From a virus (Duplodnaviria > Heunggongvirae > Uroviricota > Caudoviricetes): a stretch of 64,000 nucleotides of DNA. The stretch spans positions 1 through 64,000 of IMG/VR virus record IMGVR_UViG_3300021963_000025. The stretch is one strand, 5' to 3'. Below the pieces are notes generated by a model. That model worked only from the letters and a program-made list of their open reading frames with translations. It was not told where the DNA came from and ran no database searches. Position numbers and translations under genes: made by a program. Each line of letters opens with the position of its first letter. The stretch's first letter is position 1. Shown here piece after piece: positions 1-64,000 of this stretch.

Positions 1-195
1 CAAATACTATCCGCAATTAGTGATGTTAAAAATGCTAAAATAGATTTAACACAAAAACCGTCCGAAAAAAAGAAGGTAACATTAGGTTACATTGGAACAT
101 TTTATAGTAAGCTAATCGTGAAAAACGTTAAGAACTATTTAGTAGGAATTAACAAAGAAGAGAGAAGAGATACATTAACTAAATATGAATTAATA
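1..195 (+). CDS. 3' end of upstream CDS (partial, runs off window start)
   Basis: Frame 1 open from base 1 to TAA at 193-195; stop overlaps next start codon (TAATG). Confidence 0.45.
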
Positions 196-197
196 TA

Positions 198-1322
198 ATG
201 GAAAATCAAAATTCAGTTTGCTACATAGCAAAAATCAACGAAGTAAGGGCAATCGAAGGAGCAGATAACATCGAATTAGTTATCGCAGGTGGATGGAATG
301 CCATTACAAAGAAAGGTGAATATAATGTCGGAAATGCAGTGATAATTGCAACAACTGATGCAGTTATCCCAGAATCACTTTCTGAATCTATGGGAGTAAC
401 TAATTACTTAAGAAAGGGTAATAGAGTACGTACTGTAAAATTACGTGGAGTCTACTCAGAATGTTTAATCATTCCAGGAAACTATCTTAAGGCTAAATTT
501 TTAGTTGAAGGTGCCGACTGTATGGAAGCACTTGGTATTACTAAATACGAGCCACCAGTTAAACAAGTACAATTGGCATCTGGTAGAAAAATCAAATGGA
601 GAGATAACCAAAACTTCCATATCTACTACAAGTTTCCAAACTTGAAAAATGTAGCCGGAATGTTTACCCAAGAGGATGAGGTTCAAATCACCAGAAAAAT
701 CCACGGAACAAATGCCAGATTTGGTATTGTAAAGAAATCTAAATTGACCTTTATGGACAAAGTAAAGAAATTCTTTAGAATTGCTGACGAATGGGTTAAT
801 TATGAGTACATCTACGGTTCTCATAACTGTGAGAAAGGTTCTGACTCTCAAGGATTCTATTCAACTGACGTTTGGAGAACAATCGCAGAAACTTATGGTA
901 TCAAAGAAAGACTTTGGAACCAGGCTAAAAAATACAGTGCTGAAGATTTGGGTTCTGGATTGGTTCTTTATGGAGAAATCTATGGAGCAGGAATTCAAAA
1001 GAACTATGAATATGGTTTAACTGACATCAAGTTTGTTGGATTCGATATTACTGTAAATGGAGAATATTTAGCACCAGAAACTACTCATTTGGTAACTTCT
1101 TGTGATTTAGAACTTCCGCATGTAGAGGTACTTTACAATGGACCATGGTCTCAAGAGGTACAAGACGGCTATGTATTTAATAACTTCATTGAAGGTTCTA
1201 AAGTACCACATGAGGGAATTGTAATCAAACATGTATCTGGTGAGAGAAAGAAAGTAGCGAAGGTTATTAACCCAGACTACTTAATTTACGGTGAAAAGAA
1301 TAACGTAGGAGATTCTCACTAA
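198..1322 (+). CDS. ATP-dependent RNA ligase, Rnl2/Rnl5-like (N-terminal extra domain + nucleotidyltransferase domain)
   Basis: Motif I context TRKIHGTNARFG matches the T4 Rnl2 KIHGTN adenylylation motif; GEIYGAG and EGIVIKH..KKVAKV resemble ligase motifs IV/V; the ~165-aa N-terminal domain is reminiscent of Rnl5 (DraRnl/NgrRnl) architecture. Confidence 0.65.
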   Translation: MENQNSVCYIAKINEVRAIEGADNIELVIAGGWNAITKKGEYNVGNAVIIATTDAVIPESLSESMGVTNYLRKGNRVRTVKLRGVYSECLIIPGNYLKAKFLVEGADCMEALGITKYEPPVKQVQLASGRKIKWRDNQNFHIYYKFPNLKNVAGMFTQEDEVQITRKIHGTNARFGIVKKSKLTFMDKVKKFFRIADEWVNYEYIYGSHNCEKGSDSQGFYSTDVWRTIAETYGIKERLWNQAKKYSAEDLGSGLVLYGEIYGAGIQKNYEYGLTDIKFVGFDITVNGEYLAPETTHLVTSCDLELPHVEVLYNGPWSQEVQDGYVFNNFIEGSKVPHEGIVIKHVSGERKKVAKVINPDYLIYGEKNNVGDSH

Positions 1323-1777
1323 TGGCTGTAGATTATAAAAGAGTCCTCCTAGGAATGCTAGGAGAAAAGATAGTAGCAAAACATTTTAGGGATTCCGGAC
1401 ATCAGGTCGAGGAATCCCTAAATGTCTTTGACTCGGACAAAGATATGGTAATTGATGGATATAATGTTGAGGTAAAAACAAATGCACCCCTAATTTATTA
1501 CGATTCATTCTCGTTTAAAAAGAATCAATACGATAAAATCATGAATTCACATCGAGTTTATTGGGTTTCGGTTCCGTTGCAAACACAAGAGGACAAGTTC
1601 GCTGGATGTGTTTTTGAAATGGACCCTAAGGTTGCAAAGTTACATACAATTACTTTTAACTCCGGACAAACTGCAATAGGTCTCCGTCGACAACAAGAGG
1701 GAATGAAGATAATCCATCGAATTGAAGATACTACAATATTAAAACAACTAAGGGAACTATCATCTTCATATTTATAA
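1322..1777 (+). CDS. hypothetical protein, possible PD-(D/E)xK/YraN-like nuclease fold
   Basis: ORF start overlaps upstream stop (TAATG); D-x(n)-VEVKT pattern resembles UPF0102/YraN-type endonuclease core; weak. Confidence 0.5.
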   Translation: MAVDYKRVLLGMLGEKIVAKHFRDSGHQVEESLNVFDSDKDMVIDGYNVEVKTNAPLIYYDSFSFKKNQYDKIMNSHRVYWVSVPLQTQEDKFAGCVFEMDPKVAKLHTITFNSGQTAIGLRRQQEGMKIIHRIEDTTILKQLRELSSSYL

Positions 1778-1789
1778 GATATATAGTAC

Positions 1790-2491
1790 ATGAAACGTAT
1801 TAAATTATTTGAGGAATTTATTTCTGAAGCAGAAGAAAAAGAAATAAACAAAGGCCCACTGGATAACGCCGATATTAATAAAGCACTTGATAAAAAGGCT
1901 AAAGAATCTGGAGTTCCAATAGGAATCCTTAGAGCAGTAATGCGAAGAGGAATGGGAGCTTGGAATAGTAGCCACCGCGCTGGCGTAAGTCAAGAGGCTT
2001 GGGGATATGCCAGAGTAAATGCATTCCTTGAGAAAGGTGAAGGAACTTGGCAAAATGCTGACGCTGACCTGGCAAAACAGGTTCGAGACGGCGGACATGA
2101 TAAAAAGTTACCATATAAAGTTGAAGAGTCCCTAAACGAGGCTGAAGAGACTTACAATGACTATCCAGCAGCCGCAAAGGAGAATGCAAAGAAGGCATTG
2201 GATTGGAGAGACCAGTATGGTCGTGATGAAGTAACTGCAGGTACTCCAGTTGGATGGCAGCGTGCTAATCAATTGGCAAAAGGTGAAAAACTTTCTCTAG
2301 ATGTTGTTTCCAGAATGGCACAATTTAATCGTCATAGAAAAAACTCAAAGATAGCACCAGAACATAAATCAGAGCCATGGAAGGACAATGGATATGTTGC
2401 ATGGTTAATTTGGGGAGGAGATGAAGGAGTTGATTGGGCTATGAAAAAAATGGATGAAATTAATAAAACCAAAGATAATGAAAAAAATTAA
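1790..2491 (+). CDS. hypothetical protein with N-terminal peptide MKRIKLFEEFISEAEEKE shared with next gene (possible capsid-targeting signal)
   Basis: 233-aa ORF; N-terminal 16 aa nearly identical to N-terminus of CDS 2478-3020; no recognisable catalytic motifs. Confidence 0.65.
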   Translation: MKRIKLFEEFISEAEEKEINKGPLDNADINKALDKKAKESGVPIGILRAVMRRGMGAWNSSHRAGVSQEAWGYARVNAFLEKGEGTWQNADADLAKQVRDGGHDKKLPYKVEESLNEAEETYNDYPAAAKENAKKALDWRDQYGRDEVTAGTPVGWQRANQLAKGEKLSLDVVSRMAQFNRHRKNSKIAPEHKSEPWKDNGYVAWLIWGGDEGVDWAMKKMDEINKTKDNEKN

Positions 2492-3020
2492 ACTATTCGA
2501 AGAGTTCCTAAATGAAAAGGAGAAAGTAACTTATGGTGCAAATTGCGCAATGTTATATTTTGACTTTCCAGCAATGGCAACCCTTCATCAATCGATTAAT
2601 CCTCGTGACATCTACATGGTAGAAAACAACGAGAGTTATGGACTTGAAACTGAACCACACTGTACACTTCTTTATGGAATTGAACCTCAAGTAACAGTGG
2701 ACCAAGTTGCAAAAAAACTTGAAGGAATTAAATTTGGAGAGTGTAAGGCACATAACCTTTCTCTTTTTGAAAATGAAAAATTTGACGTACTAAAATTTGA
2801 TATGGAAGGTGATAATCTTCACAATGCAAATAAGGCACTTACTGAATTACCATATAAAACGGACTATCCGGATTATATGCCCCACATGACTGTTGCATAT
2901 TTAAAACCTGGAAAAGGTTCTGAATATCTAAAGATATTAAACTCGCAAGAACATTCTCTCAAACCGCTGCATATTGTTTACAGTATGACAGACGGCTCTA
3001 AACAAAAAATAGATTTATAA
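2478..3020 (+). CDS. 2H phosphoesterase superfamily protein (LigT/cyclic phosphodiesterase-like)
   Basis: Two H-x-T-x motifs (EPHCTLLYG and MPHMTVAYL) with spacing typical of the 2H/LigT fold; start chosen at MKKIKLFEEF (2478) because of N-terminal homology with CDS 1790. Confidence 0.6.
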   Translation: MKKIKLFEEFLNEKEKVTYGANCAMLYFDFPAMATLHQSINPRDIYMVENNESYGLETEPHCTLLYGIEPQVTVDQVAKKLEGIKFGECKAHNLSLFENEKFDVLKFDMEGDNLHNANKALTELPYKTDYPDYMPHMTVAYLKPGKGSEYLKILNSQEHSLKPLHIVYSMTDGSKQKIDL

Positions 3021-3023
3021 ATT

Positions 3024-3197
3024 ATGACACTAGAAAAAACATTAGGAGTTATTAGACACGCATTAACATTCGGAGGAGGTTTCCTTGTAACTTCAGGTTA
3101 CTTGACAGAATCTACTCTTGATACTGGAATCGGTGCATTAGTAACACTTATTGGTGTAATTTGGTCAGTTATTGATAAGAATAAAAAAACAGTATAA
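3024..3197 (+). CDS. small membrane protein (57 aa)
   Basis: Short ORF not in supplied track; hydrophobic GGGFLVTSGYL...GIGALVTLIGVIW segments; fills gap after upstream stop. Confidence 0.35.
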   Translation: MTLEKTLGVIRHALTFGGGFLVTSGYLTESTLDTGIGALVTLIGVIWSVIDKNKKTV

Positions 3198-3262
3198 TTT
3201 GAAACAAATAGGTTTCAGACTGTATAACTATTAAATTATTAATAACAATAAACCAAACAAAA

Positions 3263-3439
3263 ATGAAAAAAGTATTTTTAGCTTTATCTTTAGTATTCGC
3301 TTTAGCGGTAGTTGGATGTAAGCAAGCACAAGCCACAGATTCTACAACAACAGATTCAACTGCAGTAGTGGTTGATTCAGTAAAAGTAGATTCTACAACA
3401 GTTCAAGTTGACACTGTAAAAGTTGACACTGTAAAGTAA
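3263..3439 (+). CDS. small lipoprotein (58 aa) with threonine/valine-rich repeats
   Basis: Signal peptide MKKVFLALSLVFALAVVGC with lipobox cysteine; followed by terminator hairpin. Confidence 0.45.
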   Translation: MKKVFLALSLVFALAVVGCKQAQATDSTTTDSTAVVVDSVKVDSTTVQVDTVKVDTVK

Positions 3440-3464
3440 TTAAAACTTTAACAAAATTTTAACA

Positions 3465-3492
3465 CTCCAGACTTTCGGGTCTGGAGTTTTTT
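3465..3492 (+). terminator. rho-independent terminator hairpin
   Basis: ctccagac-loop-gtctggag followed by a T-run; part of the recurrent intergenic cassette. Confidence 0.6.
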
Positions 3493-3520
3493 GATTATAT
3501 TTACATTATAATTAAAACAA
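3491..3520 (+). promoter_or_regulatory. conserved promoter-like cassette motif (TTGATTATATTTACAT..AATTAAAACAA)
   Basis: One of >20 near-identical copies located 5-15 nt upstream of start codons. Confidence 0.55.
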
Positions 3521-3521
3521 T

Positions 3522-3746
3522 ATGATACGAAGTAAACAAGAAAAGAACGGACCAATTATTATAGACCTTACAGGTCCTGACGGAAATGCATACGCTCTTA
3601 TGGCCTATGCTAGAAGATTTGCAACCCAATTAGGATGGTTGGACTGTGGTTCGGCACTTATTCAAGAAATGATGAGTGGAGACTATGAGCATCTTTTACA
3701 AGTATTTGATAATGCATTCGGTGAATATGTAATCCTAGAGCGATAA
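3522..3746 (+). CDS. hypothetical protein
   Basis: 74-aa ORF directly after the promoter cassette; stop overlaps next start. Confidence 0.55.
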   Translation: MIRSKQEKNGPIIIDLTGPDGNAYALMAYARRFATQLGWLDCGSALIQEMMSGDYEHLLQVFDNAFGEYVILER

Positions 3747-4090
3747 TGGCTAAATATAAAATACCCAGAGACAGGGTCTTTAAAGACTTTGGAATCATGA
3801 AAACAATTAGTGGTACCTACATATGTCCGGGTTGGATTCCTGTAGATGAGGGAACCACTAGAGAGGATGTAGAGTTCAGTGACGATATAATTATTGAGAA
3901 ACCAATCAATTCAACAGAATTGAAGCCTGAGACTCAGAAGGACCTTGAATTTAAGGTACCATCATCAAATGGAAAATCTGAATACTTGGTTAAATTTCAG
4001 AGAGGGGTTTGGAGTTGTAACTGTCCCGCATCAAGTTTCCGAAGAGGAGATTGTAAGCATATCAAAGCACAACAATGCGTACAAGGATAG
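3746..4090 (+). CDS. SWIM-type zinc-finger protein
   Basis: C-terminal CNCPASSFRRGDCKH fits the CxCx(n)CxH SWIM pattern. Confidence 0.55.
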   Translation: MAKYKIPRDRVFKDFGIMKTISGTYICPGWIPVDEGTTREDVEFSDDIIIEKPINSTELKPETQKDLEFKVPSSNGKSEYLVKFQRGVWSCNCPASSFRRGDCKHIKAQQCVQG

Positions 4091-4368
4091 TTCACCTCAA
4101 AAAGGAACCTTATGATGTTTATATTGGACGACCCTCGAAGTGGGGAAATCCATACTCTCATAAGGAGGGAACACTAGCCGAATTTAAAGTTCAAAACCGG
4201 GCAGAGGCCATAGAAAAATATGAAAAATATTTGCTCGAAAATGAAACTTTATTTAACTCTCTGATAGAATTAAAGGGAAAAACTCTTGGATGTTGGTGTA
4301 AACCTAATAAATGTCATGGAGATATACTCGTAAAGTGGTCGAATTCAATTGAAAATCAACTATTTTAA
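4075..4368 (+). CDS. DUF4326-like phage protein
   Basis: YDVYIGRPSKWGNPY ... CWCKPNKCHGD pattern typical of DUF4326 family proteins common in phages. Confidence 0.55.
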   Translation: MRTRIVHLKKEPYDVYIGRPSKWGNPYSHKEGTLAEFKVQNRAEAIEKYEKYLLENETLFNSLIELKGKTLGCWCKPNKCHGDILVKWSNSIENQLF

Positions 4369-4654
4369 AATAATTTAAAAATAATTCAAATTTACATTGA
4401 ATTTTTTGAAACAAAAAGATATATAATACTATAATATACATAAGAAAAAATTCTTATATATAATTAACACAAATAAAACAAGCAATAATGCAAGCAATTC
4501 AAAGACATATCAATTTAATGGAACAGCCAGTCCTTACGACAGGTCGCCCGATATGTGCCTCTTATTTTAGTAATGGGGATTGGAAGCATAGTGGTTCTTT
4601 TGAAACAAAACAGGTTAATATGAGTTAAGCTCTATTAACATAACAATATTCAAA

Positions 4655-4686
4655 AGGACCTTTCAGAAATGATTGGTCCTTTTTTG
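4655..4686 (+). terminator. rho-independent terminator hairpin
   Basis: aggacc ... ggtcct stem followed by TTTTTT, upstream of the tRNA cluster. Confidence 0.5.
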
Positions 4687-4695
4687 ATTTTATAT

Positions 4696-4766
4696 GTTTC
4701 GTTGGTCGATTGGTTAGGCACTGGATTGCAAACTCAGTTAGGTTGGTTCGATTCCAACACGAAACT
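4696..4766 (+). tRNA. tRNA-Cys(GCA)-like, irregular D-arm
   Basis: 7-bp acceptor gtttcgt/acgaaac, T-arm gttgg-ttcgatt-ccaac, anticodon loop ttGCAaa; the D-stem does not pair cleanly. Confidence 0.45.
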
Positions 4767-4820
4767 CAAAATAAAACTTTAACAAAATTTTAACATTTAA
4801 AGTTTTACCGATTAAAAGAT

Positions 4821-4850
4821 TTGTATTATATTTACATATCAAATTAGAAC
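4821..4850 (+). promoter_or_regulatory. conserved promoter-like cassette motif, tRNA-operon variant
   Basis: ttgtattatatttacatatcaaattagaacaaagg precedes tRNA-Gly; same motif repeated at 5987. Confidence 0.5.
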
Positions 4851-4882
4851 AAAGGTTCTTTGACATACTGATAACACAATTT

Positions 4883-4954
4883 GCAGCTGTCGTATAATGG
4901 CTATTACTTTAGACTTCCAATCTAAAGATGAGGGTTCGATTCCCTCCAGCTGCT
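4883..4954 (+). tRNA. tRNA-Gly(TCC)
   Basis: Acceptor gcagctg/cagctgc, anticodon stem ctttaga/tctaaag with loop cTTCCaa, T-arm gaggg-ttcgatt-ccctc. Confidence 0.7.
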
Positions 4955-5264
4955 CAATGTATTGATTACCGGCCACAAGCCTCGCACCTTTACCCTAAAT
5001 CGTAGGGATATACTCAAAATGGTGAGACCGGGAAGCTTTCGTAACCGCATCCAAGTGGGCAGTAGGGGATGACGAAAAGAAATAAATTGTATAATGGCGA
5101 AAATATGGAATCGGCCGATAAACATAGAAGTAGCATGTAACGAATATCCGAAAGGAGAATAACGAAGCTCAGCGGTATCAATCAAACACCTCCTCGCGGT
5201 GATACTGGAAATTAGTCATGAACCATCCGGATGGAAAGCAACTAAAACCAAGTTTGAATAATAA

Positions 5265-5335
5265 TGGCTTATAGTGTAACGGTAGCACAAAACACTTTGA
5301 CTGTTTTAGCCCAGGTTCGAATCCTGGTAAGCCAA
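5265..5335 (+). tRNA. tRNA-Gln(TTG)
   Basis: Acceptor tggctta/taagcca, anticodon stem aaaca/tgttt with loop cTTTGac, T-arm ccagg-ttcgaat-cctgg. Confidence 0.65.
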
Positions 5336-5498
5336 CAAATAATTGTAAGTATCGAAAGCCCATCCCAACGCTTGATCAGTAAGTAGGACGGTTAGTATTG
5401 AAAACATTATTAGTAAGTGGTGGAGAAATCCATGCGGAGAAAACGATGCAAGACGCAAGCACAGGGAACCAGCCCGATGGCTTTACTTACGAATATTT

Positions 5499-5569
5499 CT
5501 AGTAGCGAAGCCCGGTTTCATGCCTCACTTGGACTGAGGAGTACGCAGGTTCGAATCCTGCCTATTAGA
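5499..5569 (+). tRNA. tRNA-Pro(TGG)
   Basis: Acceptor ctagtag/ctattag (one G-U), anticodon stem cctca/tgagg with loop cTTGGac, T-arm gcagg-ttcgaat-cctgc; D-arm irregular. Confidence 0.55.
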
Positions 5570-5703
5570 CAAAAAGGATGGTTGCTGCAAAAAATACAAA
5601 TTAGGCTGTTAACCTCGTGGTCGTCGGTTCGAATCCGGCCACTGCTCTTCGGAGTAGTGTAGCTCAGCTGGTAGAGCACGTACAAAAAACCCATCCTGAA
5701 TTT

Positions 5704-5784
5704 GCCCGGGTGGTGGAATTGGTAGACACACTAGACTTAGAATCTAGCGCGAAAGCATTGAGGGTTCGAGTCCCTCCCTGGGTA
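5704..5784 (+). tRNA. tRNA-Leu(TAG), class II
   Basis: gcccggg acceptor, D region tggtggaattggtagacac typical of Leu tRNAs, anticodon stem ctaga/tctag with loop cTTAGaa, long variable arm, T-arm gaggg-ttcgagt-ccctc. Confidence 0.65.
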
Positions 5785-5864
5785 CAAAATTAAAGTTAGC
5801 TTATAGTAAAGCAACCCACGTGGTAGTGGGCGAAGGGATTCAAACACCCACTTTAATTTAATTT

Positions 5865-5936
5865 GCTTCTGAAACATAAATGGTAATGTACTTGATTTGT
5901 ACTCAAGAAAACGGGGTTCGATTCCTCGCAGAAGCT
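5865..5936 (+). tRNA. tRNA-Thr(TGT)
   Basis: Acceptor gcttctg/cagaagc, D-stem acat/atgt, anticodon stem cttga/tcaag with loop tTTGTac, T-arm cgggg-ttcgatt-cctcg. Confidence 0.7.
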
Positions 5937-5986
5937 CTAAACTTTAACATAATTTTAACACTTAAAGTTTTCGGGTTTAAAAAACT

Positions 5987-6016
5987 TTGTTTATATTTAC
6001 ATAACAAATTAGAACA
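5987..6016 (+). promoter_or_regulatory. conserved promoter-like cassette motif, tRNA-operon variant
   Basis: tttgtttatatttacataacaaattagaacaaagg, duplicate of the 4821 copy, precedes tRNA-Glu. Confidence 0.5.
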
Positions 6017-6047
6017 AAGGTTCTTTGACATACTGATAACAAAAACT

Positions 6048-6119
6048 GCTGCGTTAGTGAAGAGGTTAACACGTATCACTTTCTATGATAAGGCACGGGT
6101 TCGAACCCCGTACGCAGTA
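6048..6119 (+). tRNA. tRNA-Glu(TTC)
   Basis: Acceptor gctgcgt/acgcagt, anticodon stem tatca/tgata with loop cTTTCta, T-arm acggg-ttcgaac-cccgt. Confidence 0.65.
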
Positions 6120-6177
6120 CAATTAACCTTTTTACCATTTTGCATGGATATATAGATTATAAAAACATCTAAATACT

Positions 6178-6828
6178 ATGCAAAGAGCACAAAGAAGGAA
6201 ATTTCATTACATCTATAAAACTACATGTATAATTACTGAAAGGTTTTATATTGGAATGCATTCAACTGACAATCTAGAAGATGGTTACATTGGTTCAGGT
6301 AAAAGATTATGGCATTCAATTAATAAACATGGAAAGGAGAATCATGTTTGCCAGATATTGGAATTCTTACCTGATAGAAAATCATTAGCCGAAAGAGAAA
6401 AGGAAATTGTTAATATTGAATTGATTGGCGAAGAACTATGTATGAATTTAAAAGTTGGTGGAGAAGGTGGTGGAAGAATATTTAATGAACAACATCTTTT
6501 AAATCTTAGAGAAGGAGCTAAAAAATGGATGACTAACAAATGGAAAGACAAAGATTTTGCTACTAAAATTAAAGAAACATTAAGACTAGCGATAATTAAA
6601 AATCACAAAGAAGGAAAAATCAAATACGACACATTTACTGGTAAATCACATAAAGTAGAATCTAAAAGATTAATTGGAGAAGCTAATTCCATTAAACAAA
6701 AAGGAGATAAAAATTCTCAATATGGTAAATGTTGGATAACAAATGAAATTGAATCTAAAAAAATCTATAAAGGTGATACAATACCTGAAGGATGGAGATT
6801 AGGTAGAAAAATGAAACTAAAAATTTAG
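6178..6828 (+). CDS. GIY-YIG homing endonuclease (free-standing, inside tRNA cluster)
   Basis: N-terminal HYIYKTTCIITERFYIGMHS...GSGKRLW GIY-YIG motif; paralogue of CDS 9218-9874. Confidence 0.75.
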   Translation: MQRAQRRKFHYIYKTTCIITERFYIGMHSTDNLEDGYIGSGKRLWHSINKHGKENHVCQILEFLPDRKSLAEREKEIVNIELIGEELCMNLKVGGEGGGRIFNEQHLLNLREGAKKWMTNKWKDKDFATKIKETLRLAIIKNHKEGKIKYDTFTGKSHKVESKRLIGEANSIKQKGDKNSQYGKCWITNEIESKKIYKGDTIPEGWRLGRKMKLKI

Positions 6829-6876
6829 AAATATTATACATTGGTTCGCACTAAACAGTAGAGGAAGTGTAATTTT

Positions 6877-6948
6877 GGGGCTATCGTATAACGGCAATTA
6901 CAATGGTTTTGCAAATCATAAATTAGGGTTCGATTCCCTATAGCTCCA
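6877..6948 (+). tRNA. tRNA-Ala(TGC)
   Basis: Acceptor ggggcta/tagctcc with the G3:U70 Ala identity pair, anticodon stem atggt/atcat with loop tTTGCaa, T-arm taggg-ttcgatt-cccta. Confidence 0.7.
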
Positions 6949-6956
6949 CAACAAAA

Positions 6957-7032
6957 GGTCTTGTGAGCCCCATTGGCCGGGGAATTGCACTGTCACTGCT
7001 CTAAAATGAGGGTTCGAAACCCTCCGGGACCG
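6957..7032 (+). tRNA. tRNA-like element with encoded CCA, non-canonical core
   Basis: Acceptor ggtcttg/cgggacc and T-arm gaggg-ttcgaaa-ccctc followed by g-CCA, but no foldable D/anticodon arms found (direct repeat cactg-cactg instead). Confidence 0.3.
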
Positions 7033-7043
7033 CCATGAACAAT

Positions 7044-7117
7044 CGAGGTGTAGTAGAGTTGGTTACAATGTCGCCCTGTCACGGCGAAGGTCACGGGTTC
7101 GAGTCCCGTCATCTCGG
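7044..7117 (+). tRNA. tRNA-Asp(GTC)
   Basis: Acceptor cgaggtg/catctcg, anticodon stem tcgcc/ggcga with loop cTGTCac, T-arm acggg-ttcgagt-cccgt. Confidence 0.7.
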
Positions 7118-7270
7118 CAAATCTTAAGAAGTAATTAATCTTAAGACTGAATGGTTCGAAACATTCGGAATGATTATGGTGTATGGTGCACGGTAGAAGG
7201 TAGTAAGTCCGGAAGTGGCTGAGGGTGGAAACAGGATTAAGGTTCAAATCCTTACTAATCAACTAACATA

Positions 7271-7338
7271 GCGGGGTAGTGTAAAGGTAGCATGAAGGGC
7301 TCATAACCCTTAGGTCGGGTTCGAATCCTGCGACCGCA
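7271..7338 (+). tRNA. tRNA-Met(CAT)-like, initiator-like anticodon stem; ends uncertain
   Basis: Anticodon stem aaggg/ccctt (three consecutive G-C pairs as in initiator tRNA) with loop cTCATaa; T-loop ttcgaat present but T-stem/acceptor pairing imperfect, so coordinates approximate. Confidence 0.4.
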
Positions 7339-7399
7339 ACTAAGTGATTTGGTTCTAGATGTTCCGGACGTTGGCTTTAATAACGTAAAAATCTAAATT

Positions 7400-7471
7400 G
7401 GATTCTTAGCTCAGAGGCAGAGCGGTTGTTTGTTAGGCAACGGGTCGAGATTTCGAAATTCTCAGAGTCCT
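7400..7471 (+). tRNA. tRNA-Asn(GTT)
   Basis: Acceptor ggattct/agagtcc, D-stem gctc/gagc, anticodon stem gttgt/gcaac with loop tTGTTag, T-arm gagat-ttcgaaa-ttctc (one mismatch). Confidence 0.55.
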
Positions 7472-7477
7472 CAAAAT

Positions 7478-7549
7478 TCTTCTCTCGTATAAAGGTTATT
7501 ACGGTTGACTGTTAATCAATTTATCTAGGTTCGAGTCCTAGGGGAAGAG
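7478..7549 (+). tRNA. tRNA-Asn(GTT), second copy
   Basis: Acceptor tcttctc/gggaaga, anticodon stem gttga/tcaat with loop cTGTTaa, T-arm ctagg-ttcgagt-cctag. Confidence 0.55.
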
Positions 7550-7614
7550 CAAATTACCATTAAGGAATGATACGAGCCCCCAAAGTTCGAAAAGAGTCAG
7601 ATGGTAATTAAATT

Positions 7615-7686
7615 GCTCCTATAGTAGAATGGTTAGCACACATCTCTGATAAGGATGAAATGGAGGTTCAATTCCTTCTAGGAGTA
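7615..7686 (+). tRNA. tRNA-Ile(GAT)
   Basis: Acceptor gctccta/taggagt, anticodon stem catct/ggatg with loop cTGATaa, T-arm ggagg-ttcaatt-ccttc. Confidence 0.65.
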
Positions 7687-7694
7687 CAAAAATT

Positions 7695-7775
7695 GGGTAG
7701 CAAAAGTCGTTCGGATACGGCAGCCGGTCTGTAAAATCGGTCCTCACGGGAGTGGTTCGAGTCCACTGCTGCCCA
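7695..7775 (+). tRNA. tRNA-Tyr(GTA), class II
   Basis: Acceptor gggtagc/gctgccc, anticodon stem ccggt/atcgg with loop cTGTAaa, long variable arm, T-arm agtgg-ttcgagt-ccact. Confidence 0.65.
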
Positions 7776-7857
7776 CGAAGAAGGAGCTGTGGGTTCGAGT
7801 CCCACCTGGCCTAGCTGAAACTGGGTCGGTAGAGAAATTGGCACACTCGCCTTCGTA

Positions 7858-7931
7858 GGGGTCTTTTGTATAGCTGGTGCGTACGCTAGTCTGAAGAACT
7901 AGAGGAACAGGTTCGATTCCTGTAGGACCCA
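7858..7931 (+). tRNA. tRNA-Phe(GAA)
   Basis: Acceptor gggtctt/aggaccc, D-stem gtat/gtac, anticodon stem ctagt/actag with loop cTGAAga, T-arm acagg-ttcgatt-cctgt. Confidence 0.7.
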
Positions 7932-8114
7932 CAAACAAGTCAGTAGTCGATGGTAGACGGCTAAATTTTTTAATCATTTATGTATGGACTATCTTAGACG
8001 TAAGGTGGAAAATCATAAAGGATTAAATAGAATATGACTCTGAAAGGTCGACAAGATGAGAGTATTTAACAAGATTTAGTAGGCAGGTTCGATCCCTGTT
8101 ATGTGGCTCAAAAA

Positions 8115-8192
8115 TGCGATGTTGGTCAGAGACGGTCTCATGAGCCGTATCGGTAGATATACCCTCCAGAGGTTCAATTCCTCTAATCGCAA
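8115..8192 (+). tRNA. tRNA-like element, anticodon undetermined
   Basis: T-arm agagg-ttcaatt-cctct with acceptor tgcgatg/aatcgca (6 of 7 pairs); internal region does not give a canonical anticodon arm. Confidence 0.3.
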
Positions 8193-8197
8193 CAAAT

Positions 8198-8268
8198 ACG
8201 GGTATGGTGCAATGGTAGCATACCGGTCTCCAAAACCGACGATGGGGGTTCAAATCCCTCTGCCCGTG
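8198..8268 (+). tRNA. tRNA-Trp(CCA)
   Basis: A1:U72 acceptor acgggta/tgcccgt as in bacterial Trp tRNAs, anticodon arm ccggt-cTCCAaa-accga nearly identical to E. coli tRNA-Trp, T-arm ggggg-ttcaaat-ccctc. Confidence 0.65.
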
Positions 8269-8275
8269 CAAAAAC

Positions 8276-8350
8276 GTTCTTGTAGCTAAATTGGTGAAGG
8301 CGCTCGGCTCATAACCGAGAGATATGCAGGTTCGAGTCCTGCCAAGGACA
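8276..8350 (+). tRNA. tRNA-Met or tRNA-Ile2 (CAT), CCA encoded
   Basis: Acceptor gttcttg/caaggac, anticodon stem ctcgg/ccgag with loop cTCATaa, T-arm gcagg-ttcgagt-cctgc, followed by a-CCA. Confidence 0.65.
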
Positions 8351-8355
8351 CCACT

Positions 8356-8427
8356 GGTCTTATAGTTTAATTGGAAAAACTTATCGCTACGAACGATAGA
8401 ACGTAGGTTCGACTCCTACTAAGACCT
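8356..8427 (+). tRNA. tRNA-Arg(ACG)
   Basis: Perfect acceptor ggtctta/taagacc, D-stem agtt/aact, anticodon stem tatcg/cgata with loop cTACGaa, T-arm gtagg-ttcgact-cctac. Confidence 0.75.
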
Positions 8428-8435
8428 CAAAAAAT

Positions 8436-8504
8436 AGCGAGTGAGCTCGGGATCAAGGATGGCTCATATCCGACCTTAGATTGGTTCGAATCCAATACTC
8501 GCTA
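8436..8504 (+). tRNA. tRNA-like with probable CAT anticodon (third CAT species), short D region
   Basis: Perfect acceptor agcgagt/actcgct and T-arm attgg-ttcgaat-ccaat; candidate anticodon arm gatgg-cTCATat-ccgac with one mismatch; only 69 nt. Confidence 0.45.
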
Positions 8505-8646
8505 CAAAATGATTGTATACTAGTAAAGGTAAAACTAGGTCTGCCGGTAAATCAGACGTCTAACGACTAGGTTAATGAAAGATGATGAAAGTGTCGCGAG
8601 TTAGTAATCATCATGGTTCGAGTCCCCTTACAGTCACAAAATACAA

Positions 8647-8719
8647 TCCCTCGAAGCTCATGTGGACGGGCACTCCGCTTTTAACGGAGGGGTAGATGGT
8701 TCGAGGCCATCCGGGGGAA
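8647..8719 (+). tRNA. tRNA-Lys(TTT)
   Basis: Acceptor tccctcg/cggggga, D-stem gctc/gggc, anticodon stem ctccg/cggag with loop cTTTTaa, T-arm gatgg-ttcgagg-ccatc. Confidence 0.7.
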
Positions 8720-8750
8720 CTAGGAGAAAAGCAGAAGTTAATAATATCTG

Positions 8751-8823
8751 CGGCGGTTAGTTCCAAGTGGTTAGAATGCCGGCGTAGAGCCGGAGGTTAT
8801 GGGTTCGAGTCCCATACTGTCGT
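8751..8823 (+). tRNA. tRNA, anticodon unresolved (loop cgTAGag with G at position 33)
   Basis: Acceptor cggcggt/actgtcg, D-stem gttc/gaat, T-arm atggg-ttcgagt-cccat; only a 4-bp ccgg/ccgg anticodon stem with an atypical loop. Confidence 0.45.
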
Positions 8824-8966
8824 AGTAAAATAGCCGATGCAGTAAAAGGTTCCAAAAAGTGTAGCAACCTGATAAACTGAACAGTTGCAAATGTTCTTTT
8901 TAGTGAAGTTGGGCTTTACAAAGACTCGCGATCTTAGGTAAAGTGTTCCTTTTACACTCTTAACTT

Positions 8967-9037
8967 GCCTCGTTGGCGTAATGGAAGCGTATTTGTTTTA
9001 CATGCAAAGGGCGGTGGTTCGATTCCACTACGAGGTA
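8967..9037 (+). tRNA. tRNA-Val(TAC)
   Basis: Acceptor gcctcgt/acgaggt, anticodon stem tttgt/gcaaa with loop tTTACat, T-arm ggtgg-ttcgatt-ccact. Confidence 0.65.
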
Positions 9038-9105
9038 CAAAATTAGACTGTTAAGGTAGGACGTCAGTCGAAGAGAGGTGAGCCATACCTAATCCTCTCA
9101 ATATG

Positions 9106-9178
9106 GTGATTGTAGCTGAATTGGTAAAGCACTTGATTGTGGTTCAAGAGATTGTGGGTTCGAGTCCCATCCTTCACA
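9106..9178 (+). tRNA. tRNA-His(GTG) with A73 discriminator and encoded CCA
   Basis: Anticodon stem cttga/tcaag with loop tTGTGgt, D region tagctgaattggtaaagc, T-arm gtggg-ttcgagt-cccat then ccttcac-a-CCA; acceptor gtgattg pairs 5/7 with ccttcac; a G is present at -1 (9105), but position 73 is A rather than the bacterial C. Confidence 0.55.
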
Positions 9179-9217
9179 CCAGAAACCTTTTTAACATTTT
9201 CCATAGATATATAGTTT

Positions 9218-9874
9218 ATGGAAAACGTTATAAAGAAACAAGCAAGTAGAAGGAAATACCATTACATCTATAAAACTACATGTATTATTACAAACCGGTT
9301 TTATATTGGAATGCACTCAACAGACAACCTAGAAGATGGTTATGTTGGTTCAGGTAAAAGATTATGGCATTCAATAAATAAACATGGCAGGGAGAATCAT
9401 GTTTGCGAGATATTGGAATTTTTTCCGGATAGAAAATCATTAGCCGAAAGAGAAAAGGAAATTGTTAATATTGAATTGATTGGTGAAGAACTATGTATGA
9501 ATTTGGCTGTAGGAGGAGATGGAGGATTTTCAAAAGAAACCCAGAGATTAGGTGCAAAAAAATCTAATGAAAGGCAAATTGAATTAAGAAATGATGAAAA
9601 TTGGAGATTGCATAAGCAAATCGCACAATCTAACGCATTAAAGAATAGTTACAAAACAGGAAAGAGAGAAGCACATTATTTCTATGATTGGTCTGGAAAA
9701 CAACTTTCAGATGAAACAAAGCAAAAAATAGGAGCATCATCTTCTATCAAACAAAAAGGAGAAAACAATTCCCAATATGGTAAATGTTGGATAACAAATG
9801 AAATTGAATCTAAAAAAATCTATAAAGGTGATACAATACCTGAAGGATGGAGATTAGGTAGAAAAATTAAATAA
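9218..9874 (+). CDS. GIY-YIG homing endonuclease (paralogue of 6178-6828)
   Basis: N-terminal 95 aa and C-terminal 45 aa nearly identical to CDS 6178-6828, with a divergent middle segment; GIY-YIG motif YIYKTT...FYIGM. Confidence 0.75.
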   Translation: MENVIKKQASRRKYHYIYKTTCIITNRFYIGMHSTDNLEDGYVGSGKRLWHSINKHGRENHVCEILEFFPDRKSLAEREKEIVNIELIGEELCMNLAVGGDGGFSKETQRLGAKKSNERQIELRNDENWRLHKQIAQSNALKNSYKTGKREAHYFYDWSGKQLSDETKQKIGASSSIKQKGENNSQYGKCWITNEIESKKIYKGDTIPEGWRLGRKIK

Positions 9875-9987
9875 GTTAACTTATTTTACAATCGACGATA
9901 CCCAGAGGGTATAAGTCTTGGTTAGAGATTTATTCTTACAAACTCAGTACCTAAAGCTGAGCGGCCAGACAATGGGACTGGCTTTAT

Positions 9988-10060
9988 ATCCCTGTGGTGA
10001 AACGGTAAACACAACGAGTTTAAGCCTCGTAAGCTGCAGGTTCGACTCCTGTCAGGGATA
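9988..10060 (+). tRNA. tRNA with anticodon TAA (Leu-decoding) on a class I scaffold
   Basis: Perfect acceptor atccctg/cagggat, anticodon stem acgag/ctcgt with loop tTTAAgc, 5-nt variable loop, T-arm gcagg-ttcgact-cctgt. Confidence 0.5.
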
Positions 10061-10066
10061 CAACAT

Positions 10067-10139
10067 GCCCCTATAGCATAAATGGAAATGCAACATCCTT
10101 CTAAGATGTCAAATGGAGATTCGAATTCTTCTAGGGGTA
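10067..10139 (+). tRNA. tRNA-Arg(TCT)
   Basis: Acceptor gccccta/taggggt, D-stem gcat/atgc, anticodon stem acatc/gatgt with loop cTTCTaa, T-arm ggaga-ttcgaat-tcttc. Confidence 0.65.
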
Positions 10140-10148
10140 CAACAAATT

Positions 10149-10242
10149 GGAAGATTAAGCCGAAAGAGTTTGGGTACCGGCAGCGCACTTGAAATGCGTC
10201 GATCCTTTAAAGGGTGTGGGGGTTCGAATCCGTCATCTTCCG
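10149..10242 (+). tRNA. tRNA-Ser(TGA), class II
   Basis: Perfect acceptor ggaagat/atcttcc, anticodon stem gcgca/tgcgt with loop cTTGAaa, long variable arm, T-loop ttcgaat. Confidence 0.6.
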
Positions 10243-10270
10243 CGGTGAACCTTTGGTTCAAAATTAACTT

Positions 10271-10355
10271 GGAGAGTAATCTGAAGTGGTTTCAGCACTG
10301 TTTGCTAAACAGTTGGTCCGGGAAACCGGATGGGGATCGTAACCTCTGCTCTCCG
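10271..10355 (+). tRNA. tRNA-Ser(GCT)-like, class II with degenerate T-loop
   Basis: Acceptor ggagagt/gctctcc, D-stem ctga/tcag, anticodon stem actgt/acagt with loop tTGCTaa, variable arm tccgg-gaaa-ccgga; T-loop reads atcgtaa instead of ttcgaat. Confidence 0.45.
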
Positions 10356-10369
10356 CAAAATTTAATATT

Positions 10370-10882
10370 ATGAGCATTTACAGCAAAACATTAGTAATCG
10401 ATTCGAGCTATATGCCTCGAAGTGTTATCAGTAGTCTTAGAGCATTTTCAATAGTGTATAAAGGAAACGCGAAAGTGGTTTGGGAGCATGATTGCCAATT
10501 TAATCTATGTGACCCTGATGCTGTAATTTACAAGCCTTCAATTATAAGGGTACAAAAGTTTATTTACACTGAGCACCGAAACGTTCCTCTAACAAGAGAA
10601 AATGTATTTAAGCGCGACAACAATACATGCGTTTATTGTGGGGAGACTGACAGAAAGAAACTTACAATAGACCACGTTATTCCTCAATCAAAAGGAGGTC
10701 CAAACACCTGGGAAAATCTTACCACTGCCTGCAAAAAATGTAATGGTGAAAAAGCAGACTTAAGTCTGGAAGAGTACGGTAAGACCATTCCGCAACCCAG
10801 AAGACCTCATTTCCTTATGTTAATGAAACATATTGAAAACATTCCAGACGAATGGAAACAATATCTATTTTTCGAGAAGTAG
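10370..10882 (+). CDS. HNH endonuclease
   Basis: CVYCGETDRKKLTIDHVIPQSKGGPNTWENLTTACKKCNGEK = canonical HNH motif with zinc-binding cysteines. Confidence 0.8.
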   Translation: MSIYSKTLVIDSSYMPRSVISSLRAFSIVYKGNAKVVWEHDCQFNLCDPDAVIYKPSIIRVQKFIYTEHRNVPLTRENVFKRDNNTCVYCGETDRKKLTIDHVIPQSKGGPNTWENLTTACKKCNGEKADLSLEEYGKTIPQPRRPHFLMLMKHIENIPDEWKQYLFFEK

Positions 10883-10890
10883 ATTCTTTA

Positions 10891-10916
10891 AGCCCGGTTA
10901 ATTCCGGGCTTTTTTG
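10891..10916 (+). terminator. rho-independent terminator
   Basis: gcccgg-ttaatt-ccgggc followed by TTTTTT just after the HNH gene stop. Confidence 0.6.
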
Positions 10917-10967
10917 TGTAAAATTGTTAATAACTTTTTTATGAAAATGTTTCGGGATTCCATGGAA

Positions 10968-10995
10968 TTGATTATATTTACACTATAATTAAAAC
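10968..10995 (+). promoter_or_regulatory. conserved promoter-like cassette motif
   Basis: ttgattatatttacactataattaaaacaa upstream of CDS 11007. Confidence 0.5.
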
Positions 10996-11006
10996 AAAGA
11001 AATATT

Positions 11007-11243
11007 ATGGAAAACATTATCACAGAAGTATTAAAAAAGGCAAATGGTAGTATTATAAACTTGGGAACTGCGAATGGCTGGAGTAAAGCCACCAATGACC
11101 AGTATCAAGCCCTGAGTGAGTTAATGGTACAAGGTTCTCAAAGCAGCAGAAACTTAGGCAGATGTTACAATGAATATAGTTTTAAAGTAGTTATTGAAGG
11201 ACATATTTATACAGTTATTCATACTGTAGATTCTGGTGATTAG
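11007..11243 (+). CDS. hypothetical protein
   Basis: 78-aa ORF preceded by the promoter cassette. Confidence 0.55.
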   Translation: MENIITEVLKKANGSIINLGTANGWSKATNDQYQALSELMVQGSQSSRNLGRCYNEYSFKVVIEGHIYTVIHTVDSGD

Positions 11244-11324
11244 TTTGTATAAAATGAAACTAAAACTGGAATATTGAATATAACTTAAGTCTTTAAGCCT
11301 TTGGGTAAAATAAACAACTAGAAC

Positions 11325-12158
11325 ATGAAAAACTTATACTTATTACCGTCGCCAAATCCAAGTAGATTATATTATTTTGGTAGTAGTCCTGAATTGCGAT
11401 TGACAAAATATCCTAACCTATTCAGGGTTTTTGAGAGAAGTACTCAGCATATTTATATTGTTGCAAATGGTAAATTTAGCAGAGACCAATATGTTACAGA
11501 CGGTATTGAAGTAATTAAAGCCAGTCCAAAATTGGTTGATGCACAAGGTTTAATTGATAGAAGAGAATGGAAGAAGATAATCCTAACAACGGATGGGGTT
11601 CTTATTAATGAAGGGGTTCAGTCCATTCCAGAAGAATTCTTAACATGGTTCGTAGAGAATCCTAAATGCGAATCGGTTGAGGTTAATGAAAAGAGCAGAT
11701 GTTGTGGTCGATGTAATGGAATTGATGACCTTTGTTATGTCGATATGTGTTGTGACGACCATCATGTTTATGGATGCGAGACATGTTACGGAAAGAGGGT
11801 AGAATATTTGATAACCATTCCAATTTATTGTACTCAAAAAGAAGAACCTAAAATGAATAAAATACAACAGGAAATATTTGAAATGGAGCAAGAGCTTGAT
11901 GTACCTTCACATTTAAGATGGCACAATTCTAAACCTAAACAAGATATTATAGCTTCTGAAGAGGATGCTAAAATATTTGTTGATGCAATGATTAATCCAC
12001 CAGAGCCGAATGAAAAACTGAAAGAGGCTTTTAAAAATTATAGAAAAGCTGAGCATCAATTAGAATCTGAAATAGAACACCTTATTATAAGATGGAATAA
12101 TGATGGTTCTAGAACTGCAGGTTCATTAGCAAGAGAGATTATAGAATTAATAAAATAG
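11325..12158 (+). CDS. hypothetical cysteine-rich protein
   Basis: 277-aa ORF; central CESVEVNEKSRCCGRCNGIDDLCYVDMCCDDHHVYGCETCYGKR cysteine cluster suggests metal binding. Confidence 0.65.
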   Translation: MKNLYLLPSPNPSRLYYFGSSPELRLTKYPNLFRVFERSTQHIYIVANGKFSRDQYVTDGIEVIKASPKLVDAQGLIDRREWKKIILTTDGVLINEGVQSIPEEFLTWFVENPKCESVEVNEKSRCCGRCNGIDDLCYVDMCCDDHHVYGCETCYGKRVEYLITIPIYCTQKEEPKMNKIQQEIFEMEQELDVPSHLRWHNSKPKQDIIASEEDAKIFVDAMINPPEPNEKLKEAFKNYRKAEHQLESEIEHLIIRWNNDGSRTAGSLAREIIELIK

Positions 12159-12162
12159 GATT

Positions 12163-12330
12163 ATGAAAAAACTGTTAGTTTTAACCTTATTGTTGGGTAC
12201 ATTAGCTTCATGTTCGAGTGCTAAACCTACACGAAACAAGGCAAAGGAAAGGTCCAAAAGAATGATGACCCCTCGCCCGCAATATGCATTTGTAAACAAC
12301 CAAATAATAATTTTTGAAAATAACTACTAA
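12163..12330 (+). CDS. small lipoprotein (55 aa)
   Basis: MKKLLVLTLLLGTLASC signal peptide with lipobox; not in supplied track (<60 aa). Confidence 0.4.
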   Translation: MKKLLVLTLLLGTLASCSSAKPTRNKAKERSKRMMTPRPQYAFVNNQIIIFENNY

Positions 12331-12537
12331 ATGAAACATTTATTGACATTACTTGTATTACTATTATTAACCTCTTGTACTGTAGAACAGAGAATCTATA
12401 AACACTCTTATACTAAAGAATGGTATTATATGAATGCCGAAAGATATCAGGTATATAAGACCGCTAGAGGTACTCGCTATATTATAGTCCTGAATAACGA
12501 ACAAACTAAATTTAAAAGAAAATATTTAAAGAGATGA
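12331..12537 (+). CDS. small lipoprotein
   Basis: MKHLLTLLVLLLLTSC signal peptide with lipobox cysteine. Confidence 0.55.
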   Translation: MKHLLTLLVLLLLTSCTVEQRIYKHSYTKEWYYMNAERYQVYKTARGTRYIIVLNNEQTKFKRKYLKR

Positions 12538-13238
12538 GAATTACCCTGATTTCCGACACACATACTCGACACGGTCTAATAGACCCTAAATTGGACCTTC
12601 CAGGTGGAGACCTATTACTTCACGCCGGGGATATCATGAACTCTGGTTATAATAAAAATGACATTAAGGATTTTTGCCATTGGTACAATTCTCTTGAGCA
12701 TTACGACCAAAAGATATTTATTGCTGGAAATCATGACAGAACATTTGAAGATTTTCCAGAAGCGGCAAGAGAAATCTATAGTTCTTATAAGAACATTACA
12801 TATTTACAAGACGAAAGACTTGATTTATGGGACGAGGAAGACCAACAAACGGTTATTTATGGTACACCATGGCAACCCTGGTTCTATGACTGGGCTTTTA
12901 ACCTACCAAAAGGCGGACCAGGATTAATGAGCAAATGGGAAGCCATTCCAGCGGACACTGACATTTTAATTACCCACGGACCACCTCAAGAGATTTTGGA
13001 TATTAGTGGACCTCCATATAATGAGCCACTCCTAGGATGCGCCCTATTGAGAGAGCGAGTAGACGAAATCAAACCAAAGATTCATGTTTTCGGGCATATT
13101 CACGGTAGTTATGGTTATAAGTTCCAGAACGGTACGCATTTCTTTAATGCATCTATCCTGAATGAGGAATATAACTATACGAATAGACCAGTTACATTTG
13201 ATTGGAATCCGGAGACTAACGAAATAACTTTTATATAA
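12534..13238 (+). CDS. calcineurin-like metallophosphoesterase
   Basis: ISDTHTRHG, GDIMNSG, GNHD, ITHGPP and FGHIHGS motifs of the metallophosphatase family. Confidence 0.7.
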   Translation: MRITLISDTHTRHGLIDPKLDLPGGDLLLHAGDIMNSGYNKNDIKDFCHWYNSLEHYDQKIFIAGNHDRTFEDFPEAAREIYSSYKNITYLQDERLDLWDEEDQQTVIYGTPWQPWFYDWAFNLPKGGPGLMSKWEAIPADTDILITHGPPQEILDISGPPYNEPLLGCALLRERVDEIKPKIHVFGHIHGSYGYKFQNGTHFFNASILNEEYNYTNRPVTFDWNPETNEITFI

Positions 13239-13253
13239 TTTTAAAAATAATTA

Positions 13254-13283
13254 ACCTGGCATTTTACCGTGTCAGGTTTTTTG
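13254..13283 (+). terminator. rho-independent terminator
   Basis: acctggc-attttaccgt-gtcaggt followed by a T-run. Confidence 0.55.
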
Positions 13284-13310
13284 TTTATATTTACATTATA
13301 ATTAAAACAA
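13281..13310 (+). promoter_or_regulatory. conserved promoter-like cassette motif
   Basis: ttgtttatatttacattataattaaaacaa upstream of CDS 13318. Confidence 0.5.
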
Positions 13311-13317
13311 ATGAATT

Positions 13318-13920
13318 ATGATAAACAACTTAGAAATTATACGACCACTCCTAAACTTTGAAAAGCCAGGAGACTTTTATATGCTATACGTTTTCAAACG
13401 TAAGAAAGACCAACCGGAAGGAGAACGAGATAACCATCAGTCAGTACGGACTATTAAGACCTATTGTATTGAGAGCATCGACCACTTAGAGAGAAGATGG
13501 GATGAGGTTATTCAACTTTGTGAAATGTTCAAGGCCAGAGCCTATATTCATGTACAAAAGCAGAACCATTTCGATGTAAGTTTAAGCATGATGGTTGATT
13601 TGGCTCAAAGAATCCAAAACGGACAACATAACCAAAAGGGTCTATTCGATTCGGTGGTCGGACAAATTAAAACTGGAGAGAAGAGATGGATTATTGATGT
13701 TGATGATATTATGGAAGCCAGTCCAGTAATGATGGCCTACATAGACCATGAATGTAAACCATACGGACCAAAAATTGAGGCAATAATTCCAACCAAGAAT
13801 GGACATCACTTAATCACTAAGAAATTTGATGTAATGAAGTTCAAGGAGAAATATCCAGAGTTGGACATACAAAAGCGCAATCCAACATTATTATATTACC
13901 CTAATAGCTTAGATTTATAA
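13318..13920 (+). CDS. hypothetical protein
   Basis: 200-aa ORF after the promoter cassette. Confidence 0.65.
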   Translation: MINNLEIIRPLLNFEKPGDFYMLYVFKRKKDQPEGERDNHQSVRTIKTYCIESIDHLERRWDEVIQLCEMFKARAYIHVQKQNHFDVSLSMMVDLAQRIQNGQHNQKGLFDSVVGQIKTGEKRWIIDVDDIMEASPVMMAYIDHECKPYGPKIEAIIPTKNGHHLITKKFDVMKFKEKYPELDIQKRNPTLLYYPNSLDL

Positions 13921-13974
13921 ATATAGAGTGGTTTTAAATGGATATATACTTTAAATAAAAAAAATATTTAAAGC

Positions 13975-16308
13975 ATGTCAATATTTAAAACCACTTTAAG
14001 TGTAGAATCAACTGACCCATCTACACCAGTTAAATTTACTGCAACTCAAAACAATGATTTAACGAATGACATTGTTACTGGTAAAGTAATGGTTGATTCA
14101 AATTTTCCACCAACAGTAATTAATGTACCACAAACAGGAGCTAAAGGTTCTTATGTTTATATTAAATCAAGTGCAACAAACCCAAAACACACCCTAATTA
14201 CTATCTCAAGCGAAGGAGAGTTTATACTATCACTTAGTCCTGGAGAGTATGCAGTCGTTCCTTTTATGGCATCTTATAATAGTAATCTTTTTGCAACGGT
14301 AACACATGGAACTGCAGAATTAGAATATTTAACTGGAAGCCGAGGAGAGGAAATTGGAGAAAGCGTACTTGTAAGATTCCAAGACCCAAATACTAGTACA
14401 TGGAAATATTTTACGTTAGACGCTGCAACTGGAAAACCTGGACCGATGGTAGATACTGGTGTTCAATATAATGTATATCCAAACCAACAAGTTTCGGCAC
14501 TTGTTAATCAAAAAGGTTATATCTTAGAATTTTATAATAACGACAACGAACATAAATTTGTTTTTGTAGGTACTTCAGGCCAAATAATATCATCTGAGGA
14601 AATTAACCAAAATTTTAATAGATATCAAGGAGACGGAAGAGCCAACTTAATAACGTGGTATGATGGTAATGGAAATGGACATGCTTTTTACTTTGATGGA
14701 GATAATCTTTATACACATGATTTTGTAAACATTGATGGTATTTTTGTAGATGACAACTGGGATGCTTGTGCTGCTGATGGAACTTTCCCAGTTTACATTG
14801 AAGGATATAATGGAGGTACTCAAGAAGCAGTTTTCTTTGTTAAGGGAGCTGATAAAAAGCTGGTTAAAACAACTTCAAATGGCGACTACATGAACACATA
14901 TACAGGTGCTTATGCTAATTTCGTTGCAATGGAAACCTTATATAATGATGGAGATACCTATCTCTACTCAGTAGAAATTTATGACACTGATGGTACCCTT
15001 CTTAAAAGTGTAAATTTTAATGAAATGTGGATAGATAGTTCTGATTTTTACTTCTATGGTTCTGGAAAAATGCAAATTGTATATAGAGATGGTGATACTA
15101 GTGATTTAATATTCTTAAATTATAACCAACTTACCGGAAAACTTATCGGAGATGACCTATTATGGAGAGATAATTCTCAAACATATCAAGTAGTTATCGA
15201 CACATATCGTACAGGATACAGCCGTCCATATAGACCCGAATCTGTAGCTATTTTATTATATTATAACGAGGGACAGAATTATAGTTATTTGTTAAATCAA
15301 GATACTGATGGTGGTTTAAAAGTAACATACATAATCAATAATGATTTAGAGGCCCGAAATTACACTGTTCCATACACTGAAGATCGTTATTTTGCTGCTA
15401 ATTATTGGTATGATAGTTTATTTGCAAGTAATACTGATTTTATCCTATTATCAGCTGAAAATAGAACATCTGGTCCTTTAATTGCAACACGATTTGCTTC
15501 AGGTGTAGAACCTACAAAATTCCAAGTTATCCCTGATCTTAGCGTTTACAACGTTTCTAATATAGATAGCGGCGCATGGATTGATGGATATATCTTTGGA
15601 GACTACAGATATCTAGCAATTAGAAAAAATTCAGGAAATGGAGATAGAGACGTTATAGTATATGACGGTAAAAAAGTATTAGACACTATTTCAGGAATAT
15701 TTTGGGATGATTTTTCAACACCAACTGAATTTAACCAATTGAGTGTTATTGATTGGAATAATGAAAATATTTGGTATTTTAATACTTCTACTAAAAAGTT
15801 TGTTAAACTTCCAACAGGAGGATGGGTATGGGATTGGGATTCTCCTAGTAGCGAAGGTGCACAATACCCAGTAGGAACTGGTAAAACCATTATAACAAAA
15901 GTTAAAGATAATACAGATTCTGTATCGATATGGGGTAGAGTTATAACTAAAGGTTCTGCTGCAAATGAAAAAGAATTGTTAAAGTTTGGGAATCAACCAA
16001 ATTTTGAATGGTACTATTTATATACATATATGACTACTGAAACTATAGTTTTAGGATATAAGGAATACTACAATAGTACTTGGAAATTCAAAGTTTTCGA
16101 CCTTAACCTTAACTTTCTATATGAAGTTGATACAGAAAAAACAGAACGTTGGACTGATGATTATTATGGAAAATCAGTCTATTATGCTCTACATGATAAT
16201 AATGGAAACTGGACATATTACAACTTTGGAAAATTGTTAAATTCATTAGACTTGAATGATTATGTTCAACCATCGGATTATGCTTTTAATAACGATGACT
16301 GGTTTTAA
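13975..16308 (+). CDS. large Asn/Tyr/Gly-rich protein, putative virion structural or receptor-binding protein (paralogue A)
   Basis: 777 aa; shares conserved blocks (SYVYIKSSATNPKHT, ELEYLTGSRGEE, TYIINND, N-terminal and C-terminal segments) with the adjacent 778-aa ORF. Confidence 0.75.
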   Translation: MSIFKTTLSVESTDPSTPVKFTATQNNDLTNDIVTGKVMVDSNFPPTVINVPQTGAKGSYVYIKSSATNPKHTLITISSEGEFILSLSPGEYAVVPFMASYNSNLFATVTHGTAELEYLTGSRGEEIGESVLVRFQDPNTSTWKYFTLDAATGKPGPMVDTGVQYNVYPNQQVSALVNQKGYILEFYNNDNEHKFVFVGTSGQIISSEEINQNFNRYQGDGRANLITWYDGNGNGHAFYFDGDNLYTHDFVNIDGIFVDDNWDACAADGTFPVYIEGYNGGTQEAVFFVKGADKKLVKTTSNGDYMNTYTGAYANFVAMETLYNDGDTYLYSVEIYDTDGTLLKSVNFNEMWIDSSDFYFYGSGKMQIVYRDGDTSDLIFLNYNQLTGKLIGDDLLWRDNSQTYQVVIDTYRTGYSRPYRPESVAILLYYNEGQNYSYLLNQDTDGGLKVTYIINNDLEARNYTVPYTEDRYFAANYWYDSLFASNTDFILLSAENRTSGPLIATRFASGVEPTKFQVIPDLSVYNVSNIDSGAWIDGYIFGDYRYLAIRKNSGNGDRDVIVYDGKKVLDTISGIFWDDFSTPTEFNQLSVIDWNNENIWYFNTSTKKFVKLPTGGWVWDWDSPSSEGAQYPVGTGKTIITKVKDNTDSVSIWGRVITKGSAANEKELLKFGNQPNFEWYYLYTYMTTETIVLGYKEYYNSTWKFKVFDLNLNFLYEVDTEKTERWTDDYYGKSVYYALHDNNGNWTYYNFGKLLNSLDLNDYVQPSDYAFNNDDWF

Positions 16309-16342
16309 CGATTACTAACATAAACTAAAAAAAAATTAAAGA

Positions 16343-18679
16343 ATGGCAGTATTCAAATCCACAGTATCAATTGAGTCTGGTACCTCAACATCACAAACAA
16401 AGCTCTCATCGACAGATAACAACAATCTGAACGATGGGGCTATCTTGCGCAAAAAGAAGATTAATTCTACAGTTAACACGGGATTATTTCGCTCAAGTAA
16501 TGCGAGTAGAGGTTCATACATCTATATTAAATCAAGTGCATCAAATCCAAAACATACTGCAATTATGGTAAGTTCAAGAGAGCAGCCGCTTGCAACACTA
16601 TACCCTGGAGAACATGCATTAATTCCACTTTCTAAAGAATTACGCGATCTTAGTGCAATTACTACATACGGAACTGCCGAATTAGAATACTTCTACGGTA
16701 GCCGTGGAGAGGACATGGGAGAGTCTATATTATTAAGTTATAGAGATAGAAATTCTGGTGCTTGGGTATTTTTTACAATGGATGCCGCTACCGGAACCCC
16801 TAGTGGTTTATATGGAACTGGAGTACCTTACGGAGAATATCCAGGCTGTAGCGTTTCTGGATTGGTAAACAATAAAGGATATATTTTACGTTTTAATAGT
16901 GGTGCAGGTGACCGTAATAGACTCTTATTTGTAAATAGTAAGGGACAGGTAATCTATGTTGTAGACATCAATACTAGTTATAATAGTTATTATGGTGGTG
17001 GAAAGGCAAACTTAATAACCTGGATTGGCGAAGGAGGAAATGCAATTTACTTTGATGGAGATAATGTTTACACTCATACATTTGGCAACGTAGGTTCAAT
17101 ATACATTCAAGATAATTGGGATCAATGTACTGCGGACGGAACATTTTCTGTAGTTATTACATCAGTAGAGTCTAGAGATCCGGAATCATTATACTTAATT
17201 AAAGGAGCCTCTAAAAAGCTTATTAAATCCTATAATTCAAATCGCGGATTATATGTAGATTCTTATTTATATTCTTATGCTAATTTTATTGCAGTAGAAA
17301 CAAGGAATCAAAATACAGAAGGTAGAACTCTTGAAATTTATAGTACTAAAGGTACAATTCTTAAAACTGTAGATTTTACAGGAATACGAATTGGAGGTTC
17401 TAATTTCTATTTCTATGGTACAGGTAAGTTACAAATAGTTTATAATGAAATAAATGGTCGTAAAGAACAATTATTTTTAAATTATAATCAAAATACTGGT
17501 AAATTTATCGGAGATGACTTTAAATGGAAATCAACAGAAACCGGTGCTTATGAAGTTATTTGTGATACTTATAGTACAATTTCAGGTAAGAACTACAATC
17601 CAGAATCAATTGCAATCTTAACATACGGTGAAAGTGGAAATAGTGGAACTTACTTTTTAGACACAGAAGTTAAGGGTCTTATTGAAGTAACATATATTAT
17701 CAATAATGACAAGGCTCCAAGAAATTATACAATTGAACCGAGATTTGAAAGAACATGCCACATTTCTACTAAAGCATTTACAAGTGCTGCTGATGTTGTC
17801 TTATTAATTGGAGATTATATAGATGAAGGCGCATTAACTGCAACCCGATTCACTTCAACCGGAGAACCAACAACGTTCACAATTATTCCAGAATTAAAAA
17901 ATTATGATGTGAGTAATATTAAAAATGGTGTTCCGGCTAATTATGGAATTTCTGGAGACTATCATTATATTGATTTTATTTCTAAAATTAAAGGTCGTGA
18001 AAATCTAAGAGACATTATTGTTTTTAATAGCACAAATTTATTAGACAAAGTTTCAGTATACTATGATAATTATAATGGATATAGCGCTTATAATTTAATA
18101 TATGTAGTAGATTGGGACAGTGGTAAATCATGGTACTTCAACACTTCTACTAAAAAAATGGTTCCTTCTGTACAAGATATATGGGACTATTGGACTCCTC
18201 AATATGAAGGTTTAAGAAACTTAAATAATACGGGTATTGTACTTCCAGTAAGATATTTTAATGATAGAACTAATGAAACAATCTATGCAACAGTTATAAA
18301 CCGAGGTGTTTCTGGAAGTGAAAAGGAAATACTAACTTTAAAAAATTCACTAGATGGTGGAATTTATGCGTGGGACTTTATTGTAAGTACTGAAACAATA
18401 GCGTTAGGATATAAACAAAACTGGAATAGTACCTGGAAAGTTAAAGTCTTTGACCTTAGCCTGAATCTATTATATGAAATAGATACTAAAAAACCAAATT
18501 GTAATAGTGTTCTAAGTTCTGGTAAAATAAATAACCATCAATTCAGTGATAGGGATGGAAATTGGACGATTTATAATTTTAACCGATTGTTAAATGTAAA
18601 AGATGTATTGAACAAAGATAATCAATTTACCCAGTTTCTTAACAACAATGGATTCGGTCAAAAAGAAAAAACCAAATAA
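16343..18679 (+). CDS. large Asn/Tyr/Gly-rich protein, putative virion structural or receptor-binding protein (paralogue B)
   Basis: 778 aa; tandem paralogue of CDS 13975-16308. Confidence 0.75.
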   Translation: MAVFKSTVSIESGTSTSQTKLSSTDNNNLNDGAILRKKKINSTVNTGLFRSSNASRGSYIYIKSSASNPKHTAIMVSSREQPLATLYPGEHALIPLSKELRDLSAITTYGTAELEYFYGSRGEDMGESILLSYRDRNSGAWVFFTMDAATGTPSGLYGTGVPYGEYPGCSVSGLVNNKGYILRFNSGAGDRNRLLFVNSKGQVIYVVDINTSYNSYYGGGKANLITWIGEGGNAIYFDGDNVYTHTFGNVGSIYIQDNWDQCTADGTFSVVITSVESRDPESLYLIKGASKKLIKSYNSNRGLYVDSYLYSYANFIAVETRNQNTEGRTLEIYSTKGTILKTVDFTGIRIGGSNFYFYGTGKLQIVYNEINGRKEQLFLNYNQNTGKFIGDDFKWKSTETGAYEVICDTYSTISGKNYNPESIAILTYGESGNSGTYFLDTEVKGLIEVTYIINNDKAPRNYTIEPRFERTCHISTKAFTSAADVVLLIGDYIDEGALTATRFTSTGEPTTFTIIPELKNYDVSNIKNGVPANYGISGDYHYIDFISKIKGRENLRDIIVFNSTNLLDKVSVYYDNYNGYSAYNLIYVVDWDSGKSWYFNTSTKKMVPSVQDIWDYWTPQYEGLRNLNNTGIVLPVRYFNDRTNETIYATVINRGVSGSEKEILTLKNSLDGGIYAWDFIVSTETIALGYKQNWNSTWKVKVFDLSLNLLYEIDTKKPNCNSVLSSGKINNHQFSDRDGNWTIYNFNRLLNVKDVLNKDNQFTQFLNNNGFGQKEKTK

Positions 18680-18704
18680 ATAATAAAAATAAAATCATAT
18701 AAAA

Positions 18705-19166
18705 ATGAACTACACGATCAATGCAAATATCTACGAAATTGTAGATTTGAACTACAAAAAGAAAGATTCAAAAGGTGTTTTACTTGCTTCTGACTACAAC
18801 AAAGAACAGGTTAAAAAGAGAGCTTTTAGTTTATCAACCGGAACCGGAGTTGCAACATTTACAGCAGATGAAATTATTGCAAATGTAAAAACTAAATTAA
18901 ATCTTCCAGATACTATAGTTGATGTTAAACTTACAGCGCAAGGAGCTGATTTAGTTGGAACTGAACCAGTAACAGCATACGGAGTAAAATTTGAGGCAAG
19001 TTTTCCATGTAAAACTCCAGAACAAGTTGGTCCAGTTGCAGAAGCACCAGTTGCTCCAACTCCTGCTCCAGCCCCAGTTGTAGAAGCTCAAGTAACTCCA
19101 GAACCAGTGGTTGAAACTCCACCGGTTGAAACTCCTATTACTCCAACACCAGAAAACCCTGCATAA
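18705..19166 (+). CDS. hypothetical protein with Pro/Ala/Val/Glu/Thr-rich C-terminal linker
   Basis: C-terminus PVAEAPVAPTPAPAPVVEAQVTPEPVVETPPVETPITPTPENPA. Confidence 0.65.
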   Translation: MNYTINANIYEIVDLNYKKKDSKGVLLASDYNKEQVKKRAFSLSTGTGVATFTADEIIANVKTKLNLPDTIVDVKLTAQGADLVGTEPVTAYGVKFEASFPCKTPEQVGPVAEAPVAPTPAPAPVVEAQVTPEPVVETPPVETPITPTPENPA

Positions 19167-19184
19167 ATAAAAATAATATAAGAC

Positions 19185-19601
19185 ATGGCATCATTAAAAA
19201 CAACAATAAACCTGGATTCAACCACTCTTTTCCCAAATCCGTTGGCTCTTAAATCAGTAGATACTGAGAATATTAGTGCTGATTTATCTTCATTAGCAAC
19301 TAATCAATTACAACCTTCAGGTGAAGAGGTAATCTTAAACACAAATGAACAATCTGGAGATTCTGGAGTTATGTACTTTTATTGTAAATCAGTAACTACC
19401 AATTCAAACTTTGGTATTGATATTTACTTAACGCATAATTCAGACGATCAAAATACTTTCCATTTTGCAAGATTACTATCAGGAAATGCAGCATTCTTAC
19501 CGATTTATGCAGCAGATTCACAAGGATTTACAATCAGCGTTAAAAACAACGACCCAGTTAATCCAGCAACAGTACAATATTTCTACGGAGCAAAAGCATA
19601 A
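19185..19601 (+). CDS. hypothetical protein
   Basis: 138-aa ORF followed by a terminator. Confidence 0.65.
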   Translation: MASLKTTINLDSTTLFPNPLALKSVDTENISADLSSLATNQLQPSGEEVILNTNEQSGDSGVMYFYCKSVTTNSNFGIDIYLTHNSDDQNTFHFARLLSGNAAFLPIYAADSQGFTISVKNNDPVNPATVQYFYGAKA

Positions 19602-19623
19602 TAAGAACACAATTTAATATAGA

Positions 19624-19649
19624 AGAGGAGCAATTGCTCCTCTTTTTTT
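19624..19649 (+). terminator. rho-independent terminator
   Basis: agaggagca-att-tgctcctct followed by TTTTTTT. Confidence 0.6.
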
Positions 19650-19708
19650 GTCAATGCTCCCAGATTGTTAATAACTTTTTGATAAAAAGTTTTACCGTGT
19701 CAAAAAAG

Positions 19709-19737
19709 TTGATTATATTTACATATCAAATTAAAAC
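19709..19737 (+). promoter_or_regulatory. conserved promoter-like cassette motif
   Basis: ttgattatatttacatatcaaattaaaac upstream of CDS 19747. Confidence 0.5.
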
Positions 19738-19746
19738 TTATACATT

Positions 19747-19947
19747 ATGACAAATACTACATTAGATTACAGTAAAATTAGCAACGTAAAAATTGGAGGA
19801 TTAGATATGGCAGACTTTCCAGATTTTTGTGATGCATATATCGAATCAGCGGACTACGATGGTGAAAAAATGACCGAAGAGGAATTAGACATTTTAAACG
19901 AGGATGGTTCTTTTATCTCTGAAGAGGCTCATAAAAGTTTATACTAA
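19747..19947 (+). CDS. hypothetical acidic protein
   Basis: 66-aa ORF between two promoter cassettes. Confidence 0.5.
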   Translation: MTNTTLDYSKISNVKIGGLDMADFPDFCDAYIESADYDGEKMTEEELDILNEDGSFISEEAHKSLY

Positions 19948-19994
19948 ACTTTAACAAAATTTTAACACTTCGGATTTTACCGATTCAGAAATAT

Positions 19995-20024
19995 TGATTA
20001 TATTTACATATCAAATTAAAACAA
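19995..20024 (+). promoter_or_regulatory. conserved promoter-like cassette motif
   Basis: ttgattatatttacatatcaaattaaaacaag upstream of CDS 20026. Confidence 0.5.
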
Positions 20025-20025
20025 G

Positions 20026-20691
20026 ATGAAAATAGTAGTTAACCCAGGACAAAGAGTCTTTTTTACTTCGGACACCCACTTCAACCATACAAATATTTGT
20101 AGAGGAGTTAGTAAATGGGATGGCGCCAGAGGTACTCGAGATTTCAGGACACTTTACGAGATGAACGCAAACATTCAGGACAATATAAACATGTTGGTCG
20201 GAGAAGACGACATCCTGATTCACTTAGGTGATTGGAGCTTTGGAGGTTTTGATTCTATCGTAGAATTTAGAAAAATGTTGAATTGTAAAAACATTCACCT
20301 TTTCCTAGGAAATCATGACCATCATATCCTTACAAACCGCGGAGATGTTCAAGACCTTTTCGCCTCAGTAAATGAGCAACGTATGGTTACAATTGTAATG
20401 CCTCCACCAGTTAAAGGTGCTGCCTGCCCAAAACACCGATTCGTAATGAGCCACTACCCACTGGCAAGCTGGCAAGATATGGGACAGGGAGTTATGCACG
20501 TTCACGGACATATCCATACACCTCACAGGTTTAAAGTTGGACCTGGCCGAATGATGGATGTTGGAATCGATGGAAACCCAGACTTTGGCCCTTACTCAAT
20601 ACAAGAAGTTTTGAAACTAATTGGCAATAGACCTATAAAATCTTTATTAACCCATGATTTTGACCACCATAACGACGCGGCAACTTCATAA
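20026..20691 (+). CDS. metallophosphoesterase (Ser/Thr phosphatase-like)
   Basis: SDTHFNH, GDWSFGG and GNHDHH motifs. Confidence 0.7.
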   Translation: MKIVVNPGQRVFFTSDTHFNHTNICRGVSKWDGARGTRDFRTLYEMNANIQDNINMLVGEDDILIHLGDWSFGGFDSIVEFRKMLNCKNIHLFLGNHDHHILTNRGDVQDLFASVNEQRMVTIVMPPPVKGAACPKHRFVMSHYPLASWQDMGQGVMHVHGHIHTPHRFKVGPGRMMDVGIDGNPDFGPYSIQEVLKLIGNRPIKSLLTHDFDHHNDAATS

Positions 20692-20703
20692 ATTTAAACA
20701 AGT

Positions 20704-20970
20704 ATGAATACATTTCTTAAATTTTTAGCAGCGCTATTAGGAGCAGCAATCTTAATAGCAGGAGTTACACAACTCCAACTAATTGCATTCGAATTAATGA
20801 ATGCGGCAGACACATTTTCTTTTTTCTTAGGGCTCTTTTACCTAGCAATTGTAATTTTTATCTGGGCGACCTCGATATATTACACATTCGACTATCTAAA
20901 AAAATTAGTCAATAAAAAAGACCCAGTAGAAGTAGAACAAACCGAAGACTCTGTAGAGGCAGAGCAATAA
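20704..20970 (+). CDS. small membrane protein
   Basis: Two predicted TM segments (LAALLGAAILIAGV, FLGLFYLAIVIFIWA) and an acidic tail. Confidence 0.55.
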   Translation: MNTFLKFLAALLGAAILIAGVTQLQLIAFELMNAADTFSFFLGLFYLAIVIFIWATSIYYTFDYLKKLVNKKDPVEVEQTEDSVEAEQ

Positions 20971-21011
20971 TTAAGTAACAAATAAAAATTAATAATTAAA
21001 AACAAAAAAAG

Positions 21012-21866
21012 ATGAGATTAAAATCAATTGTAGTAATTTTAGTAGTACTTTTAGGTCTATTAGGAGTTTCAAATTCATGTGAGCGTATTGATGCAGGACA
21101 TGTAGGTGTTAAAGTTAACCTTTACGGAAGTGGAAAAGGTGTAAGCGATGTAACAGAATGTACCGGATTAGTATTTTTCAATCCAATGTCAACCAAGATT
21201 TATGAATTCCCAACGTATGTTCAACATAAAGAGTATAAGAAAACTGATGAGGGAGACAATTCATTCACTGTAAATACTAAAGATGGTTCTGAATTCCATG
21301 TTTCTCCGGTAATTAACTATTCGGTACAACGTGAAAAGGTTCCAACAATATTCTCAAAATACAGAAGAACCCTGCCAGAAATTGAGGAAGGTTTCTTAAA
21401 AACTACTGTATATGATGCGTTCCGACTTGCAACTAATGCGTACACTGCCGAAGAATTAGTGTCTAATAGAGCAAACTTCGAAATCAAAGTAAGAAGCATA
21501 TTGACGGAACAGTTACAGAAGGAAGGATTTATTATTAATACATTTACATCCAACTTAGAATATCCTACGTCATTTAAGAATGCAATTAACGCCAAAAATA
21601 ATACAGTACAAGCAGCGTTACAAGCAGAAAATAAAGTAAAACAGGCAGAAGCAGAGGCAAAAATTAAAATTGCAACAGCAGAAGGTAATGCACAAGCCCT
21701 ATTAACAAATGCAAGAGCAGAAGCAGAGTCAAATAAATTGAGACAATCAACATTAACTCCGATGTTATTACAACAACAATGGATTGAAGCATGGAAACAT
21801 GGAGGTTCTCAAGTTCCTACCTACATTACTAACGGTGGTGAAAAGTTCATGATGAATATAAAATAA
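21012..21866 (+). CDS. SPFH/band-7 (prohibitin-like) domain membrane protein
   Basis: N-terminal TM, then HVGVKVNLYGSGKGVS...VSPVINYSV and a C-terminal Ala/Glu/Gln/Lys-rich coiled coil typical of SPFH proteins. Confidence 0.55.
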   Translation: MRLKSIVVILVVLLGLLGVSNSCERIDAGHVGVKVNLYGSGKGVSDVTECTGLVFFNPMSTKIYEFPTYVQHKEYKKTDEGDNSFTVNTKDGSEFHVSPVINYSVQREKVPTIFSKYRRTLPEIEEGFLKTTVYDAFRLATNAYTAEELVSNRANFEIKVRSILTEQLQKEGFIINTFTSNLEYPTSFKNAINAKNNTVQAALQAENKVKQAEAEAKIKIATAEGNAQALLTNARAEAESNKLRQSTLTPMLLQQQWIEAWKHGGSQVPTYITNGGEKFMMNIK

Positions 21867-21894
21867 AATTGTTAATAACTTTTTGAAAATAATT

Positions 21895-21924
21895 AACCTG
21901 ACATTTTACCGTGTCAGGTTTTTT
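21895..21924 (+). terminator. rho-independent terminator
   Basis: acctgac-attttaccgt-gtcaggt followed by TTTTTT. Confidence 0.55.
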
Positions 21925-21951
21925 GTTTATATTTACATTATAATTAAAACA
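21922..21951 (+). promoter_or_regulatory. conserved promoter-like cassette motif
   Basis: ttgtttatatttacattataattaaaacag upstream of CDS 21960. Confidence 0.5.
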
Positions 21952-21959
21952 GATAAATT

Positions 21960-22259
21960 ATGCAATTTAATCCACTTCATTTCACTGACAAAAACAATGA
22001 ACAAATTCAATTAGGAGACCTTGTTGAAGTAACCAAAGGTACTCATAAAGGACATGTATGTATTTTTGTATTTTGTATTCCACAACACCGTTTTGGTTTT
22101 ATGTACTTAAAATACTATCAAAAATTAGTAGAAAATAATAAAAACAACGGATACGATTTCAATATGTTTCCTGAAGATTTTGTAACAATGGATTCCAACT
22201 TGCAATTTTATTACACACCAACAAATCGTTTAGCAATTAAATCTACATTTGAAATTTAA
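21960..22259 (+). CDS. hypothetical protein
   Basis: ORF. Confidence 0.55.
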   Translation: MQFNPLHFTDKNNEQIQLGDLVEVTKGTHKGHVCIFVFCIPQHRFGFMYLKYYQKLVENNKNNGYDFNMFPEDFVTMDSNLQFYYTPTNRLAIKSTFEI

Positions 22260-22279
22260 AAATCAATTAAACTAAAAAT

Positions 22280-23215
22280 ATGAATTGTAGTTACAGAATA
22301 TTAAAAGATGTCCATATTGGACTAAGAGTACGTAAAACAAAGGACAAAACTACCGTGCCTTTTAAAAATGACCCGATGACGGGCGTAAAAATTATAAAAT
22401 GGAACCAATTAGGGTTTCAACTAAGTCACCCAGACCTACCAAAAGATATTTGGGTTGATTTCCATCAATTGCCACTTGATAGTCTTCAATTAGAATATGG
22501 AGTTATTAAGAATCCAATCACATTTGTAGAGCAAGTAATGATTGGAGGTACGATGGTCCTTGTCCGAGCCGATACTTTGGATTACATGGAAATGATACAT
22601 GACAAGAAGGAGAAGGAGGAGGCTGCAACCTACGGAGTTAAACAGTTGACTCCTGGTGATAGAGTTATTAGTGCAATATGTAAACATGGAAATGTAATGG
22701 TGTACTTAGGTACATTCAACGTTGCAACATGCGCATATTCTAGAAGTTATTCTTATGGATGGAGAAACGATGGCAAAACGTTCTACTATGTTAATGAAAC
22801 TCCTGAAAGAGCATTCTTTGCTTATGAAGACCCAGATGGAACATATAGCATTAAATCATATCCACTTCAAAACAAAATTGTCAAAGAGAATTATTTAGCC
22901 TCTGACAAGGATAAAGGCGATAGAGTAGACCCTCAATTTGCTGACGAAGAAAAAAATATGCAAATGTTATTAGATTTGTCACTAACTAGAGGATATGAAG
23001 CAAAATATCCTGTAGATAAAATGAATGAGATAAAGCAACAATACCCTAAAATGAAACTTGGAGGTTATGACTCTATTTGTTATATGCAAAAAGGTAAAAC
23101 TGAAATTAGAGCGAACGCTGTTAGTTTTGTATTAGAGCATAATTTAGTAGGAACATCAGAAGTATATCTAAATAAAGAAGATGCAAATCTTGCATTTAGT
23201 AAATGGAGAAGATAA
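22280..23215 (+). CDS. hypothetical protein
   Basis: 311-aa ORF. Confidence 0.65.
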   Translation: MNCSYRILKDVHIGLRVRKTKDKTTVPFKNDPMTGVKIIKWNQLGFQLSHPDLPKDIWVDFHQLPLDSLQLEYGVIKNPITFVEQVMIGGTMVLVRADTLDYMEMIHDKKEKEEAATYGVKQLTPGDRVISAICKHGNVMVYLGTFNVATCAYSRSYSYGWRNDGKTFYYVNETPERAFFAYEDPDGTYSIKSYPLQNKIVKENYLASDKDKGDRVDPQFADEEKNMQMLLDLSLTRGYEAKYPVDKMNEIKQQYPKMKLGGYDSICYMQKGKTEIRANAVSFVLEHNLVGTSEVYLNKEDANLAFSKWRR

Positions 23216-23562
23216 AAGATATGAAAAAAACATTTTATAGAGTATGCCACAAAGAAACCCTACAAGGGTTGTGGTATACTTACTCTGGAAATTTCACAGG
23301 ATTAATTCATAATGAATTTAATTTTTGTTTGAATAACACATTAGAAATGGAGTTTGATGAAACCATAGTAGGTTGGCTATCTGCAACTGATAGTTTAGAA
23401 TCCCTATGGGTTTGGTTTACTCAAGAAGATATAAAAGAACTTCAAAAACATGGATGGTACATTCACGAATTTGAAGCCGAAGATGTTAGATTTTACGAAA
23501 GATTTCAACACTTAGTAATTAAACAAGAAACCTCAAAAGTAATTAAATTAATTGAACTATAA
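23203..23562 (+). CDS. hypothetical protein
   Basis: ORF overlapping upstream gene by 13 nt. Confidence 0.55.
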   Translation: MEKIKDMKKTFYRVCHKETLQGLWYTYSGNFTGLIHNEFNFCLNNTLEMEFDETIVGWLSATDSLESLWVWFTQEDIKELQKHGWYIHEFEAEDVRFYERFQHLVIKQETSKVIKLIEL

Positions 23563-23564
23563 TT

Positions 23565-24230
23565 ATGAGCAATAAAGATAAAAAATTCACAGATTTTGAA
23601 AATCCAATAGAAGCATTAGCAACATTAACAAAAATAATGTCAAGCCCAGGATTTGGTAGTTTCTTTGGTGGAATGCCATTCCCAGAACCTGTAGAAAAAC
23701 ACCCATACCAAAAATTAGGAGATGGGTATGAACTTCGACCGATTCCTCTTACAAAAAAACAATCTGAAAACACCAGACTTGTAGAGATGAAATATTCTCA
23801 CCTGTACCATAATGACCTTAAAGTTTCGGACTTAATCTTTCGTAAGGGCGGACTTGGAGGAACTTTTAAAGATGGGTATTGTTCTTTAATCCATTATGTA
23901 AAAACTAAAGAGCCAAAAAAGAACGATAATGGTTTTTCATTTGGAACTCACGTTATTATTAATGGACTTGGAGAAATTTGTCTAAATAAAAACTCTTCAG
24001 ATTATCCATATCACACAGGTGGACATCTTGCTTCGATTGGTAATTATATTTATGATTTGCGAACTGGAAAGGCAATTGCACCTAAAAGTTCAACAACAAT
24101 CACTGGAGCAAATTGTATCATTATTGAACATAGATATGATTGGTACGACAAAGAAGTTGCACTACCATTAGGAATCTACCGAATTGATTTTCAAACAGCA
24201 GAAATAACAAAAATGGACGAAGCAAAATAA
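23565..24230 (+). CDS. hypothetical protein
   Basis: 221-aa ORF. Confidence 0.65.
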   Translation: MSNKDKKFTDFENPIEALATLTKIMSSPGFGSFFGGMPFPEPVEKHPYQKLGDGYELRPIPLTKKQSENTRLVEMKYSHLYHNDLKVSDLIFRKGGLGGTFKDGYCSLIHYVKTKEPKKNDNGFSFGTHVIINGLGEICLNKNSSDYPYHTGGHLASIGNYIYDLRTGKAIAPKSSTTITGANCIIIEHRYDWYDKEVALPLGIYRIDFQTAEITKMDEAK

Positions 24231-24277
24231 AACTTTAACAAAATTTTAACACTCTGGATTTTCAGGATTCAGACTAA

Positions 24278-24308
24278 TTGATTATATTTACATATCTAAT
24301 TTTAACAA
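24278..24308 (+). promoter_or_regulatory. conserved promoter-like cassette motif
   Basis: ttgattatatttacatatctaattttaacaa upstream of CDS 24318. Confidence 0.5.
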
Positions 24309-24317
24309 AGAAACATT

Positions 24318-24647
24318 ATGAACAGAGGAATTATTATTTTAGTAGTTGTATTTATCGTCGGAATCATAGCATTCGATATTTCATCTTACAACCACATTGA
24401 AACCATTACCGCCAAAGTAGAAGGTAAGGAGAGAATTACCGAACAGAATGGAAAAACCATTGACTCTTATTATTTAGTATACACCGACAAAGGTACATTA
24501 AAACTGGAAGATGACCTTTTTCGTGGTAATTTTTACTCAAGCGATGTATATGGAAAACTGAGACAAGATTCTACGTACACTTTTAAAACCGCAGGTTACC
24601 GTATTGGTTACATGAGTTCTTACCCTAACATTATAGAAGTTAAGTAA
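24318..24647 (+). CDS. hypothetical protein with N-terminal TM anchor
   Basis: ORF; IILVVVFIVGIIAF hydrophobic segment. Confidence 0.55.
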   Translation: MNRGIIILVVVFIVGIIAFDISSYNHIETITAKVEGKERITEQNGKTIDSYYLVYTDKGTLKLEDDLFRGNFYSSDVYGKLRQDSTYTFKTAGYRIGYMSSYPNIIEVK

Positions 24648-24649
24648 TC

Positions 24650-24994
24650 ATGACGACTCTACACCCAACATTCGACATTCCAATGGAGTTTATTGAAAAC
24701 TCAATCAATATTGGAATTCAATTAGCCGAAGCATCTCAACGAGGAGAAAAGAAATATATCAATGATTATAGTCCAGGAAATGATTTGAAAAACATCTATT
24801 TTGTTGGAGCTGGATTGGTTCTAGACACTCGAGATGAATTTGGACAAGAAGATGTAATTACATTAAGTCACGATTCTGAATCATTCGGAAGTTTCAGTGG
24901 TGGTCCAAGAAGATTGCTGAGCATTAAAGCAATTAGAAACTTAGAAAAATTAATGCAATTGTGCGAAATTAAACATAACCCTAAAAACTGGTAA
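24650..24994 (+). CDS. hypothetical protein
   Basis: ORF. Confidence 0.55.
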   Translation: MTTLHPTFDIPMEFIENSINIGIQLAEASQRGEKKYINDYSPGNDLKNIYFVGAGLVLDTRDEFGQEDVITLSHDSESFGSFSGGPRRLLSIKAIRNLEKLMQLCEIKHNPKNW

Positions 24995-24995
24995 A

Positions 24996-25403
24996 ATGCA
25001 AAAACATTATTTTGAATTAGACAAAGTAGACTCAATTACTCTAACACACGAAACTGAATCAAGTTACCGATGGTTTCCAGAGATTCCAGCCCGTGCTAAA
25101 ACATTCTTAGGTATTAAAACCGGTAAAATGCATCCAGCAATTCCAGCAGGTTGGAACGATAATATTGATGACAATGGAAATGAAAAATATCCATGGCGCA
25201 GAAAACAATCATCATATTTTAACGAATACCCATGGTATAAAATAACACCGTTTAGAATCTATAACAAATCGCATGTTGAAATCCGTTTTGGATATAAACA
25301 AACATTCGGAGTACGATTCGAATCAAATGAAGAGGCTCAAGACTATGTAGATGATTTAATCTCAAGCTCAGACAAACAATTTCACGTAATCATAAACAAA
25401 TAA
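24996..25403 (+). CDS. hypothetical protein
   Basis: ORF. Confidence 0.55.
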   Translation: MQKHYFELDKVDSITLTHETESSYRWFPEIPARAKTFLGIKTGKMHPAIPAGWNDNIDDNGNEKYPWRRKQSSYFNEYPWYKITPFRIYNKSHVEIRFGYKQTFGVRFESNEEAQDYVDDLISSSDKQFHVIINK

Positions 25404-25406
25404 GAT

Positions 25407-25622
25407 ATGTCAGAAGAATTTATCAAAGAGGCAAAGAACTTTAGAATGCAAATGAAATGGTGTTCTATTATGTGTTGGTTAGTTACATTAGTATTTGTAT
25501 TTATGCCAACCCCTAAAGGAGATTATGATTGGATTATTATTCCATTTGGAGGTGCAATATTAACATTATGTTATTTCAGTATGGATAAAAACATCAAGGA
25601 ATACGAAAAACTTAAAAAATAA
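25407..25622 (+). CDS. small membrane protein
   Basis: ORF with two hydrophobic segments. Confidence 0.5.
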   Translation: MSEEFIKEAKNFRMQMKWCSIMCWLVTLVFVFMPTPKGDYDWIIIPFGGAILTLCYFSMDKNIKEYEKLKK

Positions 25623-25626
25623 AAAT

Positions 25627-26160
25627 ATGAAATTAAACATCAATTCAAACACAGCCAAATTATACAGATGGTTCTATGGAACCTCTAAAATGCCAGAATC
25701 ATTATGTCCATACTTTTGGAAACTGGTCTTAATGTGGGCTTTTATCCTACCATATTCGATTGTATGTATTCCAGCAATTGTTATGGAAAAACTAGACCCA
25801 AGTGAAACTTTTAAAACTGGAGAGAGGGCAGGTATTTCCTTTCTTGTTTGGGTAGTTATAACATGTGCAATATCTATGTTATTTTCAATAAGTCTCTTTT
25901 GGTACCAATATCCAAAAGATACTTTAGGAATGCATTTACAAGCAATTGGAATTATATTATGGTTACTCGGAACTGCCTATGGTATTTGGCACGGAATCCA
26001 ATGGTTAATTAACAAATACAAAGATTCTAAAATTAAGTATGATGAGTTTGGCCGACGTATTTGGAACCCTGAGCCAAAACAGGATTCAATCATTGTAAGT
26101 TTCATTAAAGCATCTTATAACAAATACTGTCCTAGAATAGATTGGGACTATAAAAAATAA
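25627..26160 (+). CDS. integral membrane protein
   Basis: ORF with about 4 predicted TM helices. Confidence 0.55.
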   Translation: MKLNINSNTAKLYRWFYGTSKMPESLCPYFWKLVLMWAFILPYSIVCIPAIVMEKLDPSETFKTGERAGISFLVWVVITCAISMLFSISLFWYQYPKDTLGMHLQAIGIILWLLGTAYGIWHGIQWLINKYKDSKIKYDEFGRRIWNPEPKQDSIIVSFIKASYNKYCPRIDWDYKK

Positions 26161-26164
26161 GAAT

Positions 26165-26458
26165 ATGGCTGAAAATAGAAACCAATACTTAGAAATGGAT
26201 GGTCTATATTTTGAGTCTGAGACTCATGAATGGTTCCATGATAAAAGTAGTACAAATTACGCCCAAACTGACAATGGGTTAAACAAAGATGCCCTAAAAA
26301 ATATCTATTGTTTTGTTACAAGAAATAAACAGACCGGAGAATATGACAGGGTAATGATGGACTCTAAAACCAATGAAGTTATATTTGACACTAAGGAATT
26401 AGAAGTAATGGCATTCGAAATTGATAAAATGAAAGTCGCTAAAAGATTTAAAATATAA
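26165..26458 (+). CDS. hypothetical protein
   Basis: ORF. Confidence 0.55.
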   Translation: MAENRNQYLEMDGLYFESETHEWFHDKSSTNYAQTDNGLNKDALKNIYCFVTRNKQTGEYDRVMMDSKTNEVIFDTKELEVMAFEIDKMKVAKRFKI

Positions 26459-26460
26459 CT

Positions 26461-26697
26461 ATGAACGCAACAGACGCACTAGGAAACCCAATCGTATTGG
26501 GACAACAATATGGATATTCACAACAAAATAATGGAATGGTTCAGATTGTGATTGGAATAGCCGAAAAGGTAAACGAATTAAAAGTAACACTAACAAACGT
26601 ACAAGAACGTAAAGGAATGTTTGGACAAATAAATGAATCATTCCGACCAGAAACTCGAAGACGTTCTGTTAATTCATGTCACCTATTTAAAATTTAA
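26461..26697 (+). CDS. hypothetical protein
   Basis: ORF beginning MNA(T/N); shares its first codons with the next ORF. Confidence 0.5.
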   Translation: MNATDALGNPIVLGQQYGYSQQNNGMVQIVIGIAEKVNELKVTLTNVQERKGMFGQINESFRPETRRRSVNSCHLFKI

Positions 26698-26699
26698 CT

Positions 26700-27134
26700 A
26701 TGAACGCAAACGAAACACTTAAGCAAGGATTAGAATGGCTAAAAGGCCCGGAAGGACAAAAGTCGATGGAAGACTATTTTAATAAATTGGCACAAAGGGA
26801 TGCTATCGAACAGGCACGGGCCAAGAAACTTTTAGAAATGTACAGGGTTTGTGACGATTCAACCTTTGATTATTTAATGCTGGACATTTTAGAGAAGCAA
26901 GAGAAATATGACAAAAGACATTATTCAACCTATGGTGAAAGACCCTTACACCTTATGAATTTAATGTGGGAAATTGCATCAAAGGAAGGTGTTGAAATCG
27001 ACCCAATCGATGGACTAACCGAGAACTTTCCTTCAATGGTTTACGATTATTATGGGTACCAATTTGCAATCACACACGGACAGGGTTCGGTGTTGAGCGT
27101 TTATCGTCAAAATGAATTAAGATACCGTAGCTAA
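26700..27134 (+). CDS. hypothetical protein
   Basis: ORF. Confidence 0.55.
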   Translation: MNANETLKQGLEWLKGPEGQKSMEDYFNKLAQRDAIEQARAKKLLEMYRVCDDSTFDYLMLDILEKQEKYDKRHYSTYGERPLHLMNLMWEIASKEGVEIDPIDGLTENFPSMVYDYYGYQFAITHGQGSVLSVYRQNELRYRS

Positions 27135-27265
27135 TATGAAACATTTATCAATTGCACTAATTTACATAGCATTCTTTGGATTAATTGGAGGTGCATGCTA
27201 CCTTACAAGTTCAGCAACCCCTCTATGGGCCCTATTATTAACTCCACAGTATAGTACTAAAAGCG

Positions 27266-27640
27266 ATGAAGATTAAAGAACTTTTAAATAGAAAAATCGA
27301 CTCAAAGATATTATTTGACCTATTTTTAGGTGCACCTTTAAGAGCAATTTGGGATATGTTCAGTCGCAAGGTTGTCAAAGAGTCTAATACCAATATTGTT
27401 TATGATGTTAGGCGAGGTCAGCCTGTCGTTATCAAATCTGAAAAGATAATGTCTCAATATGAAAAACTATACGGTGCTGGAGAGGTGATGAGACCTGGAT
27501 TTGCACTCGATTCTGTTAAGTATGGAATTAAACGTGAGATTTGCGACCAAATTATGAAGGGCGACCTATTTGAATGGGCTATCGATGAAACTGCAATGGG
27601 CACTCGAGTTGCCGCAAGATTAATTGTTAATAAGTTTTAA
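27266..27640 (+). CDS. hypothetical protein
   Basis: ORF. Confidence 0.55.
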   Translation: MKIKELLNRKIDSKILFDLFLGAPLRAIWDMFSRKVVKESNTNIVYDVRRGQPVVIKSEKIMSQYEKLYGAGEVMRPGFALDSVKYGIKREICDQIMKGDLFEWAIDETAMGTRVAARLIVNKF

Positions 27641-27676
27641 AAATAAATTGGTAAAAGTTTTACCGATTGAAAACTT

Positions 27677-27705
27677 TTGTTTATATTTACATATAATTAA
27701 AAACC
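27677..27705 (+). promoter_or_regulatory. conserved promoter-like cassette motif
   Basis: ttgtttatatttacatataattaaaaacc upstream of CDS 27715. Confidence 0.5.
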
Positions 27706-27714
27706 AACAATAAG

Positions 27715-28584
27715 ATGATAACATTAGACCTTGTTAATCCAGAAAAATCACAAATCAAATACAAAATTAGTCAATTTCCTGACGGTCAACAAACAGTAGA
27801 CCTTACAGATTGGAATGACCTGTTAAGATATGATGATGCTGTGAAAATCAATTCGCGTTTAAATACCTTTAAGGACCTAGAACTGATTATTTGTGCAACT
27901 GCTGCCGTTCGTAATATTAAACCAAACCGCGAAATTGCTCTTTACGTTCCATATTTTATAGGAGCCCGTTCAGACCGTAAATTTGTTGATGGTGGAGTTA
28001 ATTACTTAAAGCAAGTTATTTGCCCAATCATTAATTCCTTAAACTTTGTAACTGTAGTTATATTGGACCCTCATTCAGATGTTTTAGAAGCCTGTTTGAA
28101 TAACTACGAGAAAGTGAATAACCACCTACTTGTAAAACATGCCCTTTCAAAGATTGATAATAAGAATGGTGCACAAGACAGAATTTGTTTAGTTAGCCCG
28201 GATGCCGGAGCCTACAAAAAAATCTTTGATGTTGCTAAGAAGTTTGGAATTGAAAACATTATCACCGCAACCAAAGTGCGAGATATGCGAAGTGGAAACA
28301 TCTTAAGAACTGAGATACCAACACTGAACCAACATGATGACTTAAAATATGTTATCATTGACGATATTTGTGATGGTGGCCGAACATTCATTGAATTAGC
28401 AAAAGCAATCAAAGGGAGTCGACCAACCGCTAAAGTCTACTTAGTAGTAACTCACGGTATTTTTAGTGCTGGATTTGACCAATTAAATCAATACTTTGAA
28501 GGTATTTATACAACTAATTCTTATTCTGATATAAAAGGTACCGCAATTCCTTATCACAAATTAACACAATTTAACGTAATATAA
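27715..28584 (+). CDS. ribose-phosphate pyrophosphokinase (Prs)-like enzyme; candidate ADP-ribose pyrophosphokinase (Adps-like) of an NAD+ reconstitution pathway
   Basis: PRTase type-I PRPP-binding loop YVIIDDICDGGRTF; N-terminal FPDGQ...VDL resembles the Prs FSDGE region; 289 aa, shorter than canonical Prs. Confidence 0.6.
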   Translation: MITLDLVNPEKSQIKYKISQFPDGQQTVDLTDWNDLLRYDDAVKINSRLNTFKDLELIICATAAVRNIKPNREIALYVPYFIGARSDRKFVDGGVNYLKQVICPIINSLNFVTVVILDPHSDVLEACLNNYEKVNNHLLVKHALSKIDNKNGAQDRICLVSPDAGAYKKIFDVAKKFGIENIITATKVRDMRSGNILRTEIPTLNQHDDLKYVIIDDICDGGRTFIELAKAIKGSRPTAKVYLVVTHGIFSAGFDQLNQYFEGIYTTNSYSDIKGTAIPYHKLTQFNVI

Positions 28585-28585
28585 C

Positions 28586-28783
28586 ATGGAAAACAAACCA
28601 AAAACAATATGGGTAGAGCAACTAGTATTAGTACAAGACCCAATTCTAGGTTCTAGATATGAACTACAAATGGTAGAAATAGAAGATACTGATGTTGTTA
28701 CTTCAGTAACACAAACTTTAACTAAAGAGCCTAAAAAGGCACCTAAAAAGGCACCTAAAAAGGCACCTAAAAATGAACAATAG
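28586..28783 (+). CDS. small protein with KAPKKAPKKAPK C-terminal repeat
   Basis: ORF; lysine-rich tripeptide repeats. Confidence 0.5.
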   Translation: MENKPKTIWVEQLVLVQDPILGSRYELQMVEIEDTDVVTSVTQTLTKEPKKAPKKAPKKAPKNEQ

Positions 28784-29270
28784 AGACAATAGAGAATTTA
28801 GAATGTACGGACTTGTTCCGTATAATATTAGTCCAATTCAACAAGGCATCCAGTTCGGTCATGCTGTTGTTGAATATGGGCTCGAGTTCTCTGAAACGCC
28901 AGAGTACCAAACATGGGCTAGAAGAGACAAGACCTTTATGATTATGAATGGAGGCACTACCAACAATACGGCTTTTATCAAAGGTACCCTTAACAATTAT
29001 TCTTTTGAACTAACCGACCGATGTATTCGTGTTGCAGAATTCCACGAACCAGATTTGGGAGACCAATTAACTGCCGTAGTTTTCTTGGTTGATGATAGGG
29101 TATACGATAGGGTAAATTGGCCTAACTATGATGGACCATATTATGCAGATATGATTACCCCAGAGGCGACTGCATATTATGAATGGAAGATGAAGTTTGC
29201 CGAAACTGAAGCGGAAGCAGACCAAATTGTATTCATGAGAGATTTCTTAAAACAATTTAGATTTGCATAA
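28773..29270 (+). CDS. hypothetical protein
   Basis: 165-aa ORF; stop overlaps next start (ATAATG). Confidence 0.6.
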   Translation: MNNRDNREFRMYGLVPYNISPIQQGIQFGHAVVEYGLEFSETPEYQTWARRDKTFMIMNGGTTNNTAFIKGTLNNYSFELTDRCIRVAEFHEPDLGDQLTAVVFLVDDRVYDRVNWPNYDGPYYADMITPEATAYYEWKMKFAETEAEADQIVFMRDFLKQFRFA

Positions 29271-29830
29271 TGAAAAGACAACTTAATGATTTTGTAAAAT
29301 CAGTGATAGAAGTTAACTATCAAGAAATAGAGGGAGACCTAATCAAATTGGCAAAACAGGGTACATTTGATGTAATTACACATGGTTGTAATTGTCTTTC
29401 AAATATGGGTGCCGGAATAGCACCTCAAATGGCAAAAGCATTTGGAGTAGATAAATTTCAAATGGAACTATGGGGTTCAACAATTGGAAAACTTGGATGT
29501 ATCGATTATGAAACATTTGTTATTGGTCAAAACGCAATTTGGTCCCTGGAGGATGCTGATAATAAATTGGGTGAACCGGAATTGGCAGTTGTAAATTCAT
29601 ACACTCAATACCGTTACGGTAAAAACCATACTGATGGAGTTTCAAAACCATTAGACTACGAGGCACTTACGCTTTGTATGCGCAAAATCAATACAACGTT
29701 TAGTGGTAAACATATTGGACTTCCAAAAATTGGAGCCGGACTGGCCGGTGGTGATTGGAATAAGATTAAAAAGATTATTCAAACAGAATTAAAAGACATG
29801 AAAGTGTCAGTAGTAATTTATAAACCTTAA
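29270..29830 (+). CDS. macro domain protein (ADP-ribose binding/processing)
   Basis: HGCNCLSNMGAGIAPQMAKAFG (macro N-x-N...G-x-G motif) and HIGLPKIGAGLAGG (second macro glycine-rich loop). Confidence 0.6.
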   Translation: MKRQLNDFVKSVIEVNYQEIEGDLIKLAKQGTFDVITHGCNCLSNMGAGIAPQMAKAFGVDKFQMELWGSTIGKLGCIDYETFVIGQNAIWSLEDADNKLGEPELAVVNSYTQYRYGKNHTDGVSKPLDYEALTLCMRKINTTFSGKHIGLPKIGAGLAGGDWNKIKKIIQTELKDMKVSVVIYKP

Positions 29831-29833
29831 GAA

Positions 29834-29989
29834 ATGAAAAAAATACTAGGATTATTAGCACCAGCGTGGTTAGGATTTGCATTATCATGCTTCGGTCATG
29901 TTTATTGGTATCAATGGGAATTTTATGCAATTATAGTTCCATTTTACATTTTACAATTAATTGAGAATTCTAATAAAGAGGAAATGTAA
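29834..29989 (+). CDS. small membrane protein (51 aa)
   Basis: Short hydrophobic ORF filling the gap; its stop overlaps the next start. Confidence 0.35.
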   Translation: MKKILGLLAPAWLGFALSCFGHVYWYQWEFYAIIVPFYILQLIENSNKEEM

Positions 29990-30477
29990 TGAAAGTTATT
30001 TTTCTGGACATTGATGGAGTTCTTAATGTAATCCCACAGGGACATGATGCTTACGGTGGAATATTTCATCCTAACTTTGTAGAAAACTTACAAAGAATTA
30101 TTGATGAAACCGGAGCAAAGATAGTTTTAAGTTCATCATGGAGGCACAGTGGTTTAAACAAAATGCTTGCAATGTGGGAGTTTAGAAATCTACCAGGAGA
30201 ATTAATTGGAGTAACACCAGACCTTTATAGATTTTTAGATTTTGAAGGACAAAGAACAATGGTTCGCGGAGATGAAATACAGGCAATTCTTAATAAACAT
30301 CCCGAGATAACAAATTATGTTATTCTTGATGATGACACTGACATGTTACCAAATCAAATGGGAAATTTTGTCTGCTGTTCAAATAATATTAACCATCCAG
30401 ATTGTATTGACATTGGATATGGTTTAACAAATGAATGCACAAATAAAGCAATAAGAATTTTAAATAGAGAAAAATGA
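29989..30477 (+). CDS. HAD-superfamily hydrolase/phosphatase
   Basis: N-terminal FLDIDGVLN (DxDG motif I); paralogue of CDS 39721-40296. Confidence 0.55.
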   Translation: MKVIFLDIDGVLNVIPQGHDAYGGIFHPNFVENLQRIIDETGAKIVLSSSWRHSGLNKMLAMWEFRNLPGELIGVTPDLYRFLDFEGQRTMVRGDEIQAILNKHPEITNYVILDDDTDMLPNQMGNFVCCSNNINHPDCIDIGYGLTNECTNKAIRILNREK

Positions 30478-30950
30478 GAGTAACAGATAAATTTGTATTT
30501 TTTTGGAATGGAATCTATTCCCAATGGCATTTAGCCCCAATGACAATAGGTAAAATTGAGTACAATTCATGTGAACAATACATGATGCACCAAAAGGCCC
30601 TACTATTTGGAGATGACGAGATTGCAGAATTAATCATACAAGAGGAGAATCCTAGAGAGCAAAAGAAATACGGTCGAATGATTAGAGGTTTCGACAAAGC
30701 AACTTGGGACAAAAATTGTTTGGCAATAGTATATGAAGGAAACTTGGCAAAGTTCACACAAAATGAAGACCTTAAAGCCGCACTACTATTGACAGGAGAC
30801 AGAATTATGGTTGAAGCATCTCCACTTGATAATATTTGGGGAATTGGACTAGACGAAAATGCTGAAGGTATTGAAGACCCATCATACTGGTTAGGTTTAA
30901 ACCTTCTAGGACAGGCAATTACACTTGTTAAAGGTCAATTAATGCCGTAA
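30474..30950 (+). CDS. NADAR-domain protein (YbiA-like; ADP-ribose/N-glycoside processing)
   Basis: FFWNGIYSQW, CEQYMMHQKALLF, TWDKNC, NLAKFTQNEDLKAALLLTG, VEASPLDNIWGIG align to E. coli YbiA signature blocks. Confidence 0.75.
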   Translation: MRVTDKFVFFWNGIYSQWHLAPMTIGKIEYNSCEQYMMHQKALLFGDDEIAELIIQEENPREQKKYGRMIRGFDKATWDKNCLAIVYEGNLAKFTQNEDLKAALLLTGDRIMVEASPLDNIWGIGLDENAEGIEDPSYWLGLNLLGQAITLVKGQLMP

Positions 30951-30996
30951 CTTTAACATAAATTTAACACTTTAAAGTTTTACCGTGTAAAACTTA

Positions 30997-31026
30997 TTGT
31001 TTATATTTACATATTAATTTAAAACA
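30997..31026 (+). promoter_or_regulatory. conserved promoter-like cassette motif
   Basis: ttgtttatatttacatattaatttaaaaca upstream of CDS 31034. Confidence 0.5.
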
Positions 31027-31033
31027 TATTAAA

Positions 31034-31789
31034 ATGAATAGAAAAGAAACCTTAATAAAAGGTCTAAGAACCGCAATTGATGCATTGAAAAATGACACAA
31101 TCAATTACAACTGGAATAACCAATGTTCATGTAACATGGGAGTTGTAGCGCAAGCAGTATTGGAACTTAGTTTTGATGAACTTAAACAGTTAAACAAAGA
31201 ACTTTTTAAACCTATAGACTCACTTAATAAAAAACGTAAAGAAGATGGTAAAGATAGAATTATGCCATCTTGGAAGAACGCTGTAAAATATGCATGTCCT
31301 ATTACTGGTAAAGATATGCCGGAAATTATCAATATTCTTGAGAGCAAGGGTATGAGTCGTGCAGATATCGTACATTTAGAGTTCTTAGAGAATCCAGCAA
31401 TTCTAGAGTTAAGTAGTATTAAAAAGATTGAAACTGTAACGTCAGTTCAAACAGGAACTGAAACCAAAGAATATCCAACAACACATTGGTTTTGGAAATA
31501 TTTTGGACACACTGAAAAGGTAGAAGTACCAATATATGAGCATTCAACCGCTTATGCGTACCCTACGGATTACTATCAACACAAAGAAAATGTTATCCTA
31601 TATCTTTCTGCTTGGTTGAATATCTTAACGAATGAAAATCTTGAAATCAAGGTTAAAGATACGAATGACTCTCGTAAGGAGGCTTCGATTAACTTAGAGA
31701 AAGAATTACTACATGCAGTAGCTGATGAAAATTTTGAAAGAGCCGCAGAGTTAAGAGATGCAATTGCTAAGAACTTAATAACTATATAA
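31034..31789 (+). CDS. hypothetical protein with C-terminal UVR (UvrB/UvrC-like) motif
   Basis: C-terminal LEKELLHAVADENFERAAELRDAIAKNL matches the UVR domain signature. Confidence 0.55.
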   Translation: MNRKETLIKGLRTAIDALKNDTINYNWNNQCSCNMGVVAQAVLELSFDELKQLNKELFKPIDSLNKKRKEDGKDRIMPSWKNAVKYACPITGKDMPEIINILESKGMSRADIVHLEFLENPAILELSSIKKIETVTSVQTGTETKEYPTTHWFWKYFGHTEKVEVPIYEHSTAYAYPTDYYQHKENVILYLSAWLNILTNENLEIKVKDTNDSRKEASINLEKELLHAVADENFERAAELRDAIAKNLITI

Positions 31790-32364
31790 TGAGTAGAACA
31801 GAATTTCACACCGGAAAATTATACCCAGTCAAAATTGAAACCAACCTAGAGGAAACTTGTAGAAGTATTGCGAACCGACATGGAGTTGAATTAGGTGAGG
31901 ATTGGCAAGAAGACTTTAGAGACTCTTTTGATGAGTACACCAATAAAAAAAGAAGTCAACCTGAGGAGTATTTTATCCACGGAGAGAAACTTTATAGAGT
32001 TATCGACCATGTAGAATCTGAAGATGAAGAGTACTTTATGAAATTGTCCCGAAATAGTGACGGAAGCATTTCATTTATGGGACAATTCTATAATGGAGGC
32101 ACATGTTTCTCTGAAATGTTGGAAGAGTCCTTAGACGAACTAAAACCATCTTATATAGACCAATTGAAGGCGACTGTTGATGAGATTATAGATAAACATA
32201 ACGAACAGGCTCCAATCACAGTTCCGGCCGCTGCAACATTAATTATGAAGTATCATGGCCGCGATGTTGCAAGAGAATTATTCAGTGGAGTATGCGAGGA
32301 ATACAAAAATGATGTATTTAAGTCTTCAGCGTATCAAGCAACTCTGCAAACTGTTATAAAATAA
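31789..32364 (+). CDS. hypothetical protein
   Basis: 191-aa ORF, stop-start overlap. Confidence 0.6.
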   Translation: MSRTEFHTGKLYPVKIETNLEETCRSIANRHGVELGEDWQEDFRDSFDEYTNKKRSQPEEYFIHGEKLYRVIDHVESEDEEYFMKLSRNSDGSISFMGQFYNGGTCFSEMLEESLDELKPSYIDQLKATVDEIIDKHNEQAPITVPAAATLIMKYHGRDVARELFSGVCEEYKNDVFKSSAYQATLQTVIK

Positions 32365-32437
32365 ACAAAATAAAAGTATTCTATATAATACACATAACCA
32401 GCATCCAACTAACGGCGGTTGCACAAATCCATATATT

Positions 32438-33262
32438 ATGAAAAATGACGCATTAGGCGACAGAATGAAAGAGTTCTATGAGGATAGAACCCGAATCAAA
32501 CTCCCAAGGAGAACCTACACAATTATCCGTATCGACGGAAAGGCATTTCACACCTACACGAAAGGCTTACAACGACCATTTGATGATGGACTTATTGAAG
32601 ACATGAATGCAACTACTGCATATCTTTGTAAGAATATCCAAGGTGCTAAGTTCGGTTATGTTCAATCCGATGAGATTAGTCTTGTTCTAACAGACTTTGA
32701 TGAACTTGGAACTCATGCTTGGTTTGACAATAATCTGCAGAAAATGGTAAGTGTTGCAGCTTCTATGGCAACTTCTGAATTTAATCGTTTAAGATTAATA
32801 AGAGCATGTAACGATAACATGGGAGATTATATTGAAAACTTATTAACCGAGAATGAAATTCAAAAATTCAGAATGGCAGAATTCGATGCCAGAGCTTTTC
32901 AAATTCCATTTATCGATGAGGTTGAAAACTATTTTATTTGGAGACAACAAGATGCTGTACGAAATAGTATCTCTTCAGTTGCACAAAGTCTTTATAGTAC
33001 TAAAGAACTACATGGAGTTAAAACCGATGGTATGCAAGAGTTGATTTTCCAAAAGGGAATCAATTGGAATGACTATGATTTTCGCAAGAAAAGAGGTGCT
33101 GTAATTGCTAAAGTAGAAACAACTTTAATTAAAACAATACAAGGTCCAAACGAAGAAGTAATTGAAACTGAATTTACCAGAAACAAATGGCAAGTTGTAG
33201 AAACACCAACATTCACACAAGACCGAGAATTTATTAAAGGACTATTAAAAACTTTAACATAA
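32438..33262 (+). CDS. Thg1-like protein (tRNA-His guanylyltransferase family; tRNA 5'-end repair/editing)
   Basis: IRIDGKAFHTYTKGLQRPFD and YVQSDEISLVL match Thg1 catalytic blocks (VVRLDGRNFHRF...KPND; YGQSDEYSFVF). Confidence 0.7.
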   Translation: MKNDALGDRMKEFYEDRTRIKLPRRTYTIIRIDGKAFHTYTKGLQRPFDDGLIEDMNATTAYLCKNIQGAKFGYVQSDEISLVLTDFDELGTHAWFDNNLQKMVSVAASMATSEFNRLRLIRACNDNMGDYIENLLTENEIQKFRMAEFDARAFQIPFIDEVENYFIWRQQDAVRNSISSVAQSLYSTKELHGVKTDGMQELIFQKGINWNDYDFRKKRGAVIAKVETTLIKTIQGPNEEVIETEFTRNKWQVVETPTFTQDREFIKGLLKTLT

Positions 33263-33296
33263 ATTTAACACTTTAAAGTTTTACCGATTCAAATGA

Positions 33297-33325
33297 ATTG
33301 ATTATATTTACATTATAATTAAAAC
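33297..33325 (+). promoter_or_regulatory. conserved promoter-like cassette motif
   Basis: ttgattatatttacattataattaaaaca upstream of CDS 33335. Confidence 0.5.
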
Positions 33326-33334
33326 AGATAAACT

Positions 33335-33577
33335 ATGACAGAATTAGAAAAATGGCAACTAGTTAATCAATGCGAAACTCCATTGGAACTAGAAAATGCA
33401 ATTGCAATGTTTGCCGATTCAGAAGGGATGATACAAGGCCGCGACAGAAAATTCCAAGCAGCCAAAATGATTATTGGCCTTCATTATTTTATGACCGACG
33501 AAATGCCAGCTAACGTTCTTACCAGAGAATATGGTATTAGACAACACGCAATTTATTTAAGAACTTTTAACAAATAA
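33335..33577 (+). CDS. hypothetical protein
   Basis: ORF. Confidence 0.55.
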   Translation: MTELEKWQLVNQCETPLELENAIAMFADSEGMIQGRDRKFQAAKMIIGLHYFMTDEMPANVLTREYGIRQHAIYLRTFNK

Positions 33578-33580
33578 AAT

Positions 33581-34156
33581 ATGAACTGGTTTAAAAAATT
33601 ATTCGGAATTAAAGAGGTAGAATCTAAAACTACAAAAATGCCCGTAGAGACTTTACGTAAAGCGAGCGAAGACTGGAAAAAATCAAAAGAGGCACAACAA
33701 AGAAGCACTTATAGACCTGCTAGGTATAATTCAACTGCTGCAAACCGAGTTGCAACTAATAACTCAAATGATGATTTTGCAACCTCAATGTTAGTTGCAC
33801 AAATGACCGATTCTGCCATATTAGGTTATGCTGCAGGCGGAAATATGGCCGGAGCAATGTTAGGAGATATGATGAATGATTCTGACAACACCTCTAGAGA
33901 TTCAATTGATAATACAAATGAAAGTCATCACTCACACGGAAGTGACTCTAGTGATTATGGGCATAGTTCTGATTCAACATCTTATGATTCCGGTAGCTCT
34001 TATGATTCTGGCAGTTCGTACGATTCTGGCTCTTCAAGCTCTTACGATTCTGGTAGCTCTTATGACTCTGGCTCTTCAAGTTCTTATGATTCTGGTAGCT
34101 CTTATGACTCTGGAAGTTCATACGATTCTGGTAGTTCAAGTTCTAGCGACTGGTAA
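33581..34156 (+). CDS. low-complexity Ser/Tyr/Asp/Gly repeat protein
   Basis: C-terminal third is (SYDSGSS)n encoded by tandem 21/27-nt DNA repeats. Confidence 0.55.
   Translation: MNWFKKLFGIKEVESKTTKMPVETLRKASEDWKKSKEAQQRSTYRPARYNSTAANRVATNNSNDDFATSMLVAQMTDSAILGYAAGGNMAGAMLGDMMNDSDNTSRDSIDNTNESHHSHGSDSSDYGHSSDSTSYDSGSSYDSGSSYDSGSSSSYDSGSSYDSGSSSSYDSGSSYDSGSSYDSGSSSSSDW
33955..34140 (+). repeat. tandem nucleotide repeats encoding SYDSGSS(SS) units
   Basis: Repeated tcttatgattctggtagctct / tcttacgattctggtagctct units visible. Confidence 0.6.
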
Positions 34157-34210
34157 TTGTTAATAACTTTCCAAAAATAAATTGAAAAAAGTTTTCGGTT
34201 TTAAAAAACA

Positions 34211-34240
34211 TTGATTATATTTACATATCAAAATTTAAAC
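34211..34240 (+). promoter_or_regulatory. conserved promoter-like cassette motif
   Basis: ttgattatatttacatatcaaaatttaaac upstream of CDS 34251. Confidence 0.5.
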
Positions 34241-34250
34241 AAATAACATT

Positions 34251-35720
34251 ATGAATCCATTATTTTTAACAGACGGTTACAAAACAGGACATCACCAACA
34301 ATATCCAAAAGGAACAACGTTGGTTTATTCAAATTTTACTCCTCGTAGTAATAAATATGCCCCTAAAGGATGCGACCAATTAGTAAGTTTCGGCCAACAA
34401 ATGGTAATGAAACAAATCCACGAGGCTTTTGAAAAAGATTTCTTTAGCAGACCAAAAGATGAGGTTTGTGGAGAAATGAAAAGAGAATTGTCGATGTATT
34501 TAAACACTGGCTATGATGTTAGCCACTTTGAAGCACTACATGATTTGGGTTACTTACCAATCGCAGTAAAATCAATTGAGGAAGGGTCTATCGTACCAAT
34601 GAAGGTACCTGTCTTGACAATTTACAATACACATCCAGATTTCTATTGGGTAACAAATTACTTAGAGACAGTAATCTCTAACTTGTTATGGAAACCAATG
34701 ACCAGCGCAACTATCTCTCACGCTTACCGTAAATTATTTACATCTTGGCAAGAAAAAACCGATGCTGAAAAAGGTTGGTTCGTAGATTGGCAAGCCCATG
34801 ATTTCTCAATGAGAGGTATGGACTCTATAGATGCTACAATCTCTTCAGGTTTGGGTCACTTAACAAGCTTCTCTGGTTCTGATAGTTTACCTGCAATCTT
34901 TGGAGCCAGAAAATTCTACAACGAAGAAGGATTTGTATCCGGTTCGGTAAATGCAACAGAGCACTCTGTAATGTGTGCTGGAAGTAAAGACGATGAGATT
35001 GGAACCTTCCGTAGATTATTGGAGACATATCCAACAGGAATTCTTTCAGTAGTTTCTGATACATGGGACTTATGGAAAGTTTGTACTGAACATGTTGTTA
35101 CCTTAAAAGAGGAAATTCTTGCAAGAGAAGGTAAATTGGTTATTCGTCCTGACTCAGGAGATCCGGTAGATATTATCTGTGGATATAATACAGATGGAGG
35201 ATTTTATTCAGAAATAGAAACTGCTGAACCATCATACAAAGGTGTTATTGAACTACTTTGGGACGTATTTGGTGGAACTATCAACGAACAAGGTTACAAA
35301 GTTCTAGACTCTCATATTGGAGCAATCTATGGAGACAGTATTACATTAGACCGTGCTGAACAAATCTTCCAAAGATTAGAGGCAAAAGGATTTGCAAGTA
35401 CAAACATTGTATTAGGGGTTGGAAGTTTTACATACCAATATAACACTAGAGATACATTTGGTTTTGCAATGAAAGCCACTTATGTAGAAATTGATGGAGT
35501 TGGTAGAGAAATCTTTAAAGACCCAATCACTGATGATGGTGTTAAAAAATCTGCTAAAGGTTTATTAAGAGTTGCTGGAGATGAAACATGTTTCTTATTA
35601 GAAGACCAATGTACTTGGGAACATGAAGCAACTGGTAAGTTAAAAACTATCTATTTGAATGGTCAATTTGAAAACCAAACAACTCTTACAGAAATTAGAA
35701 AACGTTTAACTAATCAATAA
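34251..35720 (+). CDS. nicotinamide phosphoribosyltransferase (NAMPT/NadV) family enzyme; alternatively Namat-like nicotinamide-ADPR transferase
   Basis: N-terminal LTDGYKTGHHQQYP parallels the NAMPT ATDSYKVTHYKQYP block; 489 aa, within NAMPT range. Confidence 0.7.
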   Translation: MNPLFLTDGYKTGHHQQYPKGTTLVYSNFTPRSNKYAPKGCDQLVSFGQQMVMKQIHEAFEKDFFSRPKDEVCGEMKRELSMYLNTGYDVSHFEALHDLGYLPIAVKSIEEGSIVPMKVPVLTIYNTHPDFYWVTNYLETVISNLLWKPMTSATISHAYRKLFTSWQEKTDAEKGWFVDWQAHDFSMRGMDSIDATISSGLGHLTSFSGSDSLPAIFGARKFYNEEGFVSGSVNATEHSVMCAGSKDDEIGTFRRLLETYPTGILSVVSDTWDLWKVCTEHVVTLKEEILAREGKLVIRPDSGDPVDIICGYNTDGGFYSEIETAEPSYKGVIELLWDVFGGTINEQGYKVLDSHIGAIYGDSITLDRAEQIFQRLEAKGFASTNIVLGVGSFTYQYNTRDTFGFAMKATYVEIDGVGREIFKDPITDDGVKKSAKGLLRVAGDETCFLLEDQCTWEHEATGKLKTIYLNGQFENQTTLTEIRKRLTNQ

Positions 35721-36001
35721 TGAATAAGAAAAACCTACCTCTATTCATATTAATTCTGGCAGCACTAGTAATCTTTATGGTTACTAGTTGCAAGCCAGAA
35801 AACTATGAAAAATATGATTTTAATTCACCAACTTCCGGGCGTTATGAATTGGATAGTACTTCACAATATTACGACCGACAATATAAAGTCTATACTCTTG
35901 AAGGTTGTGAATATATTATAGTAGATGTTGGTAATGGGAAATGGGGTTCTCATAAAGGAAATTGTAAAAATCCAATACACAAAGAAAATGCAAGTAATTA
36001 A
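35720..36001 (+). CDS. small lipoprotein
   Basis: LFILILAALVIFMVTSC signal peptide with lipobox. Confidence 0.5.
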   Translation: MNKKNLPLFILILAALVIFMVTSCKPENYEKYDFNSPTSGRYELDSTSQYYDRQYKVYTLEGCEYIIVDVGNGKWGSHKGNCKNPIHKENASN

Positions 36002-36455
36002 ACCAAATAGTAAGTTTCAAAAAGTAGAAAATGAATGCTCCGTATTTTTAGCAGGTTCTATAGAAATGGGAAAAGCAGAAGATTGGCAAAAGAGAATCGA
36101 GAACAATTACATTAATACCAATGTAACACTTTACAATCCAAGACGTGATGATTGGGATTCAAGCTGGACTCAAGAACAATCAAATCCTCAATTCAACCAA
36201 CAAGTAAACTGGGAAATGAATAGTCTTGAAAGGGCAGACATAATCTTCATGTACTTCTCTCCAGAAACTAAGAGTCCAATTAGTCTTCTAGAACTTGGGT
36301 TACATGCAAACGATAACATTATTGTCTGTTGTCCAGAAGGATTTTGGCGAAAGGGAAATGTCGATATTGTTTGTACTAGATATGGAATTCCATTATTTGA
36401 AAATCTAGATGATGCTATTGGAGCCCTAACCACAAAAATAAATCAAAAACTTTAA
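35988..36455 (+). CDS. nucleoside 2-deoxyribosyltransferase-like protein
   Basis: CSVFLAGSI, conserved acidic residues, ISLLELG and IIVCCPE blocks fit the NDT/DNPH1-like Rossmann fold; start moved to ATG 35988 to avoid deep overlap. Confidence 0.5.
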   Translation: MQVIKPNSKFQKVENECSVFLAGSIEMGKAEDWQKRIENNYINTNVTLYNPRRDDWDSSWTQEQSNPQFNQQVNWEMNSLERADIIFMYFSPETKSPISLLELGLHANDNIIVCCPEGFWRKGNVDIVCTRYGIPLFENLDDAIGALTTKINQKL

Positions 36456-36468
36456 CATAATTTTAACA

Positions 36469-36496
36469 CTCCAGATTTTACCGTCTGGAGTTTTTT
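36469..36496 (+). terminator. rho-independent terminator
   Basis: ctccaga-ttttaccg-tctggag followed by TTTTTT. Confidence 0.6.
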
Positions 36497-36523
36497 GTTT
36501 ATATTTACATTATAATTAAAACA
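36495..36523 (+). promoter_or_regulatory. conserved promoter-like cassette motif
   Basis: ttgtttatatttacattataattaaaaca upstream of CDS 36533. Confidence 0.5.
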
Positions 36524-36532
36524 GATATAAAA

Positions 36533-37273
36533 ATGGCAAAAATATTTAAAGTTGGAGGTTGTATCAGGGATAAATTCCTTGGACTGGACTCTAAAGATAT
36601 AGATTTTACTTTCGTATTGGAAGACACTAAAGGTTTTACGGTTGAGGATGGTTTTCAAATCATGACCAATTGGATGACGGACCAAGGGTTTGAAATCTTC
36701 TTAAGTACTCCGGACTGTTTTACTATTCGTGCTAAGTTTCCAAAAGACCATCAGTTCGCTGGACTGGTTGCAGACTTTGTAATGGCCCGTAAAGAGGTTG
36801 GATATGTTGAAGGAACCCGTAGACCTATCCTAGAACTTGGTACTCTTGAAGACGATTTGGTTCGTAGAGATTTTACCCTAAACGCTCTTGCAGAGGACAT
36901 TGATGGTAATCTTATTGACCTATTCGGTGGAGTAGAAGACTTGAAGGCTGGAATCTTGAGAACTCCATTAGATGCTAAGACTACAATGATGGACGACCCA
37001 TTGAGAATCTTAAGAGCTCTTAGATTTACCATCACTAAAGATTTTCAAATGAGCATGGATATATGGGATGCGATGAAACAACCTAAAATTCTAGAGAAAC
37101 TGGAACAAACTGTAAGTGGAGAGAGAATCAGAGAGGAAATCATAAAAATGATGAAACATGATACTCCAAGAAGTTTTAGATTGCTTTCTGATGTTGACCA
37201 AGATATTCCAGGATTCTTAGATTTAATCTTTAAAAATGGCATGTGGTTGAAACCAACTTTCGAAAAAATATAA
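36533..37273 (+). CDS. tRNA nucleotidyltransferase/poly(A) polymerase head-domain protein (CCA-adding-type, minimal)
   Basis: GGCIRDKFLGL...DIDFTF matches the class II CCA-enzyme GGxVRD...DxD head motif; 246 aa (short). Confidence 0.6.
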   Translation: MAKIFKVGGCIRDKFLGLDSKDIDFTFVLEDTKGFTVEDGFQIMTNWMTDQGFEIFLSTPDCFTIRAKFPKDHQFAGLVADFVMARKEVGYVEGTRRPILELGTLEDDLVRRDFTLNALAEDIDGNLIDLFGGVEDLKAGILRTPLDAKTTMMDDPLRILRALRFTITKDFQMSMDIWDAMKQPKILEKLEQTVSGERIREEIIKMMKHDTPRSFRLLSDVDQDIPGFLDLIFKNGMWLKPTFEKI

Positions 37274-37275
37274 TT

Positions 37276-37521
37276 ATGAAAAAGTTTTTAGAATTTATTT
37301 GGGAGTTGGTTGGACCATTCTTAATGCAAGCCTTTATATTTTTTATAGGAATGGTAATGTTTGGATGGGTACTTAGTCTTTTTGGATTATTTGTTTTCTT
37401 TGAACCAACCACTCCAATATGGCTAAAATGGGTTGTAGGTATTTTTGACTCTTTCTGTTTAATCTTGTTAATCTACAGTTGGATTTACGGTGCTTGGGAA
37501 AGAGTCTATAAACAAAATTAA
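37276..37521 (+). CDS. small membrane protein
   Basis: Start moved to MKKFLEF; three hydrophobic segments. Confidence 0.5.
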   Translation: MKKFLEFIWELVGPFLMQAFIFFIGMVMFGWVLSLFGLFVFFEPTTPIWLKWVVGIFDSFCLILLIYSWIYGAWERVYKQN

Positions 37522-37540
37522 TTTTTTAAATATAATACTT

Positions 37541-37822
37541 ATGAAACAAATTGACGACAAAGAAATCCTAATATGTGCATGCCACTCGACTGACCATCAA
37601 CTTATAATCCTATATGAGGATGAAGAAGTTGATGGCCATCGACATCCAATATGTTATTTCCATGTACACTTAAGGAAAAGACCATTTTGGGAAAGAGTTA
37701 AGTATGGAATCCTATATATTTTCGGAAGGCAATGCAACTACGGGGCCTTCGATGAATTTATATTCAATTCAAAAGATGCCAATAAAATACAAGAATTGGC
37801 AGACTATTTAACAAAAGTTTAA
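37541..37822 (+). CDS. hypothetical protein
   Basis: Start chosen at MKQIDDKE to avoid overlap; Cys/His-rich (CACHSTDH). Confidence 0.5.
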   Translation: MKQIDDKEILICACHSTDHQLIILYEDEEVDGHRHPICYFHVHLRKRPFWERVKYGILYIFGRQCNYGAFDEFIFNSKDANKIQELADYLTKV

Positions 37823-37850
37823 CACTCTGGATTTTACCAAGTGGAAACAA

Positions 37851-37880
37851 TTGATTATATTTACATATCAAATTAAAACA
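37851..37880 (+). promoter_or_regulatory. conserved promoter-like cassette motif
   Basis: ttgattatatttacatatcaaattaaaaca upstream of CDS 37888. Confidence 0.5.
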
Positions 37881-37887
37881 AACGAAA

Positions 37888-38292
37888 ATGACTAGAATAT
37901 ACTTAGATGACGTAAGAACTCCAGTTGACAATGATTGGATTGTTGTTAGAAGCTACGAGGAATTTGTAGAGAAAGTTACCGAAATTGGATTAGAAAACAT
38001 TGATTTGATTTCTTTGGACCATGACTTAGGAGACACTGCGATGCAAGAATGGCACCGTAATGTATATCACAATTATGAATTAAATTATGATAACATTGAA
38101 GAGAAGACTGGAATGGATTGCACTAAATGGTTGGTCAATCAATGGTTGGATGGAGCTCCTGTTGTTGATGTTGTAATACACTCTGCCAACGCAATCGGTA
38201 GTGCCAACATGATGGGTTACATTAATAACTACAGACATGTAAATAGATTGCCACAGAATTGCATCCGTGTTAGAATCGAGCACACTGTATAG
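37888..38292 (+). CDS. hypothetical protein, possible divergent receiver-like (cREC-type) domain
   Basis: IYLDDVR...SLDHDLGD pattern; weak recollection of the cyclic-phosphate-processing receiver domain described in RNA-repair loci. Confidence 0.5.
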   Translation: MTRIYLDDVRTPVDNDWIVVRSYEEFVEKVTEIGLENIDLISLDHDLGDTAMQEWHRNVYHNYELNYDNIEEKTGMDCTKWLVNQWLDGAPVVDVVIHSANAIGSANMMGYINNYRHVNRLPQNCIRVRIEHTV

Positions 38293-38339
38293 AAACATAA
38301 GAGAGTCTTATGCTTTAGTATTAATTTAAAACAAAAATT

Positions 38340-38903
38340 ATGACATTGTATAAATTTGATTCAGATAGTTTGGCATACTGCCGGATTAATAAACCAATGT
38401 ACTTATTAAAATATATTGGAATTACTTTAGGAATTTGTTTAGCAGTTGGAATTTTTAGTTCAATGCAGTACATTGAAAAAACCAAAGTAGAATTAATTAA
38501 ATCAGAAGCAGTTATTAATTTAATTACCAATGAATCTTTTACAAGAGAAAAATTCTTTGAAGAGGTAGACAAGAGTAATTTTAAATACCCAGACATAATT
38601 AAAGCGCAAGCATTAATTGAAAGTCAGCACTTTTGTTCTCCAGTTTGGAAAGAAAATAACAACGCACTGGGTATGAGATTACCAAATACAAGATTTACTT
38701 TAGCAACGGGTTCAAATTTAGGACATGCTACTTATAAAACTTGGAAAGATTGCGTTAAGGATAGATTAATCTATGAGGCACTTTACTTAAATGATTTGAC
38801 AAAAGTGCAATATTTTAAGTACCTAGACAAAGTTTATGCCAGAGCAGGAGCTACTGCCTATTCAGATTTAATTAAAACAATTATTAAACAAAAGAATCTA
38901 TAA
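38340..38903 (+). CDS. glucosaminidase-domain protein (FlgJ-type muramidase) with N-terminal TM anchor
   Basis: AQALIESQHF...NNNALGMR matches the PF01832-type glucosaminidase AQAxlESgwG...NNxFGik block; N-terminal hydrophobic helix. Confidence 0.45.
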   Translation: MTLYKFDSDSLAYCRINKPMYLLKYIGITLGICLAVGIFSSMQYIEKTKVELIKSEAVINLITNESFTREKFFEEVDKSNFKYPDIIKAQALIESQHFCSPVWKENNNALGMRLPNTRFTLATGSNLGHATYKTWKDCVKDRLIYEALYLNDLTKVQYFKYLDKVYARAGATAYSDLIKTIIKQKNL

Positions 38904-38907
38904 AATT

Positions 38908-39114
38908 ATGGCTTATTATAATGGACCTCGTAGAAAGAAAAAAGTTGACCCAAGTACGGTAAGACAGAGGATATCGGGAGAGGACTTTGAAAACGTACTT
39001 GGAAAACTTAAGAAGGAGGATATTAATGTAGACCCTCATTCACAATTCAGAACTATTAACGGAATCCCACACAAGTATAAAGACGGACAGTGGGTACCAC
39101 TAACTAAATTATAA
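38908..39114 (+). CDS. hypothetical protein
   Basis: ORF. Confidence 0.5.
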   Translation: MAYYNGPRRKKKVDPSTVRQRISGEDFENVLGKLKKEDINVDPHSQFRTINGIPHKYKDGQWVPLTKL

Positions 39115-39115
39115 A

Positions 39116-39493
39116 ATGAAATATTTATTAGCACTACTTTTATTTTCAACCCTATGTTTTAGTCAACCTAAAGTGTATGAGTATGATACTTTTGATAAAA
39201 GAACGCCAGACGGTTGGGAAATGATAAAAGTTCCGGGTGAAGTTCATATCGACAATCAAACCAGAGAAATTGTTATTGTTAACCAAAATGCTTATATCAT
39301 TTACAATTGGAGTAGCAAACAACAATTCATAAGAAAGAGTAGTTATTTGTACCGTTTAAGAGATTGGAGAGACGTAGAAGTAACAATGAAAATAGACTAC
39401 TTTGAAAATTCAGAAACAATCGAATTGTACTACTACTCAGATGAACCTGGAATGAAATATTTTAGATTATGTTTAACAATTTGTAAAGATTAA
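39116..39493 (+). CDS. secreted hypothetical protein
   Basis: N-terminal signal peptide MKYLLALLLFSTLCFS. Confidence 0.55.
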   Translation: MKYLLALLLFSTLCFSQPKVYEYDTFDKRTPDGWEMIKVPGEVHIDNQTREIVIVNQNAYIIYNWSSKQQFIRKSSYLYRLRDWRDVEVTMKIDYFENSETIELYYYSDEPGMKYFRLCLTICKD

Positions 39494-39494
39494 T

Positions 39495-39719
39495 ATGGCA
39501 GCAGAAGGAAATACACCATTGGAAATTGAGGAATGGATTGTTAAGACGATTAATTCATGTACTACGATTGAACAGATTAAAAAGTCCAGAAAGTTAATAG
39601 ATTTATATTATAAATGGCTTTCGTATGAAACGGATTTAAGTTGGGAAATTAAGAGACATCTTAAGGATAATATGGTTGAACACTACAAGAATACAAAATT
39701 AGAATTAATTAGAAACTAG
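39495..39719 (+). CDS. hypothetical protein
   Basis: ORF. Confidence 0.5.
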   Translation: MAAEGNTPLEIEEWIVKTINSCTTIEQIKKSRKLIDLYYKWLSYETDLSWEIKRHLKDNMVEHYKNTKLELIRN

Positions 39720-39720
39720 G

Positions 39721-40296
39721 ATGAAAACAATTTTTCTGGATAATGACGGAGTAATCTGCCTCTACAATAACTGGGGAGGTCGAGCAAAGAAATGGAGCAA
39801 GTACACTAAACTTAATCCAGGCCAGACCAGTCTAGCGCTTGCACCAGTAGACATACGTTTTGATAACTTTGACGAAAAAGCAGTTAAGGTATTAAACCAA
39901 ATCCTGGAAGAGACTGGAGCCGAAATCGTTGTAAGTTCGGACTGGAGGTTGCATGCAACCCTTGAAGAACTTGGAGAATACTACTTGGCAAAAGGAATCT
40001 TGAAGGCTCCAATCGCATTCACTAAAAGATATATTGGTTGTGATAAACCAGACGAATTTGAATGGTCCAGAAGAACTATGTACGAACAACAGCGATGTAT
40101 TGAAGTTCGACAATATTTAATTGACCATCCAGAAATCACACACTGGGTTTGTATTGATGACCTAGAACTTGGAGAGTCGGACAATTATGGAAATGTACAT
40201 GAATGGGGTTTGAAAAACTTTGTATGGACTCCAAACGAGAAAGAGGGAATTAAACAACAAGGAATTAAAGATAGAGTACTACAATTTTTAAAATAA
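39721..40296 (+). CDS. HAD-superfamily hydrolase (paralogue of 29989-30477)
   Basis: FLDNDGVI motif I; similar length and layout to CDS 29989. Confidence 0.55.
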   Translation: MKTIFLDNDGVICLYNNWGGRAKKWSKYTKLNPGQTSLALAPVDIRFDNFDEKAVKVLNQILEETGAEIVVSSDWRLHATLEELGEYYLAKGILKAPIAFTKRYIGCDKPDEFEWSRRTMYEQQRCIEVRQYLIDHPEITHWVCIDDLELGESDNYGNVHEWGLKNFVWTPNEKEGIKQQGIKDRVLQFLK

Positions 40297-40301
40297 AGGT
40301 T

Positions 40302-40673
40302 ATGTTTAGAAGAACTAGGATTAAAGTTGCTAAAAAATTTAGACAACAATTAACTCAAGAAGACTTAAGAGGTTATCGAAACATCTTAAAGTTGTTATAT
40401 CACCCTAAAGCAGAAACACCTCTCAAAGACCCTGATGTTGCAAAATTCTATATTCAAGTACCGACCCTACACCTTGACCTGATTATTGATTCGACCAAGG
40501 CAGAAATTGTCAACACAAAACAAATCTATCCACTGAATCTAAATGAAAAGGTAACGGAAAGAGCAGTTAAAAGAATCAGAGAGGAAGTATCGAAACAGAG
40601 AGCAGACCTTGAAGAAATAATCCGAGGTAAAAAAGATACCATATTAACCAAACTATATAGTCAAATAAAATAA
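40302..40673 (+). CDS. hypothetical protein
   Basis: ORF. Confidence 0.55.
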   Translation: MFRRTRIKVAKKFRQQLTQEDLRGYRNILKLLYHPKAETPLKDPDVAKFYIQVPTLHLDLIIDSTKAEIVNTKQIYPLNLNEKVTERAVKRIREEVSKQRADLEEIIRGKKDTILTKLYSQIK

Positions 40674-41077
40674 TGAAGAACAATAATTACATGACCGATG
40701 AGGAATTTAGTGCTTTCTTAGAAAGTATTGGAGGACTTGAAAATGGATGGTACACTGACCGGGATCCCATCAAGGCTAGAGGTTTCTTTAGCGTTGATAA
40801 TGGCTGGTTAGGTATTGTACAACGACTTATTGTAGACCTTATTGAACTTGGATGGAACAAACAAATTTGTCAAGTTAAAGAAAAGTTTGGAGGTTTGAGA
40901 TTTTATACAAATGAATGTTCTGATGATATGTGGAATAGAATTCGTTTGGCCGAAGATGCTTCTTATTTGACTTGCGAAAAATGTGGAGAATTAGGAGAAT
41001 TGAGAGGTGGCGGCTGGATGGCAACACTGTGTGATGAACATGCCGAAGGTCGAGAAGCTTATAACAATCCATTCTAA
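40673..41077 (+). CDS. hypothetical protein with C-terminal Cys/His cluster
   Basis: CEKCGELGE...CDEH. Confidence 0.55.
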   Translation: MKNNNYMTDEEFSAFLESIGGLENGWYTDRDPIKARGFFSVDNGWLGIVQRLIVDLIELGWNKQICQVKEKFGGLRFYTNECSDDMWNRIRLAEDASYLTCEKCGELGELRGGGWMATLCDEHAEGREAYNNPF

Positions 41078-41667
41078 TGATTAAAGCACCCAAAGTATTA
41101 GTGGCTCCGCCGTATGGAGAACTTGAAAAGCAAATGTACCAGGAATGGCTTACTGAGCATGGGTTCAAACCATATTTTCTTGGAAGTGAATGTAAAAACA
41201 TTGATGCTCCATTAATACTTTGTGGAGGTGCAGATATTGGTAAGAATCCAATACGAGATGCCAGAGAAACCGAATGGATTAAGAGTGCACTAGAAAATGA
41301 ACAACCAATAATTGGAATCTGTCGAGGAATGCAACTCTTAAACCACTACTTTGGTGAACCGGTTGAAAATATACCCGAACCACTTTTAGAAAATCATCTC
41401 AATGATACATTTGACGATGATGAAGACCATTCATTCAGACTATCCCAGTTTCATCAAGTCTATGATATTGATGGAAACCTCATGGAGGTTAATTCAAGAC
41501 ACCATCAACACTGTCGTTGGGTTCCATTGAACTTTGATATTACCCATAGGGCAGAGGATGGAACTGTCGAAGGAATTGTAGACTATAAGCGTAATATCTG
41601 GGCAGTCCAATGGCACCCTGAACGGGGAGAATGTCAGAACAATGAATATCCACTTGATAAACTTTAA
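41077..41667 (+). CDS. class I glutamine amidotransferase-like protein (GATase1/gamma-glutamyl hydrolase-like)
   Basis: GICRGMQLL nucleophile elbow with catalytic Cys, and QWHPE histidine motif. Confidence 0.6.
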   Translation: MIKAPKVLVAPPYGELEKQMYQEWLTEHGFKPYFLGSECKNIDAPLILCGGADIGKNPIRDARETEWIKSALENEQPIIGICRGMQLLNHYFGEPVENIPEPLLENHLNDTFDDDEDHSFRLSQFHQVYDIDGNLMEVNSRHHQHCRWVPLNFDITHRAEDGTVEGIVDYKRNIWAVQWHPERGECQNNEYPLDKL

Positions 41668-41696
41668 CAAAATTTTAACACTTAGGATTTTCCGGA

Positions 41697-41725
41697 TTCA
41701 GGCATATTGATTATATTTACATTAT
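41697..41725 (+). promoter_or_regulatory. conserved promoter-like cassette motif
   Basis: ttgattatatttacattataattaaaaca upstream of CDS 41756. Confidence 0.5.
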
Positions 41726-41755
41726 AATTAAAACAACAATATAAAAACAAATCAC

Positions 41756-41938
41756 ATGAAAACAGTAATTGGAAGTATTTTGGTAGAATTAAGTATCGAC
41801 ACAATCATGATTAAAGATGCTAAAACGTTAGATTTAATAAGAGCTAAAACAGTTAATGCAAATGACGCTGTTGATACCTACAAAGAATTGGTAGTGACAC
41901 TTACTGAAAAACATAAAAAATTAACAGCAAATGGTTAA
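41756..41938 (+). CDS. hypothetical protein
   Basis: ORF. Confidence 0.5.
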   Translation: MKTVIGSILVELSIDTIMIKDAKTLDLIRAKTVNANDAVDTYKELVVTLTEKHKKLTANG

Positions 41939-42152
41939 GACACAAACTAACATATACGATTCGTCGACGATTAAAGCGTCGACGTATGAGTATGAATCAA
42001 AGAATCTTTATGTTGTTTTCGGACATGCAACATATCGATATGCGGAAGTACCTGTAGAGGTCTATCAAGAATTCGCTAATGCAACTTCACAGGGAATTGC
42101 TCTTAACGAATTGATTAAAGGTAAATTTGAATACGAAAAACTGGAGGAATAA
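41931..42152 (+). CDS. hypothetical protein
   Basis: ORF. Confidence 0.5.
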   Translation: MVKTQTNIYDSSTIKASTYEYESKNLYVVFGHATYRYAEVPVEVYQEFANATSQGIALNELIKGKFEYEKLEE

Positions 42153-42153
42153 G

Positions 42154-42516
42154 ATGGAAAAGTACATCCAACATAAAGACCTTAAAAAGGTCGAAATCTT
42201 AATGAGCTTCCAAAGACTGGAAGATGGTGAAGAGTTACCAAAGGTAATTGCTCTTGGAGTATCAGACCAAAAGGCATTCACTTCAGATAACAGAAGTAAT
42301 TTTGGAGAGGTAACTTACAAGACGTCTTATAACAATAGAACGGGTAGAAAAGTATCGAACTATTATTTATTTTGGGGTGTTGATGACCGATTCGAAGAGT
42401 CCGGATTTCAAATTTTAACTACCAAATCCGGTAGAAAGGTAAACCTAAAAAGTGCCTTAAAGGTATTCAATGATGCCAGAAAGGCGACTGAATTTGTAAA
42501 CTTTTCTAGAATTTAA
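42154..42516 (+). CDS. hypothetical protein
   Basis: Start set at MEKYIQ immediately after upstream stop. Confidence 0.5.
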   Translation: MEKYIQHKDLKKVEILMSFQRLEDGEELPKVIALGVSDQKAFTSDNRSNFGEVTYKTSYNNRTGRKVSNYYLFWGVDDRFEESGFQILTTKSGRKVNLKSALKVFNDARKATEFVNFSRI

Positions 42517-42540
42517 AATATAACCTAAAATAAGATAATT

Positions 42541-42798
42541 ATGCCATTTTATACAGGAACAAAAGCAGACCTTTCTGATATGCGAGAAGTACAAGGTATG
42601 TACATCTCAGAGGATGGAAATCAATGGTCAAATCGGCCGTATCCAATCCATCGAGAATTATACAGGCATTTAAAGTACGTTAATTTAAGTTTCAAAGAAG
42701 CTCATGAAGCGATGTTAAATGGAACTTCAAAGGCATCTAAAAGAGTACAAAAATATGTATTGGCTAATTACCATGCAATGAACCCACAAAATAGATAA
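42541..42798 (+). CDS. hypothetical protein
   Basis: ORF. Confidence 0.5.
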   Translation: MPFYTGTKADLSDMREVQGMYISEDGNQWSNRPYPIHRELYRHLKYVNLSFKEAHEAMLNGTSKASKRVQKYVLANYHAMNPQNR

Positions 42799-42800
42799 AA

Positions 42801-43478
42801 ATGCGTTATATAAGTATAGATATCGAGACTACAGGATTAGACCCTGAAACTTGTCAAATCCTTTCAATAGGAGCAGTAATTGAAGACACCCTGAATCAAC
42901 TTCCATTCGAAGACCTACCAACATTCCATGGTGTTATTAAACGTGAAAATGTTTCAGGAAGTCTATTTGCCCTGAACATGAACAGGGACCTTATAGAAAC
43001 TATTGTACAATATTCAGGCGCAAGGGACCAAGACGAAAAGAATGATATTGTGAATATGACTGGAATGCAGTTTTATCACGAAGATGAAATTGTAGAAGCG
43101 CTTTTCCAATTTTGTTTTCGAAATAATTTAGTAGAATTAAATCATGACATAAATAAAACAGTTAAAATTGTAGATGGAAAAACATATCCAGTATTAACTT
43201 CAAACATGCCTAAGGTTTATTTAAACTGCGCTGGTAAAAACTTTGCAGGATTTGACAAGAAATTCTTAGAGAAGTTACCGAGATGGAAACAAGTCTTTTC
43301 AATTCGTAGTCGAGTATTGGACCCAGGAATCCTGTTTGTTGATTGGATTAATGACGAGAGTATTCCAAGTCTTGGTGAATGTAAAAAACGTGCAGGAATC
43401 GACGGTATAGTAACTCACAATGCAGTCGAAGATGCAATGGATGTAGTAATGTTACTTAGACAATGTTATCAACTGTAA
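42801..43478 (+). CDS. DEDD-family 3'-5' exonuclease (DnaQ/RNase T-like)
   Basis: Exo I motif YISIDIETTGLDPE; further acidic/His residues (HNAVEDAMDV) consistent with Exo III. Confidence 0.65.
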   Translation: MRYISIDIETTGLDPETCQILSIGAVIEDTLNQLPFEDLPTFHGVIKRENVSGSLFALNMNRDLIETIVQYSGARDQDEKNDIVNMTGMQFYHEDEIVEALFQFCFRNNLVELNHDINKTVKIVDGKTYPVLTSNMPKVYLNCAGKNFAGFDKKFLEKLPRWKQVFSIRSRVLDPGILFVDWINDESIPSLGECKKRAGIDGIVTHNAVEDAMDVVMLLRQCYQL

Positions 43479-43481
43479 ATC

Positions 43482-43676
43482 ATGGCAACATATTTTAAAT
43501 TAACAGAGAGGCAAGAGAAGGAACTCAAAGAATGGCAAGAAAAGATTAAAGACCTTTTCGGAGAGTATGGGCTATATGATTATACATTTACTCCAAATGG
43601 AATTGGAGAAGGTGTAAAAGTTAGAAGCCATAAAACTGGAACAACATTAGATTTAACCCACGTAGAAGATTGGTAA
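43482..43676 (+). CDS. hypothetical protein
   Basis: ORF. Confidence 0.5.
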   Translation: MATYFKLTERQEKELKEWQEKIKDLFGEYGLYDYTFTPNGIGEGVKVRSHKTGTTLDLTHVEDW

Positions 43677-43677
43677 G

Positions 43678-44073
43678 ATGAGAGAGAAATATGTAACAAT
43701 AGAAACAGCTAAATTAGCAGCCGAAAAAGGATTTGACATAGAAACCAGAAATGCGGACTACATGGTGAATGGAAACTATCCAGGAGAAGTTGGAGCATGT
43801 GTTAGTTGTACTGAATATGTACCGTGTCCAAATCAGACGTTACTGCAAAAATGGTTGCGAGAGGTACATCAAATCTATGTTGATGTTGATATTGACCAAA
43901 CAACCTATCCTAAGTTTTGTTATATGATTAGTAGGTTCATTGGAAATCCTACAAATTTAGCGGCTGAGGAATGGGATTGGGAGAACTACCCGAATGGAGA
44001 AAACTGGAGTCTTCATAGAAAATGGGAAGATGCTCTTGAGGAAGGATTATTTGAAGCACTAAAATTAATATAA
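43678..44073 (+). CDS. hypothetical protein
   Basis: ORF. Confidence 0.55.
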   Translation: MREKYVTIETAKLAAEKGFDIETRNADYMVNGNYPGEVGACVSCTEYVPCPNQTLLQKWLREVHQIYVDVDIDQTTYPKFCYMISRFIGNPTNLAAEEWDWENYPNGENWSLHRKWEDALEEGLFEALKLI

Positions 44074-44077
44074 AGAT

Positions 44078-44713
44078 ATGGAACCAGAATTAGACATTTT
44101 TGACCAATGGGCCGAAGAGCGCGAAAAGAAATGGTGGATTACCAGAAAACTGGAATTAATTCCTCTTTGGTGGAACCATGAGGGAAGATATTACCATAAA
44201 ATGTTCCGAACTGGAGTAAAAAATTTGGTGTATTGGTTTCCTATCATTTGGAAGGACCGCAACTGGGACAGTCACTACATCTTTGAGATTATGATGCATA
44301 AGCTTAAAGCCCAATCAAAATATATCGGAGAGCGAGACATTCATACCAGAGCCAAAAGGGATGCAGAAGTTATGATGACATGCGTCAATTTAATGAAACT
44401 GGTTCAAGATGAGTTTTATTCAGGAGAGTACTCTGATTATCACAAAACCAAACATTGGTTCGAACCCGTTCCGGATAAACCAACTCTATCTTCATGGGAG
44501 AGCAAATTACTTGAAGAGAACTTCGATGACTACTTTAAGAAATATCCACTGATATACAAAAGAGTTCTTGCTGGAGAAGGAGTTTTTGGTAGAAAAGGTC
44601 GCGAAGAGGACAAACAAATTATTGCAATGAACATCGGACATATTAATCATGACCGAGCAAGAAAATTGCTATTCAAATTAATGGAACAAAATATTGAGCG
44701 ATGGTGGGACTAG
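44078..44713 (+). CDS. hypothetical protein
   Basis: ORF. Confidence 0.6.
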   Translation: MEPELDIFDQWAEEREKKWWITRKLELIPLWWNHEGRYYHKMFRTGVKNLVYWFPIIWKDRNWDSHYIFEIMMHKLKAQSKYIGERDIHTRAKRDAEVMMTCVNLMKLVQDEFYSGEYSDYHKTKHWFEPVPDKPTLSSWESKLLEENFDDYFKKYPLIYKRVLAGEGVFGRKGREEDKQIIAMNIGHINHDRARKLLFKLMEQNIERWWD

Positions 44714-44865
44714 GATTTATAATTTATTTTGTAGTAGTAGGAGCTTGGACTGCCTATGAATTATATAGGGCTCCTCATTTAGATGACAATGGGAATGAGA
44801 TTAAAAAAGAGACTAAGACCGACAATCTTCTAGATTTTGACGAAGACGAAGAATTTCTAGGTTAA
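44701..44865 (+). CDS. small membrane protein (54 aa) with acidic tail
   Basis: ATG inside ATGGTGGGACTAG overlapping upstream stop; FIIYFVVVGAWTAY TM segment; not in supplied track. Confidence 0.3.
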   Translation: MVGLGFIIYFVVVGAWTAYELYRAPHLDDNGNEIKKETKTDNLLDFDEDEEFLG

Positions 44866-44884
44866 AACTTTAACATAATTTTAA

Positions 44885-44915
44885 CACTCCAGACTTTCGG
44901 GTTTGGAGTGTTTTG
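44885..44915 (+). terminator. rho-independent terminator
   Basis: cactccagac-tttcgg-gtttggagtg followed by a T-run. Confidence 0.55.
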
Positions 44916-44940
44916 TTTATATTTACACTATAATTTTAAA
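44914..44940 (+). promoter_or_regulatory. conserved promoter-like cassette motif
   Basis: ttgtttatatttacactataattttaaaac. Confidence 0.5.
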
Positions 44941-44953
44941 ACTAAAAATAATT

Positions 44954-45052
44954 ATGGAAGTATTTGGAGCACTATCAGGTTTGGCGTTATGTGTTATTGC
45001 GTTAGCATTTCTTATTCATGGCGGAATTACAATCACTATTAAAAAGAAGTAG
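44954..45052 (+). CDS. micro membrane peptide (32 aa) upstream of denV
   Basis: MEVFGALSGLALCVIALAFLIHGGITITIKKK; its stop lies 1 nt before the denV ATG. Confidence 0.3.
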   Translation: MEVFGALSGLALCVIALAFLIHGGITITIKKK

Positions 45053-45053
45053 G

Positions 45054-45494
45054 ATGACCCGAATTAATGCCCACATCCGGCCGATAAAACTATGCGACCA
45101 GCATCTTGTTGCAGAGTATCGAGAAATCTTGAGAACTAATGCACTTGCAATTAAAAGGGCCAGGAAAGAGGGAAAGGCCATGTTGGGTAATATTCAACAA
45201 TCCTTTACACTTGGAGGTGGACACGTTACATTCTTTTATGACAAATTGTTGTATATCCATCTCAGGTTTAATGCTCTTAGAAGTGAACTGGTGAATCGAG
45301 GAATGAATCCCACTATTGAATGGCAGTTGGATGAGCTCGAGGAGTTCAGGTGGTTATATAATGACTGGCCGGAAGAACCAATTGCAAATCAATTAATTGT
45401 TGAAAGAATCCTGGAGCGTGCCAGAGGAATGAAAAAGATTTCATACAATTCTAAGAATATTGACTATGAAACATATTGTGAAATTTTAACATAA
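45054..45494 (+). CDS. denV: pyrimidine dimer DNA glycosylase (T4 endonuclease V, DenV family)
   Basis: MTRINAHIRPIKLCDQHLVAEYREI and GGGHVTFFYDKLLYI align closely to T4 endonuclease V ([23 protein letters not shown]...GAGHVTFFYDKLEFL); start set at MTRIN. Confidence 0.8.
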   Translation: MTRINAHIRPIKLCDQHLVAEYREILRTNALAIKRARKEGKAMLGNIQQSFTLGGGHVTFFYDKLLYIHLRFNALRSELVNRGMNPTIEWQLDELEEFRWLYNDWPEEPIANQLIVERILERARGMKKISYNSKNIDYETYCEILT

Positions 45495-45528
45495 ATTTAA
45501 CACAAAATAGTTTCCGGTTTGATAGATA

Positions 45529-45558
45529 TTGATTATATTTACATATCTAATTAAAACA
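45529..45558 (+). promoter_or_regulatory. conserved promoter-like cassette motif
   Basis: ttgattatatttacatatctaattaaaaca. Confidence 0.5.
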
Positions 45559-45566
45559 AAGAAATC

Positions 45567-45869
45567 ATGTACAACAAATTTTCAACACTACTTAGAATTT
45601 ATTTTTACTCTGATGCAAACATGGGATGGGGAGACGCAGGTTCATTCAAATATGTAAAAGTTTCTAAAAAAGATTTTACTAAAGAAACTATTGAATACTT
45701 CAGTGGAAAAAAAGGTACTAAACATAATCCTACTCCTGAATTGATGGAAAAATTAAAATCTTTAGGTTATGACCGTTTTACAATGGGATTTGATTTTAGT
45801 ACTGAAGAAAAGTACAATGACGAACTTACACAATTAAGAGCTAAATTAGAAAGATTAGAAACTATTTAA
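45567..45869 (+). CDS. hypothetical protein
   Basis: ORF after promoter cassette. Confidence 0.55.
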   Translation: MYNKFSTLLRIYFYSDANMGWGDAGSFKYVKVSKKDFTKETIEYFSGKKGTKHNPTPELMEKLKSLGYDRFTMGFDFSTEEKYNDELTQLRAKLERLETI

Positions 45870-45908
45870 CATAATTTTAACACAAAATAGTTTCCGGATT
45901 CCATAACA

Positions 45909-45938
45909 TTGATTATATTTACATATCTAATTAAAACA
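45909..45938 (+). promoter_or_regulatory. conserved promoter-like cassette motif
   Basis: ttgattatatttacatatctaattaaaaca. Confidence 0.5.
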
Positions 45939-45946
45939 AACATATT

Positions 45947-46156
45947 ATGATTAACTTTGCACCCTTCATTAATTTATTACTTAGAAAAAAAGGAACTTCA
46001 ACTAAAAGAGAACTCTCATCTAATGATAAAAAAGAGTTGAAAAAAATAAATGAAATGGGAATGTTCGAGGCCATGGATTACTTAGCCAAAAAAGATACCG
46101 GAGCAGGATTTCAAGGAGAGAATCAGGGAGATGGTTTAAGTGGATTCAGAGGATAA
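45947..46156 (+). CDS. hypothetical protein
   Basis: ORF after promoter cassette. Confidence 0.5.
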   Translation: MINFAPFINLLLRKKGTSTKRELSSNDKKELKKINEMGMFEAMDYLAKKDTGAGFQGENQGDGLSGFRG

Positions 46157-46210
46157 TTGTTAATAACTTTTTGAAAATAAATTAAAAAATGTTTTCAAGA
46201 TTCAAATAAA

Positions 46211-46240
46211 TTGATTATATTTACATATCTAATTAAAACA
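46211..46240 (+). promoter_or_regulatory. conserved promoter-like cassette motif
   Basis: ttgattatatttacatatctaattaaaaca. Confidence 0.5.
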
Positions 46241-46248
46241 AAGAAATC

Positions 46249-46602
46249 ATGACAAAAACATCAACAATCGGGCTAATTGAAGTGACTAGCCAAACTCAAG
46301 CAAATAATGGTACACAATGCTTTCATGACCCAATCACCGGTTGTGATTATTTAAGTTACGAAAGCGGTTATGTTCGCCGTAAATATTCTGGCATAAATTA
46401 TCGTGGATATGTACAAAGCACAATTTACCAATTGAACAAAACCCGAATGGTTCCATTTACTTACACTTCTTATACTGGTGAAACTCGTACCGCTGAACGC
46501 ATTGAACGTATTTTAGAAATGGACCCGGAAAGTAGAATTGACATAGTTGTTAGAGCAGCCGTAAACTATCGCAAATATTTAAGAAAATTTATAAAAAACT
46601 AA
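46249..46602 (+). CDS. hypothetical protein
   Basis: ORF. Confidence 0.55.
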   Translation: MTKTSTIGLIEVTSQTQANNGTQCFHDPITGCDYLSYESGYVRRKYSGINYRGYVQSTIYQLNKTRMVPFTYTSYTGETRTAERIERILEMDPESRIDIVVRAAVNYRKYLRKFIKN

Positions 46603-46603
46603 T

Positions 46604-47185
46604 ATGAAACTATACACAGAAGAACAGGTCAAAGACCTATTAGAAACTCAAAGAGGTAATTGTTATACTGCAGTTCTTTCTTTAACCAAATTACCAGAAG
46701 TTGCAGAATTTGTATCAAAGGCACCCCTTCCTGGAGGAGAACAATTTGACCAATTCTATGGAATCGACCCTGAAGCCCTATTCAAAGAGGACCAGGCGGA
46801 CGGAGAACTACAGGAGAACTTTCAAAGTTTTCAACGTGCAAGAGAATCTGCAAAGACCTCTTATAATGCAACAGTTCCGACCCTCAATTCAATGATTGAT
46901 AAAATTGTTAACTTAAAAGAATTGATAGTTACTCTATCAGTACAGGGTCTTCCAACCGAGAAGGTGGTTAAAAGACTTGCAAAACTGGATGACAGTTTTA
47001 CCGCTCTTGCAAAAAAATCTGATGCGTATAAACAAGAATTGGACAGACAGGACACCTTGATTAAGAACTATAAAGACTGGACTGAACGCAAATTGTTCCT
47101 TCATTGGAGATATTTAACTCACTTCGGAGTCACTACTGAACCTTGGATGGATTGGAAGAAACAGTTTGTTGATACAATGATATAA
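46604..47185 (+). CDS. hypothetical protein
   Basis: ORF. Confidence 0.6.
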   Translation: MKLYTEEQVKDLLETQRGNCYTAVLSLTKLPEVAEFVSKAPLPGGEQFDQFYGIDPEALFKEDQADGELQENFQSFQRARESAKTSYNATVPTLNSMIDKIVNLKELIVTLSVQGLPTEKVVKRLAKLDDSFTALAKKSDAYKQELDRQDTLIKNYKDWTERKLFLHWRYLTHFGVTTEPWMDWKKQFVDTMI

Positions 47186-47431
47186 ATAGTAGAAGAACCT
47201 GCTACATAACACGGCGCCAAATTAATTGTGACATGTACTATCTGGAAGGTCAGGTCAGGTTCTTTAGATTTACCAATGCTCGCTGTTAATTGAGAGGTAG
47301 AGCGCATAATTTCCGAACAAGGGTTAACAGTAGGAAGACGTCGCCCATTGCACTCAATCAGTAACCCTGCTCTTGTTCTTCTAATGTGAGAAATCCTGTT
47401 AGTTAATAAGAAAGACACAGGTTGGTAAATT

Positions 47432-47516
47432 AATCGGTTGGTGTAAGATCTGGAGTTCCAGGCGATGGTAACATGGGCGGCCCGGTGCTGCTATGATAAG
47501 GGTTCGAATCCCTTAC
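47432..47516 (+). tRNA. tRNA-like element (perfect acceptor and T-arm, core unresolved)
   Basis: 7-bp acceptor aatcggt/accgatt and T-arm aaggg-ttcgaat-ccctt; 85 nt; no canonical anticodon arm found. Confidence 0.3.
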
Positions 47517-47769
47517 CGATTTCAAAAATAAAACGGCTCTGCAGGGCTAGGGGAGGTTTGGTTAAAGCTGTACGGTACAAGCACGAGGTTCGAATCCTCG
47601 CTCTCTACTAAAAACTACTTGAGTAGGTGGGAGTGGTCAATCAACAACCCACTGAAGTTTCAGGTAAACCAATATGACAAGCGGGAAGTAGTACTGCCTA
47701 GAATACAGTAAGGGTACAGTTAATGATTTTTTTAGAAGGATTGAATAGTTTTTAACATTAACGAATGGT

Positions 47770-47862
47770 GTCAGGTGGAGGAATTGGTAAACTCTCGCTT
47801 CAAGGTGCGGTTAGTCAACGAAATGTAAAGCTAACTTACAGGTTCGAATCCTGTCCTGACCA
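47770..47862 (+). tRNA. class II tRNA-like, possibly tRNA-Leu(CAA)
   Basis: Leu-type D region ggaggaattggtaaactc, loop ttCAAgg, variable arm gttag...ctaac, T-arm acagg-ttcgaat-cctgt, acceptor 6/7 bp; irregular anticodon stem. Confidence 0.4.
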
Positions 47863-48016
47863 CAATGAGTTGATTACTCAGATGGATTCATCTGTCCTTA
47901 AAGATGACGACATACTCTTGGGCGTGAGGCAAGAGCGTTATTTGAAATTCGGTTTTAACGATATTAAGAATCGAGCTCGGAAGGCAACATATTTCGTGAG
48001 GTTTAATCAGCCATAA

Positions 48017-48108
48017 TTGCAAACGGTCAGGTGGCGGAATGGTAAACGCACTCATTGTGGAATTTTCCTAATAAAGCTGAGAGATTACAGGTTCGAATCC
48101 TGTCCTGA
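48017..48108 (+). tRNA. class II tRNA-like paralogue with degenerate anticodon region
   Basis: Perfect acceptor ggtcagg/cctgacc, D region gcggaatggtaaacgc, 3' 30 nt identical to the 47770 element; anticodon arm not foldable. Confidence 0.35.
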
Positions 48109-48132
48109 CCACAAACTTTAAAATTTAAAATA

Positions 48133-48636
48133 ATGAAAAAAGTATTAATGACGCTTGTGCTAATGTTATCGATGAACTCGGCATTTACACAAAACAAGGC
48201 AGTTATTAACCATTGTGTTAATAATTCTGAAATCCATGGTCCAGCTGGAGTAATCTGTTCAAACGAAAATAGAACTAAATGGTTTACACTAACACCAAAT
48301 TATAAATTAGATGGCACCAGATTATTTTGTACTGGGTTGGTAGTAATTAAAACAAGTATCGGAGATGTTAATAAAACGGGCACTCTGGTATTTACATTTA
48401 AAGATGGTAATAAAATAAGGTTGAAATCCGGAATCATTCCAAACATTGATGGCGCTCTCTATTTTGAATTAACAGAATTGGATTTTATAATCTTAAAAAG
48501 TAAAGAAATAGACACCGTTAGATTCATTAATGGAATTGACAATGTTTCTTTTCAGTATAAAATGGTTGGAGACGAGTCAAATTACTACATAAATCTTTTT
48601 ACCAATTACACAATCCATCAAGAGTATTGTAAATAA
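48133..48636 (+). CDS. secreted hypothetical protein
   Basis: Signal peptide MKKVLMTLVLMLSMNSAFT. Confidence 0.6.
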   Translation: MKKVLMTLVLMLSMNSAFTQNKAVINHCVNNSEIHGPAGVICSNENRTKWFTLTPNYKLDGTRLFCTGLVVIKTSIGDVNKTGTLVFTFKDGNKIRLKSGIIPNIDGALYFELTELDFIILKSKEIDTVRFINGIDNVSFQYKMVGDESNYYINLFTNYTIHQEYCK

Positions 48637-48682
48637 AATTGTTAATAACTTTTTGATAAAAAGTTTTACCGATTGAAATATA

Positions 48683-48712
48683 TTGATTATATTTACATAT
48701 CTAATTAAAACA
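48683..48712 (+). promoter_or_regulatory. conserved promoter-like cassette motif
   Basis: ttgattatatttacatatctaattaaaaca immediately upstream of the ligase ATG. Confidence 0.5.
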
Positions 48713-48715
48713 AAT

Positions 48716-50002
48716 ATGAACTTACAAGACATTCAAAATTTCGTTACAGAGTCGAACCAAACTAACTCTAATACTGACAAATTAAACGTACTTAAAAAGT
48801 ATGCCAAAAACGATTCAGTACTTCTTGCTCTTAACTACACCTACAATACTTTCAAACAGTATGGTGTAACTTCAGAGAACTGCAAAAAGAATTCCAACTT
48901 AATCAAGTATGGTTATACTGATTTGGCCCAGTTACTTGATGATTTGAATGACCGTTACATTACCGGACATACTGCAATTAGTTATGTTAATGGATTCGTC
49001 GAAGCAAATAAAGCTCACGAGGAGTTGATTTTTAATATAATTGATAGAAACCTTAAGACCCGTTCGACAACCTCTATGGTTAACAAAGTTATTCCGGGAT
49101 TGATTCCTACATTCGATGTTGCCCTTGCAAATTCTTACGATGAGAAAATGGCAAAGAAAGTAGACTTTAATGATACTTGGTTTGTTAGTCGTAAACTAGA
49201 CGGATGTCGTTGTATTTGTATCATTGATGAGAATGGAGAACCTAAATATTTCTCAAGAGCTGGAAATGAGTTCATGACCCTTAAGAACCTGGATGCTGAG
49301 ATTATCTCATTAGGACTTAAAAACATGGTTATTGATGGTGAAATTTGTATGTTAGATGCTAATGGAAATGAGAATTTTCAAGGTATCATTAAAGAAATCA
49401 AACGTAAAGACCATACAATTGAGAACCCATTCTTTTACATGTTCGACTTATTAACAATGGAAGAATTTGTTAATAAAGAAGGTACAACACCCTTCTCAGT
49501 TAGAAATGTTCAATTAGATAACCTTTTCTTTCAGAGAGAATTTAATCATATTGACTATCTGCCTCAAACAATCTTATTGGATGAAAGAATGTTAATGTAT
49601 CATATTGGAAATGCAAAAGACAATGGATGGGAAGGACTTATGTTACGTAAAGATGCTCCATACCAAGGAAAACGTAGTAATGATGTACTTAAGGTAAAAC
49701 AATTCTACGATGCAGAATATGTTGTAGTTGACATCGAGAATGCAGTCAATAGAGTTATTGTTGACGGTAAGGAGGTTGAAGAGATGATGATGAGAAATGT
49801 TGTAATTGAGCACAAAGGAAATAGAGTTCAAGTTGGTAGCGGGTTCTCTCACGAACAAAAAAGATATTACTTTGAGAATCCTAGTGAAATCATTGGAAAA
49901 CAAATAACCGTACAATACTTCGAAGAATCATTCACCGACAAGGGAATTAGTTTAAGATTCCCAACTGTAAAAGCAATTTATGAAAATGGAAGAGACGTTT
50001 AA
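48716..50002 (+). CDS. ATP-dependent DNA ligase
   Basis: Motif I VSRKLDGCRCI (KxDGxR), EGLMLRK (motif IV) and VLKVK (motif V); start moved to ATG 48716 because the track ORF start overlaps the promoter cassette. Confidence 0.7.
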   Translation: MNLQDIQNFVTESNQTNSNTDKLNVLKKYAKNDSVLLALNYTYNTFKQYGVTSENCKKNSNLIKYGYTDLAQLLDDLNDRYITGHTAISYVNGFVEANKAHEELIFNIIDRNLKTRSTTSMVNKVIPGLIPTFDVALANSYDEKMAKKVDFNDTWFVSRKLDGCRCICIIDENGEPKYFSRAGNEFMTLKNLDAEIISLGLKNMVIDGEICMLDANGNENFQGIIKEIKRKDHTIENPFFYMFDLLTMEEFVNKEGTTPFSVRNVQLDNLFFQREFNHIDYLPQTILLDERMLMYHIGNAKDNGWEGLMLRKDAPYQGKRSNDVLKVKQFYDAEYVVVDIENAVNRVIVDGKEVEEMMMRNVVIEHKGNRVQVGSGFSHEQKRYYFENPSEIIGKQITVQYFEESFTDKGISLRFPTVKAIYENGRDV

Positions 50003-50225
50003 TATATTTGCAGATGGTTTCTTAGATAGAAATGGATTTAAGAATGTTTGTCCAAATAAATGGGCAAATGAAAAATGTTTGGTAACCGTCCTAGAAGACT
50101 GTTATCAAATACAATTCACCAATTTTGATGGAGATTGGGAAATGTTTACAGATTCATGGTCAATCATGCATTTGGTAGGATTATTAACTTGGCATGATTT
50201 ATTAGACCGTAACTATTCAAAATAA
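49986..50225 (+). CDS. hypothetical protein
   Basis: ORF overlapping ligase stop. Confidence 0.45.
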   Translation: MEETFNIFADGFLDRNGFKNVCPNKWANEKCLVTVLEDCYQIQFTNFDGDWEMFTDSWSIMHLVGLLTWHDLLDRNYSK

Positions 50226-50230
50226 TTAAG

Positions 50231-50623
50231 ATGATAACAATAGAAAATTACTTAAATCACATTAGCTATCAAGAAATTTTAGAGAAGCGAGCCTATGAGG
50301 TAGCAAACCTATTAAATGGGTTAAATTCTAAAATGTGGGAAATGTTTGCCGATTCTGGTGAATTCTATTTCTATGACAATTCAGTTTCTTTGAATACCGC
50401 CGAATATTTCAGAGGTAGTTACGACTCAACTTCAATGAATTTTAATTCGTTATATTTAAACATGACGGATGAAGAAATTACATTAGATGCTAATAGAATA
50501 ATTGAAGAAGCCGACGAGAAGGCTAGAAAAATTAAAGAGTCTTTTGAAAAAGCAGCTTTAATAAGAGCAGAAGAAAAGGAGAAGGCAGAGTATGAACGCT
50601 TAAAATCTAAATATGACAATTAG
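50231..50623 (+). CDS. hypothetical protein
   Basis: ORF. Confidence 0.55.
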   Translation: MITIENYLNHISYQEILEKRAYEVANLLNGLNSKMWEMFADSGEFYFYDNSVSLNTAEYFRGSYDSTSMNFNSLYLNMTDEEITLDANRIIEEADEKARKIKESFEKAALIRAEEKEKAEYERLKSKYDN

Positions 50624-50945
50624 AAACTATAAGAAGGCATATTGGATTGGTAAGGACTCTTTTGGTAAGATGATTTATGCCGGAGATACTGTTGAGGTTT
50701 GGTTACCTTGGGAAACTCGAAGTCCACATCAGTCGAAGGTTCTTTGGAATCGTATTGATGGTGCTTTTATTGAGGCACATCCAGCCCATAACAAAATGCA
50801 TGAAAAGGTTCATCACCGAGACCTACGTTCGTATCTTAATCAAGAACCAGTTCCTATTTGGAATTATGATGAAAATGACGAAGGAACTATCACTGGGTAC
50901 AAGCAGGGTTATGTAAAGAAAGTCAAATCATTTTATACTGAATAA
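50613..50945 (+). CDS. hypothetical protein
   Basis: ORF. Confidence 0.5.
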   Translation: MTIRNYKKAYWIGKDSFGKMIYAGDTVEVWLPWETRSPHQSKVLWNRIDGAFIEAHPAHNKMHEKVHHRDLRSYLNQEPVPIWNYDENDEGTITGYKQGYVKKVKSFYTE

Positions 50946-50946
50946 T

Positions 50947-51264
50947 ATGGCAAAATATAAATTATCAACAGGATTACGTACAGTCATTGAACAACCTGAA
51001 TTTGAAACTGATAAAGAGGCTTGGGAATATCTTCGTTTAGTTATTGAAGATGCATATGCAACTCTTTATAAAGAGATAGAGGTAGATGTGATTAACAACA
51101 ATGAAGATATTTATGTGCCTACATGGAATGCCAAATACGGACCAAAACCTATAGGGTATGGATCTGATTCGACTATTCCAAAACAAATTGGTATTAATCA
51201 AAAGCATAAAGTTTGGGTACCTATTTTAAATGGAATAACTAGTCACGAATATAACATAAAATAA
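50947..51264 (+). CDS. hypothetical protein
   Basis: ORF. Confidence 0.5.
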   Translation: MAKYKLSTGLRTVIEQPEFETDKEAWEYLRLVIEDAYATLYKEIEVDVINNNEDIYVPTWNAKYGPKPIGYGSDSTIPKQIGINQKHKVWVPILNGITSHEYNIK

Positions 51265-51265
51265 T

Positions 51266-51481
51266 ATGGCAAGAGAAGTATCACTTACAATATGTTCTAA
51301 TTGTTTAGACGATTTTCCAAGTAAGGACCTTTACACAGTTTCCAGGAAATCACACAGAGGGGTTGAAACCAATCATGACGAGTATTATGCACCGTACTGT
51401 ACAAAGTGTCTAAAGGACAAGGCATCCTATATAAAAATTATTAGTGAGCCTAAAAGTATGAAATTGAAACAAAAGAAATAA
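51266..51481 (+). CDS. hypothetical Cys-containing protein
   Basis: ORF; CSNC...CTKC pairs suggest a zinc ribbon. Confidence 0.5.
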   Translation: MAREVSLTICSNCLDDFPSKDLYTVSRKSHRGVETNHDEYYAPYCTKCLKDKASYIKIISEPKSMKLKQKK

Positions 51482-51497
51482 CCCAAATATAATTATT

Positions 51498-51737
51498 ATG
51501 GAAGAGCAAGGAACCCTATTAGAAGAGGCAACGTTTAGATTCTCACAAGATGGAAATTGTTTATCAAAGAGCGATCAATATGAGTTCTTAGAAATAGAAG
51601 CCCATTCAAGTCTTGGAATTGATAGAGAAAATGACTGTTTTTTTGTCCTTAAGACAGAACAATGGTCAGTAGATTCCGTAGAAGACCTTGAAAAATTATT
51701 TGATAGAATTAGAAAAGTAATAAAAAATGAAATTTAA
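51498..51737 (+). CDS. hypothetical protein
   Basis: ORF. Confidence 0.5.
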   Translation: MEEQGTLLEEATFRFSQDGNCLSKSDQYEFLEIEAHSSLGIDRENDCFFVLKTEQWSVDSVEDLEKLFDRIRKVIKNEI

Positions 51738-51924
51738 CAAAGAATCAAGAATTTTAGCGGCAGTTGCCCTAATGTGTATAACCGTTTTTTTATTCAGTTT
51801 TACAAAGAAAGAGAAAGAGGAAGTAGGTTCAAGATACCACATCGAAAGATGTTATTATGACGGTGCAACGTTTCTTGTACTTGTCGATGCAGGCGGCAAC
51901 CCAGTTAATTTTATGTACAAATAG
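51727..51924 (+). CDS. small membrane protein
   Basis: ORF with hydrophobic AAVALMCITVFLF segment. Confidence 0.45.
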   Translation: MKFNKESRILAAVALMCITVFLFSFTKKEKEEVGSRYHIERCYYDGATFLVLVDAGGNPVNFMYK

Positions 51925-52134
51925 ATGAAAAAAGAAAAACTATACGTCGCCCAAGAATTTCGGACCAATCCATTATCTGCCGCTCCAGGTGGAAGTGTAG
52001 TCGAAGTACATTATCAGGCAGGAATTAAAGTGTATGATAATATTAAGAACCCAAAAGCCTATGTTAAATACATTATGGCAAATAGTCCTGATGTTGTCCA
52101 AATATTAGTTGATGGAAAACCATACAATTCTTGA
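51925..52134 (+). CDS. hypothetical protein
   Basis: ORF. Confidence 0.5.
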   Translation: MKKEKLYVAQEFRTNPLSAAPGGSVVEVHYQAGIKVYDNIKNPKAYVKYIMANSPDVVQILVDGKPYNS

Positions 52135-52183
52135 AACTTTATTTAAAACTCATATATAAATTACAAATTTAAAAACTATAACA

Positions 52184-52360
52184 ATGGAAGATTTATTAAA
52201 TCAAATTGTAGAAACTGTTGACTCTATTAGAGTAGACGCTGCTAAATTTGAAGAAAAACAAAATGGCGCTGCTGGAACAAGAGTTCGTAAAGCAATGCAA
52301 ACTATTAAGACCTTAGCACAAGATGTGAGAACTCATATCTCTGAAGCTAAGAATGCTTAA
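52184..52360 (+). CDS. histone H1-like/Hc1-type small DNA-binding protein
   Basis: 58-aa basic protein with AAKFEEKQNGAAGTRVRKA motif, typical of small histone-H1-like proteins of Bacteroidetes and their phages; not in supplied track. Confidence 0.45.
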   Translation: MEDLLNQIVETVDSIRVDAAKFEEKQNGAAGTRVRKAMQTIKTLAQDVRTHISEAKNA

Positions 52361-52408
52361 AAACAAAATTAGGTTCCTTACAGCAAATTAATTCTATAAG
52401 GAAACTGG

Positions 52409-52448
52409 TGTCGAAAGACGTGTAGGTTCGAGTCCTACCTCTCCAACA
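52409..52448 (+). tRNA. orphan tRNA 3' half (variable arm + T-arm + acceptor 3' strand)
   Basis: gtc-gaaa-gac mini-helix, T-arm gtagg-ttcgagt-cctac, then ctctcc-a; no complementary 5' acceptor upstream. Confidence 0.35.
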
Positions 52449-52466
52449 AAGTTATAAAACATTCGG

Positions 52467-52500
52467 AGAGTGGTGAAATTGGTAGACACACCGGTCAAAA
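52467..52500 (+). tRNA. orphan tRNA 5' half (acceptor 5' strand + class II D-arm + start of anticodon stem)
   Basis: ggagag-tg-gtgaaattggtagacac-a-ccggtc; ggagag is complementary to the ctctcc located 20 nt upstream. Confidence 0.35.
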
Positions 52501-52640
52501 GAACATGGAACCTGTTAAAATATTTTAAAGGATACGTTCAGCAAATTACCAAACTTTGACTTTTACTCAAACCATAAAGTTATCCTGTAAATTTAAAATG
52601 CTTAAAACCGATGATATATACATAAAATATCACCGTAAAA

Positions 52641-53159
52641 ATGGCAATCGTATATCAACATAAAACTATTAAAGACGGTACAATATTCTATATAGGAATA
52701 GGTACAAAAATTAATAGAGCATACCATTTTAAAAATCGAAGTAAATTTTGGAAAGATTTTACCAAAAACCATGAATTTGAAGTTGAAATATTGTATGAGA
52801 ACATTTCATATAATGAAGCTAAAGAAATTGAAAAATCATTAATACTTTCATTAGGTAGAAAAGATCAAAATAAAGGAAATTTAGTAAATCAAACTGATGG
52901 AGGAGATGGGACTCTTGGAGTTATTAGAAATCATTCAAAAGATACTAAATTAAAAATAAGTGCTAATAATGGAATGCACAATGAATCTGTTAAAGAAAAA
53001 CATAAAAATTCTTTAAATAGACCAGAAACAAAACAAAAGCAGAGATTAGCAAAGTTAGGCGTACCTAGAAAAAGAATTTTATGTACAAAATGTAATAATG
53101 AAATCTCTGACAATAATTATACAAGGCATATAAATGTCTATTGTAAGCAAAATAGCTAA
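52641..53159 (+). CDS. GIY-YIG homing endonuclease (third copy, divergent)
   Basis: N-terminal VYQHKTIKDGTIFYIGIGTK...N GIY-YIG motif; basic C-terminal DNA-binding region. Confidence 0.65.
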   Translation: MAIVYQHKTIKDGTIFYIGIGTKINRAYHFKNRSKFWKDFTKNHEFEVEILYENISYNEAKEIEKSLILSLGRKDQNKGNLVNQTDGGDGTLGVIRNHSKDTKLKISANNGMHNESVKEKHKNSLNRPETKQKQRLAKLGVPRKRILCTKCNNEISDNNYTRHINVYCKQNS

Positions 53160-53400
53160 GGATGTAATAACATCTGAAACCGATTCGCGTTCAAGGTGAA
53201 GTAACAACGTGCGGGACTATGTAATAGTAGTTGAGTCTTTTAGAACAAGACATAAAAGAATTCGAAACCTCCATACTCTGGAAAGTTACCATTGAAGGTG
53301 CTATCGGTGACCTTCTAAAACCAAAATGGTGTCTCGGTCCGCTCTGAAGCAATTCAACGACGAGGTCTCGGTAGGCAGAAGGCCTCTGACCTATCCACAA

Positions 53401-53429
53401 AAAGAAAGGGACCTTACGGTCCCTTTTTT
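53401..53429. terminator. bidirectional rho-independent terminator
   Basis: gggacc-ttac-ggtccc flanked by an A-run 5' and a T-run 3'; sits between convergent genes 52641(+) and 53428(-). Confidence 0.65.
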
Positions 53430-54288
53430 AATTAAATAAAAATAGCCAGAGATAAAATAATACGGTTAGAGAAATAACTCCAATACCAACCCAATAAAAT
53501 ATCGAATCAATCATTGGTGTATAATTTTTACTAGAAGTTAATATTGGAACTTGGGCTTTAAAGGTATTTAAGTGAGCCTTTAAACCGAACTTTGCTGTTT
53601 TTCTACCATTCCAGTTTTTACCCATTGTTACAAGTTTTTCACTATCAATATGAATTGAAATAATTTCAGGTAGTAGTTGTCTTTTTGCTCTTGGAAATAA
53701 TTTTGCAAAAAGTACATCAGAACGGTCAACAGAACCATGCTCTTTTGGATATTCAGTTACTCCAGAGCCTTTAGGATTCCACATTTGAAAAAATCCAATT
53801 GGTTCCCATCCTTTATTCTTGTATTCTGCGATTCGTACTCCTAATGGAAATGCGGTAGTATGAACGTAAATCCAACCTTCATGCAATGGTGATGGGTTAT
53901 CAATAAAATCCATCCAGTCTCCATAAGTAGGACACATCATTCTGTCGATTCCATATAGGGTTTGGTCGTCAAGTTCAAGATTCTCAAGAATTGAACGAGT
54001 AAGCGGTGGTAAATAAATGTCAGCATCTAAATGTACAACCCATCCGTCTCCGTCTAGGTGTTTTAGACCCTCATTAATTCCTTTTCCTTTGTTTATGGTG
54101 TTTCCATTTTCATAGAAAGCGTCAGTTTGAACACATTGTACGTTATAGTATTCACACAATTTTTTTGTTTCCAAATCTTTTGTGTCAGTGACAATAACTA
54201 TCCTGTTAAAGTGATTTTTGTTATGGGGTAGGGTATGTGCTAAAAAATCACTATAATTAACACAAACTACAACGGCTTCGATTTTCAT
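53428..54288 (-). CDS. GT-A-like glycosyltransferase with C-terminal TM anchor (only minus-strand gene in window)
   Basis: VVCVNYSDFLAHTL and HLDADIY (DxD) motifs; C-terminal hydrophobic helix. Confidence 0.55.
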   Translation of the reverse strand: MKIEAVVVCVNYSDFLAHTLPHNKNHFNRIVIVTDTKDLETKKLCEYYNVQCVQTDAFYENGNTINKGKGINEGLKHLDGDGWVVHLDADIYLPPLTRSILENLELDDQTLYGIDRMMCPTYGDWMDFIDNPSPLHEGWIYVHTTAFPLGVRIAEYKNKGWEPIGFFQMWNPKGSGVTEYPKEHGSVDRSDVLFAKLFPRAKRQLLPEIISIHIDSEKLVTMGKNWNGRKTAKFGLKAHLNTFKAQVPILTSSKNYTPMIDSIFYWVGIGVISLTVLFYLWLFLFN

Positions 54289-54379
54289 GGTTGATTGGTT
54301 TGTTTACTTTATATATAAGTAGAACATCGTATTTTTAAACAAAAATCAAAACTAAAATATAATATAATAAACATATATT

Positions 54380-54802
54380 ATGAAAAACGCACTGTTATAT
54401 TGGCCTCGATTCTTTAAAGAGGCATGGATTACCCGCAAATACTACAAAGCAGTTAAGGCAGTTGAGCCGGAACTTACCGAGGCTGGGCTTAGAGTTGACT
54501 ATATTGGTCGAATCTATGGTGTTGTAGAAATTCAGAGCGAATTTTTAAATCAACCAGATCTAGTACAGCAATCACTTGTGTTTCAACAATTAGGTCCAAT
54601 TAATGATATTCTAGTCAAATACGGACTTTCAGACCTTTCATATCCTGAAATAAGTAAAATACCCGGAAGTGCACAATACCTTGTTGTGTTATATCCAGAC
54701 AATGATTATTTTACATGGACTGCCGTGATTAGAAACCTATTATTCGCCGGAATGGTAACAGCGGTTGGATTTTTTATCAATTGGATAATTTCCATGTTTT
54801 AA
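54380..54802 (+). CDS. hypothetical protein with C-terminal TM segment
   Basis: ORF. Confidence 0.55.
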   Translation: MKNALLYWPRFFKEAWITRKYYKAVKAVEPELTEAGLRVDYIGRIYGVVEIQSEFLNQPDLVQQSLVFQQLGPINDILVKYGLSDLSYPEISKIPGSAQYLVVLYPDNDYFTWTAVIRNLLFAGMVTAVGFFINWIISMF

Positions 54803-55563
54803 TGGAGACTATTGAACGTGTAGAAATTAATGGCCGTCGATACTATAAAGTAACCGCAAATGGACTGGTGCTTGGCACCTATCCAAGTATGACGACAATT
54901 CTTGGAAATACAAAAGACCAGGGAGGACTTCAAGAATGGCGCGATAGTATCGGGCATGAAGAGGCCGACCGGATCTCAAATCTATCAATGAATCGAGGTA
55001 CCATTATGCACCGCCTCTTAGAACTTTATAAGGGTCTCGAAGGTACGCCGAATCAACGATTATCCCAATTGATATTCATATCAAAGACGGATGCAGAAGT
55101 CAACCAGTTCAATGAGGATCCCTTAGGGGAAACATGGTTGAAGGCTGGTTGGGAATTCTTTCTCAAGTTCTGGACACATCATCCGGAATTCTTTGATAGA
55201 GTGGTTAAAGTACTTGCAGCAGAGAAATTTATATGGTCAGGCCGTGGTTATGCTGGAACTCTTGATAATGCTTCCGTAATGGTTGGAAACAAAATCTTAA
55301 TTATTGACTATAAGAATAGTCGAAAGCCTAAACGGGACGAGTGGATAGAAGATTACTTTTGTCAAATTGCAGGATATGCTATCGCATTTTGGGAGAGAAC
55401 CGGACATGTTCCAAATGGAGGAGAGGTTTGGATTGCTAATGAACTGGAGGACAAACCACAAATATTTACCCTGACTCAAAGTGATTTAAAACATTACTTT
55501 AAAGAATTTATGAAACGATTAAATCAATATAATGAAGAAAACAAAACAATTGAAGAAAAATAA
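54781..55563 (+). CDS. PD-(D/E)xK nuclease (RecB/Cas4-like exonuclease)
   Basis: GTLD...ILIIDYKNS fits the D-x(n)-(D/E)-x-K core; N-terminal region similar to phage exonucleases. Confidence 0.5.
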   Translation: MDNFHVLMETIERVEINGRRYYKVTANGLVLGTYPSMTTILGNTKDQGGLQEWRDSIGHEEADRISNLSMNRGTIMHRLLELYKGLEGTPNQRLSQLIFISKTDAEVNQFNEDPLGETWLKAGWEFFLKFWTHHPEFFDRVVKVLAAEKFIWSGRGYAGTLDNASVMVGNKILIIDYKNSRKPKRDEWIEDYFCQIAGYAIAFWERTGHVPNGGEVWIANELEDKPQIFTLTQSDLKHYFKEFMKRLNQYNEENKTIEEK

Positions 55564-56638
55564 GGAGTTCTTATATAACTACCTTAATGCCTATTCGCCA
55601 GTAGCCCAAGAAACAGAGGGTCAAAGAATCTGGGAAAACTACGTTAGACCATTGGTTAATGGAAATGTAAAAACTGATGCCTACGGTACATCTTATGCCC
55701 TACTTGGAAAGAGAACTACTTCTGAATTTCCAGTTAGAAATTGGACTCCTAAAGTTGTAATTGAAGCGCATTGCGATGAAATTGCATGGATTATTACACA
55801 CATTGAAGGTGATGGAATGATTAGAGTTAAAAGACATGGAGGAAGTGACAATATGATAGCACCTTCTAAAACGGTGATGATTCATACGCATGATGGTAAA
55901 AAATTGAGAGGTCTTTTTGGATGGCCGGCAATTCATACTCGAAAAGAATACACTTCAATGGGTTACAGTCCAGAGGAGTTATGGGTTGATATGGGTCTTA
56001 AAGACAAGGAGGCTGTTGTAAAAGCAGGTGTTGAAATTGGAAACTTAATCACATTCGACACTCAATTAGAGGAGATTGGAGATTACTACGTAGGACGTTC
56101 ATTAGACAACAAGATTGGTGGTTATATAATTGCTGAAGCCCTTAGAAAACTTGTAGATGAAGACTTTAAATTACCTTATGATTTATATGTAGTAAATTCA
56201 GTTCAAGAGGAAGTTGGATTACATGGAGCCACCCTAATTGCAAAAACATTAAAACCAGACTTGGCACTGGTGCATGATGTATGCCATGCGACTGATACTC
56301 CTAAAATTGACAAAGCAAAAGATGGAGATAATAAAGGTGGACAGGGTCCATGTTTAGAATACACTGCGCAAAACCACAGAAAAATTAACTCAATGTTAAG
56401 AGAGGTTGCAAAAGAGGCTAACATTCCAGTTCAATTAACAGTTGGTTCAATGGGTAATGATACTATGTCGTTCTTTTTAGAGGGTACACCAACTGCAATT
56501 CTTGCAACTCCACTGAGATATATGCATACAACAGTTGAAATGGCCCACAAAGAAGACGTTAAGAACTGTATTAAATTATTTGTTGAGTTCTTGAAGGTCC
56601 TAACACCTGAAAAAATAAAAGAGATAAATAATAAATAA
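55532..56638 (+). CDS. M42-family aminopeptidase (FrvX/glutamyl aminopeptidase-like)
   Basis: N-terminal FLYNYLNAYSPVAQETEG parallels the M42 L..L...GxSGxE block; length 368 aa; C-terminal HTTVEMAHKED metal-binding region. Confidence 0.5.
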   Translation: MKKTKQLKKNKEFLYNYLNAYSPVAQETEGQRIWENYVRPLVNGNVKTDAYGTSYALLGKRTTSEFPVRNWTPKVVIEAHCDEIAWIITHIEGDGMIRVKRHGGSDNMIAPSKTVMIHTHDGKKLRGLFGWPAIHTRKEYTSMGYSPEELWVDMGLKDKEAVVKAGVEIGNLITFDTQLEEIGDYYVGRSLDNKIGGYIIAEALRKLVDEDFKLPYDLYVVNSVQEEVGLHGATLIAKTLKPDLALVHDVCHATDTPKIDKAKDGDNKGGQGPCLEYTAQNHRKINSMLREVAKEANIPVQLTVGSMGNDTMSFFLEGTPTAILATPLRYMHTTVEMAHKEDVKNCIKLFVEFLKVLTPEKIKEINNK

Positions 56639-56652
56639 CAAAAACAACAATT

Positions 56653-56943
56653 ATGAACAAAATTAATCAATTTTTTGCAACTCATGGTTCTAAAGTAATT
56701 GCAGTGCTCCTAGTACTTGTATATTTTAAATCATGCAGTATCGATTCTGAGGTAACAACCTTAAAGAAAGTTACTAAAGCAAACACTGAAATTATTAATC
56801 AACTTCCAACATCAAAAGATGTTAAAATTGAAGGATTAAACGCTGAGAAGAGAATGATTCAGGCAACGGACAGAAAAATTCTAGATGTTCAAAGACAAAA
56901 TCAAATCGAAGCAGAAATAGAAGTACTGAAGAAATCTAAGTAA
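56653..56943 (+). CDS. membrane-anchored coiled-coil protein (possible lysis-associated)
   Basis: N-terminal TM, then coiled coil. Confidence 0.5.
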   Translation: MNKINQFFATHGSKVIAVLLVLVYFKSCSIDSEVTTLKKVTKANTEIINQLPTSKDVKIEGLNAEKRMIQATDRKILDVQRQNQIEAEIEVLKKSK

Positions 56944-57167
56944 TGGCTATTGAGAAAAAAACCCATGGATTTGGCAGCGATCTAGCGAAAGCTGCCAAAC
57001 TCATTAAAGCAGACATTGCAGCCGATAAGATTGCAAAGGCCTTGGGTTATGAGGATTGTGGATGTGCCGGCCGAGCTGAGGCCCTAAACGATCCAAATCT
57101 ATTAGTTAATAAGATTTTTTATAAAAACCAAAAAACCGATGAAATCAACGAAGAACAAGACAGTTAA
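56943..57167 (+). CDS. hypothetical protein
   Basis: ORF. Confidence 0.45.
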   Translation: MAIEKKTHGFGSDLAKAAKLIKADIAADKIAKALGYEDCGCAGRAEALNDPNLLVNKIFYKNQKTDEINEEQDS

Positions 57168-57990
57168 CGCATTTATAATTGGAACATTCGTTTCGCTCTA
57201 TTTGTTAGTTAGTATCATATCAACAATTCACGTAATTGACTTTTTTAGACTTTCAAATCCAGAATGGTTAGCAATATCATTGGCAATTGGATTTGAATTA
57301 GGAGCTGCCGCTTCCCTAGCTGCTCTTATTACCCTGGACAAAATGAATAAAACCATGGTATGGGCCCTATTCATCGTAATTACCGGAATGCAAATGCAGG
57401 GAAATATGTACTATGCGTATACCCACATTGCAGATTATCAGGGTTGGGTAGAATTATTTAATATTGTAGAATGGGAACCTATATCACAAAAAAGATTACT
57501 AGCGGGTGTTTCAGGAGCAATCTTACCACTTGTAGCACTTGGGTTTATAAAATCATTGGTAGATTATATTAAACCAGAGGATGAAGTAACACCAATCCGG
57601 GTTGAAGACTTAGACGTAATTGCCGAAGAGATTAATCATCCTCAACCAACTATTGAGGAAGAGGTTGAATCAATGAGAAGGGTTGTTGATTCGTACGATT
57701 CTCTACAAGAAGAGATAAAAGATTGGGATGTTACTTTAGGAGATGGAATTGAAGATGAACTCGAAGAGGAAATTGATGGCTTAGAAATGGGTCAAATCAT
57801 CACTGAAGAATCCACGCCAATAGAAGTCGATGTTATAAATGTCAGTGAAGAAGTTTTAGAAGGACCTATAGGAAATAATGGTCCTGATGATTCTGGACTA
57901 ATAAATTCTATTGAAGCTCCAGAAACTATGAAAGTCTACGACAAAAATACAAATAATTACGTACCTATTAAAGAAAAGTGGGTATGCTAG
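57139..57990 (+). CDS. integral membrane protein with acidic C-terminal half
   Basis: About 4 TM helices in N-terminal half. Confidence 0.55.
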   Translation: MKSTKNKTVNAFIIGTFVSLYLLVSIISTIHVIDFFRLSNPEWLAISLAIGFELGAAASLAALITLDKMNKTMVWALFIVITGMQMQGNMYYAYTHIADYQGWVELFNIVEWEPISQKRLLAGVSGAILPLVALGFIKSLVDYIKPEDEVTPIRVEDLDVIAEEINHPQPTIEEEVESMRRVVDSYDSLQEEIKDWDVTLGDGIEDELEEEIDGLEMGQIITEESTPIEVDVINVSEEVLEGPIGNNGPDDSGLINSIEAPETMKVYDKNTNNYVPIKEKWVC

Positions 57991-58409
57991 CAGAAGTCCT
58001 ATTTGAAAAGGTAAAACTACCAAAACCATATATTAGCAAAAAACTAGAAGCAAATACACTCAGAGCAGTTTTGGATTCAACGCACCAAACCGCCTATAGA
58101 CTCTATATGATTGCAAATGGAGTTAAAGAACTTCAAAAATTTGCATCAATAACAAGTGACGAGTATATTCTAACCGCAAATGTTGTTACAGAGTGTGGAT
58201 TCACTGGAGAGGCCAAAGACCAAATTTGGAGCATATTACACCTACAAACTCTCTTACTTAAAAAACCAAAGTTTATTGTAAGATGTGAATTGGTTCATTT
58301 GATGTCAAATAAAACCGTCTACCGATGTGTATTTGAACATAAAAATCCTGAAGAGATTTACAATCAGGTACAAGAGTGCATAGATAATTTAAAAAACATA
58401 TTAGAATGA
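57978..58409 (+). CDS. hypothetical protein
   Basis: ORF. Confidence 0.55.
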   Translation: MGMLAEVLFEKVKLPKPYISKKLEANTLRAVLDSTHQTAYRLYMIANGVKELQKFASITSDEYILTANVVTECGFTGEAKDQIWSILHLQTLLLKKPKFIVRCELVHLMSNKTVYRCVFEHKNPEEIYNQVQECIDNLKNILE

Positions 58410-59302
58410 GAAATTTATTAAAAAGAGGAGACACTGGCGAAGACGTTAAGTTGTTACAAAAAGCCCTAGGTGTTAAAACTGACGGTACATTTGGACCTGG
58501 AACGGAATTGGCAGTTAAGAATTTTCAAGGAAGTCATGGATTACGTATCGACGGACTTGTAGGTCCTACTACACAAAAAATGATTTTTGGTGAAGAACTT
58601 GAAAAACATTTGGACAGTGAAATTACACTGAACAATTTTGAAATTTATTATCTTGAGAAAGATGAGTACCATGCAGGTCCAAACAAGCCAGAGTACTTAT
58701 TCCTACATCACACCGCCGGTGGAGAGAATCCATTTGCAGTAGTAGACCAATGGAATGATGATACTCGAGGTAGAATTGGAACTGAATTTGTAATTGGAGG
58801 ACCATCAGTTAATGGTAAAAGTACAAAGTATGATGGCGTTATTGTAAAATGTATTCCAGACGGAGGATTTGCAGCCCATTTAGGAGACAATGGTTCCCAA
58901 AGTATGCATAATAATTCAGTTGGAATTGAAGTATGTAACTTTGGACCCTTAACAAAGGTTGGAAATGTTTTCAAAACTTATGTTGGGACAATTGTTCATC
59001 CGGATCAAGTATGCGACTTAGGATTCAAATTCAGAGGTTCACAATATTGGCACAAATATTCAGAAGCACAAATTGAAGCACTTAGAGAACTAATACTATT
59101 CATTAAAGATCGTAATGGTATTAATATCAAAAAAGGACTTGTTGAATGGTTGAACTCTAAAACACCAACCGAAGCATTTGAATACAGTCAAGATGCATGG
59201 GCTGGAAAGGTAAAAGGTATGCTAACACATACAAATACTCGTAAAGACAAGACAGATTTGTCACCTCAACCAGAGCTGATTAAAATGCTAAAATCAATAT
59301 AG
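58406..59302 (+). CDS. endolysin: N-terminal peptidoglycan-binding domain + N-acetylmuramoyl-L-alanine amidase (Amidase_2/PGRP-like)
   Basis: GDTGEDVKLLQKALG...DGTFGPGTELAVKNFQ (PG_binding_1), then LFLHHTAGG...GTEFVIGG amidase_2 signature. Confidence 0.7.
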   Translation: MRNLLKRGDTGEDVKLLQKALGVKTDGTFGPGTELAVKNFQGSHGLRIDGLVGPTTQKMIFGEELEKHLDSEITLNNFEIYYLEKDEYHAGPNKPEYLFLHHTAGGENPFAVVDQWNDDTRGRIGTEFVIGGPSVNGKSTKYDGVIVKCIPDGGFAAHLGDNGSQSMHNNSVGIEVCNFGPLTKVGNVFKTYVGTIVHPDQVCDLGFKFRGSQYWHKYSEAQIEALRELILFIKDRNGINIKKGLVEWLNSKTPTEAFEYSQDAWAGKVKGMLTHTNTRKDKTDLSPQPELIKMLKSI

Positions 59303-59358
59303 GGTGAAACTATACTAAAAATATTAATATAATAATTTTAAACTAAAACCAAATTAAA

Positions 59359-59643
59359 ATGGCAAAACCAAGTGTATTAGACCAGAATCCAGAATCTGAA
59401 AGAGTTTTCACTGAAGATTCAGTTTTGGCAAATGAAGGACCTCAAGCTGATTATCCAGAATCTGGACCTGAAGTTGAACAAGTAACCCCGATCTTCGAAC
59501 AAATTGAAGGTATGAATCCGGGTGGTGCAGTAAATGTATTAATCCAAGCTGCTCAAATGGCACAATCTGCTGGAGCTCTTACCTTAAGAGACTCTGTTAT
59601 GGTTGCTCAAGCAATTTCAGTTTTACAACCAGGTTCTATATAA
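59359..59643 (+). CDS. hypothetical protein
   Basis: ORF followed by terminator. Confidence 0.5.
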   Translation: MAKPSVLDQNPESERVFTEDSVLANEGPQADYPESGPEVEQVTPIFEQIEGMNPGGAVNVLIQAAQMAQSAGALTLRDSVMVAQAISVLQPGSI

Positions 59644-59667
59644 GAATCTGTCCGGATTAGATTTTAG

Positions 59668-59698
59668 AAAAGACCTTAAGCAATTAAGGTCTTTTTTG
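59668..59698 (+). terminator. rho-independent terminator
   Basis: agaccttaa-gcaa-ttaaggtct followed by TTTTTT. Confidence 0.6.
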
Positions 59699-59766
59699 TT
59701 TTTAAATTGTTAATAAATATAATGAAACAAATAGGACCAAACCTATATAAATTATAAATCTAACGA

Positions 59767-60075
59767 ATGGAAACTATTAAAACCACCGTCAAAGAATTCT
59801 TAAGTTGCTTCAATCAATTCAAATTTAATGTAATTAATAAAGAAAAGACTACTGAAAAGACTAAAGCGCCTAGGGACACTGAATCGTACAAGCAATCTGA
59901 TGCCCATTTGTATAGAATGTTACAAGCCGCAAAGAAGGAATTATCCGCTGCAAGAAAATTATGCAAACATGGTAAGATTACTACAGATGAACTTTTTGAT
60001 TATGAATGGAGAGTAACAGAATTGGAGCAAGAAATCAAAGACCTAAAAGATTTCACAGATAACGAGAACGTTTAA
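59767..60075 (+). CDS. hypothetical protein
   Basis: ORF. Confidence 0.5.
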   Translation: METIKTTVKEFLSCFNQFKFNVINKEKTTEKTKAPRDTESYKQSDAHLYRMLQAAKKELSAARKLCKHGKITTDELFDYEWRVTELEQEIKDLKDFTDNENV

Positions 60076-60093
60076 TTTTTAAATATTACATAA

Positions 60094-60435
60094 ATGATTA
60101 TAGAAGAAACATTACAAGAAACAGTAACTAGATTTATCAATAAAGGTGTTTACCAAACCAAAATATTATCAACTGAATTACCGTCCGTTGTTATTTGGTC
60201 AAAATCTAGAAAATGTCTTGTAGGTGGTAAAGGACAACCTGATTCTCTAGAAATAGTCGATGATGGTAAAGGAAATAAAAAAGCTACGTATGATAATAAT
60301 ATCTTTGTCTCATTACAAAATAGAAGCGAATTAACTGAATCTGACGTGAAAGAAATAAATGAATCTGAAGGAATTATTGTCACTAATGCAACTTATGGTA
60401 AACCTTACTTTAGATTTGGATTTATACCAAATTAA
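60094..60435 (+). CDS. hypothetical protein
   Basis: ORF. Confidence 0.5.
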   Translation: MIIEETLQETVTRFINKGVYQTKILSTELPSVVIWSKSRKCLVGGKGQPDSLEIVDDGKGNKKATYDNNIFVSLQNRSELTESDVKEINESEGIIVTNATYGKPYFRFGFIPN

Positions 60436-60471
60436 TAATAATGAGAACGTTTAATTTTTAAAACATATATA

Positions 60472-60687
60472 ATGGTTAACAAAATCAAGGCAATCTTTGC
60501 CGCAATTGGCTCTATTGGAGTCCTAATGTTTGTAGTTAGTTGCATCCTATGGCTTTTTACGTACTACCCAGGCCCTACAATAGAATTCCTTATTGTCTCA
60601 TGGTTTGCATATTGGGGATATAAGGCATACAAATTCTTTCTAAATTATTTTAACAACGAGTCTAAAAACGAACAAATCAATAGTTAA
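60472..60687 (+). CDS. small membrane protein
   Basis: Two hydrophobic segments. Confidence 0.5.
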   Translation: MVNKIKAIFAAIGSIGVLMFVVSCILWLFTYYPGPTIEFLIVSWFAYWGYKAYKFFLNYFNNESKNEQINS

Positions 60688-61401
60688 ATGGAACTAAATA
60701 AGAAATACATTGAATTTATGCTAGATAATGTTATTGGCTCTAGCATAAAGGTTCAATTGCCAAAACCCCAAGAGGCTGGAAAGGTGATGTGGGTTAAACT
60801 TGGCCCTGTCGTTTACATGAATGTTGACCTGGAAGTTATTGAAAAATACAGTCGTTCTGTTAAATTCAAATTGAAATTTGACAAATACGAAATTGAGGAA
60901 TTGATATTCCTTCCTGTAGAATCGGCTCCAATGAGCATCAAATCAAAGTTAATTAGCAAGATTGAAAAATTGGTTTTTAAAACCTTTCTTGACGATGGAA
61001 GACGTGATGATATTGTAAAAATGTACGAAGACAAGAGGGCTAATATGTTTACCAATATATCAAAGTTGACTGGTAAAATTATAGAAAAAGATGCTCCAAC
61101 ATTTCAAATGTTGAAGTACGCTGACATTAAACATTGCCCACATATAGGTCTCTTAAACTTTGAAGGTGACCTTTTTAGAGCCTATGATTTATTGGATGGT
61201 AGATTTACAATAGTAGACGAAAAACATAAAGATGTAACCACTACGGATGCCCATGGAATCTTAGAGTACATGGAAGGCCCAGGAAAACCAATTGTAAATT
61301 ATGATGGAAAGACTTGGATTATACCGGAACAACACGAGAATGCCAGACCAACCAAGGATGCTCTTTACAAATTTCTTAAGTTAGAACTTTTAGTAGAATA
61401 A
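60688..61401 (+). CDS. hypothetical protein
   Basis: 237-aa ORF immediately upstream of thyA. Confidence 0.6.
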   Translation: MELNKKYIEFMLDNVIGSSIKVQLPKPQEAGKVMWVKLGPVVYMNVDLEVIEKYSRSVKFKLKFDKYEIEELIFLPVESAPMSIKSKLISKIEKLVFKTFLDDGRRDDIVKMYEDKRANMFTNISKLTGKIIEKDAPTFQMLKYADIKHCPHIGLLNFEGDLFRAYDLLDGRFTIVDEKHKDVTTTDAHGILEYMEGPGKPIVNYDGKTWIIPEQHENARPTKDALYKFLKLELLVE

Positions 61402-61403
61402 AA

Positions 61404-62651
61404 ATGAACAAACTAGATAGGCAATACACAGACCTCTTACAAACCATCCTAGAACATGGTGTTGATAAGAAAGACCGAACTGGTACAGGAACAAGAAGTA
61501 TTTTTGGTTATACTATCCGACATAATATGAAAGATGGTTTTCCACTTCTTACAACCAAGAAAATGCCATTCAAAACAATCGTAACAGAACTTCTTTGGTT
61601 CCTACGAGGTGATACTAATATAAAGTATTTGGTTGATAATAATTGTCGCATTTGGGATGGTGATGCTTATAAACGATATGAGAATAGTTATGCTGCTTGG
61701 GTTGTAAATTCTTCGTGGTCAAATAATGCTGAGCCTTGGGATATGGAAAACTTTATTCGACTAATAAAAGAAGACGAGAGGTTTTGTTCTATATTTGGTG
61801 AGTTAGGTCCAATTTATGGTAAGCAATGGAGAAAATGGAAATCTAATAGAAAAGACACTTCAATCGAATCTGATAATTATATGGAGTTTAAACAAATAGA
61901 CCAAATCCAAAACCTAATCAGCGACCTTAAAACAAATCCAGACTCAAGACGTTTAATGGTTAATGCTTGGAATGTTGGAGAGTTAGACCAAATGGTGCTT
62001 CCACCATGTCATTATGGCTTTCAAGTTTATACAAGAGAATTGACTGAAAGCGAAAGAATTAAGTTATTAGATATTAGAGAAAATGCAAATAGAAATACTT
62101 TTGCTGAACGAGAGGGCTTTATGTCGTATGTTTTAGATAAACATAACATTCCAACCAGAGCAATCTCTCTAATGTGGAATCAACGTTCAGTAGATACATT
62201 CTTAGGTTTACCATTCAACATTGCATCTTATGGATTGTTATTGGAAATTATTGCAAAAGAAGTTAATATGGTTCCTGACCAGTTGATTGGAAATTTAGGT
62301 GATGTTCATTTATATTCAAACCATATTGAACAAGCCAAAGAACAAATTGGAAGAAAATATACTCACGAGGAAAGAACAGAATTGTTAAAACAAGCGATGG
62401 GTGAAGAAAATTATAATAAAGCGGTTGATGAATTAATGCCGTTCGGAGGAGGATTAAGCGGGTACTATGAATCTTACGGGATTCCTTATAATACCAGAGA
62501 ACCTTATGCATTACCAACATTCGACTGCCCGGCAATAGATGAAATTCCTCATACAACATTTGATGAGTTAGTTTTCAAATTACAACCATGTGATTTTTAC
62601 ATGGACGATTATGTTGCACATCCAACTATCAAAGCACCCTTAAGTAACTAA
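61404..62651 (+). CDS. thyA: thymidylate synthase (ThyA family) with three large insertions
   Basis: RTGTGTRSIFGYTIRHNMKDGFPLLTTKKMPFKTIVTELLWFLRGDTN, LGPIYGKQWR, SRRLMVNAWNVGELDQMVLPPCHYGFQVY (catalytic Cys), LGLPFNIASYGLL; 415 aa versus about 264 aa for the E. coli enzyme. Confidence 0.85.
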   Translation: MNKLDRQYTDLLQTILEHGVDKKDRTGTGTRSIFGYTIRHNMKDGFPLLTTKKMPFKTIVTELLWFLRGDTNIKYLVDNNCRIWDGDAYKRYENSYAAWVVNSSWSNNAEPWDMENFIRLIKEDERFCSIFGELGPIYGKQWRKWKSNRKDTSIESDNYMEFKQIDQIQNLISDLKTNPDSRRLMVNAWNVGELDQMVLPPCHYGFQVYTRELTESERIKLLDIRENANRNTFAEREGFMSYVLDKHNIPTRAISLMWNQRSVDTFLGLPFNIASYGLLLEIIAKEVNMVPDQLIGNLGDVHLYSNHIEQAKEQIGRKYTHEERTELLKQAMGEENYNKAVDELMPFGGGLSGYYESYGIPYNTREPYALPTFDCPAIDEIPHTTFDELVFKLQPCDFYMDDYVAHPTIKAPLSN

Positions 62652-62653
62652 AT

Positions 62654-62839
62654 ATGAAGAAAATTTTAAACACAATTGGAATTCTTGTTTTGGTTTTATT
62701 ACTAATCTTTGGAGCATTCGCATTCGGTCATGAATTAAAAAAAGCAGCAGAATTAAAAGAGCATAGAGCGCATGTAAGATTTGAAAGAGATAGTTTACAG
62801 GTTGAAATCTATAAAAAACAACTATTAAAGCACCCTTAA
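62654..62839 (+). CDS. small membrane protein
   Basis: N-terminal TM. Confidence 0.5.
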   Translation: MKKILNTIGILVLVLLLIFGAFAFGHELKKAAELKEHRAHVRFERDSLQVEIYKKQLLKHP

Positions 62840-62848
62840 GTAACTAAG

Positions 62849-63154
62849 ATGAAAATCAAACCTAGAAAAATTTATAAAGAATACAAAGACGCAACTGCTC
62901 TTGAGATTTGGGAAGGTGTTAGAGACAATTTTACGTTTGCTTTCATTGGAGCCACTCTAGTTGTATTTATTGCAACCAAAACTGATATTGCAGTCTTATT
63001 TGGTTATTTGGCGTATTATGCATTTATGGGTCGAATATTGAATAGACCTAAATATGTTACGGACCTTGGAAAATTGATAGTGTTTCCAGTTCCATCTGCT
63101 ATTGGAGCCTTTGTTGGTTATAAATTAAGTTACATCATATTAAATTACATATAA
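62849..63154 (+). CDS. membrane protein
   Basis: Two or three TM segments. Confidence 0.5.
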   Translation: MKIKPRKIYKEYKDATALEIWEGVRDNFTFAFIGATLVVFIATKTDIAVLFGYLAYYAFMGRILNRPKYVTDLGKLIVFPVPSAIGAFVGYKLSYIILNYI

Positions 63155-63372
63155 TGGCAAAGAAACCACAACTTACCGAATTTCATTACCATGAGGCTCT
63201 TGATAGAGCCTATATGATAGGAGATATTATTGATCGTCACATGATACAGCATCCTGTTTGTAAACTTGACAAAGAGGTTAACCAATTGGTTGAAGAGGCC
63301 GCAATGAAAATCTTTGAAGCATATCAATTATTAGGACATCGTAGCGTTGAGCTATTTCCTGATGATATATAA
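63154..63372 (+). CDS. hypothetical protein
   Basis: ORF. Confidence 0.5.
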   Translation: MAKKPQLTEFHYHEALDRAYMIGDIIDRHMIQHPVCKLDKEVNQLVEEAAMKIFEAYQLLGHRSVELFPDDI

Positions 63373-63375
63373 TAC

Positions 63376-63567
63376 ATGAAAACATTTAACGAATTTATAA
63401 TTGACGAGTCTAAAACAATTGGCTTAGAAGAGACAGAACCTAATAATGAAATTAATCCAGTTGAACCTGGAGATGGTGAAGATGAAAGATTGGTAAAAAT
63501 CCGACAATTCAAAGGAAAGGTTTCTGACTACGCAAGCTATTGGGAAGACCGAATTAATAAAGGCTAA
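63376..63567 (+). CDS. hypothetical acidic protein
   Basis: ORF. Confidence 0.45.
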   Translation: MKTFNEFIIDESKTIGLEETEPNNEINPVEPGDGEDERLVKIRQFKGKVSDYASYWEDRINKG

Positions 63568-63568
63568 T

Positions 63569-64000
63569 ATGAAAATTGATGAATATTTTGACAAAGTATA
63601 TCTTCTCAATCTAAATAGGAGAAAAGACAGACTTAAAACATCAACCAAAAAACTTGAATATTGTGAAATAGAATTTGAAAGATTTGCAGCCATCGATGGG
63701 CAAGTACTTCAAAATGTATGGGAAACTTTTAATAGTAAACCACACAATCTACAAAATCCAAACTATTTGGCATGCGCAATTTCACATCTATCAATATATA
63801 AAGATGCCCTAGATAATGGCTACTCTAAGATTCTTATTATTGAAGATGACTGTAGTATAAGAAAGAGTGCAAATGCTGAATTTAACAATATTGTTGATAC
63901 TCTTCCAGACTGGGAATTATTGTACTTTGGATTTATACCCTTAACAGATGATTGTAGTCAATGGACCTATAACGAATTCAATATACCAATAAAAAATATA
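63569..64000 (+). CDS. glycosyltransferase family 25 (LPS-biosynthesis-type), 3' truncated by window end
   Basis: FDKVYLLNLNRRKDRL...ERFAAIDG...ISHLSIY...IIEDD matches the GT25 N-terminal signature. Confidence 0.6.
   Translation, partial: MKIDEYFDKVYLLNLNRRKDRLKTSTKKLEYCEIEFERFAAIDGQVLQNVWETFNSKPHNLQNPNYLACAISHLSIYKDALDNGYSKILIIEDDCSIRKSANAEFNNIVDTLPDWELLYFGFIPLTDDCSQWTYNEFNIPIKNI

What the first reader, a model, noticed from the sequence alone, without database searches (positions are those of the whole stretch)
198..43478. Dispersed but complete-looking tRNA/RNA repair toolkit accompanying a ~30-gene tRNA cluster
The window encodes an Rnl2/Rnl5-type RNA ligase (198-1322), a 2H/LigT phosphoesterase able to process 2',3'-cyclic phosphate ends (2478-3020), a Thg1-like 3'-5' polymerase that repairs tRNA 5' ends (32438-33262), a CCA-adding-type nucleotidyltransferase that rebuilds tRNA 3' ends (36533-37273), an RNase T-like DEDD exonuclease (42801-43478) and two HAD phosphatases. 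Together with its own tRNA supply this looks like a phage answer to host anticodon nucleases and tRNA-targeting defences (PrrC/RloC/VapC-like toxins, retron/PARIS-type tRNA cleavage), and it goes well beyond the T4 Pnk/Rnl1 paradigm. The Thg1-like + CCA-enzyme + 2H combination in a phage is unusual.
Basis: partly seen in the sequence, partly recalled or inferred. Interest (0 to 1): 0.75.

Follow-up and report, generated by a model that had tools for sequence, protein, structure and literature searches.

The report
Phage tRNA and RNA-end repair gene set
An uncultivated phage carries about 27 tRNA genes plus enzymes that can heal, seal and rebuild broken RNA ends; the genes are real and recur together in related phages, but this kind of toolkit has already been catalogued in large phages.

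Summary
In related phages the same families recur in compact, differently ordered clusters, and TLP genes sit inside tRNA arrays. This supports a shared tRNA/RNA-end function.

Caveats:
- 21 of 24 tRNA genes lack CCA, so the CCA enzyme may simply mature phage tRNAs.
- The 2H protein is closest to Acb1-type immune-signal phosphodiesterases. It also carries a leader resembling the T4 capsid-targeting sequence.
- The exonuclease is generic, not RNase T.
- One HAD lies in an NAD+-reconstitution island.

The concept and this gene list were published for jumbo phages (Iyer et al. 2021). TLP homologues occur in 164 GenBank phage records. Verdict: a new member of a known kind, of moderate interest.

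The parts
1..195 (+). 3' end of a 127-codon gene that separates the PNK-like AAA_33 kinase from the ligase. The kinase lies outside the window, at source-contig positions 2383-2766, ending 189 nt upstream of window base 1.
   Evidence: The window is identical to ENA ERZ27296343 contig k141_928885 from position 2956 (0 mismatches in 7322 nt). Called genes on the contig run kinase(AAA_33)-o127-Rnl5-o151-DUF5824-2H. The kinase family hits PF13671 at 8.6e-14 in the relative L083.
198..1322 (+). Rnl5-type ATP-dependent RNA ligase: an N-terminal OB domain plus a nucleotidyltransferase domain. Motif I is KIHGTN; motifs III, IIIa, IV and V are also present.
   Evidence: phrog_968 3.5e-56; NgrRnl 3e-13; TIGR02306 8e-30, full length, below the equivalog cutoff. 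Motifs were read from the translation.
1322..1777 (+). Conserved 151-aa ORF whose start overlaps the ligase stop codon. Function unknown. A possible PD-(D/E)xK-like motif (D..EVK) was seen by eye only.
   Evidence: No Pfam hit. Found next to the ligase in 15 related loci.
1790..2491 (+). DUF5824 protein with an N-terminal leader, MKRIKLFEEFISE.
   Evidence: PF19141 2.4e-10. Leader analysis.
2478..3020 (+). 2H phosphoesterase (two HxT motifs) with an N-terminal leader, MKKIKLFEEFLNE. Its closest relatives are Acb1-type phage phosphodiesterases.
4696..10140 (+). tRNA gene array of 25 genes (24 by ARAGORN plus tRNA-Met at 7271-7338), interrupted by two GIY-YIG endonuclease-like ORFs. Only Asp (6957-7035), Met (8276-8353) and His (9106-9181) encode CCA. 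tRNA-His has G at position -1 and A73.
   Evidence: GIY-YIG hits.
12534..13238 (+). Calcineurin-like metallophosphoesterase 1, a candidate 3'-phosphate / cyclic-phosphate end healer.
   Evidence: PF00149 2.9e-15. Homologues lie within a few kb of cREC in 31 of 80 cREC loci.
20026..20691 (+). Calcineurin-like metallophosphoesterase 2.
   Evidence: PF00149 1.1e-4, 23.1 bits against a cutoff of 21.5. Homologues lie near cREC and Rnl in 32 of 80 cREC loci.
29989..30477 (+). HAD_SAK_2 phosphatase no. 1 (motif DIDG). It lies between a Macro-like gene and NADAR, inside an NARP1-like island.
   Evidence: PF18143 1.2e-25; phrog_1818. Adjacent to TLP in L023-L027.
32438..33262 (+). Thg1-like protein (TLP), a 3'-5' nucleotidyltransferase of the bacterial BtTLP type. 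It lacks the eukaryotic HINNLYN motif.
   Evidence: (phrog_4717 2.4e-85).
36533..37273 (+). Short (246 aa) class II CCA-type tRNA nucleotidyltransferase. It has the head and neck with motifs A-E (GGxxRD, DxD, RRD, DDxxR, ERxxxE). The body/tail and HD domains are absent.
   Evidence: (phrog_24229 7e-58, profile length 245). Motifs were read from the translation.
37888..38292 (+). cREC, a cyclic-phosphate-processing receiver-like domain.
   Evidence: PF20274 3e-20. Neighbourhoods. The prediction comes from PMC7824862.
39721..40296 (+). HAD_SAK_2 phosphatase no. 2 (motif DNDG).
   Evidence: PF18143 5.3e-18. Adjacent to cREC in 10 loci and to the 2H gene in L117, L141, L148 and L158.
41931..42152 (+). 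KTSC domain protein, listed among phage translation/RNA-rescue accessories.
   Evidence: PF13619 2.4e-12; PMC7824862.
42801..43478 (+). DEDDh 3'-5' exonuclease of unknown substrate.
   Evidence: PF00929 4.7e-8, with Rv2179c-like below its cutoff. No significant solved relative. Only 7 phage records match, all annotated generically. It lies between Rnl and HAD next to cREC in L234.
47769..48111 (+). Two further long-arm tRNA or tRNA-like genes (47769-47862 and 48025-48111), located outside the array.
   Evidence: Rfam RF00005 at 31.4 and 55.2 bits. Sequences shown.

Best explanation
The window, together with the kinase gene 189 nt upstream of it, encodes a phage RNA-end healing, sealing and end-restoration set that accompanies a near-complete phage tRNA supply.

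Proposed operation (steps 2-5 are inferred from family biochemistry; none is shown for these proteins):
1. About 27 phage tRNAs are transcribed. Most lack CCA.
2. 3' trailers are trimmed, perhaps by the DEDDh exonuclease or by host RNases. The short class II nucleotidyltransferase then adds CCA.
3. For RNAs or tRNAs broken by ribonucleases, the AAA_33 PNK-like kinase phosphorylates 5'-OH ends.
4. The 2H enzyme and/or cREC open 2',3'-cyclic phosphates. The metallophosphoesterases and HAD_SAK phosphatases remove the remaining phosphate. The Rnl5-type ligase then seals 3'-OH/5'-P nicks held in a duplex.
5. The TLP refills missing 5' nucleotides of acceptor stems in a templated 3'-5' reaction. The CCA enzyme rebuilds damaged 3' ends.

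The set therefore serves both routine maturation and quality control of the phage's own tRNAs, and repair after host attack on the translation apparatus.
For: Family identities.

Probable operon: kinase-o127-Rnl5-o151-DUF5824-2H lie on the source contig with abutting or overlapping starts and stops. This block is conserved in 20 related loci with 64-98% 2H identity. The small AAA_33 kinase gene was found in 15 of them (L083-L097).

Recurrent clusters in different gene orders in other phage lineages:
- CCA-x-Rnl5-x-x-2H, with an AAA_33 kinase 2 kb further on, in L112.
- HAD_SAK-x-2H in L141.
- MPE-Rnl-x-x-cREC-MPE, cREC-MPE-Rnl, MPE-CCA-Rnl-cREC (L201) and MPE-Rnl-DEDD-HAD-cREC (L234).

Of about 115 window proteins used as queries, the four most frequent neighbours of cREC are the two metallophosphoesterases (32 and 31 of 80 loci), an unknown 211-aa ORF (30) and the ligase (27). 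In the window these genes lie 6-37 kb from cREC.

TLP genes lie inside tRNA arrays, with tRNAs within tens to hundreds of nt, in L031, L041, L044, L048 and L074. They lie within 2.2 kb of an Rnl in L022, L032, L033 and L063.

The closest characterised TLP, BtTLP, prefers to repair 5'-truncated tRNAs of any identity (PMC3061083).

The same functional grouping was predicted independently for jumbo phages (PMC7824862).
Against: - There is no biochemical or infection data for any of these proteins.
- In the window the genes are spread over 43 kb. Apart from the kinase-to-2H row they share no operon.
- Many supporting loci are close relatives, so counts are inflated by shared ancestry. With a crude null, 2H proximity to toolkit genes in diverged loci (9 of 60 within 3.5 kb) does not clearly exceed chance.
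- The 2H enzyme's closest characterised relatives degrade immune nucleotide signals.
- HAD no. 1 and the TLP are embedded in an NAD+-reconstitution island.
- No Tpt1/KptA, RtcB or Pth was found in the window.
- The CCA enzyme lacks the tRNA-measuring body/tail domain.
- The host and its tRNA-targeting defences are unknown.
Confidence: 0.6

Rival explanations
1. This is housekeeping only. The CCA enzyme, the TLP and the exonuclease exist to mature and quality-control the phage's own unusual tRNAs, which are CCA-less and include a tRNA-His with G-1 opposite A73. They have nothing to do with host nucleases, and the remaining genes are unrelated.
For: - 21 of 24 tRNA genes in the window lack CCA. 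So do 506 of 578 tRNA genes in related loci. CCA addition is therefore obligatory.
- TLP genes are embedded in tRNA arrays in several lineages.
- The window and its closest relatives (L086-L092, L125) have tRNA-His with an encoded G-1 but A73. More distant relatives have C73. With A73, RNase P would be expected to remove G-1 (established knowledge of bacterial tRNA-His processing), so G-1 would have to be re-added.
Against: - The TLP is of the BtTLP type and lacks the HINNLYN anticodon-recognition motif. BtTLP prefers truncated tRNAs of any identity.
- tRNA-His is not enriched next to TLP genes: 9 of about 160 neighbouring tRNAs. Phages with C73 tRNA-His also carry a TLP.
- This reading does not explain the kinase-ligase row or the recurrent ligase-cREC-phosphoesterase clusters.
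Confidence: 0.25
2. The 2H protein is not an RNA-end healing enzyme. It is an Acb1-like phosphodiesterase that destroys host cyclic or linear oligonucleotide immune messengers (CBASS, type III CRISPR, Panoptes-type signals). It may be delivered inside the capsid.
For: - PF23474 Acb1 is the only Pfam model above its cutoff: 31.4 bits against 27. The LigT models fall below theirs.
- The only solved proteins detectable by sequence or profile are Acb1 (7T26) and the Burkholderia phage phosphodiesterase 9Q2G. These also head the Foldseek list.
- Phage 2H phosphodiesterases have diverse messenger specificities (bioRxiv 10.1101/2025.08.21.671373).
- The protein carries a leader like the T4 capsid-targeting sequence, and that leader is shared by at least 19 unrelated protein clusters.
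Against: - The matches to Acb1 are weak (E 0.008-0.04 by sequence or profile; TM 0.45-0.6). LigT, YjcG, Usb1 and plant CPDase follow closely in Foldseek.
- T4 Acb1 is not detected by tblastn.
- The gene lies in one co-directional row with the kinase and ligase. It lies next to ligase, CCA enzyme or HAD_SAK in other lineages.
- Some phage 2H groups show no activity on any messenger tested.
Confidence: 0.35
3. There is no functional unit. The genes are independent accessory genes of a large phage, acting mainly on DNA or free nucleotides: the ligase on RNA-primed nicks in replication intermediates, the exonuclease on DNA, and the HADs and metallophosphoesterases on nucleotides or ADP-ribose derivatives. 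Their co-occurrence would reflect only the accessory-gene islands typical of big phages.
For: - The genes are spread over 43 kb.
- Unrelated genes such as thymidylate synthase and an amidase also appear near cREC in 12-14 of 80 loci through shared synteny.
- Rnl5 enzymes seal nicks whose template strand may be DNA (established biochemistry of NgrRnl and DraRnl).
- The exonuclease is generic.
Against: - The ligase, cREC and metallophosphoesterases recur next to each other in at least 8 different gene orders, at two to three times that background frequency.
- The kinase-ligase row is conserved.
- TLP genes lie inside tRNA arrays.
- TLP and CCA enzymes have no known DNA substrates.
Confidence: 0.1

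Closest known systems
RNA-repair complement of jumbo phages (Iyer, Anantharaman, Krishnan, Burroughs & Aravind 2021, Viruses 13:63; PMC7824862, section 3.4.9)
   Same: Essentially the same inventory and the same proposed logic. Phage tRNAs are combined with ATP-dependent RNA ligases, a polynucleotide kinase, 2H and cRec cyclic phosphodiesterases, Swiss-army-knife HAD and calcineurin-like phosphatases, a CCA-adding enzyme, Thg1 and a KTSC protein, alongside NAD+-centred counter-defence genes.
   Different: - The ligase here is Rnl5-type (DRB0094/NgrRnl family), not the Rnl1/Rnl2 types emphasised in that paper.
- No RlaP, RtcB, Pth2 or KptA was found in the window.
- The phage belongs to an uncultivated lineage (source contig 92.7 kb, incomplete) with no megablast match to any deposited phage.
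- That paper calls Thg1 'only sporadically present'.
Phage T4 Pnk (PseT) + Rnl1 repair of PrrC-cleaved tRNA-Lys
   Same: The heal-and-seal logic is the same: a 5' kinase, removal of the 3' phosphate and an ATP-dependent ligase. T4 also has its own tRNA cluster carrying GIY-YIG (Seg-like) endonuclease genes.
   Different: - T4 fuses the kinase and the phosphatase in one protein and uses Rnl1.
- Here the kinase is a stand-alone 127-aa AAA_33 protein and the ligase is Rnl5-type.
- End healing is spread over 2H, cREC, metallophosphoesterase and HAD_SAK genes.
- TLP and a CCA enzyme are additional.
- No experimental link to any anticodon nuclease exists.
Fungal/plant tRNA ligase Trl1 (ligase + P-loop kinase + 2H CPDase) and bacterial Pnkp/Hen1 (kinase + calcineurin-type phosphoesterase + ligase)
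   Same: The same three chemistries occur as neighbouring genes: kinase, Rnl and 2H in one co-directional row, and metallophosphoesterases clustered with the ligase in relatives.
   Different: - The proteins here are separate rather than fused.
- No Tpt1/KptA was found to remove a junction 2'-phosphate, and no Hen1 methyltransferase was found.
- The ligase belongs to a different clade.
Bacillus thuringiensis Thg1-like protein (BtTLP, PDB 4KGK)
   Same: It is the best solved relative, at 1.6e-58 over both domains. The catalytic DG...SDE residues are conserved and HINNLYN is absent. BtTLP repairs 5'-truncated tRNAs in a templated reaction.
   Different: The phage protein has an insertion of about 27 residues (residues 119-145). 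It lies in a phage NAD+/RNA accessory island. Its activity is untested.
Acb1 (T4 gp57B, Erwinia phage FBB1; PDB 7T26/7T27) and Burkholderia phage BCSR5 phosphodiesterase (9Q2G/9Q2Y)
   Same: A compact phage 2H fold with two HxT motifs. These are the only solved proteins detected by sequence or profile, and they rank first in Foldseek.
   Different: - Identity is only 13-18% and TM-scores are about 0.5.
- T4 Acb1 is not found by tblastn.
- The genomic context is kinase/ligase/HAD_SAK rather than a stand-alone gene.
- The N-terminal segment is a leader shared with unrelated proteins, not an enzyme-specific lid.
Naegleria gruberi and Deinococcus radiodurans Rnl5 ligases (NgrRnl 5COT, DraRnl DRB0094)
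   Same: The architecture is an N-terminal OB domain plus a C-terminal nucleotidyltransferase domain. TIGR02306 aligns over its full length and all ligase motifs are present.
   Different: The score is below the NCBIfam equivalog cutoff (103.9 against 151). The biological role of Rnl5 enzymes is itself unknown.

Membership tests
Rnl5 (DRB0094/NgrRnl) RNA ligase | N-terminal OB-like domain fused to a C-terminal nucleotidyltransferase domain, with no C-terminal appended domain | tested here: met
   PHA02142 OB at residues 10-93 and RNA_ligase at 160-357 of 374 aa. TIGR02306 aligns 10-362 to positions 5-339 of 341. NgrRnl is the top solved hit.
Rnl5 (DRB0094/NgrRnl) RNA ligase | Covalent nucleotidyltransferase motifs I (KxxGxN lysine), III, IIIa, IV and V | tested here: met
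   KIHGTN, LYGEIYG, FVGFDI, EGIVIK and KKVAKVINPDY were read in the translation. They were assigned by eye against the Rnl2/Rnl5 consensus, not by structural alignment.
Rnl5 (DRB0094/NgrRnl) RNA ligase | Seals 3'-OH (RNA) / 5'-PO4 nicks in duplexes | not testable with these tools
   Requires a biochemical assay.
2H phosphoesterase superfamily | Two H-x-T/S motifs on a duplicated beta-alpha-beta lobe fold | tested here: met
   H61, T63, H136 and T138 are invariant in 40 sequences. The AF2 model has pLDDT 88. 25 Foldseek hits at E<=1e-3 are all 2H enzymes.
Acb1 (anti-CBASS 2H nuclease) | Match to the family model and to solved Acb1 proteins | tested here: inconclusive
   PF23474 scores 31.4 bits against a cutoff of 27. 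It is listed as 'weak' in the precomputed hits. Solved Acb1 proteins match only at E 0.008-0.04. T4 Acb1 is not detected by tblastn.
Acb1 (anti-CBASS 2H nuclease) | Cleaves 3'3'-cGAMP, cUA or cAAA 3' of adenosine; has a substrate lid | not testable with these tools
   Requires an enzyme assay. The N-terminal 14 residues are disordered in the model.
LigT/ThpR RNA 2',3'-cyclic phosphodiesterase | Match to LigT family models | tested here: not met
   PF13563 scores 23.7 against a cutoff of 27, and PF02834 scores 18 against 23.3. TIGR02258 scores 19.7 against 65.7. E. coli LigT ranks only sixth in Foldseek, at E 9e-5.
Eukaryotic-type Thg1 (tRNA-His G-1 guanylyltransferase) | HINNLYN motif that recognises the tRNA-His anticodon | tested here: not met
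   The aligned segment reads AVRNSISS where Candida Thg1 has HINNLYN.
Thg1-like protein (TLP, bacterial type) | Thg1 palm domain with catalytic carboxylates; closest to characterised TLPs | tested here: met
   PF04446 1.3e-28. BtTLP 1.6e-58 with RIDG and SDE conserved. phrog_4717 2.4e-85.
Thg1-like protein (TLP, bacterial type) | Templated 3'-5' addition to 5'-truncated tRNA | not testable with these tools
   Inferred from BtTLP (PMC3061083).
Class II CCA-adding enzyme | Head domain with motifs A-E, including the (E/D)DxxR nucleotide template | tested here: met
   PF01743 8e-18 and PF12627 1.6e-4. GGCIRD, DID, RRDFT, DDPLR and ERIREE were read in the translation. CCA enzymes are the top solved and NCBIfam hits.
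Class II CCA-adding enzyme | Body and tail domains that bind the tRNA elbow (full length about 360-470 aa) | tested here: not met
   The protein is 246 aa. Alignments to CCA enzymes stop at about residue 220 of the query and about position 225-300 of the targets. It belongs to a short phage family (phrog_24229, profile of 245 positions).
RNase T | Specific similarity to RNase T beyond the DEDDh motifs | tested here: not met
   Only the broad PF00929 model is hit. NCBIfam gives only fragments of generic 3'-5' exonuclease models at 27 bits or less. No solved relative has E below 0.06. The DEDDh motifs (DIETTG, FD, HNAVED) are present.
HAD_SAK_2 (Swiss-army-knife RNA-repair HAD phosphatase) | Family model match and the DxDG nucleophile motif | tested here: met
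   1.2e-25 and 5.3e-18. The motifs FLDIDGV and FLDNDGV are present.
cREC (cyclic-phosphate processing receiver domain) | Family model match; genomic linkage to RNA ligases | tested here: met
   PF20274 3e-20. An Rnl homologue lies within 8 kb in 27 of 80 cREC loci, in several gene orders. The catalytic activity itself has only ever been predicted.
T4-type heal-and-seal system (5' kinase + 3' phosphatase + RNA ligase) | A polynucleotide 5'-kinase encoded with the ligase | tested here: met
   There is no P-loop kinase inside the window. A 127-aa AAA_33 kinase lies two genes upstream of the ligase on the source contig. It is found in the closest relatives (L083-L097) and in several more distant loci.
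T4-type heal-and-seal system (5' kinase + 3' phosphatase + RNA ligase) | Demonstrated reversal of an anticodon-nuclease lesion | not testable with these tools
   The host and its defences are unknown.

The most novel reading that the evidence does not exclude
The 2H phosphoesterase and the adjacent DUF5824 protein may be capsid-packaged 'internal proteins'.

- Both begin with a 13-residue leader, MK[KR]IKLFEEF[LI]xE. It resembles the T4 capsid-targeting sequence MKTYQEFIAE, including the L/I-x-E protease-site pattern.
- The same leader heads at least 19 unrelated protein clusters in related phages. These include a P-loop kinase and a GNAT-like protein.
- Many of these genes are inserted at variable positions between the ligase and the 2H gene. 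That resembles the hyperplastic internal-protein loci of T4-type phages.

If true, this phage lineage injects a ready-made phosphodiesterase with its DNA. That enzyme would either heal RNA ends or destroy immune signals before any phage gene is expressed.

A second, weaker novel reading is that the TLP restores G-1 on a phage tRNA-His that has switched to a eukaryote-like A73 discriminator.
Probability: 0.3. Interest if true: 0.6.

Novelty: new member of a known kind. Interest (0 to 1): 0.35.

Why it matters
If the set works as proposed, this uncultivated phage lineage carries one of the fuller known combinations of tRNA supply plus RNA 5'-end, 3'-end and break repair. It would also give a natural setting for two enzyme families whose biological roles are still open: bacterial-type Thg1-like proteins and Rnl5 ligases. 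The compact clusters found in relatives (for example kinase/ligase/2H/CCA in L112 and ligase/exonuclease/HAD/cREC in L234) are good candidates for biochemical reconstitution. However, the concept is already in the literature as a comparative-genomic prediction. Every tested component except the exonuclease belongs to an existing phage protein family, and nothing here shows which host defence, if any, is countered.

Tried and rejected
1. Megablast of 27 kb of the window against 50,697 deposited phages found no match. No close cultured relative exists.
2. A Walker-A search of all window ORFs for the missing 5' kinase found only two chance hits. Fetching the source contig resolved this: the kinase lies just outside the window.
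3. The exonuclease was tested as RNase T or as a T4 DexA-like enzyme, and neither was supported. There is no significant solved relative and NCBIfam gives only generic fragments. Only 7 phage records match, none T4-like.
4. Foldseek was used to decide between Acb1 and LigT for the 2H protein. Acb1-type enzymes rank first, but the E-values and TM-scores are too close to discriminate.
5. I tested whether TLP genes are specifically linked to tRNA-His. They are adjacent only in L031 and L041, and tRNA-His accounts for 9 of about 160 neighbouring tRNAs. A His-specific link is rejected; a link to tRNA arrays in general is kept.
6. I looked for T4 late promoters (TATAAATA) to support a T4-like late/capsid programme for the leader-bearing genes. 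There were 8 matches against 10.5 expected, so no enrichment.
7. Burroughs & Aravind 2016 (NAR), the source of the HAD_SAK definition, could not be read. I relied on the Pfam description and on PMC7824862.
8. The ORFs next to the ligase and the TLP (1322-1777 and 31789-32364) gave no family hit even at E<=1.
9. A crude chance estimate for 2H proximity to toolkit genes in diverged loci was not clearly exceeded. I therefore do not claim statistical significance for that pair.

Full report
**Observation**

The window is a phage-like stretch with 34.7% G+C and nearly all genes on the + strand. It has no megablast match among 50,697 deposited phages.

- 198-1322 is an ATP-dependent RNA ligase with an N-terminal OB domain. 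PF09414 scores 1.4e-18 and PF21189 5.5e-13. TIGR02306, the DRB0094/Rnl5 family, scores 8e-30 over its full length. NgrRnl is the best solved relative.
- 2478-3020 is a 2H phosphoesterase. Both HxT motifs are invariant in 40 homologues. The AF2 model has pLDDT 88, and all significant Foldseek hits are 2H enzymes.
- 32438-33262 is a Thg1-like protein. Pfam scores 1.3e-28 and BtTLP 1.6e-58.
- 36533-37273 is a class II CCA-type nucleotidyltransferase.
- 42801-43478 is a DEDDh exonuclease.
- The two HADs, 29989-30477 and 39721-40296, both belong to PF18143, 'HAD domain in Swiss Army Knife RNA repair proteins'.
- ARAGORN finds 24 tRNAs at 4696-10140 and Rfam adds three. The total is about 27, rather than about 30.

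A scan of all ORFs against Pfam found several additional relevant genes:
- a cREC 'cyclic-phosphate processing receiver' domain at 37888-38292 (3e-20), two genes after the CCA enzyme;
- two calcineurin-like metallophosphoesterases, at 12534-13238 and 20026-20691;
- a KTSC protein at 41931-42152.

No P-loop kinase is present in the window. The window is, however, identical to ENA contig k141_928885 (92,681 bp) from position 2956. On that contig a 127-aa AAA_33 (polynucleotide-kinase-type) gene ends 189 nt before window base 1. The local order is kinase-o127-Rnl5-o151-DUF5824-2H, with abutting or overlapping starts and stops. The heal-and-seal core is therefore a tightly packed, co-directional row (probably one operon) immediately upstream of the tRNA array, and the window boundary cuts it.

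**Do the dispersed genes belong together?**

I fetched IMG/VR loci around relatives of the TLP (111 contigs, 80 kept), the 2H protein (263, 80 kept) and cREC (147, 80 kept). I then searched them with all window proteins.

- The Rnl5-...-2H block is conserved in 20 related loci with 64-98% 2H identity. The small AAA_33 kinase gene was found in 15 of them (L083-L097).
- Other lineages place the same families in compact but different orders:
  - CCA-x-Rnl5-x-x-2H, with an AAA_33 kinase 2 kb further on, in L112;
  - HAD_SAK-x-2H in L141;
  - MPE-Rnl-x-x-cREC-MPE, cREC-MPE-Rnl, MPE-CCA-Rnl-cREC (L201) and MPE-Rnl-DEDD-HAD-cREC (L234).
- The commonest neighbours of cREC are the two metallophosphoesterases (32 and 31 of 80 loci), an unknown 211-aa ORF (30) and the ligase (27). 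Unrelated syntenic genes appear in 12-14 loci. In the window, those four neighbours lie 6-37 kb from cREC.
- TLP genes lie inside tRNA arrays in L031, L041, L044, L048 and L074. They lie within 2.2 kb of an Rnl in four loci and within 1 kb of a HAD_SAK in L023-L027.

Many loci are close relatives, so these counts are not independent events. For 2H alone, proximity in diverged loci does not clearly exceed a crude chance estimate. Taken together, the rearranged clusters support a shared RNA-end function.

**Mechanism (inferred)**

1. The phage supplies tRNAs for 19 amino acids by ARAGORN. Ser has only candidate genes.
2. 21 of 24 tRNA genes lack CCA. In most of them the discriminator base is followed by C and then A-rich sequence. 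In related loci 506 of 578 tRNA genes also lack CCA. CCA addition is therefore obligatory for these tRNAs.
3. The phage nucleotidyltransferase has motifs A-E but is only 246 aa. It lacks the body/tail and any HD domain, and belongs to a short phage family.
4. For broken RNA, the proposed order is: the kinase phosphorylates 5'-OH; 2H and/or cREC open 2',3'-cyclic phosphates; the metallophosphoesterases and HAD_SAK remove the phosphate; and the Rnl5-type ligase seals duplex-held nicks.
5. The TLP is of the BtTLP type and lacks HINNLYN. BtTLP prefers templated refilling of 5'-truncated tRNAs of any identity (PMC3061083).

None of these activities has been shown for these proteins.

**Rivals and caveats**

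1. A maturation-only role would explain the CCA enzyme and possibly the TLP. The window and its closest relatives have tRNA-His with an encoded G-1 opposite A73. More distant relatives have C73. However, phages with C73 also carry a TLP, and tRNA-His is not enriched next to TLP genes.
2. The 2H protein's only sequence-detectable solved relatives are Acb1 and a Burkholderia phage phosphodiesterase, and the Acb1 Pfam model is the only one above its cutoff. Phage 2H enzymes have diverse immune-messenger specificities, and some show none. Its substrate is therefore unresolved.
3. The exonuclease is generic.
4. HAD no. 1 and the TLP lie within an NAD+ island. The island consists of:
   - a PRPP-synthetase-like gene at 27715-28584;
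   - a Poa1p/TARG1-like Macro gene at 29270-29830;
   - NADAR at 30474-30950;
   - a NAMPT-family gene at 34251-35720.

   This looks like the published NARP1 pathway with an associated phosphatase. HAD no. 1 may therefore act on ADP-ribose phosphates instead.

**Comparison with what is known**

The inventory and its interpretation match section 3.4.9 of Iyer et al. 2021 almost item for item (PMC7824862). Anantharaman et al. 2010 had already linked Thg1 with polynucleotide kinase, Macro and RNA ligase genes, and noted Thg1 in a phage (PMC2904730).

TLP homologues occur in 164 deposited phage records: Bacillus 46, Prevotella 15, Caulobacter 13 and others. Each tested gene except the exonuclease has a matching PHROG family.

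What is specific here is threefold: an Rnl5-type ligase packed in one co-directional row with a minimal kinase, the breadth of end-healing enzymes, and an uncultivated lineage. The nearest cultured relatives for single genes are Maribacter phages, Sphingomonas phage PAU and huge metagenomic phages.

**Side observation bearing on the 2H gene**

The 2H and DUF5824 proteins start with MK[KR]IKLFEEF[LI]xE, and a small ORF at 63376 starts with MKTFNEFIIDE. These resemble the T4 capsid-targeting sequence MKTYQEFIAE (PMC8442874).

- In the fetched loci this leader heads at least 19 unrelated protein clusters. Several of these genes are inserted between the ligase and the 2H gene at variable spacing.
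- The leader is disordered in the 2H model.
- It is absent from the Maribacter phage homologue.
- T4 late promoters are not enriched in the window.

This suggests, but does not show, that the 2H enzyme is packaged in the capsid and injected.

**Verdict**

This is a new member of a known, computationally predicted kind of phage RNA-repair / tRNA-maintenance gene set. Interest is moderate (0.35). The most novel reading not excluded is capsid delivery of the 2H enzyme (probability about 0.3).

Noticed in passing
window 1790-1830, 2478-2518, 63376-63410; loci L083-L162: A conserved N-terminal leader, MK[HKR]IKLFE[ED]F[LI]NE, resembles the T4 capsid-targeting sequence MKTYQEFIAE. It heads the 2H protein, the DUF5824 protein and at least 17 further unrelated protein clusters in related phages. 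Several of these genes sit in a variable-content locus between the ligase and the 2H gene.
   Followed up: partly
source contig k141_928885 positions 2383-2766 (189-572 nt upstream of window base 1): A 127-aa AAA_33 polynucleotide-kinase-like gene lies two genes upstream of the RNA ligase. The window boundary cuts this tightly packed gene row (probable operon).
   Followed up: yes
window 27715-35720: An NAD+ island consisting of a PRPP-synthetase-like gene (27715-28584), a Poa1p/TARG1-like Macro domain (29270-29830, weak Pfam hit), HAD_SAK_2, NADAR (30474-30950) and a NAMPT-family gene (34251-35720, NF006629 3e-166). It resembles the published NARP1 pathway with an associated ADPR-1''-phosphatase, and the TLP gene is inserted in it. 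TLP stays close to these genes in relatives with 50-87% TLP identity.
   Followed up: partly
window 9105-9181; L086, L088-L092, L125: tRNA-His has an encoded G at position -1 but an A73 discriminator, in the window and in its closest relatives. More distant related phages have the usual bacterial G-1/C73. The window copy also has two mismatches in the acceptor stem (5:68 and 6:67).
   Followed up: partly
window 4696-10140: In most of the 21 CCA-less tRNA genes the discriminator is followed by C and then A-rich sequence (N73-C-A-A-A). Six tRNAs have a G1-U72 wobble pair at the top of the acceptor stem.
   Followed up: no
window 6178-6828, 9218-9874, 10370-10882: Two GIY-YIG (one with NUMOD3) homing-endonuclease-like ORFs lie inside the tRNA array, and an HNH endonuclease lies just after it. 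This recalls the Seg genes in the T4 tRNA region.
   Followed up: no
window 13975-16308, 16343-18679, 19185-19601: Two paralogous proteins of about 777 aa, and a 138-aa protein, share an N-terminal M-x-x-F/L-K-T/S-T motif. None has a Pfam hit. They may be structural or fibre proteins.
   Followed up: no
window 44078-44713 and 38340-38903: An unknown 211-aa ORF is among the most frequent neighbours of cREC (30 of 80 loci). A 187-aa ORF with a weak glucosaminidase hit also recurs between the ligase and cREC in relatives. Both may be uncharacterised members of the same gene set.
   Followed up: no
window 45018-45494, 48683-50002, 61404-62651, 35925-36455: T4-like accessory genes are present: a pyrimidine-dimer glycosylase (DenV-like), an ATP-dependent DNA ligase, a thymidylate synthase carrying a large insertion, and a nucleoside 2-deoxyribosyltransferase-like protein.
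   Followed up: no

What the first reader, a model, noticed from the sequence alone, without database searches (positions are those of the whole stretch)
1790..3020. Two adjacent unrelated proteins share a 16-aa N-terminal peptide resembling a capsid-targeting/propeptide signal
CDS 1790 starts MKRIKLFEEFISEAEEKE and CDS 2478 (the 2H phosphoesterase) starts MKKIKLFEEFLNEKEK, while the rest of the proteins are unrelated. Short conserved N-terminal MK..(Y/L)(Q/F)EF(I/L).E peptides are the capsid targeting sequence of T4 internal proteins, which are cleaved by the prohead protease and injected with the DNA. If analogous, this phage would package and co-inject a 2H phosphoesterase, which could repair cleaved tRNA or degrade 2'-5'/cyclic oligonucleotide immune signals immediately on entry, before any phage gene is expressed.
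Basis: inference. Interest (0 to 1): 0.7.

Follow-up and report, generated by a model that had tools for sequence, protein, structure and literature searches.

The report
Capsid-loading tag on phage enzymes
Two unrelated neighbouring phage proteins start with the same 13-residue peptide, which in this distant T4-like family of large phages looks like a removable address label that loads proteins (here a 2H/Acb1-like phosphoesterase) into the virus head for injection with the DNA.

Summary
ORF A (1790-2491) and ORF B (2478-3020) share 10 of their first 13 residues and nothing else. The shared unit is 13 aa: M-K-x-I-K-L-F-E-(E/Q)-F-(I/L/V)-x-E.

It is not a local oddity. The same N-terminus heads at least 152 ORFs in 119 viral contigs, in 77 unrelated protein clusters. 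It is almost absent from 596 Gb of cellular genomes.

The contigs are distant T4 relatives. A 234-kb contig syntenic with the window encodes a T4-type portal, an S77 (gp21-family) prohead protease fused to a scaffold, and a gp23-type capsid protein. The small gene between portal and protease carries the tag.

The tag resembles the T4 capsid targeting sequences (MKTYQEFIAE, MKTFKEFTS...). It usually ends in the gp21-type site (I/L/V)-x-E, resembles the scaffold's own repeats, and is disordered in the ORF B model.

In other viruses, ORF A's C-terminal domain is built into portal, protease or capsid fusion proteins.

I conclude that this is a T4-type capsid-targeting propeptide on a much wider range of cargo (confidence about 0.7). 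Packaging, cleavage and injection remain untested, and no cultured relative exists.

The parts
1778..1786 (+). GATATATAG motif, 3 nt before the ORF A start codon; candidate late promoter element
   Evidence: There are 5 matches to GATATATAR in the window, all on the + strand. Three of them lie 3 nt before an ATG (1790, 9218, 63376). The same motif occurs 5 times, against 0.48 expected, in the head module of the related contig L293, always on the coding strand. This is weak, inferential evidence.
1790..1828 (+). Tag of ORF A: MKRIKLFEEFISE (13 codons), ending I-S-E
   Evidence: It matches the 13-aa consensus found on 152 ORFs in viral contigs.
1790..2491 (+). ORF A, 233 aa: tag + DUF5824-like domain + disordered linker + all-alpha C-terminal domain
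   Evidence: Pfam DUF5824 covers aa 34-93 (E = 2.4e-10). In the AF2 model, aa 121-233 have pLDDT about 97 and the linker 105-117 is below 50. Each domain also exists elsewhere as a separate tagged protein.
2129..2140 (+). Internal S-L-N-E (aa 114-117) in the disordered linker; relic of a second tag end and a possible internal protease site
   Evidence: The junction ...VEESLNE|AEETYNDYP mirrors stand-alone proteins that read MKRIKLFEEFLNE|SEETYNDYP (L030) and MKHIKLFEDFINE|AEETYNDYP (P0123). The linker has pLDDT below 50.
2150..2488 (+). C-terminal domain of ORF A (from TYNDYP, aa 121), a domain that other viruses build into head-assembly proteins
   Evidence: There are 203 homologous protein clusters, mostly stand-alone proteins of 107-200 aa, tagged or untagged. 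The domain is embedded in the HGTV-1 'prohead protease' gene 11, the HRTV-28 portal-MuF fusion gp9 and the Roseobacter phage CRP-701 874-aa capsid fusion. No PDB fold match.
2478..2516 (+). Tag of ORF B: MKKIKLFEEFLNE (13 codons), ending L-N-E
   Evidence: In the AF2 model, residues 1-15 have pLDDT below 50 and are outside the fold.
2478..3020 (+). ORF B, 180 aa: tag + 2H phosphoesterase (Acb1-like)
   Evidence: Pfam Acb1 PF23474 scores 31.5 bits against a cut-off of 27. The two H-x-T motifs are PHCTLLYG and PHMTVAY. The best Foldseek hits are Acb1 7T27 (E = 2.5e-5), the BCSR5 phosphodiesterase and LigT. Untagged homologues start directly at the fold.
63364..63372 (+). GATATATAA motif, 3 nt before ORF 63376
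63376..63567 (+). Third tagged ORF, 63 aa: MKTFNEFIIDE..., closest in the window to the T4 leaders MKTFKEF / MKTYQEFIAE; small acidic protein
   Evidence: T4 leaders were read from NC_000866.

Best explanation
The shared 13 residues are a capsid-targeting propeptide of the T4 type.

Proposed mechanism (inferred):
1. ORF A and ORF B are expressed while heads are being built.
2. The amphipathic tag, M-K-x-I-K-L-F-E-E-F-(I/L)-x-E, resembles one repeat of the phage's own scaffold (Y-x-E-aromatic-(L/I/V)-A-E). It docks the cargo onto the scaffolding core that forms on the portal.
3. The capsid shell closes around the core.
4. The S77 (gp21-family) prohead protease degrades the scaffold and cuts the tag after Glu13. 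In ORF A it may also cut after the internal S-L-N-E at aa 117.
5. The mature cargo stays in the head and is ejected with the DNA.

The phage would thereby deliver a ready-made 2H phosphoesterase, and the two-domain ORF A protein, before any phage gene is expressed.

What is shown:
- the tag exists and is modular;
- it resembles the T4 leaders and the gp21 cleavage site;
- it is restricted to viruses;
- the window's lineage has a T4-type head module, and a gene inside that module carries the tag.

What is inferred: binding to the core, cleavage, packaging, injection, and which substrate the 2H enzyme acts on.
For: 1. Modularity. Nearly all have a stop 0-20 codons upstream. The 143 tagged proteins of at least 60 aa fall into 77 unrelated clusters.

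2. A defined end at a protease-type site. Positions 11-13 were not forced by the search pattern, yet they read (I/L/V/M)-x-E in 97 of 137 distinct tags. Conservation collapses after position 13. T4 gp21 removes short N-terminal peptides from IPI-III and Alt, 65 residues from gp23 and 10 from gp24 (PMC9958956). Read from the T4 sequence, those positions end in ...FLTE(65) and ...LLRE(10).

3. Resemblance to the T4 leaders. The T4 leaders are ipII/ipIII MKTYQEFIAE and ipI MKTFKEFTST. Compare:
   - the tag core FE(E/Q)F(I/L)xE;
   - window ORF 63376, MKTFNEFIIDE;
   - homologue P0215, MFKTFQEFIFE;
   - the head-module protein of the window's lineage, MKIIKTFEEFTSS.

4. The lineage has the machinery. 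Contig IMGVR_UViG_3300042563_003307 (234 kb) holds L086, which is syntenic with window 1322-6155 at 69-94% aa identity. It also holds L293, which carries a gp20-like portal, Peptidase_S77 (44.7 bits against a cut-off of 27) fused to a scaffold, and a Gp23-family capsid protein (141.7 bits).

5. The tag sits on a head-module gene. In 23 of 24 distinct cases the ORF between portal and protease starts MK.(I/V/L)(K/R/Q).(F/Y)... Further tagged ORFs lie beside the protease gene in L018, L063/L085, L066 and L109, in some between it and the capsid gene. T4 hallmark genes lie in 35 of the 119 tag loci.

6. Scaffold mimicry. The scaffold part of the fusion consists of repeats YSEHVAE / YAETLAE / YSEHIAE / YTNYLAE / YAEYVAE.

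7. The tag is optional and lies outside the fold. AF2 gives pLDDT below 50 for ORF B residues 1-15 and above 90 from about residue 20. Untagged homologues of both cargo domains start exactly where the tag ends.

8. Independent support for ORF A. Its C-terminal domain is covalently built into portal-MuF, prohead-protease and capsid fusion proteins of unrelated viruses.

9. Virus-specific. There are only 4 matches in 596 Gb of bacterial and archaeal genomes, all on MAG contigs.

10. Cargo shuffling behind a constant tag between close relatives. L086 has tag+ATP-grasp, tag+linker+C-domain and tag+2H. The window has tag+DUF5824+C-domain and tag+2H. This is like the hypervariable T-even ip loci (PMC3012670, PMC12373910).

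11. Anti-defence-type cargo elsewhere. Pfam Tad3, Acb1 and ankyrin are among the 77 representatives.
Against: - There is no experimental datum: no cultured close relative and no virion proteome.
- The head module was found on a related contig, not on the window's own 92.7-kb contig, whose remainder I could not read.
- About 29% of tags lack (I/L/V/M)-x-E at positions 11-13.
- Capsid-protein N-termini of the clade do not consistently keep a Glu at the matching position. The commonest N-terminus (19 of 122 ORFs) reads MANLINSAE. The protease's specificity is therefore inferred from family membership only.
- Some cargo consists of metabolic enzymes (NMN-adenylyltransferase-like, ATP-grasp, P-loop kinase) whose injection is less obviously useful.
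- The head-module 'slot' protein shows no detectable homology to T4 gp67 or gp68.
- I know of no report that T4's own Acb1 (57B) is packaged.
- The promoter-motif argument is weak: 5 matches against 2.1 expected in the window, and 31% against 16% upstream of tagged against other ORFs.
Confidence: 0.7

Rival explanations
1. The tag is a functional N-terminal peptide with a role other than capsid loading. Examples: a docking site for a phage-encoded partner (chaperone, protease, compartment or membrane complex), a degradation or timing signal, or an AT-rich leader that improves translation initiation.
For: - The peptide is conserved on many enzymes that would be expected to work in the cytoplasm: NMN-adenylyltransferase-like, ATP-grasp and kinase-like proteins.
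- Its codons are AT-rich.
- There are many tagged genes per genome: at least 10 in about 50 kb sampled from the 234-236-kb contigs. That is more than T4's three Ips.
- Nothing here shows presence in virions.
Against: - A translation leader would not need a fixed peptide maintained through synonymous changes, nor a sharp end at Glu13.
- This reading does not explain the similarity to T4 leaders and to scaffold repeats.
- It does not explain the tag on the conserved gene between portal and protease.
- It does not explain why ORF A's cargo domain is fused to head proteins elsewhere.
Confidence: 0.2
2. The shared 5' ends are mainly a recombination device or relic. Conserved gene starts let cassettes be swapped between phages, and the peptide itself does nothing for the protein.
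For: - Cargo differs behind a constant tag between close relatives.
- ORF A looks like a fusion of two formerly separate tagged genes.
Against: - Identity is kept at the amino-acid level, not the nucleotide level: 5 of 10 identical residues use different codons, and the upstream DNA is unrelated.
- The motif is maintained across lineages whose portal, protease and capsid proteins are only 35-50% identical.
- Recombination and targeting are not mutually exclusive.
Confidence: 0.07
3. Chance resemblance or a mis-called start codon.
For: ORF B has an alternative upstream ATG at 2454.
Against: - This is the top pair among 7,140 N-terminal comparisons.
- There are 152 further examples with stops just upstream.
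- Homologues start at the tag.
Confidence: 0.01

Closest known systems
Capsid targeting sequence (CTS) of phage T4 internal proteins IPI, IPII, IPIII (and Alt), removed by the gp21 prohead protease
   Same: - A short N-terminal leader on otherwise unrelated proteins.
- Similar sequence: T4 MKTYQEFIAE and MKTFKEFTS... against MK-x-IK-L-FEEF-(I/L)-x-E and MKTFNEFIIDE.
- It ends in hydrophobic-x-Glu.
- The phage has an S77/gp21-family protease, a gp20-type portal and a gp23-type capsid protein.
- The tagged genes sit in a variable locus next to a 2H (57B-like) gene and a tRNA cluster, as ipI does in T4.
   Different: - The leader is 13 aa, with an extra I-K-L segment.
- The host phages are a distant, uncultured jumbo clade. 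Their nearest capsid proteins are Lak, PAU and Tenacibaculum phages and metagenomic huge phages, and they are about 26% identical to those of cyanomyophages. Protease and scaffold are fused.
- The cargo repertoire is far wider: 77 clusters, including enzymes. A conserved head-module protein also carries the tag.
- There is no experimental proof.
Long propeptides of ejection and inner-body proteins in giant phages phiKZ, 201phi2-1 and SPN3US, cut by a gp21-related protease after (S/A/G)-x-E
   Same: - A T4-related prohead protease cuts after Glu.
- Diverged head proteins share conserved N-termini; for example, SPN3US gp53 and gp54 share an identical first 15 residues (PMC5694885).
   Different: Most of those propeptides are longer than 100 residues, the motif is A/S/G-x-E, and the cargo consists of dedicated head proteins rather than a swappable set of small enzymes.
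Cargo fused covalently to head proteins (portal-MuF fusions, MuF polymorphic toxins, protease or capsid polyproteins)
   Same: ORF A's C-terminal domain occurs inside such fusions in HRTV-28, HGTV-1 and Roseobacter phage CRP-701. This implies the domain works from inside the capsid.
   Different: Here the domain is free-standing and carries a short tag instead of being fused to a structural protein.
Acb1 (T4 gene 57B family), the anti-CBASS 2H phosphodiesterase, and LigT-type 2H enzymes
   Same: ORF B passes the Pfam Acb1 threshold, has both H-x-T motifs, and its model is closest to Acb1 structures.
   Different: - Sequence identity to solved Acb1 is 14-18%, and LigT scores almost as well.
- It carries the N-terminal tag.
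- It sits next to an RNA ligase, so tRNA-end healing is an equally good function.

Membership tests
T4-type capsid targeting propeptide (CTS) | Located at the extreme N-terminus of the precursor | tested here: met
   Both window ORFs start with it. Nearly all of the 152 further ORFs have an in-frame stop 0-20 codons upstream.
T4-type capsid targeting propeptide (CTS) | Shared by proteins that are otherwise unrelated | tested here: met
   ORF A against ORF B beyond residue 16 gives E = 1.7. Tagged proteins form 77 clusters at BLASTP 1e-5 after trimming the tag.
T4-type capsid targeting propeptide (CTS) | Sequence resemblance to the T4 leaders MKTYQEFIAE / MKTFKEFTS... | tested here: met
   The T4 leaders were read from NC_000866. 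The tag core FE(E/Q)F(I/L)xE, ORF 63376 MKTFNEFIIDE, P0215 MFKTFQEFIFE and the L293 slot protein MKIIKTFEEFTSS all resemble them. This is a short-motif resemblance, not statistically demonstrable homology.
T4-type capsid targeting propeptide (CTS) | Ends in the prohead-protease site, hydrophobic-x-Glu | tested here: met
   ORF A ends I-S-E and ORF B ends L-N-E. Of 137 distinct tags, 97 read (I/L/V/M)-x-E at positions 11-13, which the search pattern did not force.
T4-type capsid targeting propeptide (CTS) | The phage encodes a gp21-family (Peptidase S77) prohead protease and a scaffolding core | tested here: met
   Peptidase_S77 scores 44.7 bits (cut-off 27), fused to a repeat scaffold, on the 234-kb contig that is syntenic with the window. 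It was not seen on the window's own contig, whose remainder could not be read.
T4-type capsid targeting propeptide (CTS) | The propeptide is cleaved, and the mature protein is present in virions and injected | not testable with these tools
   Needs virion proteomics or biochemistry. No cultured relative was found.
2H phosphoesterase / Acb1 | Two H-x-(T/S) catalytic motifs in a 2H fold | tested here: met
   The motifs are PHCTLLYG (H61, T63) and PHMTVAY (H136, T138); H136 and T138 are invariant and H61 and T63 at least 90% conserved among 54 homologues. The AF2 model has pLDDT 88, and its top Foldseek hits are all 2H enzymes.
2H phosphoesterase / Acb1 | Membership of the Acb1 family rather than LigT or other 2H branches | tested here: inconclusive
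   Pfam Acb1 scores 31.5 bits (cut-off 27), while 2_5_RNA_ligase2 scores 23.9 and is below its cut-off. Foldseek gives 7T27 Acb1 E = 2.5e-5 against LigT 6.5e-5. PDB sequence search against Acb1 gives only E = 0.013.
2H phosphoesterase / Acb1 | Hydrolysis of cyclic oligonucleotide immune signals | not testable with these tools
   Needs an enzyme assay.
T4 prohead core proteins gp67 / gp68 (for the tagged gene between portal and protease) | Detectable sequence homology to T4 gp67 or gp68 | tested here: not met
   hhalign gives probability 9% and 0.05%. Only the gene position and the acidic C-terminal tail are alike.

The most novel reading that the evidence does not exclude
A large, uncultured clade of distant T4 relatives, including phages of about 235-255 kb, uses a 13-residue scaffold-mimicking propeptide as a general loading ticket. 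Dozens of interchangeable proteins are pre-packed in the head and injected with the DNA. They include Acb1-like and Tad3-like counter-defence enzymes, NAD- and nucleotide-metabolism enzymes, ankyrin and ATP-grasp proteins, and many unknowns. The tag would then be a sequence handle for mining metagenomes for new injected anti-defence proteins, and a portable tool for loading foreign proteins into such capsids.
Probability: 0.5. Interest if true: 0.85.

Novelty: new variant of a known kind. Interest (0 to 1): 0.72.

Why it matters
Signalling defences such as CBASS and Thoeris act within minutes of infection. A phage that arrives with the degrading enzyme already made would pre-empt them.

So far, injected counter-defence proteins loaded by a leader of this type are known mainly as the T-even internal proteins, which block GmrSD-type restriction. 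If this tag works the same way, three things follow:

- It extends the principle to enzymes of the 2H/Acb1 type and to at least 77 cargo families in an abundant environmental phage clade.
- It suggests a mechanism for targeting, namely mimicry of a scaffold repeat.
- It gives a simple 13-residue search key for finding candidate injected proteins in metagenomes.

No paper in the searched library contains the strings KLFEEF or KLFEQF.

Tried and rejected
- Megablast of window 1000-4500, and tblastn of the 777-aa ORF and of the head-module 'slot' protein, against the phage collection: no match. The clade has no cultured or deposited close relative, so no virion proteome could be consulted.
- Tenacibaculum phage PTm1, a distant cultured relative by capsid protein: its head module has no tag.
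- Reaching the rest of the window's own contig through the first and last window proteins: this gave only about 3 kb upstream and 1.5 kb downstream, with no head genes.
- Finding the lineage's head module through the protease alignment and through a portal query: the best 80 loci of each did not include the wanted contig. It was finally reached by two exact-pattern walking steps.
- hhalign of the slot protein against T4 gp67 and gp68: no homology.
- Using the capsid protein's N-terminus (MANLINE|AEI against T4 FLTE65|AEI) as proof of protease specificity: rejected as proof. The commonest N-terminus in the clade (19 of 122 ORFs) reads MANLINSAE, without the Glu.
- Foldseek of the ORF A model against the PDB: nothing below E = 3. 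The functions of DUF5824 and of the C-terminal domain remain unknown.
- Late-promoter argument: the GATATATAR motif is suggestive but statistically weak in the window.
- Chance, a mis-called start and a duplicated initiation region were considered and rejected.
Full report
**The observation**

The window is part of a large phage genome. It has 34.7% G+C, nearly all genes on the + strand, and 24 tRNA genes at 4696-10140. It corresponds to an ENA metagenomic contig of 92.7 kb.

ORF A (1790-2491, 233 aa) begins MKRIKLFEEFISEAEEKE. ORF B (2478-3020, 180 aa) begins MKKIKLFEEFLNEKEK. ORF B has an upstream in-frame ATG at 2454. Its homologues start at the MKxIKLFEEF methionine, and a near-identical relative has a stop two codons upstream, so 2478 is the real start.

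After residue 16 the two proteins are unrelated (E = 1.7). Among 7,140 pairs of N-termini in the window, this pair is the most similar. Five of the ten shared residues are encoded by different synonymous codons, and the upstream DNA differs. What is conserved is therefore the peptide, not a duplicated piece of DNA.

**What the two proteins are**

ORF B is a 2H phosphoesterase.
- It has two H-x-T motifs.
- It passes the Pfam Acb1 threshold (31.5 bits against a cut-off of 27).
- Its AlphaFold model (pLDDT 88) is closest to the Acb1 structures 7T27/7T26, a Burkholderia phage phosphodiesterase and E. coli LigT.

ORF A is a mosaic of four parts:
- the tag;
- a DUF5824-like domain (aa 34-93);
- a disordered linker;
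- a confidently folded all-alpha domain (aa 121-233).

The ORF A model has no PDB fold match.

**The tag is a widespread, modular N-terminal unit**

Nearly all have a stop codon just upstream. After trimming the tag, the 143 proteins of at least 60 aa fall into 77 clusters with no detectable similarity to one another.

Positions 11-13 were not part of the search pattern. They read (I/L/V/M)-x-E in 97 of 137 distinct tags, and conservation vanishes after position 13.

Cargo with Pfam matches includes Acb1/2H, Tad3 (a Thoeris inhibitor family), ankyrin repeats, cytidylyltransferase-like, ATP-grasp, AAA_33/zeta-toxin-like kinase, DUF5824 and DUF5661. Most cargo has no Pfam match. Up to five tagged genes lie in a row (L105).

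The same pattern occurs only four times in 596 Gb of bacterial and archaeal genomes, all on MAG contigs. It is therefore a viral feature, not a cellular signal.

Homologues of ORF B keep the tag down to about 50% identity. More distant homologues carry other leaders that mostly also end in hydrophobic-x-E, such as MIKLLDLLKE and ...RMQKLAGIITE. Untagged homologues of both cargo domains begin exactly where the tag ends.

In the ORF B model, residues 1-15 are disordered and lie outside the fold.

**The phages are distant T4 relatives, and the tag sits in their head module**

T4 proteins gp17, gp18, gp20, gp21, gp23 and UvsW find homologues in 35 of the 119 tag loci. Several loci show a T4-like head module in this order:
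1. a gp55-like gene;
2. the portal;
3. a small tagged ORF;
4. a 580-680-aa fusion of prohead protease and scaffold;
5. zero to three tagged ORFs;
6. the capsid protein.

In 23 of 24 distinct cases, the ORF between portal and protease begins MK.(I/V/L)(K/R/Q).(F/Y)...

To tie this to the window, I used contig IMGVR_UViG_3300042563_003307 (234 kb). It carries L086, a region syntenic with window 1322-6155 at 69-94% protein identity. Two walking steps with exact patterns reached its head module, L293. L293 contains:
- a portal (T4 gp20, E = 2e-27);
- a 116-aa ORF that starts MKIIKTFEEFTSSLQE;
- a 640-aa protein with Peptidase_S77, the T4 gp21 family (44.7 bits against a cut-off of 27);
- a Gp23-family capsid protein (141.7 bits).

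The nearest capsid proteins in the phage collection belong to metagenomic huge phages, Lak phages, Sphingomonas phage PAU and Tenacibaculum jumbo phages. Cyanomyophages are about 26% identical. No cultured close relative exists.

**Comparison with T4**

Read directly from the T4 genome, the leaders of ipII and ipIII are MKTYQEFIAE, and that of ipI is MKTFKEFTSTTTPVSTITE.

According to the T4 literature:
- These leaders are the capsid targeting sequences. They place internal proteins in the scaffolding core.
- gp21 cuts small N-terminal peptides from IPI-III and Alt, 65 residues from gp23 and 10 from gp24 (PMC9958956; PMC5694885).
- Beyond the leader, the internal proteins share nothing and act as injected counter-defence proteins (PMC3012670; PMC12373910).

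The tag core F-E-(E/Q)-F-(I/L)-x-E matches Y-Q-E-F-I-A-E. Window ORF 63376 (MKTFNEFIIDE), homologue P0215 (MFKTFQEFIFE) and the L293 head protein (KTFEEFTSS against T4 KTFKEFTST) bridge the two.

The gene neighbourhood also recalls T4. There the order is 57B (the Acb1 gene), ipI, then the tRNA cluster with a homing endonuclease. In the window it is tagged ORF A, tagged 2H enzyme, a few small genes, then the tRNA cluster, which is interrupted by two paralogous ORFs (6178-6828 and 9218-9874). The latter has a NUMOD3 motif typical of homing endonucleases.

**A possible mechanism for targeting**

The scaffold half of the protease-scaffold fusion is built of 14-residue repeats: YSEHVAE, YAETLAE, YSEHIAE, YTNYLAE and YAEYVAE. 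These have the same shape as the tag core and as the T4 leader.

I infer that the tag mimics one scaffold repeat, co-assembles with the core, and is removed by the same protease that dismantles the scaffold. This is inference only.

**Independent support for ORF A**

The C-terminal domain of ORF A has 203 homologous clusters. Most are stand-alone proteins of 107-200 aa, with tag variants or with no tag at all.

In other viruses the same domain is embedded in head-assembly proteins:
- the 888-aa 'prohead protease' of HGTV-1;
- the 1,139-aa portal-MuF fusion of HRTV-28;
- an 874-aa capsid fusion of Roseobacter phage CRP-701.

A domain that other viruses tether covalently to head proteins is here given the tag instead.

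In the 234-kb relative, the same locus holds three tagged genes: ATP-grasp, linker plus this domain, and the 2H enzyme. In the window, DUF5824 and the domain are fused. The fusion junction...ESLNE|AEETYNDYP, looks like the end of a second tag and lies in the disordered linker. It could therefore be an internal cleavage site.

**What remains open**

- Nothing here shows cleavage, packaging or injection.
- The head module was seen on a close relative's contig, not on the window's own.
- About 29% of tags lack the canonical ending.
- The capsid protein's N-terminus does not consistently keep a Glu at the T4-equivalent site.
- The slot protein is not detectably homologous to T4 gp67 or gp68.
- A candidate late-promoter motif, GATATATAR, lies 3 nt before ORF A and ORF 63376 and is enriched in the head module. 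The statistics in the window are weak.
- The substrate of ORF B is unresolved. The Acb1 assignment is marginal against LigT. The window also encodes an RNA ligase, a Thg1-like enzyme, a CCA-adding-type enzyme and an RNase T-like exonuclease, so healing of cleaved tRNA is as plausible as destroying cyclic-oligonucleotide signals.

**Verdict**

The best explanation is a T4-type capsid-targeting propeptide (confidence about 0.7). The main rival is a functional tag with a different, non-capsid role (about 0.2).

The principle is known from T4. Three things appear to be new:
- the form of the tag;
- its scale, with at least 77 cargo clusters in an uncultured distant-T4 clade;
- its presence on a 2H/Acb1-like enzyme and on a Tad3-like protein.

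No paper in the searched library contains the motif strings. I class it as a new variant of a known kind.

Noticed in passing
window 198-1322, 32438-33262, 36533-37273, 42801-43478, with tRNAs at 4696-10140: Besides 24 tRNA genes, the window encodes a tRNA maintenance set: an RNA ligase, a Thg1-like tRNA-His guanylyltransferase, a CCA-adding/poly(A)-polymerase-head enzyme and an RNase T-like exonuclease. An AAA_33 kinase-like gene lies just upstream of the window (L120). This makes a tRNA-repair role for the 2H enzyme plausible.
   Followed up: partly
window 34251-35720 and 27715-28584; L055, L093, L110: The window has NAD-salvage genes: a NAMPT and a phosphoribosyltransferase / PRPP-synthetase-like gene. 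In other contigs, an NMN-adenylyltransferase-like protein (VVMPGRFQPFHNGH) carries the capsid tag.
   Followed up: no
window 1778, 4418, 6147, 9206, 63364 (+ strand); L293 507, 2226, 4222, 8636, 12832 (- strand): The motif GATATATAR occurs only on the coding strand, often 3-25 nt before a start codon. It is ten-fold enriched in the head module of the related contig. It is a candidate late promoter, recalling the T4 TATAAATA element, and its spacing implies very short or absent 5' leaders.
   Followed up: partly
window 13975-16308, 16343-18679, 19185-19601: Two paralogous 777/778-aa ORFs and a 138-aa ORF share an N-terminus of the form M-(S/A)-x-(F/L)-K-(T/S)-T. They have no Pfam match and no relative in the phage collection. 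They may be structural (fibre-like) proteins with their own shared N-terminal module.
   Followed up: no
L293 2275-4197 (-); alignment A2: Prohead protease and scaffold are fused in one 580-680-aa protein. The scaffold part consists of 14-residue repeats Y-(S/T/A)-E-(H/Y/T)-(L/I/V)-A-E. Each repeat ends in a putative protease site and resembles the T4 leader YQEFIAE.
   Followed up: partly
P0048-P0120 (homologues of ORF B); P0157, P0215, P0239 (homologues of the ORF A C-domain): More distant homologues carry other N-terminal leaders, which may be lineage-specific versions of the same signal: MIKLLDLLKE, MKLIKDYVTWLFES, ..FKRMQKLAGIITE, MKIFKKFKDFLTE, MKTFSQFIQE.
   Followed up: no
L302 (CAIWBA010000291.1, 254 kb): One of only four matches to the tag pattern in cellular genome assemblies lies on a 254-kb contig binned into a Bacteroidetes MAG. 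It is probably a mis-binned jumbo phage, and it is a weak hint about the host phylum.
   Followed up: no
window 6178-6828 and 9218-9874: Two paralogous ORFs sharing the N-terminal stretch HYIYKTTCIIT.RFYIGMHSTDNLEDGY.GSG lie inside the tRNA cluster. The second has a NUMOD3 motif, so these are likely homing endonucleases, as segB is in the T4 tRNA cluster.
   Followed up: partly
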